Part shown: piece after piece, positions 1 to 62,042 of the stretch | Position numbering within the stretch: the stretch's first letter is position 1 | Layout of the letters: each line of letters starts with the position of its first letter | DNA from: Dehalococcoidia bacterium | GTDB lineage: Bacteria > Chloroflexota > Dehalococcoidia > UBA2979 | Assembly: GCA_034406555.1 (NCBI GenBank) | Contig: DASCRM010000008.1 | Location: 1 to 62,042 of the forward strand | Length of the DNA: 62,042 bases | Direction of reading: 5' to 3' | The notes under the pieces: model-generated | What the model was told of the DNA's origin: nothing | What the model saw: only the letters and a program-made list of their open reading frames with translations | Databases searched by the model: none | Position numbers and translations under genes: made by a program

Positions 1-114
1 CTCTCGACGCGCAGAGACCCAGGGCGACCGCTACTCTGTCGGCTCAGGTGTATCAAGGCAAGCGAAGCGCGCGACCTCCGACTACCGAGGCGAGCGACAG
101 AAGTGGAGCAACCG

Positions 115-966
115 ATGGCAGCCGTCACCCCCGGAGCAAAGATCGTCGAACTAACAACCGGCGTCTACGCCCGTCTGCACGAGGGCCTGACCAACGCGGG
201 CATCATCGTCGGCGACGACGGCGTGCTCGTGATCGACTCGCTGCGCGTCCCCTCCTTCGCCCGCGACCTGATCGCGGACGTGAAGCACCTCTCCGACAAG
301 CCGATCACCCACGTGATCGACACGCACTCGCACTGGGATCACAGCTGGGGCAACGAGGAGTTCCCCGACTCCACGATCATCGGCCACGAAAACTGCCGAG
401 CAGAGATGCTCGACCTCGAAAAGCTCGATGCCTGGCGCGACAAGGTCGTCAGCTCCAACGAAGGCTGGTCGGAGGAGGCGAAGACCGTACAGGTCACCCC
501 GCCCAACCTCACCTTCGAGACTTCCATGCAGCTCTACTTCGGTGGCCGGCGCATCGACCTGCGTTACCTCGGCCGTGCGCACACCGGCGGCGACATCTTC
601 ATCCACCTGCCGGACGACCGACTGCTGTTCACGGGCGACGTCGCCCAGGACGGCGGCATCCCCTTCATGATGGATGGCTACATCCAGGACTGGGTGGGAA
701 CTGACGCTCGCCTGCTCGAACTCGACTGCGAGCGCTTCATGGCCGGCCACGGGCCGATCGGGGAACGCCCCGCAATCGCCGAGGCTGCGCAGTTCATCAA
801 CGCCCTCGCTGCCGGCACCAAGCAGGCGATCGCGGAAAGCCAGGACGAAGCGACTGCGGCCGCAGGGGTGACCGAGGCGTTGAGCGAGCGTTTCGGAAGC
901 TGGCGCGGCTTCGAGCGTGTCGAGGAGAGCGTCGCCTTCGCGTTCCGCGAGATCAGCAACTCCTGA
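115..966 (+). CDS. MBL-fold metallo-hydrolase
   Basis: ORF track 103..966. HxHxDH-type motif THSHWDHSWG plus later His/Asp ligands (RAHTGGD, AGHGP). ATG at 115 lies 6 nt after GGAG (105-108); GTG 103 is the alternative start. Confidence 0.8.
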   Translation: MAAVTPGAKIVELTTGVYARLHEGLTNAGIIVGDDGVLVIDSLRVPSFARDLIADVKHLSDKPITHVIDTHSHWDHSWGNEEFPDSTIIGHENCRAEMLDLEKLDAWRDKVVSSNEGWSEEAKTVQVTPPNLTFETSMQLYFGGRRIDLRYLGRAHTGGDIFIHLPDDRLLFTGDVAQDGGIPFMMDGYIQDWVGTDARLLELDCERFMAGHGPIGERPAIAEAAQFINALAAGTKQAIAESQDEATAAAGVTEALSERFGSWRGFERVEESVAFAFREISNS

Positions 967-1056
967 ACGCTCCGTCTGAGCGATCCGCCGGCCTCCTCGG
1001 CGGACGGACTGGACACGGAGTGAGAGAATCGCCGCGCATACGCATCGGAGTGAACG

Positions 1057-1914
1057 ATGACAACTGACACCACCCACACGGAGCCCGCCGTCGGCAAGGT
1101 GCTCGACGATCGCGAATTCGTCGTCACCGACGCGATGGTCGACGACCACTTCGATGGACTCGCGCTCGACCGTGCCGCCTTCGACCGCGGCGACGAGCCG
1201 GTGCCATCGATGGTCGCCGGTGGCGCGGACAACTTCCATGGGCAGAGTGCTTTCGCGCAGGATCGCGGGCACCTCTGGATGCGCCAGGTGTGGGACCTGA
1301 ACGCCCCGCTCGTCCGCGGTGAGAAGTACGTCGCTCACGCCACCATCGAGGACATCTACAAACGCCGCGACCGCACGGTCGTCGACACCGTGATGGACCT
1401 CGAAGACACCAACGGCGAGATCGTGATCCGCTCCCACCACCACCAGTCATTCCTGCTCGATCAGGGCGACGACGAGGTCGTCTTGCGCGACCCGAGCAAG
1501 AAGGAGGGCGTCCGTAAGTTCGATGTCCCCGAGGGCACGCCGATCGAGTCGTTCGACCGCGTGATCACGCTGGAGATGTGCGGCAAGTACTTCCACGGCA
1601 GCCGCAGCTATCACACTGACCTCGACGCCTCGAAAGAGCTCGGCTTCAACAACGTCGTCGTCGGCGGGCGGCTGACGATGTCCTACATGGGCACGCTCAT
1701 GGAGCAGCACTTCGGCAACGCCTTCTGGAACGGCGGCAAGCTGGATCTCAAGTTCACCAACCCCACCTGGCCGGACGACCACATCACCATGAAGGGCGTC
1801 TCGATCGGACCGTCCGAGGACGATCCGATGCGCGAGGCCGTGTTCGGGTGGATCGAGAAGGACGACGGCACGATCGTCTTGATCGCCAACGCCAGCGCAC
1901 CGCGCGAGGGCTAA
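1057..1914 (+). CDS. MaoC-like / hotdog-fold dehydratase family protein (apparent double hotdog)
   Basis: 285-aa ORF. The C-terminal half carries a hydratase-2-like stretch (GSRSYHTDLDASKELGFNNVVVGG). Family call is from motif memory only. Confidence 0.55.
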   Translation: MTTDTTHTEPAVGKVLDDREFVVTDAMVDDHFDGLALDRAAFDRGDEPVPSMVAGGADNFHGQSAFAQDRGHLWMRQVWDLNAPLVRGEKYVAHATIEDIYKRRDRTVVDTVMDLEDTNGEIVIRSHHHQSFLLDQGDDEVVLRDPSKKEGVRKFDVPEGTPIESFDRVITLEMCGKYFHGSRSYHTDLDASKELGFNNVVVGGRLTMSYMGTLMEQHFGNAFWNGGKLDLKFTNPTWPDDHITMKGVSIGPSEDDPMREAVFGWIEKDDGTIVLIANASAPREG

Positions 1915-2096
1915 ACACGCACGAGGCGAGGCCACGTTTGAGCCGTTCAGGGTGCTGATCCGCACCCCGCTGGTCAGTGCCCGGTACCGCCGGCACTCCC
2001 GCTATCGCTCGCAGGGTGGCAGAATGCCCGCGTCGGCCTCCTTCACGAAGCGCCGGAACAACGCAACGCAAACAACGCACAGCCAAGGGGGTAACC

Positions 2097-3029
2097 ATGG
2101 CAGGCAGACTCGACGGTAAGGTCGCGATCGTGACCGGCGCAGGACGTGGGATCGGGCGCGGCGAAGCGCTCGCGCTTGCTGCCGAAGGCGCAGCGGTGCT
2201 CGTCAACGACCTCGGCGGCTCGGTCGCCGGTGAAGGTGGCGACCAGACTCCTGCGGAAGAGGTCGTGAACGAGATTGAGAAGGCCGGCGGCCGAGCCGCC
2301 GCAAACTACGCGGACGTCTCCGACTTCGACGCCTGTGGCGAGATGATCAAGCAGGCGCTCGATGAGCTCGGTGGCGTCGACATCCTCGTCAACAACGCCG
2401 GCATCCTGCGCGACCGCATGGTCTTCAACATGACGAAGGAGGAGTGGGACATCGTGATCGCGGTGCACCTCACCGGCACCTTCAACACGATCAAGCACGC
2501 CGCCGTGATCATGCGACAGCAGCGCTCCGGCCGAATCATCAACACCAGCTCCAGCTCCGGTCTGGGCAACGCAGGGCAGGCGAACTACTCGGCAGCCAAG
2601 GAGGGCATCGTCGGCATCACCCGCACGGTCGCTCGCGACCTCGGCCGCTACGGCGTGACCTGTAACGCGATCCGCCCCACGGCGGCGACGCGGCTCACGC
2701 TCTCCCCGGAGATGGAGGCCGCCGCGAAGGCTCGCGAGGCACGTGGTGAGGCACCGACCGGTTCCGGCGGTGGGCTGGCCGCGTTCGACCCGAGCGCGAT
2801 CGGCGCGCTGATCACCTACCTCGCCTCGGACGAGGCGCAGAACGTCAACGGCCGTGACTTCATGATCCGCGGCCGCGAGGTCGGGCTCTACACGGAGCCG
2901 GTTGTGGAGGCTCGCGCCTTCTCGACCGCCAACATCTGGACGACGGATGAGATGTTCGATGTCTTCCCGGCGACCCTTGGGCCGTTGCTGAAGAACCGCT
3001 TCCAGCCGCCGCCGAAGGAAGAGGGCTAG
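2097..3029 (+). CDS. SDR family oxidoreductase (MFE-2 N-terminal dehydrogenase-like)
   Basis: Internal ATG of ORF 1977..3029 (MAGRLDGKVAIVTGAGRGIGRG). TGxxxGIG Rossmann motif, NNAG, catalytic YSAAK. The 5' extension in the track is Arg/Pro-rich junk. Confidence 0.85.
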   Translation: MAGRLDGKVAIVTGAGRGIGRGEALALAAEGAAVLVNDLGGSVAGEGGDQTPAEEVVNEIEKAGGRAAANYADVSDFDACGEMIKQALDELGGVDILVNNAGILRDRMVFNMTKEEWDIVIAVHLTGTFNTIKHAAVIMRQQRSGRIINTSSSSGLGNAGQANYSAAKEGIVGITRTVARDLGRYGVTCNAIRPTAATRLTLSPEMEAAAKAREARGEAPTGSGGGLAAFDPSAIGALITYLASDEAQNVNGRDFMIRGREVGLYTEPVVEARAFSTANIWTTDEMFDVFPATLGPLLKNRFQPPPKEEG

Positions 3030-3129
3030 ACAGCCCACAACCGCAGGACTGGCCGCCGAGGGCATCGGTCAGCCCTCGGCGGCGGCCCGGCTCGACACGA
3101 GACAGACAGCCGCGAGGGGGCTACGCACG

Positions 3130-3744
3130 ATGGCAGACGAACTCGGCATCTTCGAGGTCATGTACAGCAACCGCGCGATGCGACGAATCAAGCCGGATGA
3201 GGTGCCCGAGGCACTGCTCCGCCGGCTGATCGAGGCCGCCAACCAGGCGCCCACGGCCAGCAACAACCAGAACACCCGCTGGATCATCGTCCGCGACGCG
3301 GATCAGAAGCAGAAACTCGCCGACCTCAACCGCGAGGCGCGACTCAACGCGTACGGCACGCCGGAACCCGCCACCGATCCCGCGATGGTGCGCCGCCAGG
3401 CCGCCTCGAAGTGGCACACCGAGAACCTGCAGCACGTCCCGGCCCACTTCATCGCCTGCATTGAGTTCGAGAATCAACCGCCCGACACCTACCGAGGTGG
3501 CGTGGGTACCGGCGGCTCCGTCTGGCCCGCCGTGCAGAACCTGCTGCTCGCCGCTCGTGCGCTCGGGCTCGGCGGCGTCCCGACGACGCTGCCGCTGGCC
3601 GACCGCGCGGCGGCGAAGGCGGTGCTCGGCCTGCCGGACAACGTCGAGCCGTTCTGCCTCGTGCCGGTGGGCTACCCGATGGGCAACTTCGGCCCCGTCA
3701 CGCGCAAGCCGATCGATGAGATCATGCGTTGGGATCGCTGGTAG
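3130..3744 (+). CDS. nitroreductase family protein
   Basis: 204-aa ORF. N-terminal RAMRRIKPDEVPEALLRRLIEAANQAPTASNNQ is typical of the nitroreductase fold. Confidence 0.7.
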   Translation: MADELGIFEVMYSNRAMRRIKPDEVPEALLRRLIEAANQAPTASNNQNTRWIIVRDADQKQKLADLNREARLNAYGTPEPATDPAMVRRQAASKWHTENLQHVPAHFIACIEFENQPPDTYRGGVGTGGSVWPAVQNLLLAARALGLGGVPTTLPLADRAAAKAVLGLPDNVEPFCLVPVGYPMGNFGPVTRKPIDEIMRWDRW

Positions 3745-3780
3745 CGCGGAAGTACCCGCGACTCGCGAAGGAGAGCAACG

Positions 3781-4929
3781 ATGTCGGATGTCCCCACAAC
3801 AGCGCTGCAATTGCAGTCCACGGTACGCAGCGATGCGACGATTGAGCTGACGCTCGTCGATGCGCCCGTCCCGGAGCCGCGCGACGACCAGGTGGTCGTC
3901 CGCATCGAGGCCGCCCCGATCAACCCCTCCGACATGGGCGCGCTCTTCGGCCCTGCTGACCTCAGCACGGCGCGAGCCTCCGGCGACGCTGATCACCCGG
4001 TGATCACCGCGGACCTCCCGCAGGCTCAGATGAGGGCGCTCGCCGCCCGCATCGATCAGCCGATCCCCGTCGGCAACGAGGCCGGAGGGGTCGTCGTCGG
4101 CGCGGGTGCGAGCGACGAGGCTCAGGCGCTGATCGGTCGCACCGCCGGCATCATCGGCGGGGCAATGTACGCACAGTATCGCGTGATCGCCGCCTCCGCC
4201 TGTCTGGTACTGCCCGAGGGGGTGACCCCGGTCGAGGGGGCATCGTGCTTCGTCAATCCGCTCACGGCACTAGGCATGATCGAGACGATGCGGTTGGATG
4301 GGCACACTGCACTGGTGCACACGGCAGCGGCCTCGAACCTCGGCCAGATGCTGCAACGCGCCTGCATCGCGGACGGCGTCGACCTCGTCAACGTCGTGCG
4401 CCGCCCGGAGCACGTCACGATGCTGCGTGAACAGGGTGCGACGTACGTAGTCGATTCGAGCGCGGACAGCTTCCTCGATGACCTCACCGACGCGCTGGCG
4501 GCGACGGGCGCGACCGTCGCCTTCGACGCCACAGGAGGGGGCAGGCTGGCCAGCGACATCCTCACGCAGATGGAGGCGGCGATCGTGCGCTCGACGCAGG
4601 CCTCCGCCGCCAATCGCTACGGCTCCAACGTCCACAAGCAGGTCTACATCTATGGCGGCCTCGACACGAACATCACGACGCTCAACCGTAACTTCGGCAT
4701 GTCGTGGGGCCTCGGCGGCTTCCTGCTCGGCCCGTTCCAGGAGCGGGTCGGCCCGGAGGTGATGGCGACGCTGCGCGACCGTGTCGCCGAGGAGATCACC
4801 ACGACCTTCGCCAGCAGCTACTCGCACGAAGTCTCGCTGGCCGGCGCTCTGACCGTCGATGCGGTGCAAGCATACGGTGCCCGCGCGACCGGGCGGAAGT
4901 ACCTGGTCCGGCCCGTACTGGGGAGCTGA
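3781..4929 (+). CDS. medium-chain dehydrogenase/reductase (quinone oxidoreductase-like) family protein
   Basis: 382-aa ORF with a GroES-like N-terminus (VVVRIEAAPINPSD) and a nucleotide-binding middle (TAAASNLGQ). No obvious Zn-Cys ligands seen. Confidence 0.6.
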   Translation: MSDVPTTALQLQSTVRSDATIELTLVDAPVPEPRDDQVVVRIEAAPINPSDMGALFGPADLSTARASGDADHPVITADLPQAQMRALAARIDQPIPVGNEAGGVVVGAGASDEAQALIGRTAGIIGGAMYAQYRVIAASACLVLPEGVTPVEGASCFVNPLTALGMIETMRLDGHTALVHTAAASNLGQMLQRACIADGVDLVNVVRRPEHVTMLREQGATYVVDSSADSFLDDLTDALAATGATVAFDATGGGRLASDILTQMEAAIVRSTQASAANRYGSNVHKQVYIYGGLDTNITTLNRNFGMSWGLGGFLLGPFQERVGPEVMATLRDRVAEEITTTFASSYSHEVSLAGALTVDAVQAYGARATGRKYLVRPVLGS

Positions 4930-4964
4930 TCCGCGTCGGAGATTCGGCGCACGGAGGTGGACTG

Positions 4965-6403
<1,439 letters not shown>

Positions 6404-6407
<4 letters not shown>

Positions 6408-7060
6408 CCGACGACCACCTGTTCACGGCCAACGATCACGACCGTCCTCGCTGATTCGATTAGCGCTCCGAAGCCGTCATTCTCGACGCCCTGCAGCCCG
6501 GCCTGCCTCGCTTCGCTGCTGCTCCACCAGATCTCCGCGAGGCCGTCGTAGGTGCCATCGACGCCGCGGTCGCCGTGAGTGATCGCGTACCGCTCGCAGC
6601 CCTCGGTCCGTTCGACGGCGGCGCCGACATTCGGCGCGTGTCGCTCGCCCCAGTGCGTGAAGAAGTCGTCCGGCGGGACATCGTCCCTGCGCTTCACGAA
6701 GTAGACGACCTTCTCGCTCTCCGCAGTCACCGCGCCATCGACGATCACATGTTCGGAGGCCTTCAGGGCGCCGCCCGCACCCGGCTCCAGAACGTCGTAG
6801 AACCCGTCACCGCCGCGAGGAGTGTTGTCGCCGAACCACGTCTGGTAGTGCTGCTCGTCGCGCCACCACATCTCGGCAAGGCCGTCATACGGAGGTTCGG
6901 AGCCGTCCGTCTGCTCGCCGAAGAGCGTGATGCGGTAGCGTGCCGGCTTCCCGTTCTCGGCGACGTACGGCGCGTGTCCACTCTGCCAGCGCTCGAAAAG
7001 CGCCTCGCGGGTCAGCCCTTCTCGCCGACGCAGGACGCCCACTGATTTAATCTCGCCCAT
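6404..7060 (-). CDS. tandem EthD-domain protein
   Basis: Internal ATG (MGEIKSVGVLRRREGLTREALFERWQSGHAPYV). A second repeat begins at VVYFVKRRDDVPPDDFFTHWGERHAPNV. Both halves end in a YDGLAE(M/I)WW motif. Confidence 0.55.
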
Positions 7061-7198
7061 GACGGGCCTCGCTCTCTGCACGTCGCCGGCACGGCAGGGT
7101 GCCGGACGCGGCCATGCTAGCCCGCCAGCGTCCGCGCTGCATCGGTGCACGCGAGCGCCAGAACGCGACCCGGACGGATCGTGCTCTAGACTCGCGGC

Positions 7199-8512
7199 AT
7201 GTCTGCACAAGAGCCGCCCGCACGGTCGGGCATGCTGGCACCGCTTCGGGTGCGCGAGTTCCGGCTGCTCTTCATCGGGCTCGTCGCCGGGCAGGCGATG
7301 ATGCCGCTGCAGTTCGTCTCGCAGATCTTCTGGGTGCAGACGAACGCGAGCGTCGACTCGCGCGTCCTGCTCGTCGGCGCGATCGCCACCGTCCGCGGTG
7401 CCGGCATGCTGCTCCTCGGCCTCTACGGCGGGGCGCTGGCGGACCGCTTCAACCGTCGGCGGCTGCTGATCGTTACGCAGTCTGCGGTGATCCCGGTGAA
7501 CCTGTTGATCGCGCTCGTGATGTTGGTGAGCCCGGCGAACGGCCTTGGGCTCACGATCTTCTTCGCGCTCACCTTCGTCACGGCCGGGCTCTCCGCGATC
7601 GACGCGCCGACACGTCAGGCGCTGGTGCCGGACCTGCTGGGGCCGCGGCTGACACCGGGCGGCATCTCACTGGACGCCGCCGGGATGCAGATAGCGATGC
7701 CGGTCTCGCTGTTCGCGGCGGGATTCCTCGCTGCCGCGTTCGGTTTCGCGGGCGCCTACGCCTTCGGCGTGATCGGGAACGTCGTGCAGGTCGTGACGCT
7801 GCTGCTGATGAGCAGCGCCGCCACCGCTCGCCCGGCGCTGCGGTCGTCCAGCGGCCTCCGCCAGACCGTCCGCGATGTGCGCGACGGCATCGCATACACC
7901 CGAGGTAACCGCACCGTCTTCTGGGTGATCGTGCTCGTGCTGGTGATGACCGGGCTCGGCACCCCTGCAGTCGCCAACCTCGGTCCGACGTGGATCACGA
8001 CCGTTGTGGACGTGCCCGTGCGCAACTTTGGGCTCGTCGCCGCGACGTGGGGGATCGGTGCCTTCCTCGCCTCGATCACGCTCGCCCGCTTCGCGGAGTT
8101 CGAGCGCCGAGGGCTGGTGATCGCCTTCGGCTCGATCGCGTTCTCGCTCTCGTTCCTCGTCTTCGCCGGTGGCACAGTGCCTACGGCCGTGATCGGCAAC
8201 TTCGGACTGGGCGCGGCGCTGGCGGCGACGAACATCTCCGCGACTGCGCTGATCCAGCATCTCGTCCCCAACGAGGTGCGAGGTCGGGTGATGAGCATCC
8301 TGCTGGTCAGCCGTGGCCTGGCGCAGCTCGTGACGCTGCCACTTGCGGCGCTCGGCGGCGTGATCTCGCTGCGTACGCTCTTCCCGTCGCTGGCGCTTGT
8401 CGTGCTCGCGCTGACGATGCTGATCGTCGTCGTGCAGCCCTCGGTGCGACGCGCGCGCATCGTCCCCGGTCGCGAACCGGCACAGACGCCCTCCGCGCGG
8501 CGGGCGGGCTAA
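7199..8512 (+). CDS. MFS transporter (MFS_3/EntS-like)
   Basis: 437-aa ORF that is hydrophobic throughout (about 12 predicted TM stretches). N-terminal REFRLLFIGLVAGQ and GGALADRFNRRRLL loop motif. Confidence 0.75.
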   Translation: MSAQEPPARSGMLAPLRVREFRLLFIGLVAGQAMMPLQFVSQIFWVQTNASVDSRVLLVGAIATVRGAGMLLLGLYGGALADRFNRRRLLIVTQSAVIPVNLLIALVMLVSPANGLGLTIFFALTFVTAGLSAIDAPTRQALVPDLLGPRLTPGGISLDAAGMQIAMPVSLFAAGFLAAAFGFAGAYAFGVIGNVVQVVTLLLMSSAATARPALRSSSGLRQTVRDVRDGIAYTRGNRTVFWVIVLVLVMTGLGTPAVANLGPTWITTVVDVPVRNFGLVAATWGIGAFLASITLARFAEFERRGLVIAFGSIAFSLSFLVFAGGTVPTAVIGNFGLGAALAATNISATALIQHLVPNEVRGRVMSILLVSRGLAQLVTLPLAALGGVISLRTLFPSLALVVLALTMLIVVVQPSVRRARIVPGREPAQTPSARRAG

Positions 8513-8931
8513 CGCTTGGAGTAGTCGATCGTCATCCAGCGCTCGATGCGCACGGTCGCGACGAGCGAATCGCTGTTCCCACCGGAGGCGTACTGACGGC
8601 CCTGCTCTTCGCCCAGATAGCGAGTCGCCAGCCGCAGGGTGAAGTTATCTTCAGCTGCCGGCCCGACGCGGGTGACGACACCCTCGACGCTGACGTACTT
8701 GTACGGGGATGTCTCCGTCTGGGCCACGAGGCTGACGCGTGTCCCCTCCGCGATCACCCTCGCCTTGTGGCCGCTACGGCCGTACGAGACATGGAAGTCG
8801 CCGCCGGGCTCGTAGAGGTACCAGATCGGTGCTGAGAGCGGCCCGCTCTCGCCATCGGCAATCGAAAGCACGCCGATGCGCACATCAGCGAGGAATGCCT
8901 CGCGCTCGCTCTTCGTCATGTACAGGGACAT
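8509..8931 (-). CDS. pyridoxamine 5'-phosphate oxidase (PPOX) family protein
   Basis: 140-aa product from the internal ATG at 8931 (MSLYMTKSEREAFLADVRIGVLSI...). The rest of track ORF 8509..9480 is a spurious Arg/Pro-rich extension. Confidence 0.6.
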   Translation of the reverse strand: MSLYMTKSEREAFLADVRIGVLSIADGESGPLSAPIWYLYEPGGDFHVSYGRSGHKARVIAEGTRVSLVAQTETSPYKYVSVEGVVTRVGPAAEDNFTLRLATRYLGEEQGRQYASGGNSDSLVATVRIERWMTIDYSKR

Positions 8932-8951
8932 CGATGGTCCTTCCGCTCTGG

Positions 8952-10042
8952 TTACTGGCCCTTGGCTGCGTCGCGCGCTGCGACCCGCTCGCGCAGCGCC
9001 GGGATCAACTCGTGGCCGAACTCTACCGCGTCGGGCAGCGGGTCGAAGCCGCGGATCAGGATGTGCTCGACGCCGAGATCGTAGTAGGCGGCGAGCGCGT
9101 CGGCTACCTGCTCCGGCGTGCCCACGAGCGCCGTCGTGTTGCCGGCGGCCCCGGTCGCGCCCGCCAGGGGCATCCATAGCCGCTCGTCGTGAACATCCGA
9201 GCGGGCCGCGAAGTCCAGCAGCCGGCGCGAGCCCTCGTTCGTGGCCTCGCCAAGCACCATCGAGGCCGGTCGGGCCGCTTCCACACGCTCCAGGATCTGG
9301 CGTGCGCGCTCCCACGCCTCGTCCTCGGTCGGGACGATGATCGGTCGCAGCGAGACGTGGAAGCCTGGTGACCGCCCGTGCCTCGTGGCCGCGTATCGTA
9401 TCTGGGAGATGCGTTCGCGGACGCCCTCCAGCGGCTCGCCCACAGCGCGTAGACATCGGCGTACTGCGCGCCGACCTCAATCGCCGGTGCGGACGCGCCG
9501 CCGAAGTACAGCGGTATCTGCGGCTCCTGCACCGGCTTCACGACGCTGAAGGCACCGGTGCAGCGGTAGAAATCGCCCGCATGGTCGAAGGGCTGGTCGC
9601 TGGTCCAGACGTGCCGCAGCACGTCCATGTACTCGCCGCTGCGCCGGTAGCGCATGTCGTGGTCGGCGTAGTCGCCGTCGCGCTGCTGATCGGCGTCGCT
9701 GCCGCCGCTGATGATGTGCAACGCGATGCGCCCGCCCGTGAAGCGATCGAGCGTCGCGGCGGCGCGCGCCGCCAGAGTCGGCGGCATGAAGCCCGGACGA
9801 TGCGCGATCAGGTAGCGCAGCCGGTTCGTGTGCCCGGCTGCGTAGCCGGCCACCTGAAACCCATCTGCGGTCGTCGATCGGTAGCCGATCAGCACGCGGT
9901 CGAACCCCGCCTGCTCGTGTGCGCGTGCGAACGCCGCCGTGAACTCGGGAGAGACTCCCGATGCGGTCGAGACGTGGACCGTCGATCCCTCTCTGCGGGA
10001 CTCATCCTGCGTGCCGATCATCCCGATGATCTGGACAGGCAT
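8952..10042 (-). pseudogene. luciferase-like (LLM class) flavin-dependent oxidoreductase, disrupted by a 1-nt frameshift
   Basis: The N-half is in the frame of ORF 9104..10117 (ATG 10042, MPVQIIGMIG...AQYADVYALW). The C-half is in ORF 8952..9443 (GEPLEGVRERI...). The expected junction ALW-GEPLEG needs one more G in the G/C run at 9439-9441. Confidence 0.7.
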
Positions 10043-10155
10043 CGCTACCTCCTGCTCGGCGCGGTCGCCCGGCCGCGTCCGCCGCTGAGGGGGAGCATAC
10101 GCCCGCCGAGGCGGCATGACGGCCGCTCACGCATGATCGCGGTACGCTCCGCGCG

Positions 10156-11364
10156 ATGCTCGCGACCGCGCCAATCCGAAACAACAGGCAATTCCGGCTG
10201 TTCTGGCTGAGCAGCATCGTCTTCTTCAGTGGCTTCTGGGCCCAGCTTGTGGTGCTGGCATGGCTCGCGTTCGAGATCACTGGCTCAGAGTTCGCGGTCG
10301 CCGCCTTCGCTGCCGCACGCTTCGCGCCGTTGCTCTTCGGTCCGGTCGGCGGACTGGTCGCGGATGCCGCGAACCGCCCTCGACTACTGATGCTCACGAA
10401 CCTGGTGGCGCTGGCGATCGGGGCGATCACGGCGCTGCTCGCCACCCTCGATGTGATCGCCTACTGGCACGTGCTGGTCTCCGGGTTCCTGATCGGCATG
10501 ACGCAGGCACCGCTTCAGCCGACGCGGTTCACGCTGCTGATGGACATCGTCCCGCGCGACGAATTCTCGAGCGCGAACGCGCTGAACATGGCGGCGATGA
10601 TGGGCAGCCGAATCGCGGCTCCGGCCGCCGCCGGGGCCCTGATCGCGACCTCCGGCGGCGACATCGCGCTGTGGTTCTCCGCAGTCTGGTACGTCCCGGC
10701 CGCCTACCTGATCTGGCGCGTCACCGAACCACGAGGACGGGACTTCCGTTCGGCGAGCGCGGGCGTGCTGACTGACCTGGCAGATGGATTCCGGCTCGCG
10801 CTCAGCAGTCGGGCGCTGGGTGCTGTACTGCTGGTCAGCATCGCGGCGAACCTCTTTGCGTGGCCCGTCGTGCAGGGCTTTATGCCGGTGTTCGCCGACG
10901 AAGTGCTGAGCGTCGGTGCGGCCGGACTCGGCGTGCTGGTCGCCGCACACGGCGCCGGCGCACTGGTCGGTGCGCTGCTGATCGCCTCGCTTGGCGACTT
11001 CCCACGCAAGGGGCAGCTCTTCCTGCTCTCGACCGGCATCTTCGGCCTCCTGCTGATCCCCTTCGCACTGACCGAGAGCATGCCGCTGGCGGTCGCTCTG
11101 ATGGTCACATCGGGGCTCGCGAGCGCCGGATTCGGCGTGATGCAGAGCACGCTCACCCTGCTGCTCGCCCCCGAGGAAGCGCGAGGCCGGGTCACCGGCA
11201 TGCTGATGCTCTCGATCGGTGTGTTGCCGCTCTCGATGCTCGGCCAGGGTGCGATCGCCGGCGCGGTCGGCGTCGTAGCGACGACGGTCGCAGCGGGGAT
11301 CATGCTCGCGATCAGCGTCGTGGTGCTGGTCGCGGCGATCCCGGAGCTGCTGCGCGCGCGCTAG
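10156..11364 (+). CDS. MFS transporter (MFS_3/EntS-like)
   Basis: 402-aa hydrophobic ORF. N-terminal NRQFRLFWLSSIVFFSGFW and GLVADAANRPRLL loop. Paralogous in style to 7199..8512. Confidence 0.75.
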   Translation: MLATAPIRNNRQFRLFWLSSIVFFSGFWAQLVVLAWLAFEITGSEFAVAAFAAARFAPLLFGPVGGLVADAANRPRLLMLTNLVALAIGAITALLATLDVIAYWHVLVSGFLIGMTQAPLQPTRFTLLMDIVPRDEFSSANALNMAAMMGSRIAAPAAAGALIATSGGDIALWFSAVWYVPAAYLIWRVTEPRGRDFRSASAGVLTDLADGFRLALSSRALGAVLLVSIAANLFAWPVVQGFMPVFADEVLSVGAAGLGVLVAAHGAGALVGALLIASLGDFPRKGQLFLLSTGIFGLLLIPFALTESMPLAVALMVTSGLASAGFGVMQSTLTLLLAPEEARGRVTGMLMLSIGVLPLSMLGQGAIAGAVGVVATTVAAGIMLAISVVVLVAAIPELLRAR

Positions 11365-11389
11365 CCGTCCGAGGTGCCCGACGACGCTG

Positions 11390-12346
11390 CTAGAAGAGCG
11401 CGATCGGGTTCACCGGCGACCCGGTACCGTTCTGCAGCTTGAGCGCGGCGATCGTCACCAGGAACTCCCACCGCTCGAGGCGTGCGCATTCTTCCGCCAG
11501 TGCCTCGTGGTTGCAGTTATCCAGCAGCCACAGCCCGATCGCCCCCATGCCGATGCCGTGGAACGGCCCGCCGATGAGCGGGAACTCCAGCGGGCGCACG
11601 TCGTTCGCCACGTCGCAGCCGAGCAGGGCGACATCGCGCTCGCGCACCCACGGCACACAGCGAGCGTCCGGCCCGGGATGCCCGCTCGCAAACGGCTGCG
11701 GCCCGAGTTCATCCCGTAGCCGTGGGTAGCCGGTGCGGATGAAGAGCACATCGCCGGGCTCCACGCGCACACCCTGTGCCGCCTCCGCTGCCTCCAGTTC
11801 CTCCGGCGCGATCGCCGTCCCGGGCTCCAGCCAGTCGGCGCCTCGCAGCCGGGGGATGTCGAGCAGCACCCCGCGCGAGACGATCCCGTCCCCCGCCAGC
11901 TCGACCGAGCCCTCCGTCGCACCATCGCGCACCCGCACGCGGTTGGCGGGCACGCCGTTGAACATCGTGCGCTGCTCGCCCTCGCGCGACCGCCAGAACG
12001 TGTGCGACGGGGCATCGAGGTGCGTGACCGTGAACCCGTGAGGCGAGATCAGGAACGCGTCGAGCGCGTTCGTGCGGCCCAGCTGGTCGTCGGGCACCTC
12101 GACATCGCCGGCGGAGAGCATGAAGTGGCGCGGCGGGCTGACCGCGTCGGCGTCCCGCGCGTACGTGATCGTCCAGGCGCACGACACCTGCGTCCCCTCG
12201 GACACCAGCCCCGCGGCCTGTGCCCGCTTCTCTGGCGTGATCAGGTTGAGCGTGCCCATCAGGTCGTCGTCGCCCCAGCGACCCCAGTTGCTGAGCGTCT
12301 CGAACCACGACATCACTTCGGCTTCGCTCGGTGACTCAGGTGCCAT
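11390..12346 (-). CDS. cyclase family protein (kynurenine formamidase-like fold)
   Basis: 318-aa ORF with HxxTHxDAPxH motif (HGFTVTHLDAPSH) and N-terminal NWGRWGDDDLMGTLN. Confidence 0.7.
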   Translation of the reverse strand: MAPESPSEAEVMSWFETLSNWGRWGDDDLMGTLNLITPEKRAQAAGLVSEGTQVSCAWTITYARDADAVSPPRHFMLSAGDVEVPDDQLGRTNALDAFLISPHGFTVTHLDAPSHTFWRSREGEQRTMFNGVPANRVRVRDGATEGSVELAGDGIVSRGVLLDIPRLRGADWLEPGTAIAPEELEAAEAAQGVRVEPGDVLFIRTGYPRLRDELGPQPFASGHPGPDARCVPWVRERDVALLGCDVANDVRPLEFPLIGGPFHGIGMGAIGLWLLDNCNHEALAEECARLERWEFLVTIAALKLQNGTGSPVNPIALF

Positions 12347-12397
12347 CGCTCTCGACCTCCACCCGGAGCTCCCACGTACTGCGTTCCGACGCGCTGC

Positions 12398-14089
12398 CTA
12401 CGGACGCATGCCGACGCGGATCTTCGGGCCGAGCTGCTTCGCGTTGGCCGCGTGCGTCTTGCGGACGTAGTCGATCACCGCCGGGCGCGTGTCCCGAGGG
12501 TCGATCACCTCCATCGGCGCGGCGAGCGCGGGCTGTCGCAGCACCGACGCCGCGCCGATGAAGCGATCCTCGATCTCCTTGCGTCGCGCGGCGGGGTCGG
12601 GCGCGGCCTCGATCTCACGTCGGAACGCCGCCTGCACGCCGCCCTCGGCGACAAGCGAGCCGGACTCGCCGGACGGCCACGCGTAGCGGATGCCCATGCC
12701 GTTCGACTTCGCAGCGCCACCGGCGACGCCGTAGAGGCGGCGGACGACGATCGTGATGTACGGGATCGTCGCCTCGCGTGCCGCGAACATCGCGCGGTTC
12801 GCGAAGCGGATGATGCCCTGCTTCTCGGACTCGACGCCGATCATGAATCCCGGCACATCGCAGAAGTAGACGATCGGCAGGTGGAACGTGTTGGCGAGAT
12901 CGACGAAGTGCTCGAACTTGATGCAGGCGTCGGGCGTCATCGCCCCACCGAAGTAGCGGCAGTCGTTGCCGATCACCGCGACGGGGAAGCCATCGATGCG
13001 CGCCAGCAGCGTTACGAGCGAGCGCCCGAAGAGCCTCGAAATCTCGAACGTCGAGTCCTTATCCATCACGCGGTCGATCAGCTTGTAGATGTCGTAGACG
13101 CGGTGCCGGTCGCGAGGGATGAAAGACATCAGGTCCTCCTCGCGGCGGTTCGGGTCGTCGTCCGTCTCGACGCGCGGCGGGAGCTGCCAGACGTTCGACG
13201 GCAGGTACGAGAGGAACTGGCGGATCTGATCGAACGCGTCCTCTTCATCCTCCGCGACGTTGTGGATCACGCCCGCGGTCTCGGCCTGAATCTTGTAGTT
13301 GCCCAGCTCCTGCTTCGTCATCGTCACGCCGAGGCCCTGCTGCACCATGGGAGGCCCACCGACGAACGTCTCGCTGTTCTTTGTCATCACGCTGAAGTGG
13401 CAGTCGCCCGCGAACACCGCCGGCCCGCCCGCCACCGATCCGAGGACCGCCGAGACGACCGGCGCCTGCGCCAGCAGGTTCCCCTTCGCGAGATTGATCA
13501 GCAAGTCGTTGCGCGAGCCGGGGACGATGCCCGAGGAATCGAATTCCCTCGGAAGATCAAAGCTGCCCGGCACGCCCGTCTGTTCCAGCTCCACCGTCGG
13601 TGGGCCCGCATCGTCGAGCGAGTGGTGCACGATCGACGGCGCGTTGCCGATCGAGGTCTTCGGGTCGTAGTTGCGCACGCTCCCGCCCGCGGCATCGAGC
13701 AAGCGGATCAGCGGCAGGCCCATCTCCTCCACCATCGAGTTGAGGATGCGCCCCCGGCCGCCGCCCAGTGTGCCGTCTGAAGCTCCACCGCGAATCGTGA
13801 AGTCGCCGCCTTCGATGATCACCGTGCGGCCGTCGATGCGGCCGAAGCCGCGCAACGTTGAACTCGGCCGATAGCTCACCAGCCGGTCGTCGTCGTCGTA
13901 GCTGGCGGCGCCGTTGTGCGTGCCGACCTCCTCGAACGAATCGCTGTCGACCAGCTGGTCGATGCGCTCGCGTACCGTCAGCCGGCCCTGCCCGTGCTGA
14001 CGCTCGATGCCCTCGGCCCCGCCCATTCGCTTCGCCAGCTCGCGCTTGAGCTCCAACTCTTCCATCTCGGGGAGCCAGGTCATCGTCAA
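12398..14089 (-). CDS. acyl-CoA carboxylase carboxyltransferase subunit (propionyl-CoA carboxylase beta-chain family)
   Basis: 563-aa ORF with two carboxyltransferase halves. Typical stretches are GRLTVRERIDQL, GGDFTIRGGA and GVAGGA. No biotin carboxylase or BCCP gene occurs in the window. Confidence 0.8.
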   Translation of the reverse strand: MTMTWLPEMEELELKRELAKRMGGAEGIERQHGQGRLTVRERIDQLVDSDSFEEVGTHNGAASYDDDDRLVSYRPSSTLRGFGRIDGRTVIIEGGDFTIRGGASDGTLGGGRGRILNSMVEEMGLPLIRLLDAAGGSVRNYDPKTSIGNAPSIVHHSLDDAGPPTVELEQTGVPGSFDLPREFDSSGIVPGSRNDLLINLAKGNLLAQAPVVSAVLGSVAGGPAVFAGDCHFSVMTKNSETFVGGPPMVQQGLGVTMTKQELGNYKIQAETAGVIHNVAEDEEDAFDQIRQFLSYLPSNVWQLPPRVETDDDPNRREEDLMSFIPRDRHRVYDIYKLIDRVMDKDSTFEISRLFGRSLVTLLARIDGFPVAVIGNDCRYFGGAMTPDACIKFEHFVDLANTFHLPIVYFCDVPGFMIGVESEKQGIIRFANRAMFAAREATIPYITIVVRRLYGVAGGAAKSNGMGIRYAWPSGESGSLVAEGGVQAAFRREIEAAPDPAARRKEIEDRFIGAASVLRQPALAAPMEVIDPRDTRPAVIDYVRKTHAANAKQLGPKIRVGMRP

Positions 14090-14230
14090 ACTCCTCGCTC
14101 GTCACTCTTGGCGGCGCAACGCATCGGTCATCAAACCTTCACGGAAGCTGGAGCTTACTCGACGCGCACGCTCACGGAGCAGTGGCTGCTATCGTTCCCT
14201 CACATTCCCGCCGAGAGACGAGGTGCTGCG

Positions 14231-14989
14231 ATGGCCGACGAAAGCGTCCTGATCGAGGAGCGGCGCGGCGACGTGCTGCTGCTGACGATGAACCGGCTGC
14301 AGCGCCACAACGCGCTGAACGCGGAGCTGAACCACTGGCTTGGCGACGCGGTGCGGCGCGCGGAGCCGGAGGGTGCGCACGTGATCGTGCTGACCGGGGC
14401 AGGGGAGAAGTCCTTCTGCGCCGGCGGCGACATGCTGGAGATGAGCGGGATCGAGGAGAACCCGCGCCCGCTGCCACCACCCGAGGAGCGCACGAGCGGC
14501 ATCACGGAGCTCTCGCGCACGCCGCTGCCGGTGATCGCCGCGATCAACGGCTACTGCTACGGCGGTGGGGCGCGGCTGGCTGTGGGGTGTGACATCCGCC
14601 TCGCCTCGGAGACGGCGACCTTCCGGCTGCCCGGTGCGGAATACGGTCTCGTCGTGGCGGCCGCGACGATGCCGAGGCTCGTCGGCGCATCGAAGGCGAA
14701 AGAATGGATCTACACCGCGCGCAAGTTCGAGGCGGAGGAGGCGCTCGCCACCGGCCTCGTCAGCTCGCTGCACGCGCCGGCCGAGCTGCTGCCCGCGGCG
14801 CTCGAGATGGCGGAGGTGATCGCAGGGCACTCGCAGTCGTCCGTGCGCGAATCGAAGCGCGTGATCGACCTCGCGACCCTCTCTGCCGAGGCGTCGGCCG
14901 CCGAGTCGGAAGCGAACAGCCGCCTGCGCGGCAGCGAGGAGCAGACAGCACGGTTCCGCGACGCCACGCGTAAAGTCACCGGGCGCTAG
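14231..14989 (+). CDS. enoyl-CoA hydratase/isomerase (crotonase) family protein
   Basis: Internal ATG of ORF 13916..14989 (MADESVLIEERRGDVLLLTMNRLQRHNAL). Oxyanion-hole region FCAGGDM and INGYCYGGG. Confidence 0.8.
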   Translation: MADESVLIEERRGDVLLLTMNRLQRHNALNAELNHWLGDAVRRAEPEGAHVIVLTGAGEKSFCAGGDMLEMSGIEENPRPLPPPEERTSGITELSRTPLPVIAAINGYCYGGGARLAVGCDIRLASETATFRLPGAEYGLVVAAATMPRLVGASKAKEWIYTARKFEAEEALATGLVSSLHAPAELLPAALEMAEVIAGHSQSSVRESKRVIDLATLSAEASAAESEANSRLRGSEEQTARFRDATRKVTGR

Positions 14990-15005
14990 GGGGCCCACCC
15001 GGGCC

Positions 15006-15791
15006 TCAGACGAGACGCAGGCGCATCCCGCCGATCGTGATCAGGTCGTCGCTGGTTCGACAGCCCGCTGCCTCGGCATTGGCGAACGCCGTCGCGGTAT
15101 CGGTCGCGCTGAGGTCCAGCCCGCCCAGCCCCTCCGGTCGCCCGTCGCACAGTGGCACGAAGCGAATGTCGGAGCCATCGAGCGCCAGCATCGGGTTGCC
15201 GTCGGCGTCGCTGGCGACCGGCTCATCGAGCACCTCGCCCCAGCGAGCGGCCATCGCCGCGGGGTCCGCCGACTGTAGCTCCGCCGCCCAGATGCCATCG
15301 ACGATTTCGGTGTGCTTCGCGCGTTGCCAGTCGTCGCCGGCCGGCCACCACGCCCCGTCCGACCGATCCTCGTCGGCGTTCCAGCGCAGCTCCGGGATCG
15401 CGCCGGGCACGTCCTTCGGGTGCAGCTGCATCCCTCCGGCGTGCTCCAGCCCCTTGCCGGGTTCCGCGACCAGCCGGACTCCCAGGCTCGCCACGTGCTC
15501 CTCGTATCCGGCGTAGGCGGCCTTCGGCACCTGCATGATCACCATGTAGCCGCCGTCGCCGCCGCGGCGTTTCAGGAAACGGCCGCCGGGCGTCTCGTGT
15601 TCGCCCTCCTTCGGCGCGACGATCTCCAGTAGCTGGTTGCCGACCGGGATCAGCACGTTGTGCAGCCCATAGTTGCCAACGCCGGGGTCACGATGCGCGA
15701 CCTCGATGCCGAACACCGCGTCGAGCTGCTGCTGAACGCGGTCGAGGTCGTGCGCGACGAGGCAGATCTGCCTGATGCGGATGTTGCTCAT
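15006..15791 (-). CDS. VOC (glyoxalase/bleomycin resistance/dioxygenase) family protein
   Basis: 261-aa ORF. N-terminal IRQICLVAHDLDRVQQQLDAVFG...LLEIVAP is typical of the VOC fold. Confidence 0.55.
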   Translation of the reverse strand: MSNIRIRQICLVAHDLDRVQQQLDAVFGIEVAHRDPGVGNYGLHNVLIPVGNQLLEIVAPKEGEHETPGGRFLKRRGGDGGYMVIMQVPKAAYAGYEEHVASLGVRLVAEPGKGLEHAGGMQLHPKDVPGAIPELRWNADEDRSDGAWWPAGDDWQRAKHTEIVDGIWAAELQSADPAAMAARWGEVLDEPVASDADGNPMLALDGSDIRFVPLCDGRPEGLGGLDLSATDTATAFANAEAAGCRTSDDLITIGGMRLRLV

Positions 15792-15816
15792 GCGTGCTGT
15801 CCCCCTCGGACGCCCC

Positions 15817-16569
15817 TCAGGGCAGCCCGATCATCTCCGTCGTCGAGCGCATCACGACCAGCTCGGCGGGGTCGAGCCACTGGCCCATGCCGTCGTCGGT
15901 GATCGTCTCGCGGTATCGCTCCGGCCCGGCCTCGTCGTGGAAGTACAGCTCCGCCATGCCCGCGTAGGGCTCGAGCTGCGGCTCGAGGCTGTGGCTGATC
16001 ACGTAACGGAAGCCGCCGACCTGCTCCATCGTCCCTTTGACGTTCGGCAGGTGGACGTTCAGCCAGTGCTCGAAGAACGCCTCCATGTCCGCGCCCTCTT
16101 GCGCCTTCACGAGGTACGTCATCTTCACGAAGCCGGAGCGCGTCGAGGGGTATGGGGCATTCAGCGTTAGCGGCTCCGTCGAGAGGTGCTCCGAGCCGTC
16201 GATCACCACGTACTCCGTCGTCGCCCACGGCACGTACGGCTCCACCCGCTCCTGGAACGAATCGATCGGCGGCGTGCCATGGGGCGTCCCGCCGCTTGCG
16301 AGGGCCTCGGCGTACCAGAGCTGCGCGATCCCATCCCAGCGATGTTCGCCGGCCGCATCCGCGTCGAAAAGCGTCGCGACGTAGCGGGTCGCATGATTCT
16401 TTCCGGCTGCCTGCTGGTCGTGCTGGCGCTGGATCACCGATGGCATGTGATTGGCGTACCAGTGCGCGACCAGCTCCTCGCGCGATGTCTCCGGCCGCCG
16501 CTTGATCAGGTAGAGCATCCTCGCGCCGGGGGTTGCCTCCACCGGCGCTGTCGCACGTGAGGTCGTCAT
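15817..16569 (-). CDS. tandem EthD-domain protein
   Basis: Two repeats (MLYLIKRRPETSREELVAHWYANHMP... and MTYLVKAQEGADMEAFFEHWLNVHLP...). The true start may be the internal ATG at 16518. Confidence 0.55.
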   Translation of the reverse strand: MTTSRATAPVEATPGARMLYLIKRRPETSREELVAHWYANHMPSVIQRQHDQQAAGKNHATRYVATLFDADAAGEHRWDGIAQLWYAEALASGGTPHGTPPIDSFQERVEPYVPWATTEYVVIDGSEHLSTEPLTLNAPYPSTRSGFVKMTYLVKAQEGADMEAFFEHWLNVHLPNVKGTMEQVGGFRYVISHSLEPQLEPYAGMAELYFHDEAGPERYRETITDDGMGQWLDPAELVVMRSTTEMIGLP

Positions 16570-16594
16570 CGGTCCCGCCTTTCGCGTCGTCGTT

Positions 16595-17737
16595 CTACTT
16601 CACCGCCCCTGATGAGGTCAGCGCATCCGCCTCCTCGGCGCTGAAGCCCGCCTCACTCAGCAGGTCGCAGCTGTGCTGGCCGGCGTGCGAGGGCGGCCCC
16701 TGCACGGCGCTCTCCGTGCGGCTGAAGCGCGGCGCAGGGGCCGGCTGCACGACACCCGCAATGTCCACGAACGCGTTGCGATGCTTCGCGTGTGGGTGAT
16801 CGGGTGCTTCCAGCGGCTCAAGCACCGGCGCGAAGCAGACATCCGAGCCCTCGAGCACGGCCTCCCACTCGGCGCGCGTCTTCGTCTTGATGCAGGCCGT
16901 CACCGTCGCCTTCATGTCGGGCCACGCGTCGCGGTTGTGCTGCTCGCCGGTCAGCGTCGCCCCAAGCCCGGTCAGCTCCAGCATCTCCGCGTAAAACTGC
17001 GGCTCGATCGAACCCAGCGAGACCCACTTGCCGTCGGCGGTCTCATACGCGTCGTAGTACGGCGAGCCCGTGTCGAGCATGTTCGAGGCGTGCTCAGGCG
17101 ACCAGCCACCGCTGGCGAGCCCGGCGTGCAGCGAGGTTCCCAGCACGCTGGCGCCGTCCACCATCGCCGCGTCGACCACCTGGCCCTTGCCGGACGTCTT
17201 CGTCTCCAGCAGCGCCGCGACCATCCCGAGCGCCAGCAGCATCCCGCCGCCGCCGAAGTCCCCGACGAGGTTCAGCGGTGGCACCGGCGGTCCGCCCGCG
17301 CGCCCGATCGGTGCGAGCACGCCCGCCAGCGCGATGTAGTTGATGTCGTGCCCGGCCATCTGCGAGTAGGGGCCTTCTTGCCCCCAGCCCGTCATTCGCC
17401 CGTAGACCAGCTTCGGATTGCGCTCCAGGCACACATCCGGGCCCAGCCCCAGCCGCTCCATCACTCCCGGCCGGAAGCCTTCGAAGGCAGCGTCGGCGCC
17501 CTCGATCAGTCGCAGCGCGACCTCGACGCCCTCTGGCTGCTTGAGATCGAGGCCGATCGACCGACGCCCCCGCGCCAGCAGGTCGCCCGGCGGGTCGTCG
17601 GGGTCGCCGCCGCGCACGCGTTCGGCCCGGTCGACGCGGACCACGTCGGCCCCCATATCAGACAGCATCATGCCGCAGAACGGTCCCGGGCCGATGCCCG
17701 CGAACTCGATGATCCGAATGCCCTCAAGCGGTCCCAT
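16595..17737 (-). CDS. family III CoA-transferase (CaiB/BaiF; alpha-methylacyl-CoA racemase-like), single module
   Basis: Internal ATG (MGPLEGIRIIEFAGIGPGPFCGMMLSDMGADVVRVDR). GHDINYIALAG and NLVGDFGGGG motifs. Confidence 0.85.
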   Translation of the reverse strand: MGPLEGIRIIEFAGIGPGPFCGMMLSDMGADVVRVDRAERVRGGDPDDPPGDLLARGRRSIGLDLKQPEGVEVALRLIEGADAAFEGFRPGVMERLGLGPDVCLERNPKLVYGRMTGWGQEGPYSQMAGHDINYIALAGVLAPIGRAGGPPVPPLNLVGDFGGGGMLLALGMVAALLETKTSGKGQVVDAAMVDGASVLGTSLHAGLASGGWSPEHASNMLDTGSPYYDAYETADGKWVSLGSIEPQFYAEMLELTGLGATLTGEQHNRDAWPDMKATVTACIKTKTRAEWEAVLEGSDVCFAPVLEPLEAPDHPHAKHRNAFVDIAGVVQPAPAPRFSRTESAVQGPPSHAGQHSCDLLSEAGFSAEEADALTSSGAVK

Positions 17738-17902
17738 GTGGCTGTCCTCTCCTACATCGATCGTGGTGGTGCGCTCGCACCTCGGCACACTCTACGCCGC
17801 AACACCGCCTGCTGTGACGAGGCGAACGACCGATCGGCGCGCGGCGACGGCACGAGGCGCGACGAGATTTCGCTATCGCGCGTGCGTCGGAAGGGCGCCG
17901 GG

Positions 17903-19237
17903 CTAGCCGGCGGTGGCTGGAATCTTCAGCCCCAGTTGGTCGCGCAGCGTCGGCCCGCTGTACTCCTCGCGGTAGAGCCCGCGTCGTTGCAGCTCCGGCA
18001 CGACCAGGTCGACAAAGTCCTCGAACGCGCCGGGGATGTGCGTCGGACCGACCACGAAGCCGTCGCAGGCCGGGCCCGTGAACCAGTCCTCCATCTGATC
18101 GACGATGTCGGTCACCCCGCCGACCCAGCCGTCGCCGACCCGCCCGCGACCGGTCACACGCATGAAGTCGCGCACGGTCGGGTTCTTGATGCCGGAGCGG
18201 GTGATCACGCCATCGCGCATCGCCTGCATGCCCTGTATCCCGTCGAGCTCCTCGTCGCTGAACGCTTCGTCCATGCCCTTGGTGCCAAAGTCGAAGTTCA
18301 GCGCCTCAGAGAGCAGCGAGAGTTGATCGATGTCGTTCGGCAACTCGTCGTAGGCGGCTTTCTTCTCTAGCGCCTCCGCACGGGTCTCCGCGACGAACGG
18401 GTACATCAGCGTGGTGATCCGCATCTGCTCCGGGTCGCGACCGTGGGAGGCGGCCGCGTCCTTCATCTCCTGGTACTCGATCTTCCCGTTCTCGACCGTG
18501 CCGTATGCCGCGAAGATCAGCTCGCCCCAACGCGCGCCGAACGCCTGACCACGAGGGCTCATGCCAGCCTGGATCACCACCGGATGCCCCTGCGGAGAGC
18601 GAGGCACGGTGAACGGCCCGCGCGAGCGGTAGTACTGCCCCTCGTAGTCGATGCGCCGCACCTTTGTGGGGTCGGCGAAGACCATGTTCTCTTTGTCCAC
18701 GAGCACGGCGTCGTCGTCCCAGCTACCCCAGTGGCCGAGCACGATCTCCACGAACTCATCGGCCTGGTCGTAGCGCTCGTCGTGCGCCATGTGCTTCTCG
18801 CGACCCATGTTGCGGGCCTCGTTGTCGTTGATGGAGGTGACGACGTTCCAGGCGGCGCGCCCTTCCGTCATCAGGTCGACCGTGGCGATCGTGCGGGCGA
18901 CATCGAAGGGCTCGAAGTAGGTCGTCGACATCGTCGCGCCTAGCCCCAGGTTCGTCGTCGCCATCCCCATCGTCATCATCACGGCGACCGGGTCCATCTT
19001 CACGCAGCGGATACCGTGCTCCACCGTGTGCGCGTGGTCGCCCAGGTACATGTCGGGCATCGCCAGCCGGTCATCGAAGAAGCCGAGGTCGAACTTGCCC
19101 CGCTCCAGCACGCTCCCGATGTGGCGGTAGTAATCGGGCGACATCGAGTCGGTGCGCGCCTCCGGATGGCGCCACGCGGCGGGGATCGTTGTGCAGTTCT
19201 GAGCCTGGAGGAACCCAACGAGCGACATCTGGCGCAT
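17903..19237 (-). CDS. LLM class flavin-dependent monooxygenase (NtaA/SnaA/DszA group)
   Basis: ORF 17903..19312. ATG at 19237 follows AAGGGA (an alternative ATG is at 19228). Sequence MSLVGFLQAQNCTTIPAAWRHP...FDLGFFDDRLAMPD is typical of this group. Confidence 0.8.
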   Translation of the reverse strand: MRQMSLVGFLQAQNCTTIPAAWRHPEARTDSMSPDYYRHIGSVLERGKFDLGFFDDRLAMPDMYLGDHAHTVEHGIRCVKMDPVAVMMTMGMATTNLGLGATMSTTYFEPFDVARTIATVDLMTEGRAAWNVVTSINDNEARNMGREKHMAHDERYDQADEFVEIVLGHWGSWDDDAVLVDKENMVFADPTKVRRIDYEGQYYRSRGPFTVPRSPQGHPVVIQAGMSPRGQAFGARWGELIFAAYGTVENGKIEYQEMKDAAASHGRDPEQMRITTLMYPFVAETRAEALEKKAAYDELPNDIDQLSLLSEALNFDFGTKGMDEAFSDEELDGIQGMQAMRDGVITRSGIKNPTVRDFMRVTGRGRVGDGWVGGVTDIVDQMEDWFTGPACDGFVVGPTHIPGAFEDFVDLVVPELQRRGLYREEYSGPTLRDQLGLKIPATAG

Positions 19238-19375
19238 GAGACCGTCCCTTACAGCCGCTCCACAGGGTCGGCTGCGTGAGTGTAGTACGACGGAGCAAGC
19301 GCGCACGGCCACAGCACCCGGGCGGCCCTGCCACTGGCGGCGAGGTCACGAGGCTCTGCGCGCTCTACCGTGCTA

Positions 19376-21178
19376 CTAGAAGTCGTCCGCGGCCAGCGCC
19401 ATCATGCTCTCGCCGCCGGCCCCGATCTTCGCTGCCAGCGAGTGCACCTCGGGCAGTACGCGGCCCATGAAGAAGCGCGCCGTGACGAGCTTTCGCTCCA
19501 TGAACGCCACGCGTTCCGCGTCGCCCTCGCCGTCAGCGAGCGCCTCGCGGGCCACGGAGGCCATCCGCGCCCACAGGTAGCCGAGGGTGACGAGCGAATA
19601 CATCTTCAGGTAGTCACTGGACGCCGCACCCGCCGCGTTTGGGTCCTGCATCCCTCGCTCCATGATCAGCACGGTCGATTGCTCCAGCTCGCCAACGCTC
19701 TCCACCAGCGGGTTCACGAACTCCGCCAGCGCCGCGTCCGTGTTGTGCTCCGCGACGAACGAGGAGACGCGGTCGAGGAAGCCTCGCACCAACCGCCCCT
19801 CGCCGACGACGAGCTTGCGCCCGACGAGGTCGAGCGCCTGAACGCCGTTCGCGCCCTCGTAGATCTGCGTGATGCGGGCGTCGCGGACGAACTGCTCCAT
19901 CCCCATCTCGCGGATGTAGCCGTGCCCACCAAAGCACTGCAGCGCCATGTTCGCGCACTCGTACCCGGTGTCGGTCAGATAGGCTTTCACCATCGGCGTC
20001 ATCAGCGCGACCAGGTCGTCGGCCTCCTGTCGCTGTTGCTCGTCCGGGTGGTAGCGGGCGATGTCGACGTGCATACCCGTCCACAGTGCGAGCGCGCGAG
20101 CACCCTCCGTGAACGCCCGCGCGGTCATCAGCATCCTGCGCACGTCCGGGTGCACGATGATCGGGTCGGCCGCCTGCTCGGGCTGCTTCGGCCCGGTGAG
20201 CGAACGTCCCTGCAGGCGTTCGCGCGCATAGGCGACGGCGTTCTGGTACGCGATCTCGCCGATGCCTAATCCCTGCACGCCGACGCCGATGCGCGCCGCG
20301 TTCATCATCGTGAACATCTGGCGCATCCCGGTGTGTGGCTCACCCACCAGCTCGCCGATCGCGCCGTCGTAGTTCATCACGCAGGTTGGACTGCCGTGGA
20401 TCCCCATCTTGTCCTCGATCGAGCCGCAGTCCGGGCCGCTGCGTTCGCCCAGTGAGCCGTCCGCGTTGACGCGGAACTTCGGCACGAGGAAGAGACTGAC
20501 CCCGCGCACGCCCTCCGGCGCACCGTCGATGCGTGCGAGTACCAGGTGGACGATGTTCTCGCTCATGTCGTGCTCGCCGGCGGAGATGAATATCTTGGTG
20601 CCGGTGATCAGATAGCCGTCGCCGTCCTCGCGCGGCACAGCGCGCGTCCGCTGCAGGCCGACGTCCGTGCCCGCGTGCGGCTCCGTGAGGTTCATCGTCC
20701 CCGTCCACTCCCCGGAGACCAATCGAGGCAGATAGCGCCGTCGCTGGTCGTCCGTGCCGTGGGCGAAGATCGCCTCGTACGCGCCGCGTGTCAGCTCCGG
20801 CGTGATCGCAAACGCGAGGTTGGCGGCGGAGACCATCTCGTTCACGGCAAGCCCGACCGAGTAGGGCAGGCCCTGGCCTCCGTACTCAGGCTCGGCCGTC
20901 AGCCCGCACCAACCCGCAGAGGAGTACTGCTCGTACGCTTCGGGGAACCCGGTCGGCATCTGCACCGCGCCGTCCTCGAAGCTGCAGCCCTCGCTGTCGC
21001 CGGCCTGGTTGATCGGAGCGACCACCTCCTCGATCAGCTTCGCCGCCTCGCCCAGCACCGCGTCCGTCACCTCCGGCGTCGCGCGTTCGAACGAGGCGAC
21101 GCTTGTGTCGCTTCCCAGCTCAAGCAGGTCGTGGAGGACGAACTTCAGGTCTGCGACTGGCGCCTTGTACGTCGGCAT
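19376..21178 (-). CDS. long-form acyl-CoA dehydrogenase (about 600 aa, with N- and C-terminal extensions)
   Basis: Internal ATG 21178 (MPTYKAPVADLKFVLHDLL). ACAD core motifs (TEPHAGTD, GGHGY). The upstream 143 codons of the track ORF are spurious. Confidence 0.85.
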   Translation of the reverse strand: MPTYKAPVADLKFVLHDLLELGSDTSVASFERATPEVTDAVLGEAAKLIEEVVAPINQAGDSEGCSFEDGAVQMPTGFPEAYEQYSSAGWCGLTAEPEYGGQGLPYSVGLAVNEMVSAANLAFAITPELTRGAYEAIFAHGTDDQRRRYLPRLVSGEWTGTMNLTEPHAGTDVGLQRTRAVPREDGDGYLITGTKIFISAGEHDMSENIVHLVLARIDGAPEGVRGVSLFLVPKFRVNADGSLGERSGPDCGSIEDKMGIHGSPTCVMNYDGAIGELVGEPHTGMRQMFTMMNAARIGVGVQGLGIGEIAYQNAVAYARERLQGRSLTGPKQPEQAADPIIVHPDVRRMLMTARAFTEGARALALWTGMHVDIARYHPDEQQRQEADDLVALMTPMVKAYLTDTGYECANMALQCFGGHGYIREMGMEQFVRDARITQIYEGANGVQALDLVGRKLVVGEGRLVRGFLDRVSSFVAEHNTDAALAEFVNPLVESVGELEQSTVLIMERGMQDPNAAGAASSDYLKMYSLVTLGYLWARMASVAREALADGEGDAERVAFMERKLVTARFFMGRVLPEVHSLAAKIGAGGESMMALAADDF

Positions 21179-21437
21179 CTGTTGCTCCTCGCTTATGGCG
21201 TGCGCTACCGGAGGCGGCTCGCCGCGCCCAATTATTATCCCAACAGGGGCTGCGCGTCCGCCGACGAACGTCATCCGCTGCGCAGCCGAAGGACTGGCCA
21301 TCGCCGATTCAGTCTCGACCCGCTCGTGACCCCTGCCATTGGTCTGGGACGTTTGGCCATGTCCGATCGGGTACACAGATGCCAGTATCGCGCTCAGATG
21401 GCAATATTCCGTCGCTGAAGGGGATCGGCAGGATTTC

Positions 21438-22937
21438 ATGACTACAACCGAGATACGCGAGACGGCACAGTCAACGCAGGTGGAACATTTCGACGTGTTG
21501 ATCGTCGGTGCCGGCATCTCCGGCGTCGGTGGGGCGTACCACCTCACCCAGCAGTGCCCGGACAGAAGCTTCGTCGTGCTGGAGGCGCTCGAAAGCTTCG
21601 GCGGCACGTGGCAGATGCACCGCTACCCCGGCATCCGCTCCGACAGCGACCTCTACACCTTCGGCTATCGCTTCAAGCCGTGGACCGGCCCCCCGATCGC
21701 CACCGCGCAGGAGATCCTCGACTACATGGGTGAAGTTGTCGAAGAGAACGACCTCGCGCAGCACATCCGCTACAACCACCGCATCACCACCGCACGATGG
21801 TCGAGCGACGACAACCTCTGGACCGTCGAAGCAACTGATGGCGATGGCGAGACGCAGCGCTTCACCGCCAACTTCCTCTGGATGTGCCAGGGCTACTACC
21901 GCCACTCGGAGGGCTACACGCCCGAGTGGGAGGGCATGGACGACTTCCACGGCGAGATCGTGCACCCGCAGACCTGGCCGGAAGACCTGGACTACGCCGG
22001 CAAGAAGGTGGTCGTGATCGGCTCCGGCGCCACGGCCGCCACTCTGGTCCCCGCGATCGCGGGAGACTGCGAGCACGTCACCGTGCTGCAGCGCTCGCCG
22101 ACCTATTTCATCCCCGGCCGCAACGTCAACGACCTGGCCGACACACTACGTGAGATCGAGATCGACGAGGAGTGGGTCCACGAGATCGTGCGCCGGAAGC
22201 TCCTGTACGACCAGTCGATCTTCACCCAGCGATCGTTCGATGAGCCCGAGAAGGTGAAGAGCGAATTGCTCGGAGGGGTGCGCGCGTACCTCGGTGACGA
22301 CTTCGACATCGAAACGCACTTCACCCCGACCTACCGCCCCTGGCGACAGCGCATCGCCTTCGTCCCTGACGGCGACATCTTCGAGGGCATCAAGTCTGGT
22401 AAGGCGTCGATGGTGACGGATGAGATCGACCGCTTCACCGGAGCGGGCATCCTGCTCAAGTCTGGCGAGGAGCTGGAGGCCGACATCATCGTCACCGCCA
22501 CCGGCTTCAACATGAGCGTGCTCGGCGACATCGATGTGGTGATCGACGATAAGCCGCTCGTCTTCTCCGACACCGTCAACTATCGCGGCATGATGTTCAC
22601 CGGGATCCCGAACATGCTCTGGATCTTCGGCTACTTCCGCGCCAGCTGGACGCTGCGTGCTGACCTGCTCGCCGACTTCGTCTGCCGCCTGCTGCAGCAC
22701 ATGGACGAGAAGGGCGTCAGCCGCGTCGACGTCGCACTGCGACCGGAAGACAAGGACATGGAGTTGCTGCCGTGGATCGACTCGGAGAACTTCAACCCCG
22801 GCTACCTGATGCGTGCCCTGGAGCTGTTGCCGAAGCGAGGTGCCAAGCGCGAGTGGCAGCACACCCAGGATTACTGGCGCGAGAAGGACGAGATCCCCGC
22901 GATCGACCTCGATGGCCCGGAGTTCGTCTACAGGTGA
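21438..22937 (+). CDS. type I Baeyer-Villiger (flavin-containing) monooxygenase
   Basis: Internal ATG (MTTTEIRE...). GxGxxG (GAGISG), BVMO fingerprint FxGxxxHxxxWP (FHGEIVHPQTWP) and a second dinucleotide motif GSGATA. Confidence 0.85.
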   Translation: MTTTEIRETAQSTQVEHFDVLIVGAGISGVGGAYHLTQQCPDRSFVVLEALESFGGTWQMHRYPGIRSDSDLYTFGYRFKPWTGPPIATAQEILDYMGEVVEENDLAQHIRYNHRITTARWSSDDNLWTVEATDGDGETQRFTANFLWMCQGYYRHSEGYTPEWEGMDDFHGEIVHPQTWPEDLDYAGKKVVVIGSGATAATLVPAIAGDCEHVTVLQRSPTYFIPGRNVNDLADTLREIEIDEEWVHEIVRRKLLYDQSIFTQRSFDEPEKVKSELLGGVRAYLGDDFDIETHFTPTYRPWRQRIAFVPDGDIFEGIKSGKASMVTDEIDRFTGAGILLKSGEELEADIIVTATGFNMSVLGDIDVVIDDKPLVFSDTVNYRGMMFTGIPNMLWIFGYFRASWTLRADLLADFVCRLLQHMDEKGVSRVDVALRPEDKDMELLPWIDSENFNPGYLMRALELLPKRGAKREWQHTQDYWREKDEIPAIDLDGPEFVYR

Positions 22938-22988
22938 TCTAAAGGCGAGCGTGGGGTGGCGACGGCGGAGCCTCCCGGCCCACTCCCG

Positions 22989-24311
22989 CTAGTCGAACTG
23001 GCTCTCCGCCGGATCCAGCCCGTAGTGGTCCCGCAGCGTCTCGCCCTCGTACGCCGTGCGGAACAGTCCGCGCTGCTGGAGCAGCGGCACCACGTCGGCG
23101 ACGAAGACCTCGAGCATCGAGGGCAGCAGTGGCGGCATCACGTTGAAGCCGTCAGCCGCGCCATCAGTGAACCAGTCCTCCATGAAGTCGGCGACCTGCA
23201 CCGGCGTACCGATGAAGGTGTAGTGCCCGCGCGCGCCGGCGAGGACAGCCAACAACTGGCGCATGGTCAGCCCCTCACGTCGCACCAGCCCCACGATCAC
23301 CTCGGTGCGGCTGCGCGCCGCCTCCACGGTGTTCGGGTCGGGGAAGTCGTCGGGCGTGAGTGGCTCGTCGAGCAGCAGGTGCGAGAAGTCGTACCCGCCG
23401 AAGCGCCCGGAGAGCCGTCTGCGCCCGACCTCCGGATCCGCGAGCGCGTTGAGCTCGTCGGAGAGCTTCTGCGCCTCGGCCTCGGTTGAGGCGATCAGGG
23501 GGCTGAAGCCGGGCAGCACGAGCACCTGGTCGGTGGAGCGCCCCTCCGAGATCACCCGCGACTTGAGGTCGGCGTAGAACTCCTGCGCGGTCTCCTTCTC
23601 CAGCTGCGCGGTGAAGATCGCCTCCGCATGCCTCGCGGCGAACCCGCGGCCGGTGTCCGACGAGCCGGCCTGGATCAGCACCGGCCGGCCCTGCGGAGAG
23701 CGAGGCAGGTTGAGCGGCCCGGCGACGCGATAGTGTGTGCCCTCGTGGTTGATTGGGCGGATGGGCTCCGCTTGCGGCGAGTCTTCGCTCGCACGGTCGT
23801 CCAACCGCGCATCGCCAGGCCAGCTGTCCCACAGCCCCTTCGCGACCGTCATGAACTCTTCGGCGCGCTCATAGCGCTCGGCGTGGCTCACCTGATCTGT
23901 ATCGCCGTAATTGCGAGCGGCCGGCGCCAACCACGAGGTGACGATGTTCCAGCCGACGCGGCCGCCGCTGATGTGATCGATCGACGCGAACTGGCGCGTC
24001 AGGTTGAAGGGCTCCGAGTACGTCGTCGAGACCGTCCCGATCAGGCCGATCCGGCTTGTAGTCACCGCCAGCGCCGACAGCAGCGTCAGCGGCTCCAGCC
24101 CCGCGCGAGCGCCGTCCTTCAGATCGGTGCCGATCGCCAGCTGGTCGGCGAGGAAGAGCGAATCGAAGAGCCCGGCCTCCGCCTTCTGTGCTAGGTCCTG
24201 GTAGTAACTGATCTCGGTCAGCGGCAGCGACGATGAGGCGGGGTGGCGCCAGGACGCCTCGTGATGCCCGCGACTGTGAATGAAGAGGTTGAGGTGCATC
24301 TCCCGTGCCAT
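22989..24311 (-). CDS. LLM class flavin-dependent monooxygenase (NtaA/SnaA/DszA group)
   Basis: Internal ATG 24311 (MAREMHLNLFIHSRGHHEASWRHP...). Paralogous to 17903..19237. Confidence 0.8.
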   Translation of the reverse strand: MAREMHLNLFIHSRGHHEASWRHPASSSLPLTEISYYQDLAQKAEAGLFDSLFLADQLAIGTDLKDGARAGLEPLTLLSALAVTTSRIGLIGTVSTTYSEPFNLTRQFASIDHISGGRVGWNIVTSWLAPAARNYGDTDQVSHAERYERAEEFMTVAKGLWDSWPGDARLDDRASEDSPQAEPIRPINHEGTHYRVAGPLNLPRSPQGRPVLIQAGSSDTGRGFAARHAEAIFTAQLEKETAQEFYADLKSRVISEGRSTDQVLVLPGFSPLIASTEAEAQKLSDELNALADPEVGRRRLSGRFGGYDFSHLLLDEPLTPDDFPDPNTVEAARSRTEVIVGLVRREGLTMRQLLAVLAGARGHYTFIGTPVQVADFMEDWFTDGAADGFNVMPPLLPSMLEVFVADVVPLLQQRGLFRTAYEGETLRDHYGLDPAESQFD

Positions 24312-24496
24312 CGCGCTCGCCGCCTCTCCATGGTCGCCCATCAGCGAAGCCGATTCTACCGGGTCTCCGGCACATCGGTGCAGTCGACGTGTTTGATGCC
24401 ATCGGCGAAGGGCGGGCGAAAGCGTGTACGATGCGGCCGGGTCAGCCGCGCAGCGGTGACGAACTACCACCACGACGAACATGAATGGGGGGAGCG

Positions 24497-25021
24497 ATGA
24501 GCACAGTCTCATTCATCCAGGCCAGCCTCGAATTCACGCACAACGCGCTGTTGGACGCCCGCAACGGCACCGACGAGCAGCTTCACTTCGTGCCCGAACA
24601 GGGCAGTCACTCGATCGCGTGGTGCCTCTGGCACACGTCCCGCATCGAGGACCTGATCATGAGTCGGGTGGCCGGGCAGGACGCCCAGTGGAGTCAGGAC
24701 TGGGCCGACAAGACCGGTCTGCCGTTCGATGGCTTCGGCACCGGGATGTCGGACGACGACGCCCGCGAAGTGCATGTCACCGATATGGACGCACTGAACG
24801 CCTACCAGGACGCCGTCTTTGCACGCACCGCGGACTTCCTCGCAAGCGCGAGCGACGAGGACCTTGAGCGCGAACTCCCGGCACGCAACGGCACGGAGAC
24901 CGTCGCGCAGGCGATCTCACTGCACATGATGGGCCACTTCAACGGCCACCGAGGCGAGATCAACACGTTGCGAGGGATGCAGGGCATGCCGACTGTGATG
25001 GCGGCGCAGGGCACCCACTAG
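24497..25021 (+). CDS. DinB family protein
   Basis: ATG 24497 is preceded by GGGGGGAG. His-containing helices (WCLWHTSRIEDL, HMMGHFNGHRGE) fit the DinB/YfiT four-helix metal site. Confidence 0.65.
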   Translation: MSTVSFIQASLEFTHNALLDARNGTDEQLHFVPEQGSHSIAWCLWHTSRIEDLIMSRVAGQDAQWSQDWADKTGLPFDGFGTGMSDDDAREVHVTDMDALNAYQDAVFARTADFLASASDEDLERELPARNGTETVAQAISLHMMGHFNGHRGEINTLRGMQGMPTVMAAQGTH

Positions 25022-25073
25022 GCTCGACCCTCGCCCGCATCGCCGGCGCTGCGAGGCGCCAGAACGACCCCGC

Positions 25074-26279
25074 CTAGCCCCTCGGTAGGCCGAGCCCGCG
25101 CGTCGCGATGATGTTGCGCTGAATCTCGACCGTGCCACCGGCGATCGTGGATGAGACCGCGTTGACGTAGCCACGGGCGGTCGCGCCGTCGCGCGGGGCG
25201 TGCTCGCCCGCCCACACGTTCGTGTGCAGGCCGAAGAGCTTCGCCTCGGTGCCAGCCATCCGCTGATTAGTCTCGAAGATCGACATCTGCAGCATCGACG
25301 CCTCGTAGTTCGGCACCACGCCCTTCGCCTGCATCGAGACGACGCGGAACGCGAGGTTGAACGCGACCTCTACCTCGATTGCCCGATCGGCGATTTCGTG
25401 GCGCAGCGAGTCGTGCTCGCTGGTGCGCGAGCGGGCGCTGCCCTCCGTGGTTCCGAGGTAGTCGATCAGGTCCCGCAACTGACGCAGCGCACCAACCGCC
25501 TGACGGATGCGCGAGCGTTCGAAGTCCATCAGCGTCACGCTCACGTACCAGCCGCGATTCTCGTCGCCGACGCGGTTGCCTACAGGCACGTGCACGTCCT
25601 CGAAGAACGTCTCGTTGAACCCGTGCTGCCACGCCATGTTGATCAGCGGCTGCACCGTGACGCCGGGGCTCTTCATGTCCACCAGCAGGAAGGAGATGCC
25701 GCGGTGCTTCGGCGCCTCAGGGTCGGTACGCACCAGCATCGCGATGTGCTCCGCGTTGTGCGCGTTGGATGTCCAGATCTTCTGCCCGTTCAGCACGTAC
25801 TCGTCGCCGTCGCGCTCTGCGCGCGCCTGTAGCGAGGCGAGGTCGGAGCCAGAGCCCGGCTCGGAGAAGCCCTGACACCAGTTCGTCTCGCCGGAGAGGA
25901 TCTTCGGCAGGTACTCCGCCTTCAGCTCATCGCTGCCGTGGAGGATGATCGCGGGGCCAATCTGCGAGATTTCCTGGCCGCCGACCTGCGGCGCGCTCGC
26001 GCGGGCCATCTCGTGGTTGAAGATGAATTGCTCCATCGATGTCAGCCCGGCGCCGCCGTACTCCTTCGGCCACGCGGGGGCGATCCATCCCTTCGCGGCC
26101 AGCGCCTTCACCCAGCTATCAGAGAGCTGCTTACGCTCCGGGTCATCGGAGAACCGATCGGCCGACCACGCCATCGCCCCGTCCCGGTCGGGACGGTACC
26201 GCTCCGGTAGCTCCTCTTCGATGAACGTTCGCACTTCCGAGCGGAACGAAGCCTGCTCCGAATTGTCGGTCCACTCCAT
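25074..26279 (-). CDS. acyl-CoA dehydrogenase family protein
   Basis: 401-aa ORF with ACAD-like organisation (FSEPGSGSD; C-terminal IAGGTVEIQRNIIA). Confidence 0.85.
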   Translation of the reverse strand: MEWTDNSEQASFRSEVRTFIEEELPERYRPDRDGAMAWSADRFSDDPERKQLSDSWVKALAAKGWIAPAWPKEYGGAGLTSMEQFIFNHEMARASAPQVGGQEISQIGPAIILHGSDELKAEYLPKILSGETNWCQGFSEPGSGSDLASLQARAERDGDEYVLNGQKIWTSNAHNAEHIAMLVRTDPEAPKHRGISFLLVDMKSPGVTVQPLINMAWQHGFNETFFEDVHVPVGNRVGDENRGWYVSVTLMDFERSRIRQAVGALRQLRDLIDYLGTTEGSARSRTSEHDSLRHEIADRAIEVEVAFNLAFRVVSMQAKGVVPNYEASMLQMSIFETNQRMAGTEAKLFGLHTNVWAGEHAPRDGATARGYVNAVSSTIAGGTVEIQRNIIATRGLGLPRG

Positions 26280-26382
26280 GAGTCGTACCTCTCTGGCCGC
26301 TGCGGGCGTCGGCGATTGCTCGTGCGGGCACTATCGCACGGACTACTCCGACGTACTCCGGCTCGTCAGGTCGCTGAGCCCG

Positions 26383-26694
26383 TCAGCTCTCCGCTGCATG
26401 TCGGACAGTGCTCCCACAGCACGTAGTCGTACGGCCCCACGTATGCACGTCGTCGCCCTGCGACTCGACGACGTTGGAGCAGCCGGGGCAGTGCCAGCGG
26501 TACGAGCCGAGGCCGACAACCTCCAGCTCAACCTGCTCGCCCCACCAGCGTCTGAGGCCCTGCATCCCGGCCTCGCGACTGGGGAACGGCGATTCGCGCT
26601 CGTTGTAGCTGAAGTGCGCGGCGGCCGCTTCGATGAACTCGTCGAACGTGCGGATCAGCGGCCCCTCGGCGCCCTCGGCATCTTGCGAGGTCAT
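26383..26694 (-). CDS. hypothetical small Cys-rich protein (possible Zn-ribbon)
   Basis: 103-aa product from ATG 26694, which overlaps the stop of the upstream fused CoA-transferase by 4 nt (ATGA). C-terminal HCPGC...TCCGS cluster. No family recognised. Confidence 0.45.
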   Translation of the reverse strand: MTSQDAEGAEGPLIRTFDEFIEAAAAHFSYNERESPFPSREAGMQGLRRWWGEQVELEVVGLGSYRWHCPGCSNVVESQGDDVHTWGRTTTCCGSTVRHAAES

Positions 26695-29168
26695 CCGCGA
26701 GCGCTGGCGGCTGTCCCCGGTTCCCGCGCCGTCAGCCACGGGTCGTCCGGGATCGGGTCCAGCTCCGTGATCGCGCCCTGCTCCAGCAGCCACTCCATGG
26801 CGAGCGCGGCGCGCAGCGTCTGCAACGGCTCAAGCTGATGCCCGCTGACGGCATCTGCCCGCAGCTTCGCGATCTGATCCGCGTCGTATCCCAGTTCGCC
26901 CAGCACCTCGTCGGTGTGTTCGTCGAGCAACGGGGCGGGCGACGACGACGACGCGACGAACGTCTCGAAGCGAGCACCGAGGAAGCGGTGGTACAGCTTC
27001 TTGCCGACGCGCGGGTGGTCTGCCGGGAAGAAGTAGTCGCGCCCTCGAAGCTGCGGGTCGCGCAAGAGGTCGCGCCCGTTCTGCACCACGGCTGCTGGAA
27101 CGCCGCTCGCCTGCAGCAGCTCCATCACCTCGAACGGATCGCGCGTCTCGCACCACGTGCCGATCGCCGCGTCCAGCTCATCGACCCGCTCGCGCCGGGC
27201 GGGGAGATCGAGGCCCGCGAGCTGCTCCGCGCCGACCAACCGAGCGAGCGCGGTCCATTCGTCATCGTCGCGCGCCGTGATCGCGACCCAGCGGTCGTTG
27301 CCTGCGCACGCGTAGCAGCCCTGTGGAGCGAAACGCTCGTGTCGGTTGCCCAGCCGGGGCGCCAGCTCGCCACTGAGCTGGTAGTCGACGATCCGCTCGG
27401 CCATGAACGGCAGCACGGCGTCGCGCTCTGCGAGGTCGATGTAGAGCGCCCCCTTGCGTTCCCCGCTCTCGCGCTGCTGCAGCGCGTGCACGATCGCCCC
27501 GGCGGCCAGTACGCCGGAGATCGGGTCGGTGTACGCGAGCCCGCTCTTGATCGGCCGCTCGCCGGCGTAGCCGATTGTCGAGGTGATCCCCGACTCGGGC
27601 TCCAGCGCGTGTCCGTAGGCAGTGCGGTTGCGGGCCGGGCCGTCCTGCCCGTAGCCGGAGAGCGAGACCATCACCAGCTCGGGGCTGACAGCCAAGAGCT
27701 GGTCGTAGCCGAGCCCGAACTGCTCCATCACCCGTGGCCGGAAACTTTCCATCACCACATCGGCGTCTGCCACCAGCTGGAGGAAGACCTCTTTGCCCTC
27801 GGGTGCGTTTAGATCGAGGGTGATCGCACGCTTGCCGAGGTTCTTTTCGATGAAGTACCCACCGTAGTCCCAGTAGTCCGGATGCCCCTCGTTTCGGTCC
27901 TGTACGAGCGCCCGCACGGTGTCGGGACGACGAGGCGACTCGATCTTCACGACCTCCGCACCGAGGTCGGCGAGGATGCGCGAGGCGGCCGGTCCGGCCC
28001 ACACCCACGAGACATCGACGATGCGGACGCCTGCTAGCGGCTTCCCCGCCGGCTGCCCGCCACTCGTGCTGCCGATGCCGCCCGCCGCAGGCTCGAACGT
28101 CTCGTCGCTGTGTTCGCCGATCGCTGGGTACGATGCTGAAGCAGCGGCCGAATTCGACGTGCGGAAGGCGGGGCCAGGGACAACCACCTCGCGACCGTCG
28201 ATCGCGGTCGGCAGGAAGTACTCGCGGTGGATCAGCTGCTCGTCCTTCAGCAGGTCCGGCACCTCCAACACCGCGCCGAACGGCACGCCGAGCTCGTCGC
28301 ACGCCGTAATGATCTCCTTGCGCGTGTGTGCCGCGAGGAACGGGCGCAGCAAGTTGAAGAAGTCCTCCGCGTGCGTCAGCCGATAGCGAGGGTCGGTGAA
28401 CAGCGGGTCGTCGACGAGTTCGGGCCGGTCGATCAGGATCGCCAGCAGCGTCCCGGTGCCGGGATGCACGCCGATGTGCCCGTCCTTGCAGGGCAGCACC
28501 TCGCCCTGGATGCCCCATGGCACGCGACCGTGGAAGCGGGCGCGCACCGCGCCGGTGTAGTTGTAGAGCGTGCAGGCCATCTCGGCGGTCGCAGCGACAG
28601 CCTCGAACAGCGTCGTCTCCACCCGCTGACCCTCGCCGCCCTCGCGCTCCCGCAGCAGCAGTGCGGCGGCGGTCGCAGTGTAGGCGTGGATGCCCGCGAT
28701 GTACGCGGGGTGGTCGCCCGGAATCGAGAGCGGCTCGCGACGCGGAGTGCCGGTGATACCCATGATCCCGCCGAGCGCCAGCAACTGGATCGACTCCGCC
28801 TCGTAGCCGGCGTACGGCCCGTCGAGGCCGAAGTCGACGACCCACGAGCGGATCGCCCGCGGGTTCCACTCGCGCAGTTGATCGTCATCGATGCCCGCGG
28901 CAGCCAGTTCCGGCCCGCAGACGACCGCGTCGCACCACTGCACCAGCGTGCGCAGCCGCTCGCGCCCGTCCGAGCTGTCGAGGTCGATGCTCACGGAGCG
29001 CTTGCCGCGGTTCAGCGAGGCGAAGAGCCCGCCACTTGCTCGCTCGCGTGTCGCATCACCCTCGGGCGGCTCGACCTTCACGACGTCCGTGCCGTGGTCG
29101 GCGAAGAGCTGGCCGGCGAACGCACCGGCGATGCCGCGCGAGGTCTCAAGCAGTCGTAGCGCGGTCAC
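26691..29168 (-). CDS. tandem-fused double family III CoA-transferase (two CaiB/BaiF modules in one chain)
   Basis: 825 aa. Module 1 runs from GIAGAFAGQLFADHGTDVVKVEPPEGD to IGEHSDE. After a Gly/Ser linker, module 2 runs from VRIVDVSWVWAGPAASRILADLGAEVVKIESP to LLDEHTDEVLGELGY. Confidence 0.85.
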   Translation of the reverse strand: MTALRLLETSRGIAGAFAGQLFADHGTDVVKVEPPEGDATRERASGGLFASLNRGKRSVSIDLDSSDGRERLRTLVQWCDAVVCGPELAAAGIDDDQLREWNPRAIRSWVVDFGLDGPYAGYEAESIQLLALGGIMGITGTPRREPLSIPGDHPAYIAGIHAYTATAAALLLREREGGEGQRVETTLFEAVAATAEMACTLYNYTGAVRARFHGRVPWGIQGEVLPCKDGHIGVHPGTGTLLAILIDRPELVDDPLFTDPRYRLTHAEDFFNLLRPFLAAHTRKEIITACDELGVPFGAVLEVPDLLKDEQLIHREYFLPTAIDGREVVVPGPAFRTSNSAAASASYPAIGEHSDETFEPAAGGIGSTSGGQPAGKPLAGVRIVDVSWVWAGPAASRILADLGAEVVKIESPRRPDTVRALVQDRNEGHPDYWDYGGYFIEKNLGKRAITLDLNAPEGKEVFLQLVADADVVMESFRPRVMEQFGLGYDQLLAVSPELVMVSLSGYGQDGPARNRTAYGHALEPESGITSTIGYAGERPIKSGLAYTDPISGVLAAGAIVHALQQRESGERKGALYIDLAERDAVLPFMAERIVDYQLSGELAPRLGNRHERFAPQGCYACAGNDRWVAITARDDDEWTALARLVGAEQLAGLDLPARRERVDELDAAIGTWCETRDPFEVMELLQASGVPAAVVQNGRDLLRDPQLRGRDYFFPADHPRVGKKLYHRFLGARFETFVASSSSPAPLLDEHTDEVLGELGYDADQIAKLRADAVSGHQLEPLQTLRAALAMEWLLEQGAITELDPIPDDPWLTAREPGTAASARG

Positions 29169-29205
29169 AGTGCCTCGATCTCCTCGAACGGGCGGACCCG
29201 GCGTC

Positions 29206-29838
29206 TCAGGCCAAAGGGATGCCGAGCAGCTCCGGTGCGAGTTCAGCGCCCAGTTCCAGCGCCTGCTCGTTGACTGGGATGAAGCGGTGGCGGCCCGGCC
29301 GGATCGCGTCGTGCAGCGCCAGCTTCGCGCTCTCCTGACTGACGATGCCGGTGCGCTCGATCAGCGCGCCGAGCAGGATCATCGCCGCCATCAGCGGGTT
29401 GCCAAAGTGCTCCGCCGAGAGCTCGGTCGCGGAGAGTTCGATCACGTCCAGATCCTCGCGCGCGACACGCGTCTCGCCGGTGGTCGTCGCGCCGTCCGCT
29501 TCGTAGCGGAAGCGCTGCACCTCGCGCACGGAACGGTTGTAGACGACGAGGCCGCCGGACCGCACCATCCCCTCGTAGCGGGTGAGGCCGTTCGGGTCCA
29601 TCGCGAACAGCGAGGCGCAGGGCTGCTTGATCAGCGGCGGGGTCGTGATCTCGGTCTCGCTGAGGGCGACGATGCAGTCCGAGACGCCCCCGCGCTGCCC
29701 GCCATCGAAGAGGCTGTAGTAGAGCGCGCGCTTGCGCTCGTAGACCGCTGCGTTGGCCAGCGTCTTGCCGGCCACCTGGATGCCCTGGCCACCGATGCCC
29801 GCCAGCAGCACCACCTGGTCCTCGTTCGTACCGACCAT
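29206..29838 (-). CDS. 2-oxoacid:ferredoxin oxidoreductase, gamma subunit
   Basis: Internal ATG 29838 (MVGTNEDQVVLLAGIGGQGIQVAG). GxGGQG motif. Last gene of a delta-alpha-beta-gamma set. Confidence 0.8.
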   Translation of the reverse strand: MVGTNEDQVVLLAGIGGQGIQVAGKTLANAAVYERKRALYYSLFDGGQRGGVSDCIVALSETEITTPPLIKQPCASLFAMDPNGLTRYEGMVRSGGLVVYNRSVREVQRFRYEADGATTTGETRVAREDLDVIELSATELSAEHFGNPLMAAMILLGALIERTGIVSQESAKLALHDAIRPGRHRFIPVNEQALELGAELAPELLGIPLA

Positions 29839-29842
29839 CGCG

Positions 29843-30634
29843 CTAGCCTTTCGTCGCAAGCGGCTTGATGTCGCCGACGGGATTCTGCGCCACGATCACC
29901 TCGCCCTGGAACTTATTCGCCTGCACGGGGGTCATGCTCCAGCTCGTCGGACAGGTGGTGAGCAGGTCGACGAAGGCCATGCCGCGCCCCTCCAGCTGGC
30001 AACGCAACGCGTTCGCGATCACCTTCTGCGTGCGGTACGCGTGCGCGGGGTCATGCGTCGAGGCGCGCGCGACGTAGCCCGTGCCCGGCATCTGCGCCAG
30101 CATCTCCGCGACCGGGATCGGGTGTCCGTGCTGCGCGACCTCGCGGCCGCCCGGCGTGGTGCTCGAGGGGATCCCGATCGACCCGGTCGTCGTGAGCTGT
30201 CCGCCGGTGTCGGCGAGCACGCCGTTGTTGTACATGAAGACGGAGATGTTCTCCGCTCGAGCGGCCGTGTGGAACGTCTCGTTCAGCCCCTCCATCGCCA
30301 CGCCGCCGTCGCCGATGAAGACGCAGACGATCGCGTCCGGGAGGATGCGCTTGATGCCGGTGGCGACGGCGATCGTGCGGCCGTGACCGCCGACGGTCGT
30401 CTCGATCTCCAGCTGCGCCGCGACCTGCGTCACACAGCCGATGTCCACGACGCCGATGATGCGAGTGTCCGCAGGGAGCTTGTCGAACTCCGCGTTGAAG
30501 GTGCGAGGGAGGATGCCGTAGCCGCAGCCCGGGCACCACGCCTGATCGGGTACCTCGGCGGCGTCCGGGCCACCAAAGACCGGCACCATGTCTTCGAGTT
30601 TGATGCCGGCGGGGACTCGCGGTTCGGTCGTCAT
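29843..30634 (-). CDS. 2-oxoacid:ferredoxin oxidoreductase, beta (TPP-binding) subunit
   Basis: 263 aa with CPGCGYGI and a GDGG TPP motif (FIGDGGVAMEG). Confidence 0.85.
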   Translation of the reverse strand: MTTEPRVPAGIKLEDMVPVFGGPDAAEVPDQAWCPGCGYGILPRTFNAEFDKLPADTRIIGVVDIGCVTQVAAQLEIETTVGGHGRTIAVATGIKRILPDAIVCVFIGDGGVAMEGLNETFHTAARAENISVFMYNNGVLADTGGQLTTTGSIGIPSSTTPGGREVAQHGHPIPVAEMLAQMPGTGYVARASTHDPAHAYRTQKVIANALRCQLEGRGMAFVDLLTTCPTSWSMTPVQANKFQGEVIVAQNPVGDIKPLATKG

Positions 30635-31782
30635 CAGGACGCTCCCAGCTTCTTGTACTCGGCGCGGACTTCCGCGCTCACCTCGGCGAGCGTGGGGACG
30701 ACGCCTCCGGGCCTCGCGTAGAGCAGCGGGTGCTCGCCGAGTGCCAGCCTCACATCCTCGGCCATCTGTCCGACGCTCAGCTCCACGACCATGATTGTGC
30801 TGCTCTTCGCCTCATCGACCAGGATCTGCTCGGGGAACGGGAACAGCGTCTGCGGCCTGATCAGGCCGACATCCAGCCCGTCCGCACGCAGCTCATCGAC
30901 GACGACGCGCACGATGCGGGCCATTGTCCCGATCGCGACCAGGTTCAGCTTCGCGCCTTCGGTGCGGTATCTCTCCGCCTGAGGCTCGACGACCTTGTAG
31001 CGCTCCCAGCGGTCCCACGCGGCAGTTTCGAGGTAGAGGAAGCGGCTGGCGCGTTCCTCCTCCGGGACGGCCTCTGACGAGGACGAGACGCCACCCTCGT
31101 CGCGGATCTCCGCGCGTTGCACGGGACGCTCGCGTGGCCCTCGCTCGCCCGTCAGCGCGCGCTCGCGCAGGCCGGGATTGATCCGCGGCGGCAACGCGAC
31201 GACCTCCGTGGATTTCGCGATGCTGTAGTCGGTGTAGACCGTGACCGGCCCGCGAATCTGCTCCGCGACATCGAAGGCGTGGTAGGTGAAGTCGACGAGT
31301 TCCTGCACGCCCTGAGGTGCGAAGACGATGTTGCGGAAGTCGCCGTTGGCGGGCGCCTTCACGGCCTGCCAGTAGTCGCCCTGTGACGGGCTACCGGTCG
31401 GGCCGGTGCCGGGACCGCCCCGTACCCAGTGCGAGATCACCAGCGGCACGCCGTCGCGGGCGGCGTACGAGACCATCTCGCCCATCAGCGCGATGCCGAC
31501 GCCGGTGGAGCCGACCATCACGTGCGCCCCGGCCTTGCTCGCGCCGTACGCGTACCAGCCGCCCTCCATCTCGCTCTCGCACGTGAGGCTGATGGCATCG
31601 TACTCGGGCGCTCGCTTCAGATACTCCTCGTTGACCTCGTTGATCGGGGTCATCGGATAGACGCTGAAGAGCTTGCAGCCGGCGCGCAGCACCGTCTCCG
31701 CCAGCGCTTCCTCTGCGCTCAGGAACGCGAACTCGGGCGCGTCCGCATCGCTCGTTGCCGCCGTCGCCGTCACATCAGGCAT
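30634..31782 (-). CDS. 2-oxoacid:ferredoxin oxidoreductase, alpha subunit
   Basis: Internal ATG 31782 (MPDVTATAAT...FSVYPMTPINEV). It overlaps the delta stop by 8 nt and the beta start by 1 nt. Confidence 0.8.
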   Translation of the reverse strand: MPDVTATAATSDADAPEFAFLSAEEALAETVLRAGCKLFSVYPMTPINEVNEEYLKRAPEYDAISLTCESEMEGGWYAYGASKAGAHVMVGSTGVGIALMGEMVSYAARDGVPLVISHWVRGGPGTGPTGSPSQGDYWQAVKAPANGDFRNIVFAPQGVQELVDFTYHAFDVAEQIRGPVTVYTDYSIAKSTEVVALPPRINPGLRERALTGERGPRERPVQRAEIRDEGGVSSSSEAVPEEERASRFLYLETAAWDRWERYKVVEPQAERYRTEGAKLNLVAIGTMARIVRVVVDELRADGLDVGLIRPQTLFPFPEQILVDEAKSSTIMVVELSVGQMAEDVRLALGEHPLLYARPGGVVPTLAEVSAEVRAEYKKLGAS

Positions 31783-32020
31783 TGATCGCCTCCAGCGCCT
31801 CTCGCGTCGCGCGGAACACCGTGATCGCGACATCCGGACAGATACGGGCGCACTGCATACAGCCGGTGCAGTTGTCCTGCACCATCTCCGGCAGCATGTA
31901 GCCGCGCTTGCTCATCGTCTTGCTCATCGCCAGCGTGTCCTCGGGGCAGTAGGGGACACAGAGCTCGCAGCCCTTGCAGCGCGAAGCATCGATCTGGATG
32001 TAGCCAACGGTTCGTGGCAT
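31775..32020 (-). CDS. 2-oxoacid:ferredoxin oxidoreductase, delta subunit (2x[4Fe-4S] ferredoxin)
   Basis: 81 aa from ATG 32020, with two CxxCxxCxxxCP motifs (CKGCELCVPYCP, CTGCMQCARICP). Confidence 0.85.
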   Translation of the reverse strand: MPRTVGYIQIDASRCKGCELCVPYCPEDTLAMSKTMSKRGYMLPEMVQDNCTGCMQCARICPDVAITVFRATREALEAINA

Positions 32021-32146
32021 GGCCGGGCTCCTCACGCTGCTGCGACGGCTGGATACTACCTCAGCAGGCGAGCTTCGTTGAGTTGCCCCACGTCAGAGAA
32101 GGCCTTGCCTGTGGATGTTGGCTGAGGTTGCCGCCGCGAGCGGGCC

Positions 32147-33415
32147 TCACATCAGGAGGTAAGGGCGCTCCAGTAGCTCCACGATGCGCGCGAGGAAGCG
32201 ACCAGCGGGCGCACCGTCCACGACGCGATGGTCAAAGGTCAGGCTCAGCGTCGACGCCTGCCCCCGCACGGCCTGCCCGCCATCGAACCGCACGACGTCC
32301 CGCACCCGACCGACGCCGAGGATCGCCGTCTGTGGCGTGTTCAGCACCGGCGTGAAGCCATCGACCGGCAACGTCGCCAGCGAGGTCACCGTGAAGGTGC
32401 CGCCGGAGACATCGTCGAGCGCCAGCTTGTCCTCGCCGACACGCTCACCCAGCGCCGCGACCGCGCTCGCGACGTCCTGCAGGCTGCTCGCATCGACCGC
32501 TCGCACGACCGGCACCATCAGGCCCGCTTCGAGGTCCGTGGCGAACCCGACGTTCACCTCAGCCTCGATCACGATCTCGTCGCCATCGAGTCGCGAGTTC
32601 AGCCTCGGGTGCTCGCGCAGTGCGAGCGCACACGCCTTCATCACCACGGAGGTGAGCGTGATCCCGATACGGGCGCTGCGCCACTCGCGGTTGAGGCCAT
32701 GCAGCATCGTCGAGGTGGCGTCAGCGTCGAAGTCGCTAAAGAGCGTGAGCTGCGCAGTGTCGCGCAGGCTCGCGTGCATACGCTCGCCGATCGTGCGACG
32801 GCGGCCGCTGTACGGCTCCACCGAACCGCCCGGGCCGCCCGAGGGCGCAGACGCGGGAGCTGCCGCGCCGCCGCCGCCATCGATGTGGGCGCGCACGTCG
32901 GACTCGGTAATGCGCCCCTTCGCGCCGGAGCCGGCGATCTCGGCGATCTCGACGCCGGCCTCGCGGGCCAGACGGCGCGCGATCGGCGTCGCGAGGACGC
33001 GTTCGCCGGGGGCACGCTTCGGTGCAGCTGCCGGGGTTGGCGCTGGCGTTGCCGGCGATGGCGTGGCCGCGGACGGCGTTGAGGGCGCTGCCGTCGGTGT
33101 ACCGTCGTCGTCACTGACGACCTGCTCGCTCCACTGCTGCGCGACCTCGTCGAGCATCGGTTGCGGCACATCGGACTCGCCATCGCCGAGCAGACAGCCG
33201 ACGACCGCGCCCGGCTTCAGCTTCGTACCGGGTGCGACCAGCTGCTTGAGTACGCCCGCCTCTTCCGACTCGACTTCGACCTCGACCTTCTCGGTCTCCA
33301 TGTCGAAGATCGGCTGCCCCGCCGCGACGGTCGCACCATCCTCGACGAGCCAGCGCACGAGGTCGCCGTCCTCCATCGTCATGCCGACCTTGGGGATGTG
33401 TACGGGCGTCGCCAT
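32147..33415 (-). CDS. dihydrolipoamide acyltransferase (E2) of a 2-oxoacid dehydrogenase complex
   Basis: 422 aa. Lipoyl domain (DMETEKVEVEVES), Ala/Pro linker, subunit-binding domain (LATPIARRLAREAGV) and catalytic domain (DHRVVDGA). Confidence 0.9.
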   Translation of the reverse strand: MATPVHIPKVGMTMEDGDLVRWLVEDGATVAAGQPIFDMETEKVEVEVESEEAGVLKQLVAPGTKLKPGAVVGCLLGDGESDVPQPMLDEVAQQWSEQVVSDDDGTPTAAPSTPSAATPSPATPAPTPAAAPKRAPGERVLATPIARRLAREAGVEIAEIAGSGAKGRITESDVRAHIDGGGGAAAPASAPSGGPGGSVEPYSGRRRTIGERMHASLRDTAQLTLFSDFDADATSTMLHGLNREWRSARIGITLTSVVMKACALALREHPRLNSRLDGDEIVIEAEVNVGFATDLEAGLMVPVVRAVDASSLQDVASAVAALGERVGEDKLALDDVSGGTFTVTSLATLPVDGFTPVLNTPQTAILGVGRVRDVVRFDGGQAVRGQASTLSLTFDHRVVDGAPAGRFLARIVELLERPYLLM

Positions 33416-33418
33416 TAC

Positions 33419-34423
33419 TTACCCGCGCACCAGCCCGCGCGTCGCCTCAACGATCTGGTCGGCGTTCACGATCCACTCCTGCTCCAGCACCGGGCTGTAG
33501 GGCACCGGGCTGAAGGGGCCGCCGAGTCGAAGCGGCGGCGCGTCGAGGTGGTCGAACGCCTCCGCCGCAATCTGCGCGTTGATCTCAGCGCCGATGCCGC
33601 CGAACTCCACCGCCTCATGCACCGTCAGCACGCGATGCGTCTTGCGCACCGATCCGAGAATCGTCTCGGAGTCGAGCGGCTGCAGGCTGCGCGGGTCCAC
33701 GATTTCGACGTCGATGCCCTCGCCGGCGAGCGTCTCTGCGGCTGCGAGCGCCTCGTGCACCATGTACGCGGTGGCAACGATCGTCGCGTCCGCACCCTCG
33801 CGCACGATAGCGGCGTTGCCCAGTGGCACCTCGTAGGACTCCTCCGGCACCGGGCCGCGAATTCGCGAGCAGCGCTTGTGCATGATCATGAACACCGGGT
33901 TGTCCTCGTGCATCGACGCGGTCATCAGGCCCTTCGCGTCGTACGCGTTGCTCGGCATCACCACCTTCAGGCCCGGGATGTGGCACAGCAGCGCCTCTAG
34001 GCTCTGCGAGTGCTGGGCAGCCATGCCCGTGCCCGCGCCGGCGTTCACCAGCACCGTCAGCGGCAGCGTCGCCTTGCCGCCGAACATGTACTTCATCTTC
34101 GCCATCTGGTTGATGATCTGGTCGAAGCAGACGCCGATGAAGTCGATGAACATCAGACTGATCACCGGCCGCAGACCCTGCGAGGCGGCACCGATTGCCA
34201 GCCCCGTGATCGCGTTCTCCGAGATCGGCGTGTCCATGATCCGCTTCGGCCCGAACTCCGTCAGCACGCCCTGCGTGATGCCGAAGACATCGCCCTGTTT
34301 CGCGAGGTCGATGCCGGCGACGAACACCGAATCATCGGCCGCCATCTCCTGGCGGATCGCCTCGTTGATCGCCTCGCGGTAGCTGATTTCTCGGTCGGTG
34401 GCCACGGGTGTAGCTGTTGTCAT
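33419..34423 (-). CDS. 2-oxoacid dehydrogenase E1 component, beta subunit
   Basis: Internal ATG 34423 (MTTATPVATDREISYREAINEAIRQEM...DTPISENAITG). 334 aa. Confidence 0.9.
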   Translation of the reverse strand: MTTATPVATDREISYREAINEAIRQEMAADDSVFVAGIDLAKQGDVFGITQGVLTEFGPKRIMDTPISENAITGLAIGAASQGLRPVISLMFIDFIGVCFDQIINQMAKMKYMFGGKATLPLTVLVNAGAGTGMAAQHSQSLEALLCHIPGLKVVMPSNAYDAKGLMTASMHEDNPVFMIMHKRCSRIRGPVPEESYEVPLGNAAIVREGADATIVATAYMVHEALAAAETLAGEGIDVEIVDPRSLQPLDSETILGSVRKTHRVLTVHEAVEFGGIGAEINAQIAAEAFDHLDAPPLRLGGPFSPVPYSPVLEQEWIVNADQIVEATRGLVRG

Positions 34424-34460
34424 TGTGAGTTCTCCTCGAATCGTCGTTCTGGCGGCCGGT

Positions 34461-35426
34461 CTAGGTGTACACGTCCGTGAGCAGGTCCGATGGCTCCGGG
34501 AAGGGCGCGGCCTCCGCGAACGCGATTGCCTCTTCGATCTCGCGCTGCACTTCCTCGGTGATGCGATCCGCAGACTCACCGGAGAGGATCGCCCGCTGCT
34601 CCAGCACATCGCGCATGATCGTCAACGGGTCGCGCTTGCGCCACGCCGCCCGCTCCTCTTCGGGCCGTGGGTCGCCCTCGCTGCGCCCGGTGTGGTTGTA
34701 GAAGCGGTAGGTGTCGCACTCGAGGATGCTCGGGCCGCCACCGGAGCGTGCGCGCTCGATTGCCTCGCCTGCCGCCTCATGCACGGCGAGCACGTCCTGA
34801 CCATCGACGGTCACGCCGGGAATCCCGTACGCGGCGGCGCGGTCGGAGAGTTGGCTGATCGCGCCCTGACCCTCCTGCGGCGTGAACTCGCCCCAGTGGT
34901 TGTTCTCGATCACGAACAGCACCGGCAGGTCGAAGAGGGCGGCATAGTTCAACGACTCGTGCCAGGTGCCCTCGTTCGTTGAGCCGTCGCCGGAGAAGCA
35001 TACCGAGACGCCGTCCGTCCCCTTGTACCGAGCCGCGAACGCGGCACCGACGGCGATCGGCGGACCGCCGCCCACGATGCCGTTCGCACCGAGGATGCCG
35101 AGGTCGAGGTCAGCGATGTGCATCGACCCGCCCTTGCCGTGGCAGTAGCCCGTCGCTCGACCCAGCAGCTCGGCGAGCATCAACTTCACGTCGCCGCCCT
35201 TGGCGATGCAGTGCCCGTGGCCGCGGTGCGTGCTCGCGATCGTGTCGCTCGCTGCGAGGTGAGAGCAGATGCCGACGGCGACTGCCTCTTCCCCCGCGTA
35301 GAGATGGACCGCGCCCGGGATCTTCGCCTGCTCGGCCATGCGGCCGGCGGCCTCCTCGAACTCGCGAATCGTCACCATCGTCCGGAACATGTAGAGCAGT
35401 TGCTCTGTATCGACTTCAGCCGTCAT
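34461..35426 (-). CDS. 2-oxoacid dehydrogenase E1 component, alpha subunit (TPP-dependent)
   Basis: 321 aa with TPP motif region FSGDGSTNEG and HRGHGH. Confidence 0.9.
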   Translation of the reverse strand: MTAEVDTEQLLYMFRTMVTIREFEEAAGRMAEQAKIPGAVHLYAGEEAVAVGICSHLAASDTIASTHRGHGHCIAKGGDVKLMLAELLGRATGYCHGKGGSMHIADLDLGILGANGIVGGGPPIAVGAAFAARYKGTDGVSVCFSGDGSTNEGTWHESLNYAALFDLPVLFVIENNHWGEFTPQEGQGAISQLSDRAAAYGIPGVTVDGQDVLAVHEAAGEAIERARSGGGPSILECDTYRFYNHTGRSEGDPRPEEERAAWRKRDPLTIMRDVLEQRAILSGESADRITEEVQREIEEAIAFAEAAPFPEPSDLLTDVYT

Positions 35427-35457
35427 GCCGGCCTCCTATCGGGCGTGCGCCCGCATA

Positions 35458-36873
35458 CTACGCTCCCGCAGTCGCCGAGCGCGGGGCGTAGAAGTGGATC
35501 GCCTCGCCTTCGAGCGCTTGCGCAGCCTCTTTGATTGCCTCGGACAGCGTCGGGTGCGGATGCACCGTCGCCGCCAGCTCTGCGGATGTCGTCTCCAGCA
35601 CACGGGCCAGACTCGCCTGCGCGATCAGCTCTGTCGCGTCGTGCCCGACGATCTGCGCGCCCAGCAGCTCCTGAGTCTGCGCATCGATCACCAGCTTCAC
35701 GAACCCCTCGCCGCCATCGGCGGCGAGGGCGCGGCCGCTCGCGCTGAATGGGAATCGACCGATGCGCACCTCGTGCCCCCGCTCGCGCGCCACCGCGGCC
35801 GTCAGGCCCAGGCTCGCCACCTGCGGCTGGCAGTAGGCCGCGCGCGGCATCCAGGCGTAGTCGAGCGGCGCGGGGTCGAGGCCCGCGATCGTCTCGATCG
35901 CGACGGCAGCCTGCGCCGAGGCAACATGCGCGAGCGCCAGCTCGCCCGTGAGGTCGCCTATCGCCCACAACCCCTCGATGTTGGTGCGGCACTGGCCGTC
36001 CACCTGTACAAAGCCGCGTTCGAGCGCGACACCGAGCGCTTCGAGGCCCAGCGCATCGCTGTTCGGGACCACGCCGGCAGCCACCAGCACGCCGCCCGCC
36101 GCCAGCTCCTCGCCGGACTGCAGCGTGACGACTGCGCCGTCGCCAGCGGCGGCGACCGTCGAGACCGGCGTCGATGTTCGCACCTCGATGCCGCGACGTC
36201 CGAACGAGCGTTTGAGTGCGGCGGCGGCCTCTTCGTCCTCGCCGGGCAGGAGCTGCGGCATCGCCTCGACCACGGTCACTTGCGCGCCGTACGAATTCCA
36301 GAGGTAGGCAAACTCCACGCCCACCGCCCCGCCGCCAACGATCACGGCCGGGTCGGGCGGTGCCCGCAGCTCTAGTGCCTCGCGGCTCGTGAAGACGCGC
36401 TCACCGTCCAGCGTGACGCCCGGGAACGCGGCGGCGCGCGCGCCGGTCGCCAGTACGACGTCCGCGGCTTCGACTACTTGCCCGTCGGGCTCGAGTCGCA
36501 GGGTCGTCGTCGATTCGAGCTGTGCCGTGCCGGTCAGCAGCTCGACGCCGTTCTGCCGAAGCAGGATGCCGATCCCGTCGCGCAGCTTCGCCACCACCTC
36601 ACGACTCGCGTCGACGGCACCTCCGAGGTCGAGGCGCAGGCCATCGAAGGTGATGCCCAGCCGCTCCCCGTCATTGCGCACCGCCGCGACGATCTCCCCG
36701 GCATGCAGCAGCGTCTTGCTCGGGATGCAACCGTGGTTGAGACAGACGCCGCCCAGCTCTTCGCGCTCGATCAGGGCAACGCGTAGCCCGAGCTGTGCGG
36801 CTCGGATCGCCGCCACATAGCCGCCCGGCCCCGCTCCGACGACGGCGACGTCGTAGTTGCTCGCCTCAGCCAT
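35458..36873 (-). CDS. lpdA: dihydrolipoyl dehydrogenase (E3)
   Basis: 471 aa. GAGPGGY FAD motif, redox-active disulfide GGVCLNHGCIPSK and C-terminal HPHPTLSE. Confidence 0.9.
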   Translation of the reverse strand: MAEASNYDVAVVGAGPGGYVAAIRAAQLGLRVALIEREELGGVCLNHGCIPSKTLLHAGEIVAAVRNDGERLGITFDGLRLDLGGAVDASREVVAKLRDGIGILLRQNGVELLTGTAQLESTTTLRLEPDGQVVEAADVVLATGARAAAFPGVTLDGERVFTSREALELRAPPDPAVIVGGGAVGVEFAYLWNSYGAQVTVVEAMPQLLPGEDEEAAAALKRSFGRRGIEVRTSTPVSTVAAAGDGAVVTLQSGEELAAGGVLVAAGVVPNSDALGLEALGVALERGFVQVDGQCRTNIEGLWAIGDLTGELALAHVASAQAAVAIETIAGLDPAPLDYAWMPRAAYCQPQVASLGLTAAVARERGHEVRIGRFPFSASGRALAADGGEGFVKLVIDAQTQELLGAQIVGHDATELIAQASLARVLETTSAELAATVHPHPTLSEAIKEAAQALEGEAIHFYAPRSATAGA

Positions 36874-37753
36874 CGGATCGCCGCGCTGCCGCCGCGTCGG
36901 CCTGCTCCGCGGCGTGGTACGAGGAGCGCACGAGCGGCCCCGCTTCGACGAGCATCAGGCCAAGCTCGCGACCTGCCGCCGCCAACGCATCGAACTCGGA
37001 GGGCTCGTAGTAGCGGGCGACGGGCAGGTGCTTCGCCGTCGGCCGCAGGTACTGCCCGATCGTCACCAACTCGCATCCCGCGTCGTACAGGTCAGACATC
37101 GCCTCGACCAGCTCCTCGAATGTCTCGCCGAGCCCGACCATCAGCCCCGACTTCGTCGCTGTCGAGGGTCCAAGTGCCCTGACGTGGCTGATCAGTTCGA
37201 GCGAGCGCTCGTAGCGCGCGTTCGGCCGCACCCGGGGGTAGAGCCGCGGCACTGTCTCGATGTTGTGGTTGAGCACCGCCGGCCCGGCCTCGATCACCGT
37301 CGCCAGCGCGTCCCAGTTCCCCTCGAAGTCGGGGATCAGCACCTCCACCCCGCAGTCCGGTCGACGTTCACGGATCGCGCGGATGCACGCGGCAAACATC
37401 CCCGCCCCGCCGTCAGCGAGGTCGTCGCGGTCCACCGAGGTGATCACGGCGTAGTTGAGTTCTAGCGCGGCGATCGCCTCCGCCAGCCGCGCCGCTTCGC
37501 CGAGATCGAGGCCTGTTGGGCGGCCAGAGGTCACCGCGCAGAAGCCGCATGCGCGCGTGCAGATGTCGCCGAGGATCATGAAGGTCGCCGTACCGGCGCC
37601 GAAGCACTCGCTGATGTTCGGGCAGGCGGCCTCTTCGCAGACGCTGCTCAGGTCGTGCGCGCGCAGCAGCTCGATCACCCCTCGATAGCGATCACTCGCA
37701 CGGAAGCGAGTGCGGATCCACGGTGGGCGCGGCGCAACTGTCTCAGCCGGCAC
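36866..37753 (-). CDS. lipA: lipoyl synthase
   Basis: 295 aa. Auxiliary cluster CEEAACPNISEC and radical-SAM CTRACGFC. Overlaps lpdA by 8 nt. Confidence 0.9.
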   Translation of the reverse strand: MPAETVAPRPPWIRTRFRASDRYRGVIELLRAHDLSSVCEEAACPNISECFGAGTATFMILGDICTRACGFCAVTSGRPTGLDLGEAARLAEAIAALELNYAVITSVDRDDLADGGAGMFAACIRAIRERRPDCGVEVLIPDFEGNWDALATVIEAGPAVLNHNIETVPRLYPRVRPNARYERSLELISHVRALGPSTATKSGLMVGLGETFEELVEAMSDLYDAGCELVTIGQYLRPTAKHLPVARYYEPSEFDALAAAGRELGLMLVEAGPLVRSSYHAAEQADAAAARRSDG

Positions 37754-38426
37754 AGCGCAGCTCCTGCTCGCAGCGGTCGAGGCGAAGCGTCAATCCGAGC
37801 TCCGCGCGCAGCCGATCGACGATCGATGACTCGACCGTCGCCATCATCGGGGCAACGCCGAGCAGGCTCTCCATCGACGCGACGCTCGCATCGGCAATCC
37901 CACACGCGACGATCGAGTCGAACCACGACAGATCCGTGCTCACATTCAGCGCCATGCCGTGCGTCGAGACGCCGCCCTTCACCCGAACACCGACGGCGGC
38001 GACCTTCGCGTCGCCGCACCAGACGCCCGGCCGTCCCTCGATGCGGTCGCCGCGCAGCCCGCAGTCGCGCAGCGCGTCGATCGCGACCGCTTCGAGCGCC
38101 CGCACGTAGTCAACGGCCGCGATCCCGCGCGCCCGCAAGTCGAGGATCGGGTAGACTACGAGTTGTCCTGGCCCGTGGAAGGTGACATCCCCGCCGCGAT
38201 CACTTTCGACGATCTCCGCGCCCTGCGCCGCCAGCTCCTCGGCGCTGCGCAGTACGTGCTGCAGGCCGCCGCGGCGGCCCAGCGTGTAGACAGGCGGATG
38301 CTGGAGCAGCGCGACAGTTTCGTCGCCACCGCTGCATACCAGCGCGTGGGTATTGCGCTGCCAGCGCAATACCGCGGAGTAGTCGACGGGACCGGGTTGC
38401 AGGAGCCGGACCGTCGCTGCCATCAC
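37743..38426 (-). CDS. lipB: lipoyl(octanoyl) transferase
   Basis: 227 aa with RGGDVTFHGPGQLVVYPI and VACGI motifs. Overlaps lipA by 11 nt. Confidence 0.85.
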   Translation of the reverse strand: MMAATVRLLQPGPVDYSAVLRWQRNTHALVCSGGDETVALLQHPPVYTLGRRGGLQHVLRSAEELAAQGAEIVESDRGGDVTFHGPGQLVVYPILDLRARGIAAVDYVRALEAVAIDALRDCGLRGDRIEGRPGVWCGDAKVAAVGVRVKGGVSTHGMALNVSTDLSWFDSIVACGIADASVASMESLLGVAPMMATVESSIVDRLRAELGLTLRLDRCEQELRCAG

Positions 38427-38455
38427 CCCCCACCCCTCAGTCTCCGCGCGTAATC

Positions 38456-38947
38456 CTACTGCCGGGACTTCAGTTCGGCGTCTGCCGTGGGCCGAAACTG
38501 AGGCAGCGTGATCTCGTCGCTCATGTCCTCGAATATCACTTCCACCGGCATCCCGCAGTAGATGTCACTCAGCTCGCACTCACGCATGTTCGTTGTGATC
38601 CGAACCGTGTCGCTCTGCGCCTCGGCCGGCGTGACCTGCAGCACCGCGTACGGTTCGTCGAAACTCGGCGTCATCAGGCGACGGTCGATCACAAACGTGT
38701 AGACAGTCCCCAGCCCGCTGAGCTGCGGCCAGTCGAAGTCGCTGGCGCCGCACTGCGCGCACTGTTCCTGCGGCGGGTGCTGGTAGTCCGAGCACGCGCG
38801 GCACCGCTGGATGCGAAGCTCATGCTTGCGGGCGGCGTCCCAGTACGGCCTGCTGATATCGTCCGGCAGCGGGACGGGCCTGACACCCATCTCCTTCAGC
38901 TGTTCCTGGCCCTCGCGCGTCTGAACGTTGGGAGTCTCGGACGTCAT
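38456..38947 (-). CDS. Zn-ribbon/OB-fold protein (DUF35 family)
   Basis: 163 aa with a four-Cys ribbon (CRACSDYQHPPQEQCAQCG) followed by an OB-like segment (GTVYTFVIDRR). Sits directly downstream of the thiolase-like gene. Confidence 0.75.
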   Translation of the reverse strand: MTSETPNVQTREGQEQLKEMGVRPVPLPDDISRPYWDAARKHELRIQRCRACSDYQHPPQEQCAQCGASDFDWPQLSGLGTVYTFVIDRRLMTPSFDEPYAVLQVTPAEAQSDTVRITTNMRECELSDIYCGMPVEVIFEDMSDEITLPQFRPTADAELKSRQ

Positions 38948-38971
38948 GTGGGTCTCCTCGCTGGGTGCGCG

Positions 38972-40111
38972 CTACTTGACGGAAAGAATTCCGGCCGCCC
39001 CGGTGTAGGGGAAGACGGAGGAGATGATCGAGGTATTGTGGTTCTTCGCCTGTCGCACGCCCGCTGTCCCGCGTAGCTGCTGTGTCGCCTCCAGCAGGTG
39101 CCCCATCCCATGCAACCGGCCCTCCGAGAGCTGCCCCCCGTGGGAGTTCACCGGATGCTCCGCGCCAATGCGGATGTTGTCGCCGCCCTTGATGTAGTCG
39201 CCTGCTTCCCCACGCCCGACGAGGCCGAGGTTCTCCATCCACATCGAGGCGAAGAAGCTGAAGCCGTCGTACGGGAACCAGACGTCCATCTCCTTCGGGC
39301 CGAGGCCCGCGTCGCGATAGAGCTCCTCTGCCAGCGGCGTGATCCCCTCCAGCGGTTCCGCCACCATGTGATCCAACGTGCGAACCTGCGACGCTGCCCA
39401 CGCCTTCAGGTAGACTGGCGGGTGCTTCAGGCCCTTCGCGATGCTGTCGCGGGTCATCAGGATCGCGAACGCGCCGTTCACCGGCATGTCGCAGTCGAAC
39501 AGTCGCACTGGCTCGGCGATGTAGCGCGCGGCCATGTAGTCGTCGATCGTCATCGGCGTCTTCATCACAGCCCATGGGTTGAGCAGCGCGTGCTCGCGCT
39601 CAACGACCGGCAACCAGCCCATGTCCTCCTCGGTGTAGCCGTAGCGGTGCATGTAGGCGCGTGCGTTGAGACCCACCCGTTGCATGCTGTAGCCGAGGCC
39701 GTAGGGCACCTCGAACTGCGTGGGGCCGGCGACGCCGCCTGAGCCGGGGTCGATCTGCGGCGTCGTGACCGGGGCGATCGTGTTCATGATCTTGACGATC
39801 AAGACCTGGTCGCACTCGCCCGCCTCGATCGCCAGCGCGGCGATCCCGCACGGCTCGATGCCCATCCCGCCCTCGCGCTGCCAGCGTACGTCCTTCATCC
39901 CCAGCCCGCTTACGATGTCCGCCGTGTCGGGCGCGGGGTAGTGGTGCACCTGTGGGTTGATACCATCGACGTCGGCGGGGTCGACGCCGGCGTCCTCGCA
40001 CGCCATCCGGCAGGCCTCGATCGCCAGCTCTGTCTCGGGGCGCTCAAGCTTGCGTGTCGCGTTCGTGTAGCCGCAGCCGACGAACGCTATCTTTTCCCGG
40101 GTCTTCGCCAT
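38972..40111 (-). CDS. thiolase-like protein (SCP-x / lipid-transfer-protein type)
   Basis: Internal ATG 40111 (MAKTREKIAFVGCGYTNATRK). 379 aa with thiolase-fold organisation. Pairing with a DUF35 gene is typical of this subgroup. Confidence 0.75.
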   Translation of the reverse strand: MAKTREKIAFVGCGYTNATRKLERPETELAIEACRMACEDAGVDPADVDGINPQVHHYPAPDTADIVSGLGMKDVRWQREGGMGIEPCGIAALAIEAGECDQVLIVKIMNTIAPVTTPQIDPGSGGVAGPTQFEVPYGLGYSMQRVGLNARAYMHRYGYTEEDMGWLPVVEREHALLNPWAVMKTPMTIDDYMAARYIAEPVRLFDCDMPVNGAFAILMTRDSIAKGLKHPPVYLKAWAASQVRTLDHMVAEPLEGITPLAEELYRDAGLGPKEMDVWFPYDGFSFFASMWMENLGLVGRGEAGDYIKGGDNIRIGAEHPVNSHGGQLSEGRLHGMGHLLEATQQLRGTAGVRQAKNHNTSIISSVFPYTGAAGILSVK

Positions 40112-40184
40112 CGACGCCAGTCCTTCTCTCGCTATCTGCCCCGACGTACTTCCCCGACGCACTCTACGCCCCTGCCACGAGTCG

Positions 40185-42503
40185 CTACGCAGGCGGGTCC
40201 AGCAGCAGTACGCCAGCCTCAGCGAGCGCGGCCACCGACGAGGCGTCGTAGCCGAGCTCTGCGAGTAGTTCGCGAGCGTGCTCCGAGAGCAACGGTGCCC
40301 GCCGTTGAATCTTCACGCCGGTCTCCGACGCGTGGATCAGCGCCCCCACGTTGACGGTCTCGCCCCACGGTCCGTGCTGCTCCGTCACAACGAGCTCGTT
40401 GGCGATCGTCGAGGGGTGAGTGAGCACTTCGTGCCGCGGCACGATCGCGTTGCAGGGGACGCCGGCTGCATCGAGCGCGGCGATCCACTCATCCAGCGGC
40501 CTGCTCGCGAACGCCTCGGCGAGCGCGACGGCAGCGCTCCCATCGGCTGGCTGCGCGCAGTCGGACACGCCGAGGTCGGTGCCCGTCGCGGCGATCAGCG
40601 CTAGCCGCTGCTCGCCGTTCGTCGCATCGACCCAGATGTCGCGGGAATCGCTGCAGCGGTACCAGCGCTGCCCCGCCGAGGGCCCGGCGAAGTCGCGTCC
40701 TCCTCGTTGGTGCGTCGCACCGGAGTAGCGGGTGAATTCAGCAGCCTGGTAGGCCATGGCTGTCCGCAGCAGCGACGTTCGCACCAGCTGGCCTTCTTCG
40801 GTTCGCTCGCGCATCGCGAGCGCCGTGCAGGTGGCGAACGCGGCGACTATCGCGTGCACTTGGTCCGTGACCGCGACCGTGTAGCGCACTGGCTCACCAT
40901 CGCCACCCTGCGCATCGACGATGCCCGCGAGCGACTGCACCAGCGGGTCGAAGACCGGGACGTCGCGCATCGTCTCGTCGTCGCCGAAGCCGGGCTGCAC
41001 CACGTAGATCAGCCGCGGATTGATGGCGCGCAACGTCTCGTAGTCGACCCCCAGGCGGTCGCTCACACCGGGCCGGAAGCTCTCGAGTACGACATCGACG
41101 GTCGCGGCGAGGCGCTGCACCACTTCTCGCCCCCCGGGCGTACGCAGGTCGAGCGTGATCGAACGCTTTCCCTGGTTCCACCCGAGGAAGCCGAGGCCTG
41201 AGACTCGGAAGGGTTCTCCACGCGGAGGCTCCACCTTGATCACGTCCGCGCCGAGCATTGCAAGATGCCGCCCCGAGATGGGCCCGGCAAGGAACTGCGT
41301 GAGGTCCAGCACGCGGACGCCGGAGAGCAGATGCGGCCCCGGCGCCTCGTCTGACGTGGGCGCGGAGGTGGGCGGAGGTCGGCGGCCAGCCAACAGCTCG
41401 CTTGTGTGCTCGCCGAGCCGTGGTGCCGGGCCGCCCACCTCGCCCGGTGCCGCCTCGAGCAGCAGCGGCACGCCCATCATCTCGATCTCGCCGAGCTGGG
41501 GGTGCTGTACGGCGACGCGCATCTGGTTGCGGCGAGCCAGGTCGCTCTCGAGGAACTCGTCGCGTGTCTGCACCGGCTGCGCGGGGACATCGGACGCTCG
41601 GAAGTGTGTGACCCAGTGGTCGCGAGGCTGCGTGAGGAACAACGACTCGAGCAGCGGCCCGAGCACAGCCTTCGCTTCGGGCGTGTTCTGGCCCAGCGGG
41701 GTGTCACCCAGCCGTTCGTCTGCCAGCAGATCGGTGCGATCAATCGCGATCAACAGCTTGTGGTAGAACTCCGCCGAGACGCAGCCTAGGTAGAACCACT
41801 TACCGTCGCTCCCCTGGTGAAGGCGATAGGCGGGCAGGGTGCCTCTGCCGCCGGTCTCGGATGGCTCCTTCACCCTCGGCGGAATCGCCTCCGACTCGAC
41901 CTGCGCACCCAGCTGCAGCGCCAGCGACCCGGCGAGGCCCGACACCTCCACCATCTGCCCGATGCCCCAGCGCGTGCGCGCCCGCACAGCGGCGGCGAGC
42001 GCCATCGCACCCAGCGCCGCGGTGCCGTACTCCGCGATCGGAAGCGCCAGGCTGACCGGGTCTCCGGAGTACGACTCCTGCCCCTCGGTCATTCCGTTCG
42101 CCGCGTGCAGTAGTCCCGCAGAGGCGGGTCGGTCAACCAGCGGGCCGCGCTCGCCGTAGGGTGGCATCGCCAGGTACATGAGCGCCGGGTTCGCCGAACG
42201 CAGTGTCTCGTAGTCGATCCCCAGCGAGCGCGCCTGTCCCTGCGGGAGATCGACGATCACCGCGTCGGCGCCACCAGCGAAGCGGAGCGCCGCGCTGCGT
42301 CCCTCGTCATCCCGCAGGTCAAGGACACAGGAACGTTTGCCGCGGTTGAACGTCTGGAAGCCCGGCTCAGCCCGATACGGGTCGCCGCCCGGCGGCTCCA
42401 CCTTCACGACATCGGCACCGTGATCGGCGAAGAACATGCCGGCGTAGGGCCCGGCGATGCCGGTCGAGAAGTCGAGGATCTGCAACTCGTCGAAAGCAGA
42501 CAA
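40185..42503 (-). CDS. tandem-fused double family III CoA-transferase
   Basis: Likely TTG start at 42503, 8 nt after AAGGAG (LSAFDELQILDFSTGIAGPYAGMFFADHGADVVKVEPPGGD). Module 1 ends at RLGEHTSELL. Module 2 starts at VRVLDLTQFLAGPISGRHLAMLGADVIKVEPP and ends at LLSEHARELLAELGY. The 70 upstream codons of the track ORF are Arg/Ser junk. Confidence 0.8.
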   Translation of the reverse strand: MSAFDELQILDFSTGIAGPYAGMFFADHGADVVKVEPPGGDPYRAEPGFQTFNRGKRSCVLDLRDDEGRSAALRFAGGADAVIVDLPQGQARSLGIDYETLRSANPALMYLAMPPYGERGPLVDRPASAGLLHAANGMTEGQESYSGDPVSLALPIAEYGTAALGAMALAAAVRARTRWGIGQMVEVSGLAGSLALQLGAQVESEAIPPRVKEPSETGGRGTLPAYRLHQGSDGKWFYLGCVSAEFYHKLLIAIDRTDLLADERLGDTPLGQNTPEAKAVLGPLLESLFLTQPRDHWVTHFRASDVPAQPVQTRDEFLESDLARRNQMRVAVQHPQLGEIEMMGVPLLLEAAPGEVGGPAPRLGEHTSELLAGRRPPPTSAPTSDEAPGPHLLSGVRVLDLTQFLAGPISGRHLAMLGADVIKVEPPRGEPFRVSGLGFLGWNQGKRSITLDLRTPGGREVVQRLAATVDVVLESFRPGVSDRLGVDYETLRAINPRLIYVVQPGFGDDETMRDVPVFDPLVQSLAGIVDAQGGDGEPVRYTVAVTDQVHAIVAAFATCTALAMRERTEEGQLVRTSLLRTAMAYQAAEFTRYSGATHQRGGRDFAGPSAGQRWYRCSDSRDIWVDATNGEQRLALIAATGTDLGVSDCAQPADGSAAVALAEAFASRPLDEWIAALDAAGVPCNAIVPRHEVLTHPSTIANELVVTEQHGPWGETVNVGALIHASETGVKIQRRAPLLSEHARELLAELGYDASSVAALAEAGVLLLDPPA

Positions 42504-42561
42504 CGAAGGCACTCCTTTACTCAGAGCCCCGCGGGGCCTCTCTGCGTCCCGTGGTGCTCGG

Positions 42562-45108
42562 CTAGACGAGCACCTTCTCCAGCAGCAACTCGGCGATCTC
42601 GTCGGACGAGAGACCGAGTACCTCCGAGCAGACTTCGTATGTGTGCTCGCCGAGCAGCGGGGACGGCCCGCGAATCTCCACCGGCGTGCGCGAGAGACTC
42701 CACGCAGGCCCATCGTGCGCTCGGCGTCCGGCCTCGGCGTGTTCCGGGTAGACGAAGTAGCCGCGCGCCGCCAGGTGGTCGTCGTTCAGCACATCGAGCG
42801 CCTCCTGTACCACCGTCGCCGGCACGTCGACCGCCTGCAGGCACTCAACGGCCGCGACCTCGTCCTGCGTGACCGCCCACTCAGCGACGAGCGCTTCCAG
42901 CGCGTCCTCGTTCGACTTCCGATCCGCGAGCGTCGTGAATCGCGGGTCGTCCGCCCACTCGGGGTGCCCGCAGGCCGCTGCGAAGGCCTGCCAGCGAGGC
43001 TCCGTGTCACACGCGATCGCCACCCACCGGTCTTCGCCCAGCACCTGGAACGCGCCGTGCGGCGCCGCCCACGGGACACGGTTGCCCTCCCGACGGTGCT
43101 CGAGGCCAGCGTTGTCGTACGCGAACAACGGCATCGCCATCGCAGCCACGGACGACTCCAGCTGCGACATGTCGATCAACTGGCCCTCGCCGGTGTTTCG
43201 CCGGTGGCGCAGCGCCGCAAGCAGCGCGACCGTCGCGTGCATCGGATTGATGGAGAAGTCCGGGTAGCTGCCCGGGCCGGTCGGTGCTCGATGCTCGGAG
43301 CCCATCGTGTAGAATGCACCGCCGATCGCGCAGAGCACCGCGCCGAAGCCCAGGAAGCCCTGGTGCGGGCCGTCCAGTCCCTGCATCGACTGGTAGAGTG
43401 CAATGATCTTCGGGTTCGCCTCGATCACGACGTCCGGCGTTAGCCCGATCTGCTCGATCGCGCGGTTCGTCATGTTCGTCAAGAAGATGTCCGCCCAGCG
43501 GACGAGGCCCAGTCCCAGCTCGTGGCCCCGCTCCGTGGTGAGGTCGATGGTCACCGAGCGCTTCTCGTTGTTGAAGTTGTTGAAGTAGCCCGAGACGTTG
43601 TAGCCCTCGGCGCCGGGAGGCCGTGGCGATCCGATTCGCAGCCCGTCGGGGCGCTTCTCGGTCTCCACGCGGATCACTTCCGCGCCTGCGAGGGCGAGCG
43701 CCCGCGCCGCGATCGGCCCGGCTCCGAACCACGAGAGGTCGAGTACCTTCAGCCCCTCAAGTGGTCGCTGCGCCACTCGCGTCCCGTTGCCCTCGTTGCT
43801 GGCGGGTGGGGCCGCGGTTGTGCGTGCGGGGGCCGCGGCTAGCTCGCGTTCGATCTCCGCGTCGTGTTCGCCGAGCAGGGGAGCGGGACGCCGGATCGAA
43901 GCTGTCGAGGCCCCAAGCAGCCACGGTTGGCCGGGATAACGCAGCTCCACGCCTCGTCCGGGGTCGTCGACGCGGGTGAACCAGTCACGCGCCGCCAGTT
44001 GGGGGTTCTTCGAGAGGTCTGCCGGCGTGCTCACCATCCCGATCGAGATACGCCGACGCTGCCCTTCCTCGTAGAGGTACTGCTTCGTGTGGTTGCGCAT
44101 GAAGCGCCTCACCACCACGTCGATCTGCTCCAGCAGCGGTTCCGCGTCGCCCGCTTGCGCCGGGTCCTGCATCACGGCGGTGATCCGGCCCGCGGCCAGC
44201 GTGCCGCTGATGAACTCAGCCAGCGGAGCGACGCGCAATTCGCCCGCCTCGTCCGTCTCCTCCATGAAGTCGACGAGCCCGGCGATCCCGGAGCCGACGC
44301 CGCCCAGCATCGCGAAGACATGCCCGTCCTCGCATTCGTACGTGCCGAGGCCTGGCATCACGAAGCCCAGACGCGGGTTCTCCCCGCGTCGCTTGATCGA
44401 GAAGCCGAGGATGTCCGCAGTCGGCAGTGCGTTCTGCTGCGCGATCGACATCGCTTCCTGCATTGAGACCTCGACCTGCTGGCCCTCACCCGACAGGTCG
44501 CGGTGATGCAGCGCGGTCAGGATGCCGGCGGCGGCCGCGATCGCCGCGGACCGGTAGCCCTGGACGTCACCCAACCGCTCTGGCGGTTGGCCTGGAAAGC
44601 CGCTCTGCGCCATCACGCCTGCAGCCGCGACCCCGATCATGTCGGAGTACGCCCAACCCGCTCGCGGGCCGCTCAGCCCCCACCCGGTGATCGACGCGCG
44701 GATCAGGTCGGGGCGAAGCCGCGAGAGCTGCTCGTGCTCAAACCCCTCGGGAGCTTCTCCCGGCCGCCACGACTCGATCAGGATGTCTGCCGCTGCGACC
44801 AGCCGGCTCAGCCCCTCCCGGCCGTCCGAGGCGGAGAGATCGAGGCAAATCCCGCGCTTGTTGGCGTTTAGCAGCAAGAAATCGAGGCTGTTCTCGGGTG
44901 CGTCGACCGTTGGCAGGAAGGGGTCCCAGCGGCGCACCGGGTCGCCCTCCGGCGGCTCCACCTTGATCACATCTGCGCCGAGGTCGGCCAGTAGTCGCCC
45001 GGTGTACTGCCCAATGGGCCCGGAGACTTCGATTACACTGAGATCGGCGAGTGGCCCAGTCACGCGGCGATTCTGGAGGCTGCGGGCGCGACGAGTCAAA
45101 GGCCCCAA
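42562..45108 (-). CDS. tandem-fused double family III CoA-transferase
   Basis: 848-aa ORF. Module 1 runs from LSVIEVSGPIGQYTGRLLADLGADVIKVEPPEGD to LLGEHDAEI. Module 2 runs from LKVLDLSWFGAGPIAARALALAGAEVIRVE to LLGEHTYEVCSEVLGL. The start is uncertain (ATG 45108 or GTG 45063). Confidence 0.8.
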   Translation of the reverse strand: MGPLTRRARSLQNRRVTGPLADLSVIEVSGPIGQYTGRLLADLGADVIKVEPPEGDPVRRWDPFLPTVDAPENSLDFLLLNANKRGICLDLSASDGREGLSRLVAAADILIESWRPGEAPEGFEHEQLSRLRPDLIRASITGWGLSGPRAGWAYSDMIGVAAAGVMAQSGFPGQPPERLGDVQGYRSAAIAAAAGILTALHHRDLSGEGQQVEVSMQEAMSIAQQNALPTADILGFSIKRRGENPRLGFVMPGLGTYECEDGHVFAMLGGVGSGIAGLVDFMEETDEAGELRVAPLAEFISGTLAAGRITAVMQDPAQAGDAEPLLEQIDVVVRRFMRNHTKQYLYEEGQRRRISIGMVSTPADLSKNPQLAARDWFTRVDDPGRGVELRYPGQPWLLGASTASIRRPAPLLGEHDAEIERELAAAPARTTAAPPASNEGNGTRVAQRPLEGLKVLDLSWFGAGPIAARALALAGAEVIRVETEKRPDGLRIGSPRPPGAEGYNVSGYFNNFNNEKRSVTIDLTTERGHELGLGLVRWADIFLTNMTNRAIEQIGLTPDVVIEANPKIIALYQSMQGLDGPHQGFLGFGAVLCAIGGAFYTMGSEHRAPTGPGSYPDFSINPMHATVALLAALRHRRNTGEGQLIDMSQLESSVAAMAMPLFAYDNAGLEHRREGNRVPWAAPHGAFQVLGEDRWVAIACDTEPRWQAFAAACGHPEWADDPRFTTLADRKSNEDALEALVAEWAVTQDEVAAVECLQAVDVPATVVQEALDVLNDDHLAARGYFVYPEHAEAGRRAHDGPAWSLSRTPVEIRGPSPLLGEHTYEVCSEVLGLSSDEIAELLLEKVLV

Positions 45109-45204
45109 GTCACTGTCCGTGAATTTGCGGTGCGCTATGCTGCCGCCGGTCGGTCAGAGGCTGCGTCTCCCACGTACGCCGAACCACGGAGTGGAGTGAA
45201 TCCC

Positions 45205-46386
45205 ATGTTGGCTCTCGAACATATTCGCGTACTCGATCTCTCACGGCTGGCGCCGGGGCCCTATTGCTCCATGCTGCTGGCCGATATGGGCGCCGACGTG
45301 CTGATGGTGGAAGCGCCGCCACAGTTCGTCTCCACCCGCCCGACGGCATCCGACCCGGAGGAGAGGGAGCGTCAACGTGCGGGAAACGCGCTGCGTCGCA
45401 ACAAGCGCTCGCTCGTTCTCAACCTGCGCGAAGATGCCGGGCGCGAGGCCTTCTACCGCCTCTGCGCCGACGCCGATGTGGTGCTCGAGGGGTTCCGCCC
45501 CGGGGTCGTCGACCGACTGGGCGTCGACTACGAGACGGTGAGCAAGCTGAACGACCGCATCGTGTACTGCTCGATCTCCGGGTACGGCCAGACGGGGCCG
45601 TACCGCGACCTCGTCGGACACGACATCAACTACATATCGGTCGCCGGCGCGCTCGGGATGATCGGTCGCAGCGGGCAGCCGCCGGCCATCCCGCACAACC
45701 TGCTCGCCGACTTTGCAGGCGGCGGACTGACGGGCGCGTTCGCGATCGCCGTCGCGCTGCTCGCTCGGGAGCAGACGGGACGCGGCCAGTACGTCGACAT
45801 CGCGATGTCCGACGGTGTGATGCAGCTGATCGGACCGTTGATCGGTGGCGTGCTGGCAGGGGCCGTACCACCCGGACGAGGCGAGACGCGCCTCTCTGGC
45901 GGTTCGCCGAACTACGACGCCTATGAGACCTCAGACGGTCGATGGATCTCGATCGGGTCGGTCGAATCGTACTTCTGGGACGCGCTCTGCGATGTCGTCG
46001 GCCGACCCGACTTCAAGCCGTTCGAGTACGACTCGACGAAGTTCGACGAGATTCGAGCGCACTTCGAGATGACCTTCAAGCAGAAGACCCGCGACGAGTG
46101 GTTCGAGGAGCTACGCGAGATCGACCTCTGCATCTCGCCCGTGCTCGATCTGGACGAGGCGGCCAACGACGAACACAACCGCGCGCGTGGCATGGTCGTC
46201 CAGGTGGAAGACCCGGTCGTTGGCAGAGTTCGGCAGATAGGCATTGCGCCGAAGCTCTCCGAGACGCCGGGGGCCGTGCGCTCGACCGCACCCGCGATCG
46301 GCGCGCACTCGGACGACGTGCTGAGCGGCATCGGCTACTCGGCGCAGGAGATCGACGCGCTACGGCAACAGAACGTGGTCGCCTAG
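45205..46386 (+). CDS. family III CoA-transferase (alpha-methylacyl-CoA racemase-like), single module
   Basis: Internal ATG 45205 after GGAGTGGAG (MLALEHIRVLDLSRLAPGPYCSMLLADMGADVLMVE). GHDINYISVAG and NLLADFAGGG motifs. Divergent from the 17-gene array. Confidence 0.85.
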   Translation: MLALEHIRVLDLSRLAPGPYCSMLLADMGADVLMVEAPPQFVSTRPTASDPEERERQRAGNALRRNKRSLVLNLREDAGREAFYRLCADADVVLEGFRPGVVDRLGVDYETVSKLNDRIVYCSISGYGQTGPYRDLVGHDINYISVAGALGMIGRSGQPPAIPHNLLADFAGGGLTGAFAIAVALLAREQTGRGQYVDIAMSDGVMQLIGPLIGGVLAGAVPPGRGETRLSGGSPNYDAYETSDGRWISIGSVESYFWDALCDVVGRPDFKPFEYDSTKFDEIRAHFEMTFKQKTRDEWFEELREIDLCISPVLDLDEAANDEHNRARGMVVQVEDPVVGRVRQIGIAPKLSETPGAVRSTAPAIGAHSDDVLSGIGYSAQEIDALRQQNVVA

Positions 46387-47534
46387 CCAGCGGCTTCTGC
46401 GCCGTTCGCCAGCGCGCATAGCGGGTCATCGCCGAGGTGAGACCCGGTAAGGGCGAAGGCGCGCGCGCGCGAACCGCCGCAGAGGTCGGCGTGCTGACAC
46501 GATCCACAGACCCCTTCGAGCGCCGAGGGGTCGCGCAGGCTGCGGAAGAGGGGGGAGTCGCGGTACACGTTCGCGATCTCGTCCGTGCGCACGTTGCCTC
46601 CCGGGATCTGGAGGAATCCGGACGGACAGATCCCGCCCAGATGATCGATGAACATGAAGCCCTTGCCGTCATTGACGCCGCGCGTCTGTACCCCGGCCGG
46701 CGCGTCCCGAAGCTGGTAGCCGGCGCCGGTCAGCCGCAGCGGGTCGCCTTCGGCCTGCTCTCGACGTCGCTGCATCATCGTGCGACGGAACTGCGGTGCG
46801 GCCGTCGTGCGCACCGCGAATGGCGCCTGCTCGCTCAGCTCCGCCATCCACCGCCACGTCGCCTCGGCGGTCTCCACGTCGACCATGTCTTCCACGCGAC
46901 CGCGGCCGGTGGGGACCAGGAAGAAGAGGTTCCACATGCGCACGCCGGCCTCCTCCATCAGCTCGGCGAGCTGTGGCAACTCAGCGACGTTGGAGCGGGT
47001 GACCGTCGTGCCGACCTGGATCGGGATCTCGAGTTCGCGGAGGTAGGCGAGCGTCTGCTTCGCGCGGTCGAAGGTGCCGTCGAACCCTCGGAAACGATCG
47101 TGCGTCTCCGCGGTCGCACCATCGAGGCTGATGTGGATCATGCTGATCCCCAGGTCGCGCAGGCGCGCCAGCCGGTCCTTTGTCGTCAGCGCGGTCGTGG
47201 TCGGCGAGACGGAGACGGAGAGCCCGCCCCCCACGGCGTACTCCACGATCTCGAAGAGGTCCGGCCGCATCATCGGGTCGCCGCCGGTGATCACGAGCAC
47301 AGCGGGTGCCAGCTCCGCGAGTTCGTCGGTGACGCGCCGCGTCTCCTCGGTCGTCAGCTCATCCGGGTGGCGCTGTGGCTGTGCCTCTGCGCGACAGTGA
47401 GTGCAGGCCAGGGCACAGGACCGCGTCAGCTCCCAGGCGACGGTGAACGGGCGCTCGTCGAAGTCGACGGCGAAGAGCTCCGGCCGCCCCGCGGGCCGAC
47501 CAGCGGGGGGAGCACCCGCGTCAGACGGACGCAC
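46383..47534 (-). CDS. radical SAM/SPASM domain protein (NirJ/AhbC/AhbD-like)
   Basis: CxxxCxxC (CALACTHC) after FTVAWELTRS. Cys-rich C-terminus (CPSG...CGSCQHADLCGGSRARA). Proposed GTG start at 47534 follows GAGG and overlaps the upstream gene by 14 nt. The longer track ORF (to 47933) is a junk extension. Confidence 0.7.
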   Translation of the reverse strand: MRPSDAGAPPAGRPAGRPELFAVDFDERPFTVAWELTRSCALACTHCRAEAQPQRHPDELTTEETRRVTDELAELAPAVLVITGGDPMMRPDLFEIVEYAVGGGLSVSVSPTTTALTTKDRLARLRDLGISMIHISLDGATAETHDRFRGFDGTFDRAKQTLAYLRELEIPIQVGTTVTRSNVAELPQLAELMEEAGVRMWNLFFLVPTGRGRVEDMVDVETAEATWRWMAELSEQAPFAVRTTAAPQFRRTMMQRRREQAEGDPLRLTGAGYQLRDAPAGVQTRGVNDGKGFMFIDHLGGICPSGFLQIPGGNVRTDEIANVYRDSPLFRSLRDPSALEGVCGSCQHADLCGGSRARAFALTGSHLGDDPLCALANGAEAAG

Positions 47535-48723
47535 GTTGCACCTCGCCGGCCACCTCTGCGGCGGTGAGGTAGCACATCGGGTCGTCGCCCCACAGTTCGC
47601 CGGTCGTTGCCTCCGCGCGCGAGCGGAAGTTGCCGTTGCAGACCGGGAGGAACGTGCAGCCCTGGCAGCGGTCGGGCAGCCCCTCAGGCCTCGCCCGCAG
47701 ATCGCGCAGCAGCTGAGGTGGATCGCCCGCCCAGATCTCGCTGAGCGGACGTTCGCGGATGTTGCCGAGCGAGCGCCAGCGCCAGAATTGGTCGGGGTAG
47801 ACGCTGCCGTCAGCGTCGATGCAGGCGATCGCCTGACCGGACTGGTTGCCGCCGTTCCACTCCAGCAGTTGCCAGACCTCGTCGGCGCGCTCCGGCTGTT
47901 CGCGGGCGACACGCATGTAGAGGTAGGCGGCATCGGCGTGGTTGTCGGCGGTCAGCACCTCCGGCTCGTAGCCGGCGGCCGTCAGCTCCTCGGTGCGGTC
48001 GAAGATCAGGTCGATCGACTCGCGGGTCTGCTCGGAGGTCGGCGTGAACGAGCCGATTTTCGCGCCTCGGCCGGTCGGGGCCAGGTGGTAGACGCAGAGT
48101 CGCGGCACCTCCCGCTCGACCATCAGGTCGAAGAGCCAGTCGAGGTCGTCGCGGTTCTCGGAGGTGAGGGTGAAGCGAAGCCCGGTCTTGATGCCGTTCT
48201 CACGACAGGCATCGATTGCCTGCATCGTCGCATCGAAGGCGCCGAGCTTGCCGCGGAATTTGTCGTGGGTCGCCGGGCGGCCATCGATGCTCAGGCCGAC
48301 GTACGAGACGCCGATTCTCGCGAGCACCTCGCCTCGCTCCGGCGTGAGCAGCGTGCCGTTGGTCGAAATCACGACGCGCATGCCGGAGTCGACGGCGTGC
48401 CCCGCGACCACCTCGAGGTCGGGACGGCGAAGCGGTTCGCCACCGGAGATCAGCAGCACCGGAGAGCCGAAGCTGGCGAGGTCATCGACCATCGCCAGCG
48501 CCTCGCTGGTAGTCAGCTCGTTCGGGTACTGCTTGTCGAAGGAGTCGGTGTAGCAGTGGGCGCAGTGCAGGTTGCAGCGGCGCGTCGAGGTCCACACCAC
48601 GACCGGCTTCTTGTCCTCCGAGTAGTGCAGCAAGTGGGAAGGCAACGCCTTGCTCTGACGCTGATAGCGGAGCGCATCAGCCTGCGTTGCCGAACCGGTG
48701 AGCAGCCGCGAGACACTGAGCAT
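47521..48723 (-). CDS. radical SAM/SPASM domain protein (NirJ/AhbC/AhbD-like)
   Basis: 400 aa. The N-terminus MLSVSRLLTGSATQADALRYQRQSKALPSHLLHYSEDKKPVVVW resembles the NirJ/Ahb leader as I recall it. CNLHCAHC radical-SAM motif. C-terminal CQGCTFLPVCNGNFRSRA (SPASM-like). Confidence 0.7.
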   Translation of the reverse strand: MLSVSRLLTGSATQADALRYQRQSKALPSHLLHYSEDKKPVVVWTSTRRCNLHCAHCYTDSFDKQYPNELTTSEALAMVDDLASFGSPVLLISGGEPLRRPDLEVVAGHAVDSGMRVVISTNGTLLTPERGEVLARIGVSYVGLSIDGRPATHDKFRGKLGAFDATMQAIDACRENGIKTGLRFTLTSENRDDLDWLFDLMVEREVPRLCVYHLAPTGRGAKIGSFTPTSEQTRESIDLIFDRTEELTAAGYEPEVLTADNHADAAYLYMRVAREQPERADEVWQLLEWNGGNQSGQAIACIDADGSVYPDQFWRWRSLGNIRERPLSEIWAGDPPQLLRDLRARPEGLPDRCQGCTFLPVCNGNFRSRAEATTGELWGDDPMCYLTAAEVAGEVQRASV

Positions 48724-48918
48724 GGAGACCTCTTTCTGACTACTGTTGGTCTACACGCGCACGCCCTTCGGCGGGAGGCCCGGACGAAGGTCCTGAACCT
48801 GTCAACCTTTGTAAAATCTTGAGAAAATGACGCGAAAATGCCGGATTTGTTGATCCTCAGTCGGGCGAGGTCCGGCGCTACGACAGCAGGCGCGCTCCGT
48901 GGACTGATTGTCTTTCGA

Positions 48919-49863
48919 CTACGGGGAGAGGAGAGCCAATAGCGGCTTCATGGCCTCTTCACTGCCAAGCAGGACCGGACTGGTTCCGTCGAGATCGGTG
49001 CTTCCTGCTGCGTCGATGCCCCAGGACCCATCCGCTACCAGGCCTCCAGCGGCTCGCGCAACGAAGGCCATCGGAATGAGCTCATAGTAGAGGCGAAGTT
49101 TGCCGCTCGGCCGCGCTATCGTGCCCGGATACGCGAACACGCCGCCCTCCAACAGGATGCGATGGAAGTCAGCGACGAAGCACCCGGTGTAGCGCAACGA
49201 CCGACGCGCTCGGATCTCGTCGATTAACTTCCGCGTCGAGTCGGACCAATCCTCCCGGTGACCTTCATTCACCGCGTAGATCGGACCGTCTTTCGGCATC
49301 TCCAGTCCGCTACCAGGACCGTAGGCGGCCAGGTCGGACACAGCCTTAAACTCGCTCACGCCTTCGGATGTCGCCACGACGAATGTCGTCTCCCATGAAT
49401 AAAGGGCATAGCCAGCCGCCACAACATCGCCGACCGCCCCGGACTGCTGGCCATTCGACTGACGAGCGACGGCGAAGATCGATCCAACTGGCCCGCCGGA
49501 GGCGACGTTTTTTGAGCCATCCAATGGATCAAGCAACATCAAATACGCAGAGGCATCGGAGCTGCCCGACGCACTCGTAGTGATCGGGGACTCCTCCGTC
49601 GCCACCGCACCAACGTACTCAAGTGACTCGAGCGTGGAGCGAAAGAGATCGTCGGTCACGAGGTCCAGCGACGTCTGCGTGTCACCAAACCGATTCTGCT
49701 CCTCTGCAGTCGAAGGGCTTGCCGTGAGGCCGTCCCGCAGCAGCGCGGCGATCTCCAGCGTGGTACTGGCGATCGCCGCGACGATTTCCGTCTGCGCCTG
49801 GTCTAGTCCGGCAAGAGGAAGGGGGAGCGCGGAGTTCGAAGTCGTGCCTTGCTTATTCTTCAA
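48919..49863 (-). CDS. fbp: class 1 fructose-1,6-bisphosphatase
   Basis: 314 aa with DPLDGSKNV metal site, RYTGCFVADFHRILLEGGVFAYP and GKLRLYYELIPMAFVARAAGG. These closely parallel E. coli Fbp motifs. Confidence 0.85.
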   Translation of the reverse strand: MKNKQGTTSNSALPLPLAGLDQAQTEIVAAIASTTLEIAALLRDGLTASPSTAEEQNRFGDTQTSLDLVTDDLFRSTLESLEYVGAVATEESPITTSASGSSDASAYLMLLDPLDGSKNVASGGPVGSIFAVARQSNGQQSGAVGDVVAAGYALYSWETTFVVATSEGVSEFKAVSDLAAYGPGSGLEMPKDGPIYAVNEGHREDWSDSTRKLIDEIRARRSLRYTGCFVADFHRILLEGGVFAYPGTIARPSGKLRLYYELIPMAFVARAAGGLVADGSWGIDAAGSTDLDGTSPVLLGSEEAMKPLLALLSP

Positions 49864-49914
49864 GTGGACTCCTCTTGCGTCTCTATCGGTGTGCGTTCCC
49901 TTGCTGGCCGGTCG

Positions 49915-50859
49915 TCATTTGAGAGGATACGACCGACGACCGTGAAACACGTCGAGCGCGTCATCAACATTCCATGAGTCGTATGTGATCGCTGCGATCG
50001 CGCGCGTCATCCTGATCGCCTCGTCCAGTGGCTTCTGGTGGATGTTCCGCCCGGTCGCACTACCCCTCGCGCCTGCAATGTTCAGTTGGTCATGCAACCC
50101 CTGGAGGAAGGATCGTGCGTCCACGGTCGCCCCCCCCGCCGAGATGACCCCGGTCCGTCCTGCGGCGCGAACAGACTCGATGAAAGCCTCCGGCTCGGAA
50201 TCAGCTGGGTAGTTGACCTTGCAGAAATCAGCACCCAGGGCGGCACCGACGCCAGCAGCTCCGGCGATCAGGTGTGCATCACGCTCATCGGCCACCGCCC
50301 GACCTCGCGGGTACGCCCAGACCACCGCGAGCAACCCTTCTCGATGTGCTTCAAGACAGGCTCTTGAGGCCTCAGCGAACTGCTCACTCTCGAAGCGGCT
50401 ACCTGGGTAAATTGTAAAACCAACGCCGACGATCATCAGACCACGCTCGCGCAGCCGCACCGCGTCTTGAACGCTAGCCCAGGCAAGGCTTCGAGGATCT
50501 TCCTCCGGACCCTTCAGCAGGTGTGTCTTGCTGTTCAGCTTCACGATGTACGGCACGTCGGCGTAGTCCAGGCCGTACTTTGCAACCAGTCCGAGCTGAG
50601 TGGCGAACGCTCCGATCACTCCACCCGAGGCGATTCTGAACAGATGCTCTGGGTCACCATCCTCAGAAGCGATTGGCCCGAGGCTGCTGACTCCGGCGAA
50701 GTCGTCATTCAGATGTTCAACCTTCTGATCGCCAGCGAACAACGCCAGTCGGCCCGTATCTCGTGTCGCGATGCTCCAGTTCTTCTCGAACACGCTCTCC
50801 ATGTCCGTCGGCACATCGGCTGGTGCGCTCCCGGAGGGCGCGTTCGTGGCTTCACTCAT
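49915..50859 (-). CDS. class I fructose-bisphosphate aldolase family protein (DhnA/FbaB, DeoC/LacD-type)
   Basis: 314 aa. TIM-barrel aldolase-like with a candidate Schiff-base Lys in ADFCKVNYP. Adjacent to fbp. Confidence 0.6.
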   Translation of the reverse strand: MSEATNAPSGSAPADVPTDMESVFEKNWSIATRDTGRLALFAGDQKVEHLNDDFAGVSSLGPIASEDGDPEHLFRIASGGVIGAFATQLGLVAKYGLDYADVPYIVKLNSKTHLLKGPEEDPRSLAWASVQDAVRLRERGLMIVGVGFTIYPGSRFESEQFAEASRACLEAHREGLLAVVWAYPRGRAVADERDAHLIAGAAGVGAALGADFCKVNYPADSEPEAFIESVRAAGRTGVISAGGATVDARSFLQGLHDQLNIAGARGSATGRNIHQKPLDEAIRMTRAIAAITYDSWNVDDALDVFHGRRSYPLK

Positions 50860-50874
50860 CGATTGACCTCCAGC

Positions 50875-51521
50875 TCAATAGCCTTTGCACACCGTGCCAC
50901 CGATTCGCCTGCCCGTGACGGCGGCGCAGTCGCTGACGAAGGCCAGCTTAGTGCATAGGATCCATCGGCGGTGCGGGGGCATCTTCTTCAGTCCGATCGC
51001 CTCGCCGATGCGATGCAGGATCATGCGGAGTGAGTTCCCCGTCGGGAGTGCCCGGCCATGGGAGCAGAGGAAGAGTACCCCTTTTCGCTCACCGCGAAAG
51101 CGCTCGACATGGTCGAGAAGCGCTGAGACGGCGATGTCGCCGATCTCGACCCAGCGCTGCTTCTGCCCCTTCGCGTGGCGCGCCTGAGCCGGAAGGCGGA
51201 GGAACGGCGTATCACCGGACGGACGGCGGCTGTCGCGAGCCATCCATGGCTCAGCGTGAAGGTTGAGCATTCACGCATCGGCGACTTTCGCGTCGGGCTG
51301 ATTGCCCTCCCGCGCGCGGGACCTCCGCCAACCAACGGGGAGGCCCCGCGACGAACCCGCCCGCGGGCCTCGGCTCCGGCGATGCGGATTCGCTCACCCC
51401 GTTCGTTGGTCAGCCGTTCCAGGAACGAGATGACGCAGACGCGCAGTGGAACACTCTGCTCATGTATGCGCCGTGCACAAGCGTCAGATTGGGGTCGCCG
51501 GTTTGCCTGTGCGCGGTTCAT
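50875..51521 (-). pseudogene. tyrosine recombinase/integrase remnant (frameshifted, degenerate)
   Basis: Two minus-strand frames. 51021..51521 holds an N-terminal SAM-like piece (ISFLERLTNERGE). 50875..51270 holds a C-terminal catalytic-domain-like piece (AKGQKQRWVEIG...LFLCSHGRAL...PPHRRWILCT...KGY-stop). The HxxR box is corrupted. Confidence 0.5.
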
Positions 51522-51601
51522 GGGACGTATCGACGCCAGTCTCCCCAGGATCGCTGCGACGCAAGCAACAACGCCTGAAGCGCCGAGAAGGAGGAAATCT
51601 A

Positions 51602-52039
51602 ATGGCAGACCAGGAATACATCATCTTGAGCGAACCCGAGGCATCTGCCAGGCTCGGCGTGTTCGCTGCGGCGGGGCTGTCCCGTCCTGACGTCGCCGTT
51701 CAGCTAGAGGAGGCCACACTCAGCCGGCGGGAGCATACGGATCTGCTCAGGAACCGGCGGACTAGGGCGATCGCGCCAGCGATGTCGATGAAGCTCATCG
51801 CCCCTGTCTCGATCAAGGCGGCACCTGCCGCGGCCGGCCACACCTGGGGCGTGGCGGCGGTGCACGCAGACTCATCAGGATTCGACGGCAGCGGAGTCAC
51901 CGACGCCGCTCGGAAGCTCCGCGTCGAGCTGGCAATCGCAATGGACGAGGACGGCGTCACGATCGAGTTGGCCCACGTCCCGGGGCGCCACGCCCGCTGG
52001 TATCAGAGGGCAGAGCTACCGAAGGCAGTCCTGACCTAG
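51602..52039 (+). CDS. hypothetical protein resembling the N-terminal ~100 aa of an S8 (subtilase) peptidase; catalytic domain absent
   Basis: ATG 51602 follows a strong RBS (GAAGGAGG). The stretch EYIILSEP...AIAPAMSMKLIAPV...HTWGVAAVHADSSGFDGSGVT stops just where the Asp-box (VAVLDTG) would be expected. The tail is unrelated. Confidence 0.4.
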   Translation: MADQEYIILSEPEASARLGVFAAAGLSRPDVAVQLEEATLSRREHTDLLRNRRTRAIAPAMSMKLIAPVSIKAAPAAAGHTWGVAAVHADSSGFDGSGVTDAARKLRVELAIAMDEDGVTIELAHVPGRHARWYQRAELPKAVLT

Positions 52040-52129
52040 GCGACCACGGGGAGTCCGTTTAGCGAGTCGTTGATCGAGATCGGCGCTCGCGCCTCCCGGG
52101 AGACCCCTCATGCCCGTTCGTGGGCTTGA

Positions 52130-52479
52130 AATCTGGCAGAGCCACACGAGCCCGGTGGGTCGAAGCGCTCAAGCTCACCATCGTTGAACGGCGACGACTG
52201 CATCCTCGCCGGCAGCGGCGGCGACCTGGTCAAGTCGGGCGGCGGAGCCGACGTGATCGTGGGTGGGGCCGGTGCGGACGACCTGCGCGGCGAGGGCGGG
52301 AACGACACGATCTATGGCCGCGACGGCGACGCCCTCAATGGTGGCAGGGGCAACGACATGCTGTTTGGCGACGAAGGCGACGAAGGCGACGACGCGCTCG
52401 ACGGCGACAAAACACCGACACCTGCACCGTGGATGTGGGGATAGACACGTTCACTAAGTGCGAGACCGAAACTCAATAG
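52130..52479 (+). pseudogene. RTX/hemolysin-type calcium-binding repeat protein fragment (no N-terminus, internal frameshift)
   Basis: The frame of ORF 52184..52444 encodes GGxGxD nonapeptide repeats (GSGGDLVKSGGGADVIVGGAGADDLRGEGGNDTIYGRDGDALNGGRGNDMLFGDEGD). This frame opens right after a stop at 52127. A typical C-terminal ...NTDTCTVDVGIDTFTKCE lies in another frame (ORF 52120..52479). Confidence 0.55.
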
Positions 52480-52611
52480 CCCTGGGGCCACAACTCCGTG
52501 GTCGGTTCCAGCATCGATGGATCCTGGAGCCCCCTGTTCGACGCCGCGAGGGAAGATGGGCTGTGTCGGTGGGGGACCCAACTCGAAGTCGAAATCAACG
52601 AGAGCCAAGGG

Positions 52612-55600
52612 TCACGAACCGCTCGCGTCCTCGGCCGCGAGCATGATCGGAGGACACTCCTCGTGGAGCGTGATGCGAACCGCCTCGCTGGGGCGCCCCG
52701 CGGCCTCTGCCTCCGCGTACGCAGCGTCGAGGATGCCCGCAGCAGCGGTGTCCAGCGATGCGTCGAGGTCGACGCAGACGTTCGCGGCGAAGACGTGGAT
52801 CCCATCGTGCGTCAGTATGTCGGGAGGGTCTCCGCCCGGCGGGGTGGGCGGCGTGATGGTCAGCGGCGGAGGAGGCGGGACGCTGCCCGGTGGAGGTGCG
52901 GTGTACGTCGCCTGCGCCGGCTGCCAGCCGGACGAGAATCGTGTCCAGATCGTCACGTAGAGCATCGACGAATCCGTTGGTAGCGAGGTCACTCTCACCC
53001 GGTCGGTCAGCCCCTGCGAGATACCGGCCCCGTAGATGTCGTTGTCGAAGGGCCGGGTACCGACGGAGAGCGCGTACTCCAGGGCATCCGTGCTCGCGCC
53101 CGCCCACGTGAACGTGATCGCCGGGCTCGTCAGCTCGAGGCCGGGCGCGGGCGCCGACATCGTGGCGAAGACTCCGGTGAGCGTGAACCGCGCCGGCCAG
53201 CCCTCGAAGCTGGAGTCCAGAACCAGGACGTTCGAGTTGGCCGGCGAGTCCGGAGCGACGAAGCTGGCTGTCGCCCTTCCGTTTCCATCGGCCGTCACGA
53301 ACTGCACACCACCTGCTGTGGCGACCTGCAGGGCCTCGTTCGGTTGAGCGCCGGTGATGGTCACGGCCACCGGCGTCCCCGGTGGGCCAGATGGTGGGCT
53401 CATGTTGATCAGGAGGGTGCCTGCAACCCCCGTCGATGGCGTGACTGGCGTGACGGCCGTCGGCGTCGGCGTTGCGGTTGCCGGCGTCGAGGCGGGGTCG
53501 GGTGAGGCCGTCGGCGAGGGTGAGGGGCTCGGAGTCGCCGTAGTTGTTGGCGTCGCCGTCGATGTGGCTGCGGGGCTGGGTGCCGGCGTCGGTGTCCCGC
53601 TCGCGACGACTGTCGGCAGTGGTGAGGTCAGCGCGCGAGTACCCTCGCCGAACTCGGACTGCAGGTAGTTCACGAGATCCCAGATCTGCTGCTCCGTGAG
53701 CTGCTCGCTCCACGCCGGCATGGCGGTGCCGGGAAGTCCGCCAGAGATGAACGCGAAGATCGATGGATCCGAGTGCAGGGGGATGTGCTGCACGAAGTCC
53801 GCGGGCGGGGGGACGAGCCCTGCGGCAGACGGCCCGTCACCGCGACCATCGGTGCCGTGGCAGGTCGCGCAGTTCGTGGTGAACAGCGGCTCGCCGCGTG
53901 CGATCGAGGTGGGATCACCGGCGTTGGGAGCGGTCTGCGGCGTGACCCCGTGCAGGTGCTGCTGGGCGGAAACCGCGAGCGCGCCAGCGACGAACACAGC
54001 GCCGACCGCGCCCCAGCGGATCGTCTGTCCGCGTGTCGTTTGGCTGCGGCGAATCGAGACGAGCGCTCCGACGCCCCCCATCATCAGCAGCAGCGCCCAG
54101 ACAATGTTGATGTCGAGCTGGGGCGCGGGTGAGCCGAAGATCCCGCTGCCGTCGCCGCCGGCGGCGCCGCCCTGTACCGGCACGCTAAACTGTGTCCGCG
54201 TGTCGTCGAAGCCCTCGCGGCGGACGTCAACGATCACTGCCCATGTCCGTGAGAAACTGGCGAAGACTGCGGAGGCCGTGAAGACCCCGTCGCCCTGCGA
54301 CTCGGTATCCAGCTGGTCGCCGGCCGCGGCCCCGATCGTAGCGTTGAGGTTCAGTCGCACCTGCTCGATACGTCCCGGATCACCCCCGTCTGAACGGTAG
54401 AGGTGTACGCGCAGTTCGTTGATCCCGACCTGCGCAGGCGTGACCTGCAGGTGCAGGTTCAGCTTACCCACCTGCTCGATGCGGTTGAACGGGATGGTGA
54501 CGGCGGTCGCCGTCTGGGCGACATCGCCACCCCTCGCCGTCGGCACCTGCCCGAGCACGGCCACGGCGAACAGCACGACGACTGCGAGCGCCGCCTCGAG
54601 TGGCAACATGCGCCGCAGCCTGCGAGCGGCGTCCGCGGCGCCGCTCGCTCCCTCGGCCCAGCGCGCCAGCAGCCGTCGGTTGAAGAGCGCGACTAGCAAC
54701 ACCGGAAGCAGCAGCACCAGCTTCACGAGCAACCAGCGGCCGTAGCCCGTCCCGGTCACTGCAGCGATCGTGGGCAGCTCACCGATCGCGCGTATCACAC
54801 CGGTTGTGCCCAGCGCGTAGAGCGCAGCAGCCGCGAAGACGGAGTACCTCGCGACGAGGCGAAGCAGACCGTCGTCGGAAGCTCCACCCGGCGGATCGCT
54901 ACGTCGCGCCCGCACGAAGAGCGAGGCGAGCAGCATCAATCCGCCGACCCACACCGCGGCCAGTTCGAGGTGGGCGAAGTCCACGAGGATTGCCCACGCG
55001 CGACCCGGCGCGGCCGCGGCGTGACTGAGCATCGTGACCGTGAGTAACGTGCCGGAAGCGAGCAGCGGGGGCGCGGTCAGCAGGGCAGGGTGACGGCGCG
55101 CGCGACGTGTGCTCAGCCCGAGCAGTATCGCGGTCAGAGCGACCACGGCTCCCGCGCGCCAGAGCCAGAACGTGCCGAAGCGGGACTCGGTGAGCAGCGT
55201 CCGTAGCGAGCCGCCCAGCGCCTCGTGCTGCGCATTGAGTTGGAAGATTGACCCGGCGATCGCCAGCGGCATCGCGGCGAGCGAGAGACGGAGGTACAGC
55301 GCCGACGCCGCCTCTCGGAACGCGCGCTCCTCGCGCCACACGAGCGCCAGCACCAGCGCCCCACCGAGCACCAGCGAGAGGCCGGCGAACGTGAACCAGC
55401 GCCCCACGACCTCCTGCGGAGAGTTGCCCTCGCCGAGGTCGGGTGTGAATGCGGTGCCGGTGGGCACCGTGCCGTCCACGTTCAGGACAGTGAACGTGAA
55501 CGCTCCGCTCCACCCGTGGCCGTCGCGCGTCGAGAGGGTGCGGTAGACGACCGTGTAGATGCCCGGTGCGAGCTCGCGAGGAAATGCGGAGAGGTGCTGG

Positions 55601-55863
55601 CCATCGGCGGGGTCGATGCGCATCCCGTCGAGCCGCAGCGAGCTGCCGTCGCTCGCCAGCAGTTCGAAGCGGCTGAATTCTGCCTCAAGAGGTTCCGAAA
55701 ACCACAGGTCGATTGAGCCGGGCGACGCGAGCAATCCCGACTGGCTGGCGGGCAGCGAGCGTACGAGCACCGCGTGCGCCTCGGCCGGCGTCACGCTCGG
55801 ACCGAGCAGAGTGACCAGCAGCGCAAACGCAGCGAGTGCGCGTACCAACGGACGGAGCGTCAC
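52612..55863 (-). CDS. multidomain copper-handling protein: CopC - CopD - YtkA/FixH-like - 2 TM - class I cytochrome c - Pro/Thr linker - unknown ~330-aa C-terminal region
   Basis: GTG start 55863 overlaps the upstream stop (GTGA). The signal peptide ends AEA-HAVLVRS (CopC with N-terminal His). CopD motif HLELAAVWVGG. Heme site CATCHG with distal GTAMPAW. PT-rich linker at about 53.4-53.64 kb. Confidence 0.8.
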   Translation of the reverse strand: MTLRPLVRALAAFALLVTLLGPSVTPAEAHAVLVRSLPASQSGLLASPGSIDLWFSEPLEAEFSRFELLASDGSSLRLDGMRIDPADGQHLSAFPRELAPGIYTVVYRTLSTRDGHGWSGAFTFTVLNVDGTVPTGTAFTPDLGEGNSPQEVVGRWFTFAGLSLVLGGALVLALVWREERAFREAASALYLRLSLAAMPLAIAGSIFQLNAQHEALGGSLRTLLTESRFGTFWLWRAGAVVALTAILLGLSTRRARRHPALLTAPPLLASGTLLTVTMLSHAAAAPGRAWAILVDFAHLELAAVWVGGLMLLASLFVRARRSDPPGGASDDGLLRLVARYSVFAAAALYALGTTGVIRAIGELPTIAAVTGTGYGRWLLVKLVLLLPVLLVALFNRRLLARWAEGASGAADAARRLRRMLPLEAALAVVVLFAVAVLGQVPTARGGDVAQTATAVTIPFNRIEQVGKLNLHLQVTPAQVGINELRVHLYRSDGGDPGRIEQVRLNLNATIGAAAGDQLDTESQGDGVFTASAVFASFSRTWAVIVDVRREGFDDTRTQFSVPVQGGAAGGDGSGIFGSPAPQLDINIVWALLLMMGGVGALVSIRRSQTTRGQTIRWGAVGAVFVAGALAVSAQQHLHGVTPQTAPNAGDPTSIARGEPLFTTNCATCHGTDGRGDGPSAAGLVPPPADFVQHIPLHSDPSIFAFISGGLPGTAMPAWSEQLTEQQIWDLVNYLQSEFGEGTRALTSPLPTVVASGTPTPAPSPAATSTATPTTTATPSPSPSPTASPDPASTPATATPTPTAVTPVTPSTGVAGTLLINMSPPSGPPGTPVAVTITGAQPNEALQVATAGGVQFVTADGNGRATASFVAPDSPANSNVLVLDSSFEGWPARFTLTGVFATMSAPAPGLELTSPAITFTWAGASTDALEYALSVGTRPFDNDIYGAGISQGLTDRVRVTSLPTDSSMLYVTIWTRFSSGWQPAQATYTAPPPGSVPPPPPLTITPPTPPGGDPPDILTHDGIHVFAANVCVDLDASLDTAAAGILDAAYAEAEAAGRPSEAVRITLHEECPPIMLAAEDASGS

Positions 55864-56480
55864 TTCTGCACCTCGCTGGGTTCGACAGGATCGCGCACAG
55901 CCCGCACGGTCAGCGCGGTGCTCACCGCAACGGCTGCCCCTGCGAGGAGGAGCCACCAGGGGAACGAGGCCTCACCCGCTCCGGCGGGGATCGACGTAGC
56001 CCGTGCCTCGTCGGCGGGACCGGACGCGGCTTCGCCGGCACCGGCTTCCGGCGTCGCGGTCGCGACCGGCGCGGACGGATCCACCGTGAAACGGAACTCG
56101 CCCTCGGCCGTGTCCCCATCGACCGCCGAGAGTGTGTGCCAGGAGACGACGTAATCGCCCGGGCTGAGCCCGGCCTGTAACGCGATGAAGAGGTGGGTGC
56201 GGTCCGCGTTGTCGAGCGTGAAACTACCGTCGTTGACCGGCTCTCCGTTCGGCCCGACGACGCTGAGGGTGTTCTCGCCCTCGCGTTTGAACATCTCCTG
56301 CGTGAACCAGACATCGACTCGCGTCGGCGCACGGACGACTGCGTCCGCCGCGGGCTCGGAGCGATCGTAGTTCGCGTGGGCGGTGACGCGGGAAGGCGCG
56401 ATGCTGACGACGGCGACGGCGACGACGGCGATGCCAAGCACCACCGCCGCCAACCACCGCGCCCTCCGCCGCGTCATCAC
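55860..56480 (-). CDS. CopC-domain copper-binding protein with C-terminal membrane anchor
   Basis: 206 aa. The signal/TM segment is followed by VTA-HANYDRSEPAADAVV (N-terminal His type CopC). C-terminal FPWWLLLAGAAVAVSTAL is a TM helix. Confidence 0.8.
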   Translation of the reverse strand: MMTRRRARWLAAVVLGIAVVAVAVVSIAPSRVTAHANYDRSEPAADAVVRAPTRVDVWFTQEMFKREGENTLSVVGPNGEPVNDGSFTLDNADRTHLFIALQAGLSPGDYVVSWHTLSAVDGDTAEGEFRFTVDPSAPVATATPEAGAGEAASGPADEARATSIPAGAGEASFPWWLLLAGAAVAVSTALTVRAVRDPVEPSEVQK

Positions 56481-56951
56481 CTAGTCGTGACCGTCATCGC
56501 CACCACCGTGCTCGCCGGCCGTGAGCCCCGCCTGCTCGGCGAGGAAGGTGAACCCGGCCCCGCTGAGCACGTGGAACGACCCGTGCGCGGGAACCACCGT
56601 CTCGGCGGCGCGTGCGACATCGTCCTCGGCCAGTGCCTTCTCGAAGTGCATCGACTGCTCGAGGAAGTCGGCGACCATCTCGTGCAGCCCCTCCGGCCAG
56701 TCGACGACCGCGACGGCCGTACGCGCATTGCGCAGGCCGCCGAGCCAGGCGGGTTCAATCCCTCCGCCTTCCTGCACCAGCATCTTGTGCATGTGGTGCA
56801 GCTGGGCGCTGCCTAGGATGTCGAGGGCTGCGAGCATCCCTCCGACATCGGCGGTGGCTTCGTGGCTCTCAGCGTCGTCGTCATCACAGGCGACCAGCAG
56901 TATCGCGCTCGTCGCGATCAGTAGCAGGACAATCGAAAGGTAGCGTCTCAT
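56481..56951 (-). CDS. hypothetical lipoprotein, His/Asp-rich (possible metal-binding)
   Basis: 156 aa. Lipobox LLVAC after a signal peptide. HHMHKM and a C-terminal EHGGGDDGHD tail. Its stop abuts the CopC start with zero gap. Confidence 0.55.
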   Translation of the reverse strand: MRRYLSIVLLLIATSAILLVACDDDDAESHEATADVGGMLAALDILGSAQLHHMHKMLVQEGGGIEPAWLGGLRNARTAVAVVDWPEGLHEMVADFLEQSMHFEKALAEDDVARAAETVVPAHGSFHVLSGAGFTFLAEQAGLTAGEHGGGDDGHD

Positions 56952-56987
56952 GACATCTCCATCTGCGTAGCTCGGTCGGGAGTCGTG

Positions 56988-57419
56988 TTACGCGGCGCGA
57001 GGCGGAGGCGTCAACGGGGAGAGTTGAAGGCCCGCTGGAGCTCGTTCTTGGACCGGTGGGGTGGCCACTGTGGGCGGATCGAAGCGGCTGATCTCGATAC
57101 CCGCCAGCAGGAGGTCGGCACTCGAGGGCACCGGCTGCTCGGCACAGCCGGCCGCGCCCTCATGACAGTGGTTTGCGTGATTGCCGTCGGACTCACTCGG
57201 CTGATGATGGGGGAGATGGACCGTGACGGCATCGGGCGGGGCGAGCTGTTCCCAGTGCCCGAGATAGGTCAGGGACGGCAGCAGCGCCGCGATCAACACG
57301 AGCACCATCAGCGTTGTGGCGCGGCGCTCGGTTCGTGTCGTGCTCACTGCGGTTGCCGCCAATGTCATCCACTGTGGACGATCGAAGTATAGGACGGCGC
57401 TGTCACTCAGTCGCTGCAC
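56988..57419 (-). CDS. hypothetical membrane protein with His/Cys-rich segment
   Basis: One TM (LMVLVLIAALLPSLTYL), then HLPHHQPSESDGNHANHCHEGAAGC. First gene of the copper operon. The start is ambiguous (GTG 57419, ATG 57368 or 57308). Confidence 0.45.
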   Translation of the reverse strand: MQRLSDSAVLYFDRPQWMTLAATAVSTTRTERRATTLMVLVLIAALLPSLTYLGHWEQLAPPDAVTVHLPHHQPSESDGNHANHCHEGAAGCAEQPVPSSADLLLAGIEISRFDPPTVATPPVQERAPAGLQLSPLTPPPRAA

Positions 57420-57501
57420 GACGGAGCCGCAGATCGCACGCCGCTCGCGTGTAGACTTTCAGCCTTCTCACGCGCGGCACGGATCTCGATCGAAATCTGA
57501 A

Positions 57502-57988
57502 ATGACGCCGTTTCGACGACTGGCGCTGATGTCTACGACACCGATCGCGATCGCGCTCGGTGTCGGCGGGCTCTCGGCCCACACAGGGCGAGCACACGGT
57601 CCGTCGCATGAAGCGCCAACCGGCGCGGCGCACGTCCTCGCTGCACCCCCACCGGGTGGCTTCACCGTCGGAGTGGCGGGGACGACGGACAAGCAGGGAT
57701 TTGTCGATGAGCAGACGTTCCCGGTCTGGATCGTGTGGCGCTTCGATGTTGCCCAGCAGCGCTGGCTCTCATTCAGCCCAAGAGGGGGCGCTCCCGTGGT
57801 CGCTACGATGCGGACGCTGAGCGAGAACGACATCGTCATTGCCTACGCGACGAGCACAGTCACCGGCACAGTGACATATCTCGAGCAGATCCCGCTCTCG
57901 CCGGGCGCCGTGATCGAGGTGAAGCTAGTCGATGTCTCACGGGCAGATGCCCTCGCCATCCTGGTGGCTGAGCAGGTAATCAGTGCTC
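57502..57988 (+). pseudogene. secreted protein with YbaY-like domain, 3'-truncated by junction with a tRNA-like fragment
   Basis: ATG 57502 with a signal-like N-terminus. VTGTVTYLEQIPLSPGAVIEVKLVDVSRADALAILVAEQVI matches the start of YbaY-type lipoprotein domains. Past about 57988 the ORF reads through tRNA-derived sequence (GQAGIEPATDGFKVQ) and into the next gene. Confidence 0.5.
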
Positions 57989-58040
57989 CGGGACAGGCAG
58001 GGATCGAACCTGCGACCGATGGATTTAAAGTCCAATCTCC
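57989..58040 (-). pseudogene. tRNA-like 3' fragment (D-stem 3' half, anticodon arm, variable loop, T-arm, 3' acceptor strand); Lys-like, anticodon loop CUUUAAA
   Basis: Minus strand reads GGAG-A-TTGGA-CTTTAAA-TCCAT-CGGTC-GCAGG-TTCGATC-CCTGC-CTGTCCC-G. The T-arm is perfect, and the variable/T region is nearly identical to the E. coli tRNA-Lys pattern (TGGTCGCAGGTTCGAATCCTGC). No matching 5' acceptor strand or D-stem lies upstream. Confidence 0.65.
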
Positions 58041-58083
58041 GGCTGCTTCCGCGGATGGAATGATGGCGCGTGACCGGCGAACA

Positions 58084-58089
58084 TTGACA
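58084..58089 (+). promoter_or_regulatory. candidate -35 hexamer TTGACA for the helicase operon
   Basis: Exact TTGACA about 50 nt upstream of the preferred start at 58140. Only a weak -10 candidate (GATAAC, 58107-58112) follows after 17 nt. Confidence 0.35.
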
Positions 58090-58090
58090 G

Positions 58091-58102
58091 GAACACTTGT
58101 TC
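58091..58102 (+). promoter_or_regulatory. LexA (Cheo/SOS) box candidate, perfect GAAC-N4-GTTC
   Basis: GAACACTTGTTC is a perfect palindromic core. It sits in the spacer immediately after the TTGACA. Confidence 0.5.
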
Positions 58103-58118
58103 TGCTGATAACGTATAC

Positions 58119-58130
58119 GAACGTATGTAC
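58119..58130 (+). promoter_or_regulatory. second, imperfect LexA-box candidate (cGAACGTATGTACg)
   Basis: GAAC-GTAT-GTAC has one mismatch to GAAC-N4-GTTC, and its C...G flanks match the CGAAC...GTTCG consensus. It lies just upstream of GGAGG (58131-58135) and ATG 58140. Confidence 0.4.
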
Positions 58131-58139
58131 GGAGGCAGC

Positions 58140-60437
58140 ATGGGGTTGGAGCAGGCGATCACGGCATTGCGCAAAGACCGATCCACGTCGGACGGCTTCG
58201 TCGCGTGGCGTTCATTCGACGCGCGTGAGGCTCACTACGCAGCGTGGCCGGCGGACATCGATGGTCGAATCGTCGGAGCCCTCGCGAAGCGGGGCATCAA
58301 CCAGCCATACACACACCAGGCACAGGCGATCGAGGGCGCCCTCGATCGCGGCGACCAGGTGATCGTGACGCCGACGTCGTCGGGGAAGACGCTCTGCTAC
58401 TCGGTGCCGGTACTGGAGTCGATCTTGCGCGACCCGTCTGCACGCGCGCTCTACCTCTTCCCCACGAAGGCACTCGCGCAAAACCAGCTTCACGAGCTAC
58501 ACGAGCTGGTGACCGAGGCCGAGATCGACGTCAAGACGTACACCTACGACGGAGATACTGCGCCAGCCGCGCGTCGCTCCGTGCGTGCCGCCGGACACGT
58601 CGTAATCACGAACCCCGACATGCTGCACACCGCGATCCTGCCCAACCACACGAAGTGGGTGCGACTGTTCGAGAACCTGCGGTATATCGTGATCGACGAA
58701 CTGCACACCTATCGAGGCGTCTTCGGCTCACATGTCGCCAACGTGATCCGCCGCCTGCTGCGCATCTGCCGCTTCTACGGCTCTGACCCGATTTTCATCT
58801 GCTGCTCCGCCACGATCGCGAACCCGGCTGAGCTGGCACGTGACCTCACGGGCCGCGAGGCGGACCTCGTCGACGATGACGGCTCCCCGAACGGTGAGCG
58901 CGTGATCGCGATGTTCAACCCCCCAATGGTGAACCCGGAACTTGGCATCCGCAGAGACCTGGTGCACTCGACGCTCGACATCGTCGCGCGGCTGCAGGAG
59001 GCCGACGTGCAGACGCTGGTCTTCGCGCGCACGCGCAACAACGTCGAGCTGCTGACGCTGTACCTGCGCGAGCAGCGCTGGTCGCGGCCAGGCCAGCGCC
59101 CGGAGGTACGCGGGTACCGCTCCGGCTACCTGCCGAAGGAGCGGCGAGCGATCGAGGCGGGTCTGCGCGACGGCGAGATCCGGACGGTCGTCGCGACCAA
59201 TGCGCTCGAGCTTGGCATCGACATCGGCGGGCTGGATGGGGCGGTGCTCGCGGGCTACCCGGGCACGCTGGCGAGCATGCGACAGCAGATGGGGCGCGCC
59301 GGGCGGCGGGGTGACCCCTCGCTTGCCGTCATCGTCGCGAGCTCCGCACCACTCGATCAGTTCATCGTGCAGCACCCCGAGTACTTCTTCGGCGAGAGTG
59401 TCGAAGCCGGGCTGATCAACCCTGACAATCCGATCGTCGCCGCGGAGCATCTTAAATGTGCCGTCTTCGAACTGCCGCTCGAACCAGACGAGCACGATGT
59501 GCTGGGGCCAGACACCGAGGCGATCCTCGACGTACTCAAGGAGGACTACTTCGTCCACCGCACGCCTGAGCGCACGTACTGGTCGAGCGAGGCGTACCCG
59601 GCGCAGGAGATCTCGCTGCGACTCGGAGCCGAGCAGAACGTGGTGATTGTCGACCAGGGCCCGCCAGCGAAAGTGATCGGCGAGGTCGATCGACCCGCTG
59701 CGATGGTGCTGGTCCACGACGAGGCAATCTATGTGCACGATGGCCGCCAGTACCACGTCGATGTGCTCGATTGGGAGGAGCTGAAGGCCTACGTGCGCCC
59801 GGTCGATGTCGACTACTACACCGACGCGAACGTGGCGGTCGACCTCAAGGTGCTCGACGAGTGGGACGGTGCGACCGAGCCAACTCTTTACGGTCACGGG
59901 GAGGTCTCGGTTACGTACCTCGCCACGATCTTTAAGAAGATCAAGCTGCATACGCACGAGAACATTGGATGGGGCAAGATCCGCCTGCCACAGGACGACA
60001 TGCACACCGGGGCGTTCTGGCTCGCACTTCCCGAAGCCGTGACGGCGAGAGCGTCGACGCAGGATGTCGAAGGAGTGCTGCAGGGGCTCGGGCAACTGCT
60101 GGTGAACGTCGCGCCGCTGCTGCTGATGTGTGACCCCCGAGACCTGTATCTCGCGACGCAGGTGAAGTCGCCGCATACTGAACGTCCGACGATCTTCCTC
60201 TGGGAATCGGTGCCCGGCGGCGTCGGCTTCGGGCAGCACCTCTTCGATGCCACCGGTCAGCTGGTCACGATCGCGAGTGAACTGGTGAGCGGGTGTGAGT
60301 GCGTCGAGGGGTGCCCCGGCTGCGTGGGGCCACCACCTGCACCCGGCCTCGGCACGAAGGCGCTGGTCCAGCGTGCGCTGGCTGCCGTGGCCAGCGGCGC
60401 AGGCACTGCGGTCGTCGCCGGCGCTGCGGCCTCTTGA
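58140..60437 (+). CDS. DEAD/DEAH-box helicase with C-terminal DUF1998 four-Cys domain (MrfA/YprA-like)
   Basis: ORF 58125..60437. ATG 58140 follows GGAGG. Walker A TPTSSGKT, motif II DELH, and C-terminal CECVEGCPGCVGPP. Confidence 0.85.
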   Translation: MGLEQAITALRKDRSTSDGFVAWRSFDAREAHYAAWPADIDGRIVGALAKRGINQPYTHQAQAIEGALDRGDQVIVTPTSSGKTLCYSVPVLESILRDPSARALYLFPTKALAQNQLHELHELVTEAEIDVKTYTYDGDTAPAARRSVRAAGHVVITNPDMLHTAILPNHTKWVRLFENLRYIVIDELHTYRGVFGSHVANVIRRLLRICRFYGSDPIFICCSATIANPAELARDLTGREADLVDDDGSPNGERVIAMFNPPMVNPELGIRRDLVHSTLDIVARLQEADVQTLVFARTRNNVELLTLYLREQRWSRPGQRPEVRGYRSGYLPKERRAIEAGLRDGEIRTVVATNALELGIDIGGLDGAVLAGYPGTLASMRQQMGRAGRRGDPSLAVIVASSAPLDQFIVQHPEYFFGESVEAGLINPDNPIVAAEHLKCAVFELPLEPDEHDVLGPDTEAILDVLKEDYFVHRTPERTYWSSEAYPAQEISLRLGAEQNVVIVDQGPPAKVIGEVDRPAAMVLVHDEAIYVHDGRQYHVDVLDWEELKAYVRPVDVDYYTDANVAVDLKVLDEWDGATEPTLYGHGEVSVTYLATIFKKIKLHTHENIGWGKIRLPQDDMHTGAFWLALPEAVTARASTQDVEGVLQGLGQLLVNVAPLLLMCDPRDLYLATQVKSPHTERPTIFLWESVPGGVGFGQHLFDATGQLVTIASELVSGCECVEGCPGCVGPPPAPGLGTKALVQRALAAVASGAGTAVVAGAAAS

Positions 60438-61762
60438 CCACCGAGGCACCCACGAAGCTCACGCTGACGCGAGACCAACTGCGACGGCTGATCCGGTGTA
60501 TCGAGCAACACCGCCCACCCGTGCTGCCGGTGGCGGAGCATGTCCCGACCCTGAAGGACCTGCTGCCGGACTTCGCGACGCGTGCGACAGAGGGCGGTGC
60601 ATGTGTCTATCGAGAAGTCCGATACGCGCTGAGCGACTATGTCGGTGACAGGACGCTCGAGCATCTTCCGGATGTGCAGGGAGCGACGCTCGAACTGCTC
60701 GCGCCCGAAGAGGAGCTAGCGGCCGTCACGCCCGAGGATGTGCTCTACCTCGACATCGAGACGACGGGCCTCGGCGGTGCCGGGGCGATGGCGTTCCTCG
60801 TGGGGACGGGAGTGCTGGAGGGCGAGCACTTCGTGCTGCGCCAGTACCTCGCGCTCAGCCCGGCGAATGAGGGCGCGCTGCTGGACGCTGTGCTCGAAGA
60901 CTCGCAACTGCAGAGCGGACCGGTACTCGCGACCTACAACGGCCGGCGCTTTGACGCTCCGGTGCTCGACGAGCGGGCGACGATGCATCGTCGTCGCGCC
61001 GGCTTCGACTCGCTACGTCAGCTCGATCTGCTGCATCCGGTGCGGACGGCGTACAGCGGGCTGCTCGACTCCTGCCGGCTCGCGGTCGTTGAGGCGGACG
61101 TGCTTGGTCTCACGCGTCACGACGAGGATGTGCCGGGCGCACAGGTGCCACAGTGGTACTTTCAATTCCTGAGATCGGGCGACGCCCGTCATCTGCTGCC
61201 GATCATCAACCACAACGCACAGGACGTCGTCTCGCTCGGCGCGCTCGTCGCGCGCCTTGACAGCGCCGTTCGCCGTATCGGCCTCGTACCGTTCGATGAG
61301 ATCGCCGTCGGTCGCCTGCTGGCTCGGAGACGCGACCCGCGAGCGGTGGAGTTCCTCACCGGGGCTCTCAACGAGCTGCCGCAATCTGAGGTCCGACGTG
61401 ATGTGCTCATGCGGCTCGCGGTGACGCACAAACGGGCCGGTGATCGCAACCTCGCTGAGCCGCTCTGGGAGGAGCTAGCGGAGAACGGCGGTCGAGGCGG
61501 GCTGAGAGCCCATGTGGAGCTGGCGATCTACTACGAGCATCATGTTCGCGACTTGTCCCTCGCCATCAGTGTTGTCGATCGGGCGCTGGCAACCGTGAGC
61601 CAGGCGATCGCGCCGTGGGACCAGGCAACAGAGACAGTGTGGCGCTCGACTCTAGAACATCGGAAGTCGCGACTCGAGCGCCGGATCGGTCGCGATGCCG
61701 GGACGGAAGGCCGGCTCACGCGGCCTCGGATGAGCCAGGCCGCTCAGAAGGTGACGAGGTAG
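60434..61762 (+). CDS. RNase H-like (DEDDh) exonuclease with C-terminal helical repeat region (MrfB/YprB-like)
   Basis: Exo motifs LYLDIETTG, NGRRFDAPVL and HNAQDVVSL. There is no ATG before the exo I motif. The TTG at 60434 overlaps the helicase stop (TTGA) and is the proposed start, but this is uncertain. Confidence 0.7.
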   Translation: MTTEAPTKLTLTRDQLRRLIRCIEQHRPPVLPVAEHVPTLKDLLPDFATRATEGGACVYREVRYALSDYVGDRTLEHLPDVQGATLELLAPEEELAAVTPEDVLYLDIETTGLGGAGAMAFLVGTGVLEGEHFVLRQYLALSPANEGALLDAVLEDSQLQSGPVLATYNGRRFDAPVLDERATMHRRRAGFDSLRQLDLLHPVRTAYSGLLDSCRLAVVEADVLGLTRHDEDVPGAQVPQWYFQFLRSGDARHLLPIINHNAQDVVSLGALVARLDSAVRRIGLVPFDEIAVGRLLARRRDPRAVEFLTGALNELPQSEVRRDVLMRLAVTHKRAGDRNLAEPLWEELAENGGRGGLRAHVELAIYYEHHVRDLSLAISVVDRALATVSQAIAPWDQATETVWRSTLEHRKSRLERRIGRDAGTEGRLTRPRMSQAAQKVTR

Positions 61763-61941
61763 AACGCTCCGCCGAGCACGCCGTTAGACACTGGCAGCGG
61801 GCGTCAGAGAATTGTCAGCGTCTCGTTACCGGAACGACCCGACCGGCTCCGATGCTCGCGACTCTCGGCTGGGGTGCACTGTACCTCCGCGGTACTGGCG
61901 TGGGTAGCTCCAGCCAGACGGGGAAGTGACTGGAGATCCAC

Positions 61942-62042
61942 ATGGACACGAAGACAGTCAGCTCAGCGTCCGAAGAAAGCGTGCAACGCCTCCGGGTGAT
62001 CTTTGAGTACTCAAGTGCCGGTCTGATGGTGGTCAGCGACGG
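61942..62042 (+). CDS. 5' end of an unidentified gene (possibly a PAS-type sensor), truncated by the window edge
   Basis: ATG 61942 follows TGGAGA. Only about 33 codons are visible (MDTKTVSSASEESVQRLRVIFEYSSAGLMVVSD). Confidence 0.3.
   Translation, partial: MDTKTVSSASEESVQRLRVIFEYSSAGLMVVSD

Follow-up and report, generated by a model that had tools for sequence, protein, structure and literature searches.

The window, i.e. the whole 62,042-nt stretch of contig DASCRM010000008.1 that was analysed, contains 17 consecutive minus-strand genes between 25074 and 45108, as determined from the open reading frame listing and GC3 frame analysis. On either side lies a plus-strand gene, DinB at 24485-25021 and the divergent gene at 45205-46386. 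After refinement of the start codons by ribosome-binding site and alignment, the junctions from the first CoA-transferase (CoAT1) to the acyl-CoA dehydrogenase (ACAD) measure 49, 73, 24, 29, -11, -8, 31, 37, 3, 126, -8, -1, 4, 37, -4 and 103 nt, reproducing the co-directionality and the range of -11 to +126 nt given in an earlier sequence-only reading. The families named in that reading were all recovered with Pfam and NCBIfam, apart from corrections to the 45205 gene, the thiolase and the small Cys ORF. They comprise three proteins each with two CoA_transf_3 modules, Thiolase_C_1 and zf-ChsH2/OB_ChsH2_C (DUF35) proteins, LipB, LipA and E3 (these three scoring over their NCBIfam cut-offs), E1alpha, E1beta, E2, OFOR delta, alpha, beta and gamma, and an acyl-CoA dehydrogenase. 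Families, module boundaries and conservation were taken from tool results. The features of the three modules, A, B and C, are as follows.

45205-46386, plus strand: divergent gene of module A; Pfam CoA_transf_3, family III CoA-transferase fold, probably an MCR-like 2-methylacyl-CoA racemase
42562-45063, minus strand: CoAT1; two CoA_transf_3 stretches, fused family III, N half BbsE-like and C half BbsF-like
40185-42512, minus strand: CoAT2; two CoA_transf_3 stretches, fused two-module family III of generic CaiB/BaiF type
38972-40111, minus strand: thiolase-fold protein belonging to the aldolase-like Ltp2/Sal branch; lacks the nucleophilic Cys, carries a YDGF motif and the invariant Arg332
38456-38947, minus strand: stand-alone DUF35 protein; Pfam zf-ChsH2 and OB_ChsH2_C, C4 zinc ribbon and OB fold
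38443-38485, minus strand: A/B joint; 43-nt segment common to relatives of module A (L118) and of module B (L127)
37743-38423, minus strand: lipB, octanoyl/lipoyl transferase; NCBIfam NF010925, 191 bits against a cut-off of 155
36866-37753, minus strand: lipA, lipoyl synthase; NCBIfam NF004019, 408 bits against a cut-off of 203
35458-36873, minus strand: E3, dihydrolipoyl dehydrogenase; TIGR01350, 513 bits against a cut-off of 409
34461-35426, minus strand: E1 alpha, PDH-type; Pfam E1_dh, TIGR03182 at 344 bits, under the cut-off of 394
33419-34423, minus strand: E1 beta; NF006667 (PDH E1 beta), 338 bits against a cut-off of 321
32147-33415, minus strand: E2 acyltransferase; Pfam Biotin_lipoyl, E3_binding and 2-oxoacid_dh (lipoyl, E3-binding and catalytic domains)
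32051-32067, minus strand: module C leader, candidate internal promoter element; conserved CTGCTGAGGTAGTATCC with a -10-like TAGTAT
31775-32020, minus strand: OFOR delta, 2x[4Fe-4S] ferredoxin subunit; Fer4 families, two CxxCxxCxxxCP motifs
30634-31782, minus strand: OFOR alpha; Pfam POR_N and PFOR_II, VorB-like NF005507 at 274 bits, under the cut-off of 399
29843-30634, minus strand: OFOR beta, TPP-binding; Pfam TPP_enzyme_C, every NCBIfam beta-subunit model under cut-off
29206-29838, minus strand: OFOR gamma; Pfam POR
26691-29168, minus strand: CoAT3, fused two-module family III CoA-transferase, BbsEF-like by its PDB 9fn0 matches
26366-26694, minus strand: small protein resembling a Zn ribbon, with RRWWGE...CPGC...CPxC; its translation is coupled to that of CoAT3, called ORF 26383-26694
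25074-26279, minus strand: acyl-CoA dehydrogenase, pimC-like; three ACAD Pfam domains, TIGR03204 at 268 bits against a cut-off of 624

Module A (38456-46388) comprises the divergent racemase-like gene, two fused CoA-transferases of heterodimer type, the thiolase-like protein and DUF35. It is conserved on three contigs with protein identities of 88-97%, and lipB follows DUF35 in none of them. L112 and L113 are collinear with the window at the nucleotide level (88.7%), and the limits of this collinearity coincide with the stop codons of the racemase-like gene (46388) and of DUF35 (38456); in L118 it extends to 38443. DUF35 is followed by Rdx/UGSC genes in L112-114, by a convergent gene in L118 and by a convergent CoA-transferase in L119-121. 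Module B (32132-38485), lipB-lipA-E3-E1alpha-E1beta-E2, is intact in five loci at 68-97%, with different flanks each time. All six genes, headed by lipB, are collinear in L127 (90.9% at the nucleotide level), L129/L130 (82.6%) and L131/L132 (80.5%); the conserved blocks end at 38485 or 38435 and at 32132 or 32146, and E3 orthologues (94%, 83% and 81%) lie within the identical six-gene order. Module C (26403-32067), OFOR delta-alpha-beta-gamma with the fused BbsEF-like CoA-transferase and the small Zn-ribbon protein, recurs in two relatives at 49-76%, interrupted by ABC-transporter genes. In both, L122 and L125, the order is OFOR, three ABC-transporter genes, CoAT3 (fused or split) and the small Cys protein. 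The conserved block begins at 32067 (L126) or 32019 (L122).

Neither inter-module junction was kept in any relative examined. The DUF35-lipB junction was absent from all 10 loci anchored on the thiolase-like gene and all five anchored on E3, and the E2-OFOR delta junction from all four loci with sequence downstream of E2 and all six OFOR-anchored loci; these relatives are mostly short metagenomic contigs, in which the modules could still sit within tens of kb of each other. The proposal that the 17 genes form one dedicated, undescribed route was thus not upheld. Gene order in relatives, whose lack of conservation had been named beforehand as speaking against it, is kept in three separate blocks and not across the whole array. 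The array is likely to consist of three separately inherited units of transcription or function set head-to-tail, in a catabolic region rich in paralogues on the genome of an aerobic, SAR202-like member of the Dehalococcoidia.

The divergent 45205 gene had been called a further CoA-transferase, which was not confirmed: alpha-methylacyl-CoA racemases match it best, with MCR and Far racemases as top PDB matches (E 7.5e-66) versus about 1e-45 for transferases. Its product contains a GHDINY motif with an Asp 30 residues further on, and this His and Asp match MCR His126 and Asp156. The gene is 90-91% conserved in L112 and L113 and, judged by its sequence, probably encodes a 2-methylacyl-CoA racemase. 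CoAT1 matches PDB 9fn0_B over residues 431-833 (E 9e-77) and 9fn0_A over residues 8-404 (E 2e-52) and is 92-93% conserved in L112, L113 and L118. CoAT2, for which generic CaiB/BaiF and formyl-CoA transferases are the best PDB matches, is 88% conserved in L112, L113, L114 and L118.

In Pfam the thiolase-like protein matches Thiolase_C_1 alone, and in the PDB the Ltp2 aldolase comes first (6ok1_A, E 3.7e-50). The earlier label of thiolase is not appropriate, since the protein lacks the nucleophilic Cys and resembles the Ltp2/Sal retro-aldolases, with a YDGF/Arg signature of its own. The Cys is replaced by Gly in 114 of 117 homologues, YDG is kept in 115-117 of the 117 and Arg332 in all of them (the meaning of these motifs was taken from PMC12329534). 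The DUF35 protein bears a CxxC-x10-CxxC motif, best matches ChsH2(DUF35) (6ok1_B, E 6.8e-21), adjoins the thiolase-like gene in 10/10 related loci and is the partner of the thiolase-like protein. C-C cleavage had been left as thiolytic or aldol-type; for the thiolase-like/DUF35 pair an aldol-type reaction is more likely.

Three known systems are comparable to module A. The steroid side-chain retro-aldolases Ltp2-ChsH2(DUF35) and Sal-Shy(DUF35) (PDB 6ok1, 9myr; PMC12329534) are the closest to the thiolase-like/DUF35 pair, which best matches chains A and B of 6ok1. Like Ltp2 and Sal, the window protein has Gly for the nucleophilic Cys and keeps the catalytic-base Tyr and the Asp of YDxF; its partner has a C4 zinc ribbon, as in Ltp2-ChsH2, and the close relatives L119-121 carry a MaoC hydratase pair upstream, like ChsH1-ChsH2. 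The window motif is YDGF, unlike YDHF (Ltp2) and YDCY (Sal), and an invariant Arg occupies the place of Ltp2 Tyr344 and Sal Gln352. The window DUF35 is free-standing rather than joined to a hydratase, the neighbourhood has CoA-transferases instead of steroid genes, and the host is a marine-type Dehalococcoidia. The bbs operon, which serves anaerobic toluene degradation (BbsEF CoA-transferase, BbsG, BbsH, BbsCD, BbsAB thiolase), likewise has a heteromeric family III CoA-transferase, whose subunits BbsE/BbsF (PDB 9fn0) are the best matches of CoAT1 and CoAT3, and likewise has, for C-C cleavage, a thiolase-fold protein partnered by DUF35. Unlike in bbs, the transferase subunits of the window form a single fused chain, and the thiolase-like protein, which has no catalytic Cys, fits BbsB far more weakly (E 5.6e-21) than Ltp2. 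Module A has no BbsG/H/CD equivalents, the window encodes no fumarate-adding glycyl-radical enzyme, and the organism has oxygenases. DddD, a DMSP CoA-transferase/lyase, also carries tandem family III domains on one polypeptide (positions 1-416 and 439-821; PMC7174347), and some SAR202 transferases are reported to match it (PMC5395668). The window transferases are set beside DddD by description only; in structure they are nearest to BbsE/BbsF and generic CaiB/BaiF proteins, and they have no DMSP genes nearby.

Module B shares with pyruvate/acetoin dehydrogenase-type operons the heterotetramer-type E1alpha/E1beta, three-domain E2 and E3. E1alpha best matches human PDH E1alpha (E 7e-57), ahead of BCKDH (1e-34), and all 80 of its nearest loci carry E1alpha-E1beta(-E2-E3). 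As in such operons with lipoate genes, lipA and lipB are adjacent, also in L045 and L080; the order lipB-lipA-E3-E1alpha-E1beta-E2 is specific to the present Dehalococcoidia group. E1alpha and E2 fall under NCBIfam equivalog cut-offs, so the substrate could be pyruvate, acetoin or another 2-oxoacid. The products would form a pyruvate-dehydrogenase-type lipoamide complex with its own lipoylation genes, probably with a housekeeping role. The middle third of the array is an ordinary PDH-type operon, of the sort whose presence had been named beforehand as speaking against a single route; modules A and C are uncharacterised. In L002 and L131, too, PDH-type genes have fused CoA-transferases within a few kb, which could reflect a looser association or the mere high density of such genes.

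As in four-subunit OFORs (VorDABC/KorDABC/OorDABC), module C encodes a delta subunit with 2x[4Fe-4S], followed in the customary order by alpha, the TPP-binding beta and gamma. Alpha scores best with VorB and delta with OorD, and PDB 1yd7 is the nearest structural relative. Unlike in typical OFORs, every subunit scores under the equivalog cut-offs, and alpha falls into a very small clade, with 7 clusters at ≥67% identity followed by a fall to 42%. The genes linked to the OFOR are also atypical; they encode a BbsEF-like CoA-transferase, a TetR regulator, an ABC transporter (SBP_bac_5) and a novel small Zn-ribbon protein. CoAT3 matches 9fn0_B over residues 376-770 (E 2.9e-65) and 9fn0_A over its N half (E 2.3e-27); its orthologue is fused in L122 (59%) and encoded by two genes, the N and C halves, in L125 (51-52%). 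The small Cys protein, without Pfam or NCBIfam matches, belongs to a family of about 10 members among 1.84 billion representatives, and homologues directly follow the CoA-transferase in L122 (55%) and L125 (49%). The 103-aa ORF described earlier is a copy of a CPGC...CPxC protein of about 109 aa, frameshifted by 1 nt at the G-run 26433-26439. The combination of OFOR, two-module CoA-transferase and small Cys protein, conserved together in L122 and L125, is thus a real, rare and uncharacterised unit. The ACAD is perhaps loosely associated with it: a 46% homologue lies divergently upstream of OFOR in L125 and an SDR is present instead in L122. Upstream of OFOR in L108 and L122-L126 lie unrelated ORFs or a divergent TetR gene (the latter in three relatives), and E2 in none of the six. 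The leader at 32051-32067 is common to the window and L126 despite differing upstream genes, and relatives carry promoter-like TTGACA-N17-TAGxxT elements upstream of OFOR-delta; this pattern is suggestive only of an internal promoter of module C.

Modules A and C could together form one bbs-like pathway for substituted dicarboxylates, with BbsEF-type transferases, an OFOR giving succinyl-CoA as CoA donor, ACAD and aldolase/thiolase, the PDH operon being merely inserted between them. The shared BbsE/BbsF matches of CoAT1 and CoAT3, the pimeloyl-CoA-dehydrogenase-like ACAD, an OFOR delta nearest to OorD/OGOR delta, and the MaoC hydratases or SDRs that relatives of A bear, steps absent here, are consistent with such a pathway. 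It is nevertheless improbable, as A and C never occur together in relatives, the modules of CoAT1 and CoAT3 are just 24-35% identical, OFOR alpha is nearest to VorB-type rather than KorA/OorA models, and the array has no hydratase or 3-hydroxyacyl-CoA dehydrogenase.

A single 17-gene super-operon, performing CoA transfer to an organic acid, 2-oxoacid decarboxylation and C-C cleavage, is very unlikely. Only 10 of 20 neighbouring gene pairs outside the run are co-directional within the window, so an unbroken run of 17 looks striking; if the run is three operons of 4, 6 and 7 genes, just two inter-operon junctions must be co-directional, which by chance would occur in about 1 in 4 to 1 in 2 cases. 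The inter-module gaps are short, 29 nt (A/B) and 126 nt (B/C), and neither showed a terminator or a strong sigma-70 promoter, so that all 17 genes may be co-transcribed here by read-through. The A/B adjacency may also have some evolutionary depth: the blastn block limits of L118 and L127 overlap at 38443-38485, and L127 retains a DUF35 3'-end remnant (ADAKLMSRQ*, 25/30 nt) upstream of lipB, by which the joint appears older than the present genome. Against a super-operon, neither inter-module junction occurs in any of about 20 related loci, module B is conserved alone in lineages without A and C nearby, and in relatives module C comes with a promoter-like element and a TetR gene of its own; the lipoamide complex and OFOR, moreover, are two 2-oxoacid-oxidising systems and would be redundant rather than sequential. 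More doubtful still is a chimeric contig joined at short shared sequences, for although the assembly is imperfect, with two or more 1-nt frameshifts in conserved genes of the window, and the A/B joint lies inside the 43-nt stretch common to two contexts, GC content and codon usage are uniform over both joints, L127 independently carries the DUF35 remnant beside lipB, as would be expected of a joint that exists or once existed, and the B/C joint has 65 nt of unique sequence without a repeat.

The window also encodes luciferase-like monooxygenases, a flavin monooxygenase, EthD, MaoC, ECH, SDR, further ACADs and another CoA-transferase, and this catabolic content agrees with the paralogue expansions reported for SAR202 (PMC5395668). 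The enzyme families of the proposed organic-acid CoA-transfer and 2-oxoacid route were right, its unity as a single pathway was not supported; for the three separately inherited units favoured here, substrates, reaction order and co-transcription are inferred. Module B is ordinary, and modules A and C are uncharacterised versions of known system types. In module A, the CoA-transferases would most likely activate carboxylic acids that are branched or substituted, transferring CoA without ATP, the MCR-like racemase would epimerise a 2-methyl centre, and the thiolase-like/DUF35 pair would cleave a beta-hydroxyacyl-CoA by a retro-aldol reaction. In module C, the OFOR would oxidatively decarboxylate a 2-oxoacid to an acyl-CoA, feeding, or fed by, the CoA-transferase.

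ORFs were listed, translated and filtered by their GC content at codon positions, which gave 17 consecutive minus-strand genes between 25074 and 45108. This bears out the co-directional array described in the sequence-only reading, and each gene family named there is supported by Pfam and NCBIfam profile matches. The G+C content is ~68% throughout the window, and the array is flanked by two plus-strand genes:

24485–25021, plus strand, DinB family gene at one flank of the array
45205–46386, plus strand, divergent gene with a family III CoA-transferase fold at the other flank

Start codons were picked using ribosome-binding sites and homology before the junctions were measured, giving junctions of 49, 73, 24, 29, -11, -8, 31, 37, 3, 126, -8, -1, 4, 37, -4 and 103 nt.

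The further claim that these 17 genes form a single undescribed metabolic system found no support. When the 17-gene unit was compared with related loci, the DUF35–lipB and E2–OFOR-delta joints were absent from every related locus examined. Since the flanks differ for each module and relatives are collinear block by block, the array resolves into three blocks with nucleotide-level limits. Module A (38456–46388) comprises the divergent gene, two fused two-module family III CoA-transferases (CoAT1 and CoAT2), a thiolase-like gene and DUF35. Module B (32132–38485) has the order lipB-lipA-E3-E1alpha-E1beta-E2, and Module C (26403–32067) contains the 2-oxoacid:ferredoxin oxidoreductase (OFOR) genes delta-alpha-beta-gamma, a third fused transferase (CoAT3) and a small Cys protein, with an acyl-CoA dehydrogenase (ACAD) loosely attached. 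Three units lying end to end would best explain the array, and we consider this reading probable.

Close relatives of the thiolase-like protein were identified at 97, 95, 91 and 81–82% identity. Loci L112, L113 and L118 keep the whole of Module A, from the divergent gene to DUF35, at 88–97% protein identity and 88.7–89.3% nucleotide identity, and collinearity ends precisely at the stop codons of the divergent gene (46388) and of DUF35 (38456; 38443 in L118). The DUF35 gene is followed in relatives by Rdx/UGSC genes (L112–L114) or by a convergent gene (L118), with no lipB. In L119–L121 (91%) a MaoC hydratase pair precedes the thiolase-like/DUF35 pair and a convergent transferase follows it, and in L115–L117 (82%) the pair lies amid split and fused transferases and an SDR gene. 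The Rdx (SelW-like) gene and the UGSC-family genes that come after DUF35 in L112 (11896–12728), L113 and L114 are missing from the window.

Relatives of E3 at 94, 83 and 81% identity all lie within the lipB-lipA-E3-E1alpha-E1beta-E2 order (L127 and L129–L132). Nucleotide collinearity of Module B stops at 38485/38435 and, at the opposite end, at 32132/32146. Different upstream and downstream genes flank the module in every lineage, and these loci have neither DUF35 upstream nor OFOR downstream. The best matches anchored on E1alpha, L001 (76%) and L002 (65%), are without lipB-lipA-E3; they are probably paralogous complexes and were left out as Module B orthologues. An E1alpha-anchored scan of the genome collection returned mostly generic PDH/aco-type operons.

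Upstream of OFOR-delta, relatives carry either a divergent TetR gene (L108, L124 and L125) or unrelated ORFs (L122, L123 and L126), and E2 was not found there in any of these six loci. Downstream of OFOR in L122 and L125, three ABC-transporter genes are followed by the CoAT3 orthologue and a homologue of the small Cys protein. L124 (8843–8982), L125 (2779–2911) and L108 (500–648) have in common a promoter-like element, GCTTGACAG-N-AATCGxGCGGTTAG(A/T)(T/G)T. It lies between OFOR-delta and the divergent TetR gene and may be a TetR operator/promoter.

The limits of blocks A and B overlap over 43 nt (38443–38485), a stretch common to relatives of both flanking modules, and L127 retains a remnant of the DUF35 3′ end directly upstream of lipB (ADAKLMSRQ*, 25/30 nt identical). 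From these sequences, the A–B joint probably dates back to an ancestor that the window shares with its nearest relatives, and it was broken later. This also argues against any selection for keeping the joint. Beside the three-unit explanation, the likeliest alternative is a single dicarboxylate pathway shared by Modules A and C and interrupted by Module B, which we judge unlikely. A genuine 17-gene pathway, with both inter-module joints missing from the related loci, is more improbable still. Assembly chimerism has the slightest chance of all; the L127 remnant of an older, later-broken joint argues that the A–B joint is real and not an artefact.

Block C covers only the proximal 47 nt of the 126-nt E2–OFOR-delta spacer, and CTGCTGAGGTAGTATCC within these 47 nt is common to the window and L126. 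More distant relatives have clear TTGACA-N17-TAGxxT promoters at the OFOR-delta leader position, and an internal promoter before OFOR-delta in the window is weakly suggested. A consensus scan of the inter-module gaps detected no terminators or strong promoters, with counts no higher than in shuffled sequence, so read-through transcription is possible in the window genome.

Within Module B, E1beta, E3, LipA and LipB scored above curated NCBIfam cut-offs, E1alpha scored 344 bits against a cut-off of 394, and E2 was likewise under its equivalog cut-off. The best PDB match of E1alpha is human PDH E1alpha. Pfam and NCBIfam matches identified E1alpha/E1beta, an E2 with lipoyl-Lys, PSBD and catalytic domains, and E3, and by these profiles the module reads as an ordinary PDH-type complex. 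Module B would be the PDH-type complex of the cell, together with the machinery for its lipoylation, the substrate being predicted. An exact-sequence look-up of the window's E2 gave no match.

The OFOR has a standard four-subunit architecture by Pfam, with delta, alpha (POR_N and PFOR_II), beta (TPP) and gamma (POR) subunits, and the delta translation contains two CxxCxxCxxxCP motifs. All substrate-specific NCBIfam equivalogs fell below cut-off; oxalate oxidoreductase, phenylglyoxylate dehydrogenase and indolepyruvate oxidoreductase were rejected as identities with scores far below it. The OFOR alpha clade is very small, consisting of seven clusters at at least 67% identity with the next at 42%. 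A metagenome scan with OFOR alpha recovered distant relatives (≤42%) only, the exception being L108, a 1.2-kb fragment. A TARA ocean sample is the source of one close relative of the OFOR.

The sequence-only reading had proposed thiolytic or aldol C–C cleavage, and the residues of the thiolase-like protein favor the second of these. Alignment with HMMER to thiolase 7yvy places Gly81 at the position of the nucleophilic Cys, where 114 of 117 homologues have Gly. The xDCx (HDCF) motif that carries the acid/base Cys of thiolases is YDGF in this family, with Gly in 117/117 homologues; the equivalence of the YDxF-type motif to HDCF and the roles of the catalytic residues are taken from PMC12329534. 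Replacement of both Cys residues by Gly rejects a canonical (SCP2-type) thiolase, and the missing Cys together with a much better match to Ltp2 rejects a true BbsAB thiolase for the pair. Tyr281, the catalytic base in the YDxF motif, is kept in 115/117 homologues and Asp282 in 116/117. The adjoining DUF35 protein (163 aa) matches zf-ChsH2 and OB_ChsH2_C, has a CxxC-x10-CxxC arrangement and finds its best PDB match in 6ok1_B; a zinc-ribbon partner of this kind, Cys4 or Cys3His, belongs to the Ltp2/Sal complexes. Taken together, the two proteins best match the Ltp2–ChsH2(DUF35) aldolase complex. The third residue of the motif is Gly here, whereas it is His in Ltp2 (YDHF), where it forms the oxyanion hole, and Cys in Sal (YDCY). 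Arg332, invariant in 117/117 homologues, stands where Ltp2 has its second catalytic Tyr (Tyr344) and Sal has Gln. Of the two options the aldol one is favored, as a predicted retro-aldol reaction of variant mechanism in place of thiolysis. The YDGF/Arg signature sets this thiolase-fold/DUF35 pair apart from both known steroid aldolase classes.

The N halves of CoAT1 and CoAT3 best match PDB 9fn0_A and the C halves 9fn0_B, so that each of these proteins joins a BbsE-like half to a BbsF-like one. CoAT2, also with two modules, is a family III protein of more generic type. Two-module family III proteins are not new, since DddD carries two CaiB domains (PMC7174347). In a MAFFT alignment, all three C-terminal modules have Asp at the catalytic (Y/V)(P/T)D position. 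The N-terminal modules are ambiguous, with a shifted GD (CoAT1 and CoAT3) or Glu (CoAT2) at this place in the alignment. L122 has a fused CoAT3 orthologue (59%), and in L125 the orthologue occurs as two genes matching the N and C halves (51–52%). At L125 9389–11856, L115 6804–9321 and L122 16114–18561 the same CoA-transferase is fused in some loci and two adjacent genes in others, which documents fusion/fission of a heterodimeric family III enzyme. The bbs-type operon likewise has a heteromeric BbsE/BbsF-like transferase, matched here by the fused CoAT1/CoAT3, but its BbsG (ACAD), BbsH (hydratase), BbsCD (dehydrogenase) and BbsAB (true thiolase) set is not in Module A, where a profile search found no ACAD, hydratase or SDR.

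The divergent single-module gene at 45205–46386 had been read as a further CoA-transferase. Its product matches racemases far better in the PDB search (best racemase 7.5e-66 versus best transferase 4e-45) and contains GHDINY followed by an Asp 30 residues on, a His/Asp spacing that we take to be that of the MCR catalytic pair. Similarity and the His/Asp pair agree with a predicted alpha-methylacyl-CoA racemase (MCR/Amacr). Just past Module A, at 46383–48723 (minus strand), lies a pair of radical SAM genes, of which one encodes a SPASM domain. The longest ORFs of the pair share ~400 nt, and codon-position GC is atypical in the upstream gene.

The small Cys gene at 26366–26694 (minus strand) is disrupted by a 1-nt deletion in the G-run 26433–26439, and the family-consensus C-terminus (PYDYVLWEHCPTC...) sits in the +2 frame. 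Addition of one G restores a 109-aa CPGC...CPTC protein; either the assembly has an indel here or the gene carries a genuine inactivating mutation. No Pfam or NCBIfam match was obtained, the frameshift-corrected version included, and the AlphaFold model (pLDDT 72.6) had no PDB fold match (best E 0.55). Only ~10 relatives of the protein were found in a set of 1.84 billion representatives.

For the E1alpha, E3 and thiolase-like proteins, the closest relatives among genomes are Dehalococcoidia MAGs. Outside the array, the window contains several luciferase-like monooxygenases, one flavin monooxygenase, two EthD proteins, MaoC and crotonase hydratases, an SDR, a carboxyltransferase, MFS transporters, two further acyl-CoA dehydrogenases and one further gene with the family III CoA-transferase fold. 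This is a paralogue-rich catabolic repertoire as in SAR202, where, next to the monooxygenases, no expanded family is more prominent than the CaiB/BaiF-type transferases (PMC5395668). One luciferase-like monooxygenase (8952–10117, minus strand) is read as two overlapping ORFs owing to a 1-nt frameshift near ...ADVYALW. It brings the frameshifts in 62 kb to two, and this suggests homopolymer/indel errors in the assembly. A 1114-aa ORF with CopC, CopD and cytochrome c domains (52612–55956, minus strand) adjoins a second CopC protein (55860–56480, minus strand). The region at 48–52 kb has a lower GC (~62–64%) and holds several ORFs without a family match and a small ORF with RTX calcium-binding nonapeptide repeats (52184–52444, plus strand). 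No RNA family was detected by Rfam in the whole window, and a repeat search of the window returned paralogous CoA-transferase segments only, with no mobile-element ends at the module joints.

Both Module A and Module C belong to known types, of which they are uncharacterised variants. Module A would activate and epimerise branched or substituted acyl groups and cleave a beta-hydroxyacyl-CoA, and Module C would couple oxidative decarboxylation of a 2-oxoacid to CoA transfer, with the OFOR-made acyl-CoA possibly acting as CoA donor; the substrates of both are predicted. A bolder proposal, which we hold only tentatively for its two parts jointly, is that Module C encodes a so far undescribed system for the catabolism of an imported 2-oxoacid/dicarboxylate, confined to a small Dehalococcoidia clade, and that the YDGF/Arg thiolase-fold clade of Module A forms a mechanistic class of its own among DUF35-dependent aldolases, the third after Ltp2 and Sal. 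Module C would then combine the rare OFOR clade, a BbsEF-like (fused or split) transferase, the ~105-aa RRWWGE/CPGC...CPxC zinc-ribbon protein, an SBP_bac_5 ABC transporter and TetR, with the zinc-ribbon protein acting as a new accessory subunit of either the transferase or the OFOR.

In SAR202-like Dehalococcoidia, long co-directional arrays can be concatenated operons. Paralogous CoA-transferases, dehydrogenases and oxygenases crowd such genomes, so gene order that relatives have kept should be the anchor of any pathway prediction. Two leads follow from the present array: the aldolase-like clade with its YDGF/Arg signature, and the rare OFOR whose steady companions are a BbsEF-type CoA-transferase and an almost orphan zinc-ribbon protein. 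Either could throw light on the processing of branched or substituted carboxylic acids, derived from recalcitrant organic matter, by these abundant ocean bacteria, a long-standing question of which the observations on Modules A and C make a small part testable.

Follow-up and report, generated by a model that had tools for sequence, protein, structure and literature searches.

The locus raises the question of what kind of enzyme is made when two family III CoA-transferase modules are joined in one polypeptide, as in the genes A, B, and C of the window (the whole stretch of 62,042 nucleotides that was analysed), and how many active sites such a chain would possess. The Pfam search returned two complete PF02515 (CaiB/BaiF) modules per protein, as the earlier note had expected. 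All six modules gave full-length matches above the gathering score: the C halves span profile positions 1–366, and the N halves, when scanned alone, span positions 1–4 to 365–366 of 366, with E-values of 2.7e-67 (A), 3.6e-81 (B), and 1.8e-72 (C), or 228–274 bits against a gathering cut-off of 23.3. Each of the six modules carries the motif GxxxGxxLADxGAxVxKVE near its N-terminus and (G/D/S)EHxxE near its C-terminus, and the two modules of a chain are joined by a short linker of 20–35 residues, both as described before. Tandem modules with a linker that is not conserved are also what defines the two-domain members in the literature (PMC6006322), and A, B, and C all have this build. No stop codon lies inside the three ORFs, which are single ORFs in independent assemblies as well, and none of the proteins reached an NCBIfam equivalog cut-off. 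A six-frame HMM scan found exactly eight family III modules in five genes between 16595 and 46386. This agrees with the number counted earlier, but two of the modules, those of S1 and S2, are alpha-methylacyl-CoA-racemase-like and not transferase-like. The best PDB match of S1 is the MCR racemase (E 5e-117), and those of S2 are racemases (E 9e-66).

The coordinates are collected in Table 1. The start of B is right: its TTG is preceded by AAAGGAG and the public gene call (P0121) is also 772 aa long. C may start at either TTG 45108 or GTG 45063 (its orthologues have about 836 aa), and the start of S2, which is placed at 45130 here and was placed at 45205 in the earlier note, is likewise uncertain.

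Table 1. Positions of the family III genes, their modules and key residues, and neighbouring genes in the window.
Feature	Position	Strand	Evidence
S1, single-module family III, alpha-methylacyl-CoA racemase type (GHDINY motif and Asp)	16595..17788	-	PF02515 E 3e-83
103-aa ORF with CPGC motif, ATG overlapping the stop of A (ATGA)	26383..26694	-	called in public assemblies
Gene A, two-module family III CoA-transferase, 825 aa, GTG start	26691..29168	-	two PF02515 stretches, whole-protein E 8e-161
A C-module, residues 378-752, BbsF-like	26913..28037	-	best PDB match 9fn0_B, E 9.8e-66
A catalytic Asp548 (GLAYTDPISG)	27525-27527	-	alignment; codon checked
A inter-module linker, residues ~355-377, rich in Gly, Ser, Ala, Pro	28038..28106	-	between the two Pfam stretches
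A N-module, residues 4-354, BbsE-like	28107..29159	-	Pfam E 2.7e-67; 9fn0_A E 2.3e-27
A Ala155, at catalytic-Asp position of N-module	28704-28706	-	alignment
Ferredoxin and alpha, beta, gamma 2-oxoacid:ferredoxin oxidoreductase, directly upstream of A	29206..32035	-	Pfam
DUF35 Zn-ribbon/OB-fold protein, downstream of B (unit 38456..40162)	38456-38947	-	Pfam; 6ok1_B ChsH2-DUF35 E 7e-21
Thiolase-like protein, directly downstream of B	38972-40162	-	Pfam; 6ok1_A Ltp2 E 4e-50
Gene B, two-module family III CoA-transferase, 772 aa, TTG start	40185..42503	-	two Pfam stretches, E 2.5e-169
B C-module	40278-41327	-	Pfam
B catalytic Asp547	40863-40865	-	alignment; codon checked
B N-module	41403-42488	-	Pfam
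B Glu158, at Asp position of N-module	42030-42032	-	alignment; codon checked
Gene C, two-module family III CoA-transferase, 848 aa from TTG 45108	42562..45108	-	two Pfam stretches, E 3.3e-168
C C-module	42640-43761	-	Pfam
C catalytic Asp617	43258-43260	-	alignment; codon checked
C N-module	43864-45051	-	Pfam; 9fn0_A E 2.6e-54
C Tyr185 ('QGY'), at Asp position of N-module	44554-44556	-	alignment; codon checked
S2, single-module family III, racemase-like, divergent from C	45130..46386	+	PF02515 E 5e-105

The two-domain build is common in Actinobacteria, Chloroflexota, and Proteobacteria. Mycobacterium tuberculosis presumably also has a two-domain member (Rv1866), on which no informative paper was found. 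The fused architecture is not a discovery; published examples go back to DddD (2007/2014) and PtmU4 (2018). The earlier note had supposed that characterised family III enzymes are only homodimers or heterodimers, but DddD and PtmU4 have both been characterised as enzymes with two domains, and a count in 2017 already gave 2,401 two-domain homologues (PMC6006322). In PtmU4, the conserved Asp lies in the C-terminal domain, and mutation of Asp430 cut the activity 125–400-fold (PMC6006322). The window proteins share with DddD and PtmU4 the tandem CoA_transf_3 domains, the poorly conserved linker, and the catalytic Asp in the C-terminal domain (PMC6006322), but no ddd or PtmA3-type/sulfur-carrier context was seen among the gene products scanned with Pfam; the comparison is one of published descriptions. 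A, B, and C thus add three uncharacterised proteins to a two-domain class that is already known.

The catalytic Asp was located through alignments to the 'GDSNTG' of YfdW, the 'MTD' of SUGCT, and the 'YTD' of BbsF. The residue equivalent to Frc/YfdW Asp169 was found only in the C-modules of the three proteins, where it is present in 120 of 121 aligned family A members, all 118 of family B, and 114 of 116 of family C; the one family A sequence that deviates is protein C, where the Asp is shifted by one column. In the alignment A1, the column of D548 is invariant. At the same position, the N-modules have other residues (Table 1). Glu is the most frequent in the homologues of A (71 Glu, 17 Ala, 8 Asp, and further residues; n = 121), and Ser is so in family B (59 Ser, 30 Ala, 13 Glu, and further residues; n = 118). 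In the N-module of C, the motif 'Q-A/G-Y-R' falls where YfdW, YfdE, and 4ed9 have their Asp. The N-modules keep a CoA-binding-type N-terminal motif, with K31, E33, G37, D38, and R41 at least 90% conserved. Because this motif is kept, and because Glu is the commonest residue among the family A homologues and also occurs in B, it may be that the N-module site is not inert.

BbsE/BbsF-type two-gene enzymes, among them succinyl-CoA:(R)-benzylsuccinate CoA-transferase and the pair of the Aromatoleum UbiD/UbiX cluster, use succinyl-CoA as the donor and a dicarboxylate as the acceptor. The Asp is absent from the first gene and present in the second in every one of them. BbsEF (PDB 9fn0/9fol) and related split gene pairs were the best sequence and fold matches of the window proteins. 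BbsE (9fn0_A) corresponds to positions 6–381 of the N-module profile, and BbsF (9fn0_B) to C-module positions 395–797. The N-module resembles BbsE, which has an aromatic residue instead of the Asp, and the C-module resembles BbsF, whose Asp is seen in the entry 9fol, titled 'D178-CoA adduct'. Split pairs were found on a plasmid of Variovorax SRS16 (38.8% identity to C) and in Aromatoleum aromaticum EbN1 (35%), the latter in the UbiD/UbiX cluster of plasmid 2. In both pairs, the stop and start codons overlap as ATGA, and Asp is encoded by the second gene, whereas the first encodes Phe or Tyr in its place. The gene order of the BbsE/BbsF-type pairs is collinear with the modules of A and C, and the Variovorax pair is followed by thiolase and DUF35 genes in the same order as in the window. 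On the other hand, BbsEF and the split pairs are made as two separate polypeptides and the window proteins as a single one, and the identity is just 25–39%. The succession of an E-type module without Asp and an F-type module with Asp is clear for C and A and weaker for B. The analogy to BbsEF is weaker for B because the two B modules are more alike to each other than to the module types of A and C. Judged by their sequences, A and C are fused counterparts of the two-gene BbsE/BbsF-type enzymes.

The prediction of structures, which the earlier note had proposed as a check, gave one compact body each for A and B in AlphaFold2 (pTM 0.95 for both; pLDDT 93.3 and 95.3, respectively), with the pLDDT of the A linker falling to 64–84. 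In Foldseek, each module superposed on a full chain of BbsEF, SUGCT, or Frc with a target-normalised TM of 0.8–0.9, and each match spanned one module only. The homodimeric family III enzymes (Frc/YfdW, CaiB, SUGCT, YfdE) have the same fold at this similarity per module, and their Asp nucleophile is at the same position as in the window C-modules. However, they are composed of two identical subunits with two equivalent active sites, whereas the window proteins have unequal modules and one canonical nucleophile. By the models and superpositions, one chain is very probably enough to make up the complete pseudo-dimer. The modules of one chain may then interlock intramolecularly. The proposal that one polypeptide encodes the whole interlocked pair agrees with this as far as the single chain is concerned, but its halves are not equivalent, since the Asp is found in the C-module only. 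The chains may alternatively form an intermolecular domain-swapped dimer, in which the interlock lies between two chains. No solved structure of any two-domain member was present in the PDB copy searched, and A and B would be good structural targets, as their high-confidence models suggest.

A, B, and C had been called paralogous, which applies in a distant sense only. They share 28–32% identity and each has its own large orthologue family, by which recent tandem paralogues are ruled out. The neighbour-joining tree of the modules, with 200 bootstraps, groups the N-modules of the A/C type in one clade (0.975) and places the corresponding C-modules in another that also includes BbsF (0.945). One ancestral fusion followed by duplication, as suggested earlier, fits A and C. 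For B, the signals conflict: its N- and C-modules are sisters in the tree (bootstrap 0.76) and give the highest hhalign score (638), whereas the HMM cross-scores and collinear BLAST matches favour N-to-N and C-to-C correspondence.

The three genes share a long gene string with the 2-oxoacid oxidoreductase, a PDH-type complex, the Ltp2-like enzyme, and racemases. The oxidoreductase was VorB-like in NCBIfam, below the cut-off, and the ferredoxin/oxidoreductase genes are kept beside the identical copies of A and beside its 60%-identical orthologue (P0004). The CPGC ORF had no match in Pfam or NCBIfam, and in L010 a homologue of it (E 3e-23, 55% identical along 55 aa) lies behind the orthologue of A. 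For the thiolase/DUF35 pair, an Ltp2/ChsH2-DUF35-like identity was preferred and a BbsAB identity was ruled out, the match to BbsB being weaker (6e-21). A 2-oxoglutarate dehydrogenase as a local source of succinyl-CoA was likewise unsupported, as the E1 alpha/beta and E2 genes are of the PDH type.

We consider it likely that each protein is a single-chain pseudo-heterodimer with one active site, in which the C-module is catalytic and the N-module is its structural partner. The loss of the Asp in the N-module and its retention in the C-module argue for this arrangement and for one active site per polypeptide. What are two subunits in the usual interlocked dimer would here be joined head-to-tail through the short, poorly conserved linker. 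The C-module would act as the canonical catalytic subunit, whose Asp would carry the acyl-aspartyl anhydride and aspartyl-CoA thioester intermediates of the family III mechanism, and the N-module, being without Asp, would probably complete both the single active site and the dimer of ring threaded through ring. The proteins would activate organic acids, probably substituted or dicarboxylic ones, without ATP, and the activated acids would feed a beta-oxidation plus retro-aldol type pathway in this SAR202-like Chloroflexota genome.

A wider reading, which seems unlikely to us, takes the N-module as a second site with a different chemistry, because the Asp nucleophile is lost there and is often replaced by Glu, yet the CoA-binding-type motif is under selection. 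The conserved string of Fd-OFOR, A, and the CPGC protein would then be an uncharacterised acid-activation pathway, with which, and with the string of C, B, the Ltp2-like aldolase/thiolase, and DUF35, SAR202-type bacteria would process alicyclic or branched carboxylates that are recalcitrant. We also doubt strongly that the N-module adds a lyase, hydrolase, or sulfur-transfer activity, which would make the proteins bifunctional like DddD (CoA-transferase/lyase) and PtmU4 (thioacid formation). These only two characterised two-domain members both do more than plain CoA transfer (PMC6006322), and novel lyase functions have been suggested for the expanded CaiB/BaiF paralogues of SAR202 (PMC5395668); the frequent Glu in the N-module and the conserved small CPGC protein behind A would also suit such a function. 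However, the Pfam-scanned gene products included neither an AMP-binding/acyl-CoA synthetase nor a ThiS/MoaD-like sulfur carrier of a PtmU4-type thioacid cassette, and neither a DMSP-type transporter nor the 3-hydroxypropionate-processing genes of a ddd context. The name DddD was on none of the 360 homologues listed for A, B, and C. Moreover, A and C group with the plain BbsEF-type transferases, and DddD is an outgroup to the other two-domain proteins (PMC6006322).

It is more improbable still that both modules are catalytic, with two working sites per chain as in a true fused homodimer. Both modules are of full length with the N-terminal CoA-binding-type motif kept, B has Glu158 at the nucleophile position, and in 26 of the 116 family C homologues Asp is present in both modules. 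Nevertheless, this position is Ala in A and Tyr in C, and the N-module column is unconserved in all three families, against the invariant or nearly invariant Asp of the C-modules. The PDB contains variants of Frc in which Asp169 is changed to Glu, Ala, or Ser, and these are reportedly essentially inactive. The last alternative, that a frameshift in sequencing or assembly fused two adjacent subunit genes at a junction of the ATGA type, can be dismissed almost with certainty: closely related split pairs with their stop/start overlap are indeed one indel short of fusion, but the identical 825-aa protein A is present on eight contigs, drawn from ENA, Logan, and NCBI assemblies as three independent sources, C has 13 member sequences, each protein has hundreds of full-length fused homologues in several phyla, the linkers of 20–35 residues are no mere junction, and the models of A and B are confident. 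Among the best 120 matches of each protein, almost all have ~670–910 aa and most cover more than 90% of the query.

For the favoured reading, a pseudo-heterodimer in one chain, the Asp asymmetry across three large subfamilies ties the fused proteins to the BbsEF-type heteromers. This asymmetry and the link to BbsEF lead to a simple rule, that the fused proteins be annotated as pseudo-heterodimers with one active site. The gene string fits the strategy proposed for SAR202, the ATP-free CoA activation of unusual acids, and its enzymes are candidates for biochemistry.

The three long minus-strand ORFs, here called A, B and C, are real, and the earlier note was correct in its observation. The G+C content of the window is ~68%, and GC3-based gene picking gave a clean gene list. 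The longest ORF of B extends to 42713 and overlaps the end of C; its start was placed at the TTG at 42503, which has AAAGGAG ahead of it and agreed with the public gene calls of 772 aa. Pfam found two PF02515 (CaiB/BaiF) stretches in each protein, as had been claimed (whole-protein E ~1e-161 to 1e-169), and the N halves alone were full-length matches (E 2.7e-67 for A, 3.6e-81 for B and 1.8e-72 for C). The module motifs described earlier were present in all six modules, and a six-frame family-HMM scan of the window found only five family III genes, giving the eight modules that had been counted. A merger of adjacent genes is ruled out, because an identical protein A, with unchanged neighbours, lies on eight contigs of ENA, Logan and NCBI assemblies, and the best 120 database matches each for A, B and C are nearly all proteins of ~670-910 aa, most of them spanning >90% of the query.

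Features of the window, with one related plasmid locus
Feature	Position	Strand	Remarks
A	26691-29168	-	two-module family III CoA-transferase, 825 aa; C-module D548, N-module Ala155 (HPAY) at the same position
B	40185-42503	-	two-module family III CoA-transferase, 772 aa; C-module D547, N-module Glu158 (IAEY) at the same position
C	42562-45108	-	two-module family III CoA-transferase, 848 aa; C-module D617, N-module Tyr185 (QGYR) at the same position
S1	16595-17788	-	single-module, racemase-type; M. tuberculosis MCR match, E 5e-117; GHDINY
S2	45130-46386	+	single-module, racemase-type; racemase match, E 9e-66; GHDINY
Small ORF	26383-26694	-	103 aa, CPGC motif; ATG overlaps the A stop codon
Gene string	45108-25074	-	uninterrupted
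Monooxygenases	17903-19312, 22989-24512, 8952-9443, 21339-22937		several luciferase-like flavin monooxygenases, one Baeyer-Villiger-type monooxygenase
Radical-SAM genes	46383-48723	-	two adjoining genes, one with a SPASM domain
1114-aa ORF	52612-55956	-	CopC, CopD and cytochrome c domains
Variovorax sp. SRS16 plasmid 3	2611-10020		fused 847-aa two-domain CoA-transferase two genes upstream of a split pair

The catalytic Asp was located by HMMER alignments to YfdW ('GDSNTG'), YfdE, 4ed9, SUGCT ('MTD') and chain B of BbsEF ('YTD'), the two-subunit succinyl-CoA:(R)-benzylsuccinate CoA-transferase (PDB 9fn0/9fol; BbsE is chain A, BbsF chain B). The title of entry 9fol is "BbsEF, D178-CoA adduct". 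A MAFFT alignment of the eight window modules with solved reference enzymes put the Asp of protein C one column off, which an ungapped 'YPD'/'YTD' comparison with BbsF set right, and the codons of the residues at this position were verified. In family A homologues, the C-module holds Asp in 120/121 (the exception being the column-shifted protein C) and the N-module column holds E 71, A 17, D 8 and others. The C-module counts are 118/118 in family B (N-module S 59, A 30, E 13, others) and 114/116 in family C (N-module Y 34, D 26, N 10, E 10, others). Judged from these alignments, the two modules of each protein are non-equivalent, and the Asp pattern is general across the homologues. The N-modules still hold the conserved N-terminal motif: conservation is 90% or higher at K31, E33, G37, D38 and R41.

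In A and C, the two halves resemble the two subunits of BbsEF. The best match of the A C-module was chain B (E 9.8e-66), and that of the A and C N-modules was chain A (E 2.3e-27 and 2.6e-54, respectively); the family A profile aligned chain A with its N-module (positions 6-381) and chain B with its C-module (positions 395-797). Chain A has 'QAYR' at the Asp position of chain B, the same motif as in the N-module of protein C. A tblastn search of plasmids with protein C found two collinear split pairs, both with an ATGA stop/start overlap, in which gene 1 scores N-type and carries Phe or Tyr in place of the Asp, while gene 2 scores C-type and carries the Asp. The pair of Variovorax sp. SRS16 (38.8% identity to C, 416 + 412 aa) is followed by thiolase and Zn-ribbon OB-fold (DUF35) genes, the same order as in the window. 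That cluster is a natural side-by-side instance of fused and split forms. The pair on Aromatoleum aromaticum EbN1 plasmid 2 (35% identity to C) adjoins UbiD/UbiX genes, a locus that seems to be the anaerobic o-phthalate cluster with succinyl-CoA:phthalate CoA-transferase. Fused versions were found on Rhodococcus, Paraburkholderia and Mycolicibacterium plasmids. Given both forms, an E/F-type pair has been either fused or split among close relatives.

Full-length identities are 32% for A-C, 28-29% for A-B and 28% for B-C, and collinear alignments outscored swapped ones by a wide margin. In a neighbour-joining module tree (200 bootstraps), the A/C-type N-modules formed one clade (0.975) and the A/C-type C-modules formed another with BbsF (0.945); A and C thus have a single N/C differentiation in common with the BbsEF type. 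The proposed single ancestral fusion followed by duplication fits A and C, but the origin of B is ambiguous. The family B N and C clades were sisters in the tree (bootstrap 0.76), and in hhalign the B_N-B_C score was the highest (638), compared with 558 and 499 for B_N against A_N and A_C, and 626 and 521 for B_C against A_C and A_N. Even so, the HMM cross-scores favour pairing N with N and C with C. B could derive from the same fusion or from a separate duplication and fusion in which the N-module Asp was lost convergently.

AlphaFold2 with family alignments gave a mean pLDDT of 93.3 for A and 95.3 for B, with pTM 0.95 for both; confidence in the A model was lower only in the linker (~residues 355-380) and the C-terminal tail. 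A pTM of 0.95 over ~800 residues indicates a confident relative placement of the two modules, which is what an intramolecular pseudo-dimer predicts, and the chain would be threaded accordingly. Foldseek against the PDB returned single-module matches only, with BbsEF chains B and D best (TM 0.90 target-normalised, 0.45 query-normalised), then SUGCT, Frc, YfdW, CaiB and Rv3272.

The two-domain architecture is already known and common, because named homologues occur in Dehalococcoidia, Chloroflexota, a SAR202 cluster bacterium, Acidimicrobiia, Pseudonocardia and Mycobacterium, and two-domain enzymes have been published. DddD, a CoA-transferase/lyase, was the sole characterised two-domain member before the work on PtmU4, a two-domain enzyme making thiocarboxylic acids; PtmU4 relies on a conserved Asp of the C-terminal domain (mutation of Asp430 lowered activity 125-400-fold), and 2,401 bacterial two-domain homologues were counted in 2017 (PMC6006322). 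SAR202 genomes carry a large CaiB/BaiF paralogue expansion, with DddD the best match of some paralogues (PMC5395668). Protein A has its closest genome match in a Dehalococcoidia MAG (77% identity). PDB searches with protein A and with a 113-sequence family A profile matched no chain >456 aa; therefore, the structure of a two-domain member apparently has not been solved. The interpretation in the earlier note was partly correct. The best description of A, B and C is that of BbsE/BbsF-like pseudo-heterodimers in a single chain, each with one canonical active site; they are new members of a kind already known from DddD and PtmU4. Novelty is low, and the modest interest comes from the asymmetry rule, from the split/fused polymorphism and from the apparent absence of a solved two-domain structure.

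The gene string begins with C and B, followed by a thiolase-like and a DUF35 protein (best PDB matches Ltp2 and ChsH2-DUF35 of 6ok1, E 4e-50 and 7e-21), LipB and LipA, E3 and PDH-type E1 alpha, E1 beta and E2, a four-subunit 2-oxoacid:ferredoxin oxidoreductase (OFOR; ferredoxin, alpha, beta and gamma), A with the small CPGC ORF, and an acyl-CoA dehydrogenase (PimC-like, below cut-off). An oxygen-sensitive-type OFOR beside a complete lipoate-dependent PDH-type complex is unusual. The small ORF had no match in Pfam or NCBIfam; the OFOR-A-small ORF link is retained around a 60%-identical A orthologue, where the small ORF homologue shares 55% identity over 55 aa.

Elsewhere in the window, one luciferase-like monooxygenase is a mere 163-aa C-terminal fragment; luciferase-like and Baeyer-Villiger-type monooxygenases are typical of SAR202 paralogue expansions. 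The longest radical-SAM ORFs overlap by ~400 nt, so the downstream gene probably starts later.

A, B and C reached none of the NCBIfam equivalog cut-offs. S1 and S2 resemble alpha-methylacyl-CoA racemases rather than CoA-transferases, and this suggests methyl-branched acyl-CoAs as substrates. The nearby luciferase-like monooxygenases, BVMO-like gene, enoyl-CoA hydratase and carboxyltransferase match the SAR202 repertoire (PMC5395668). A candidate role of A, B and C would be the ATP-free CoA activation of unusual acids, probably branched, alicyclic or dicarboxylic.
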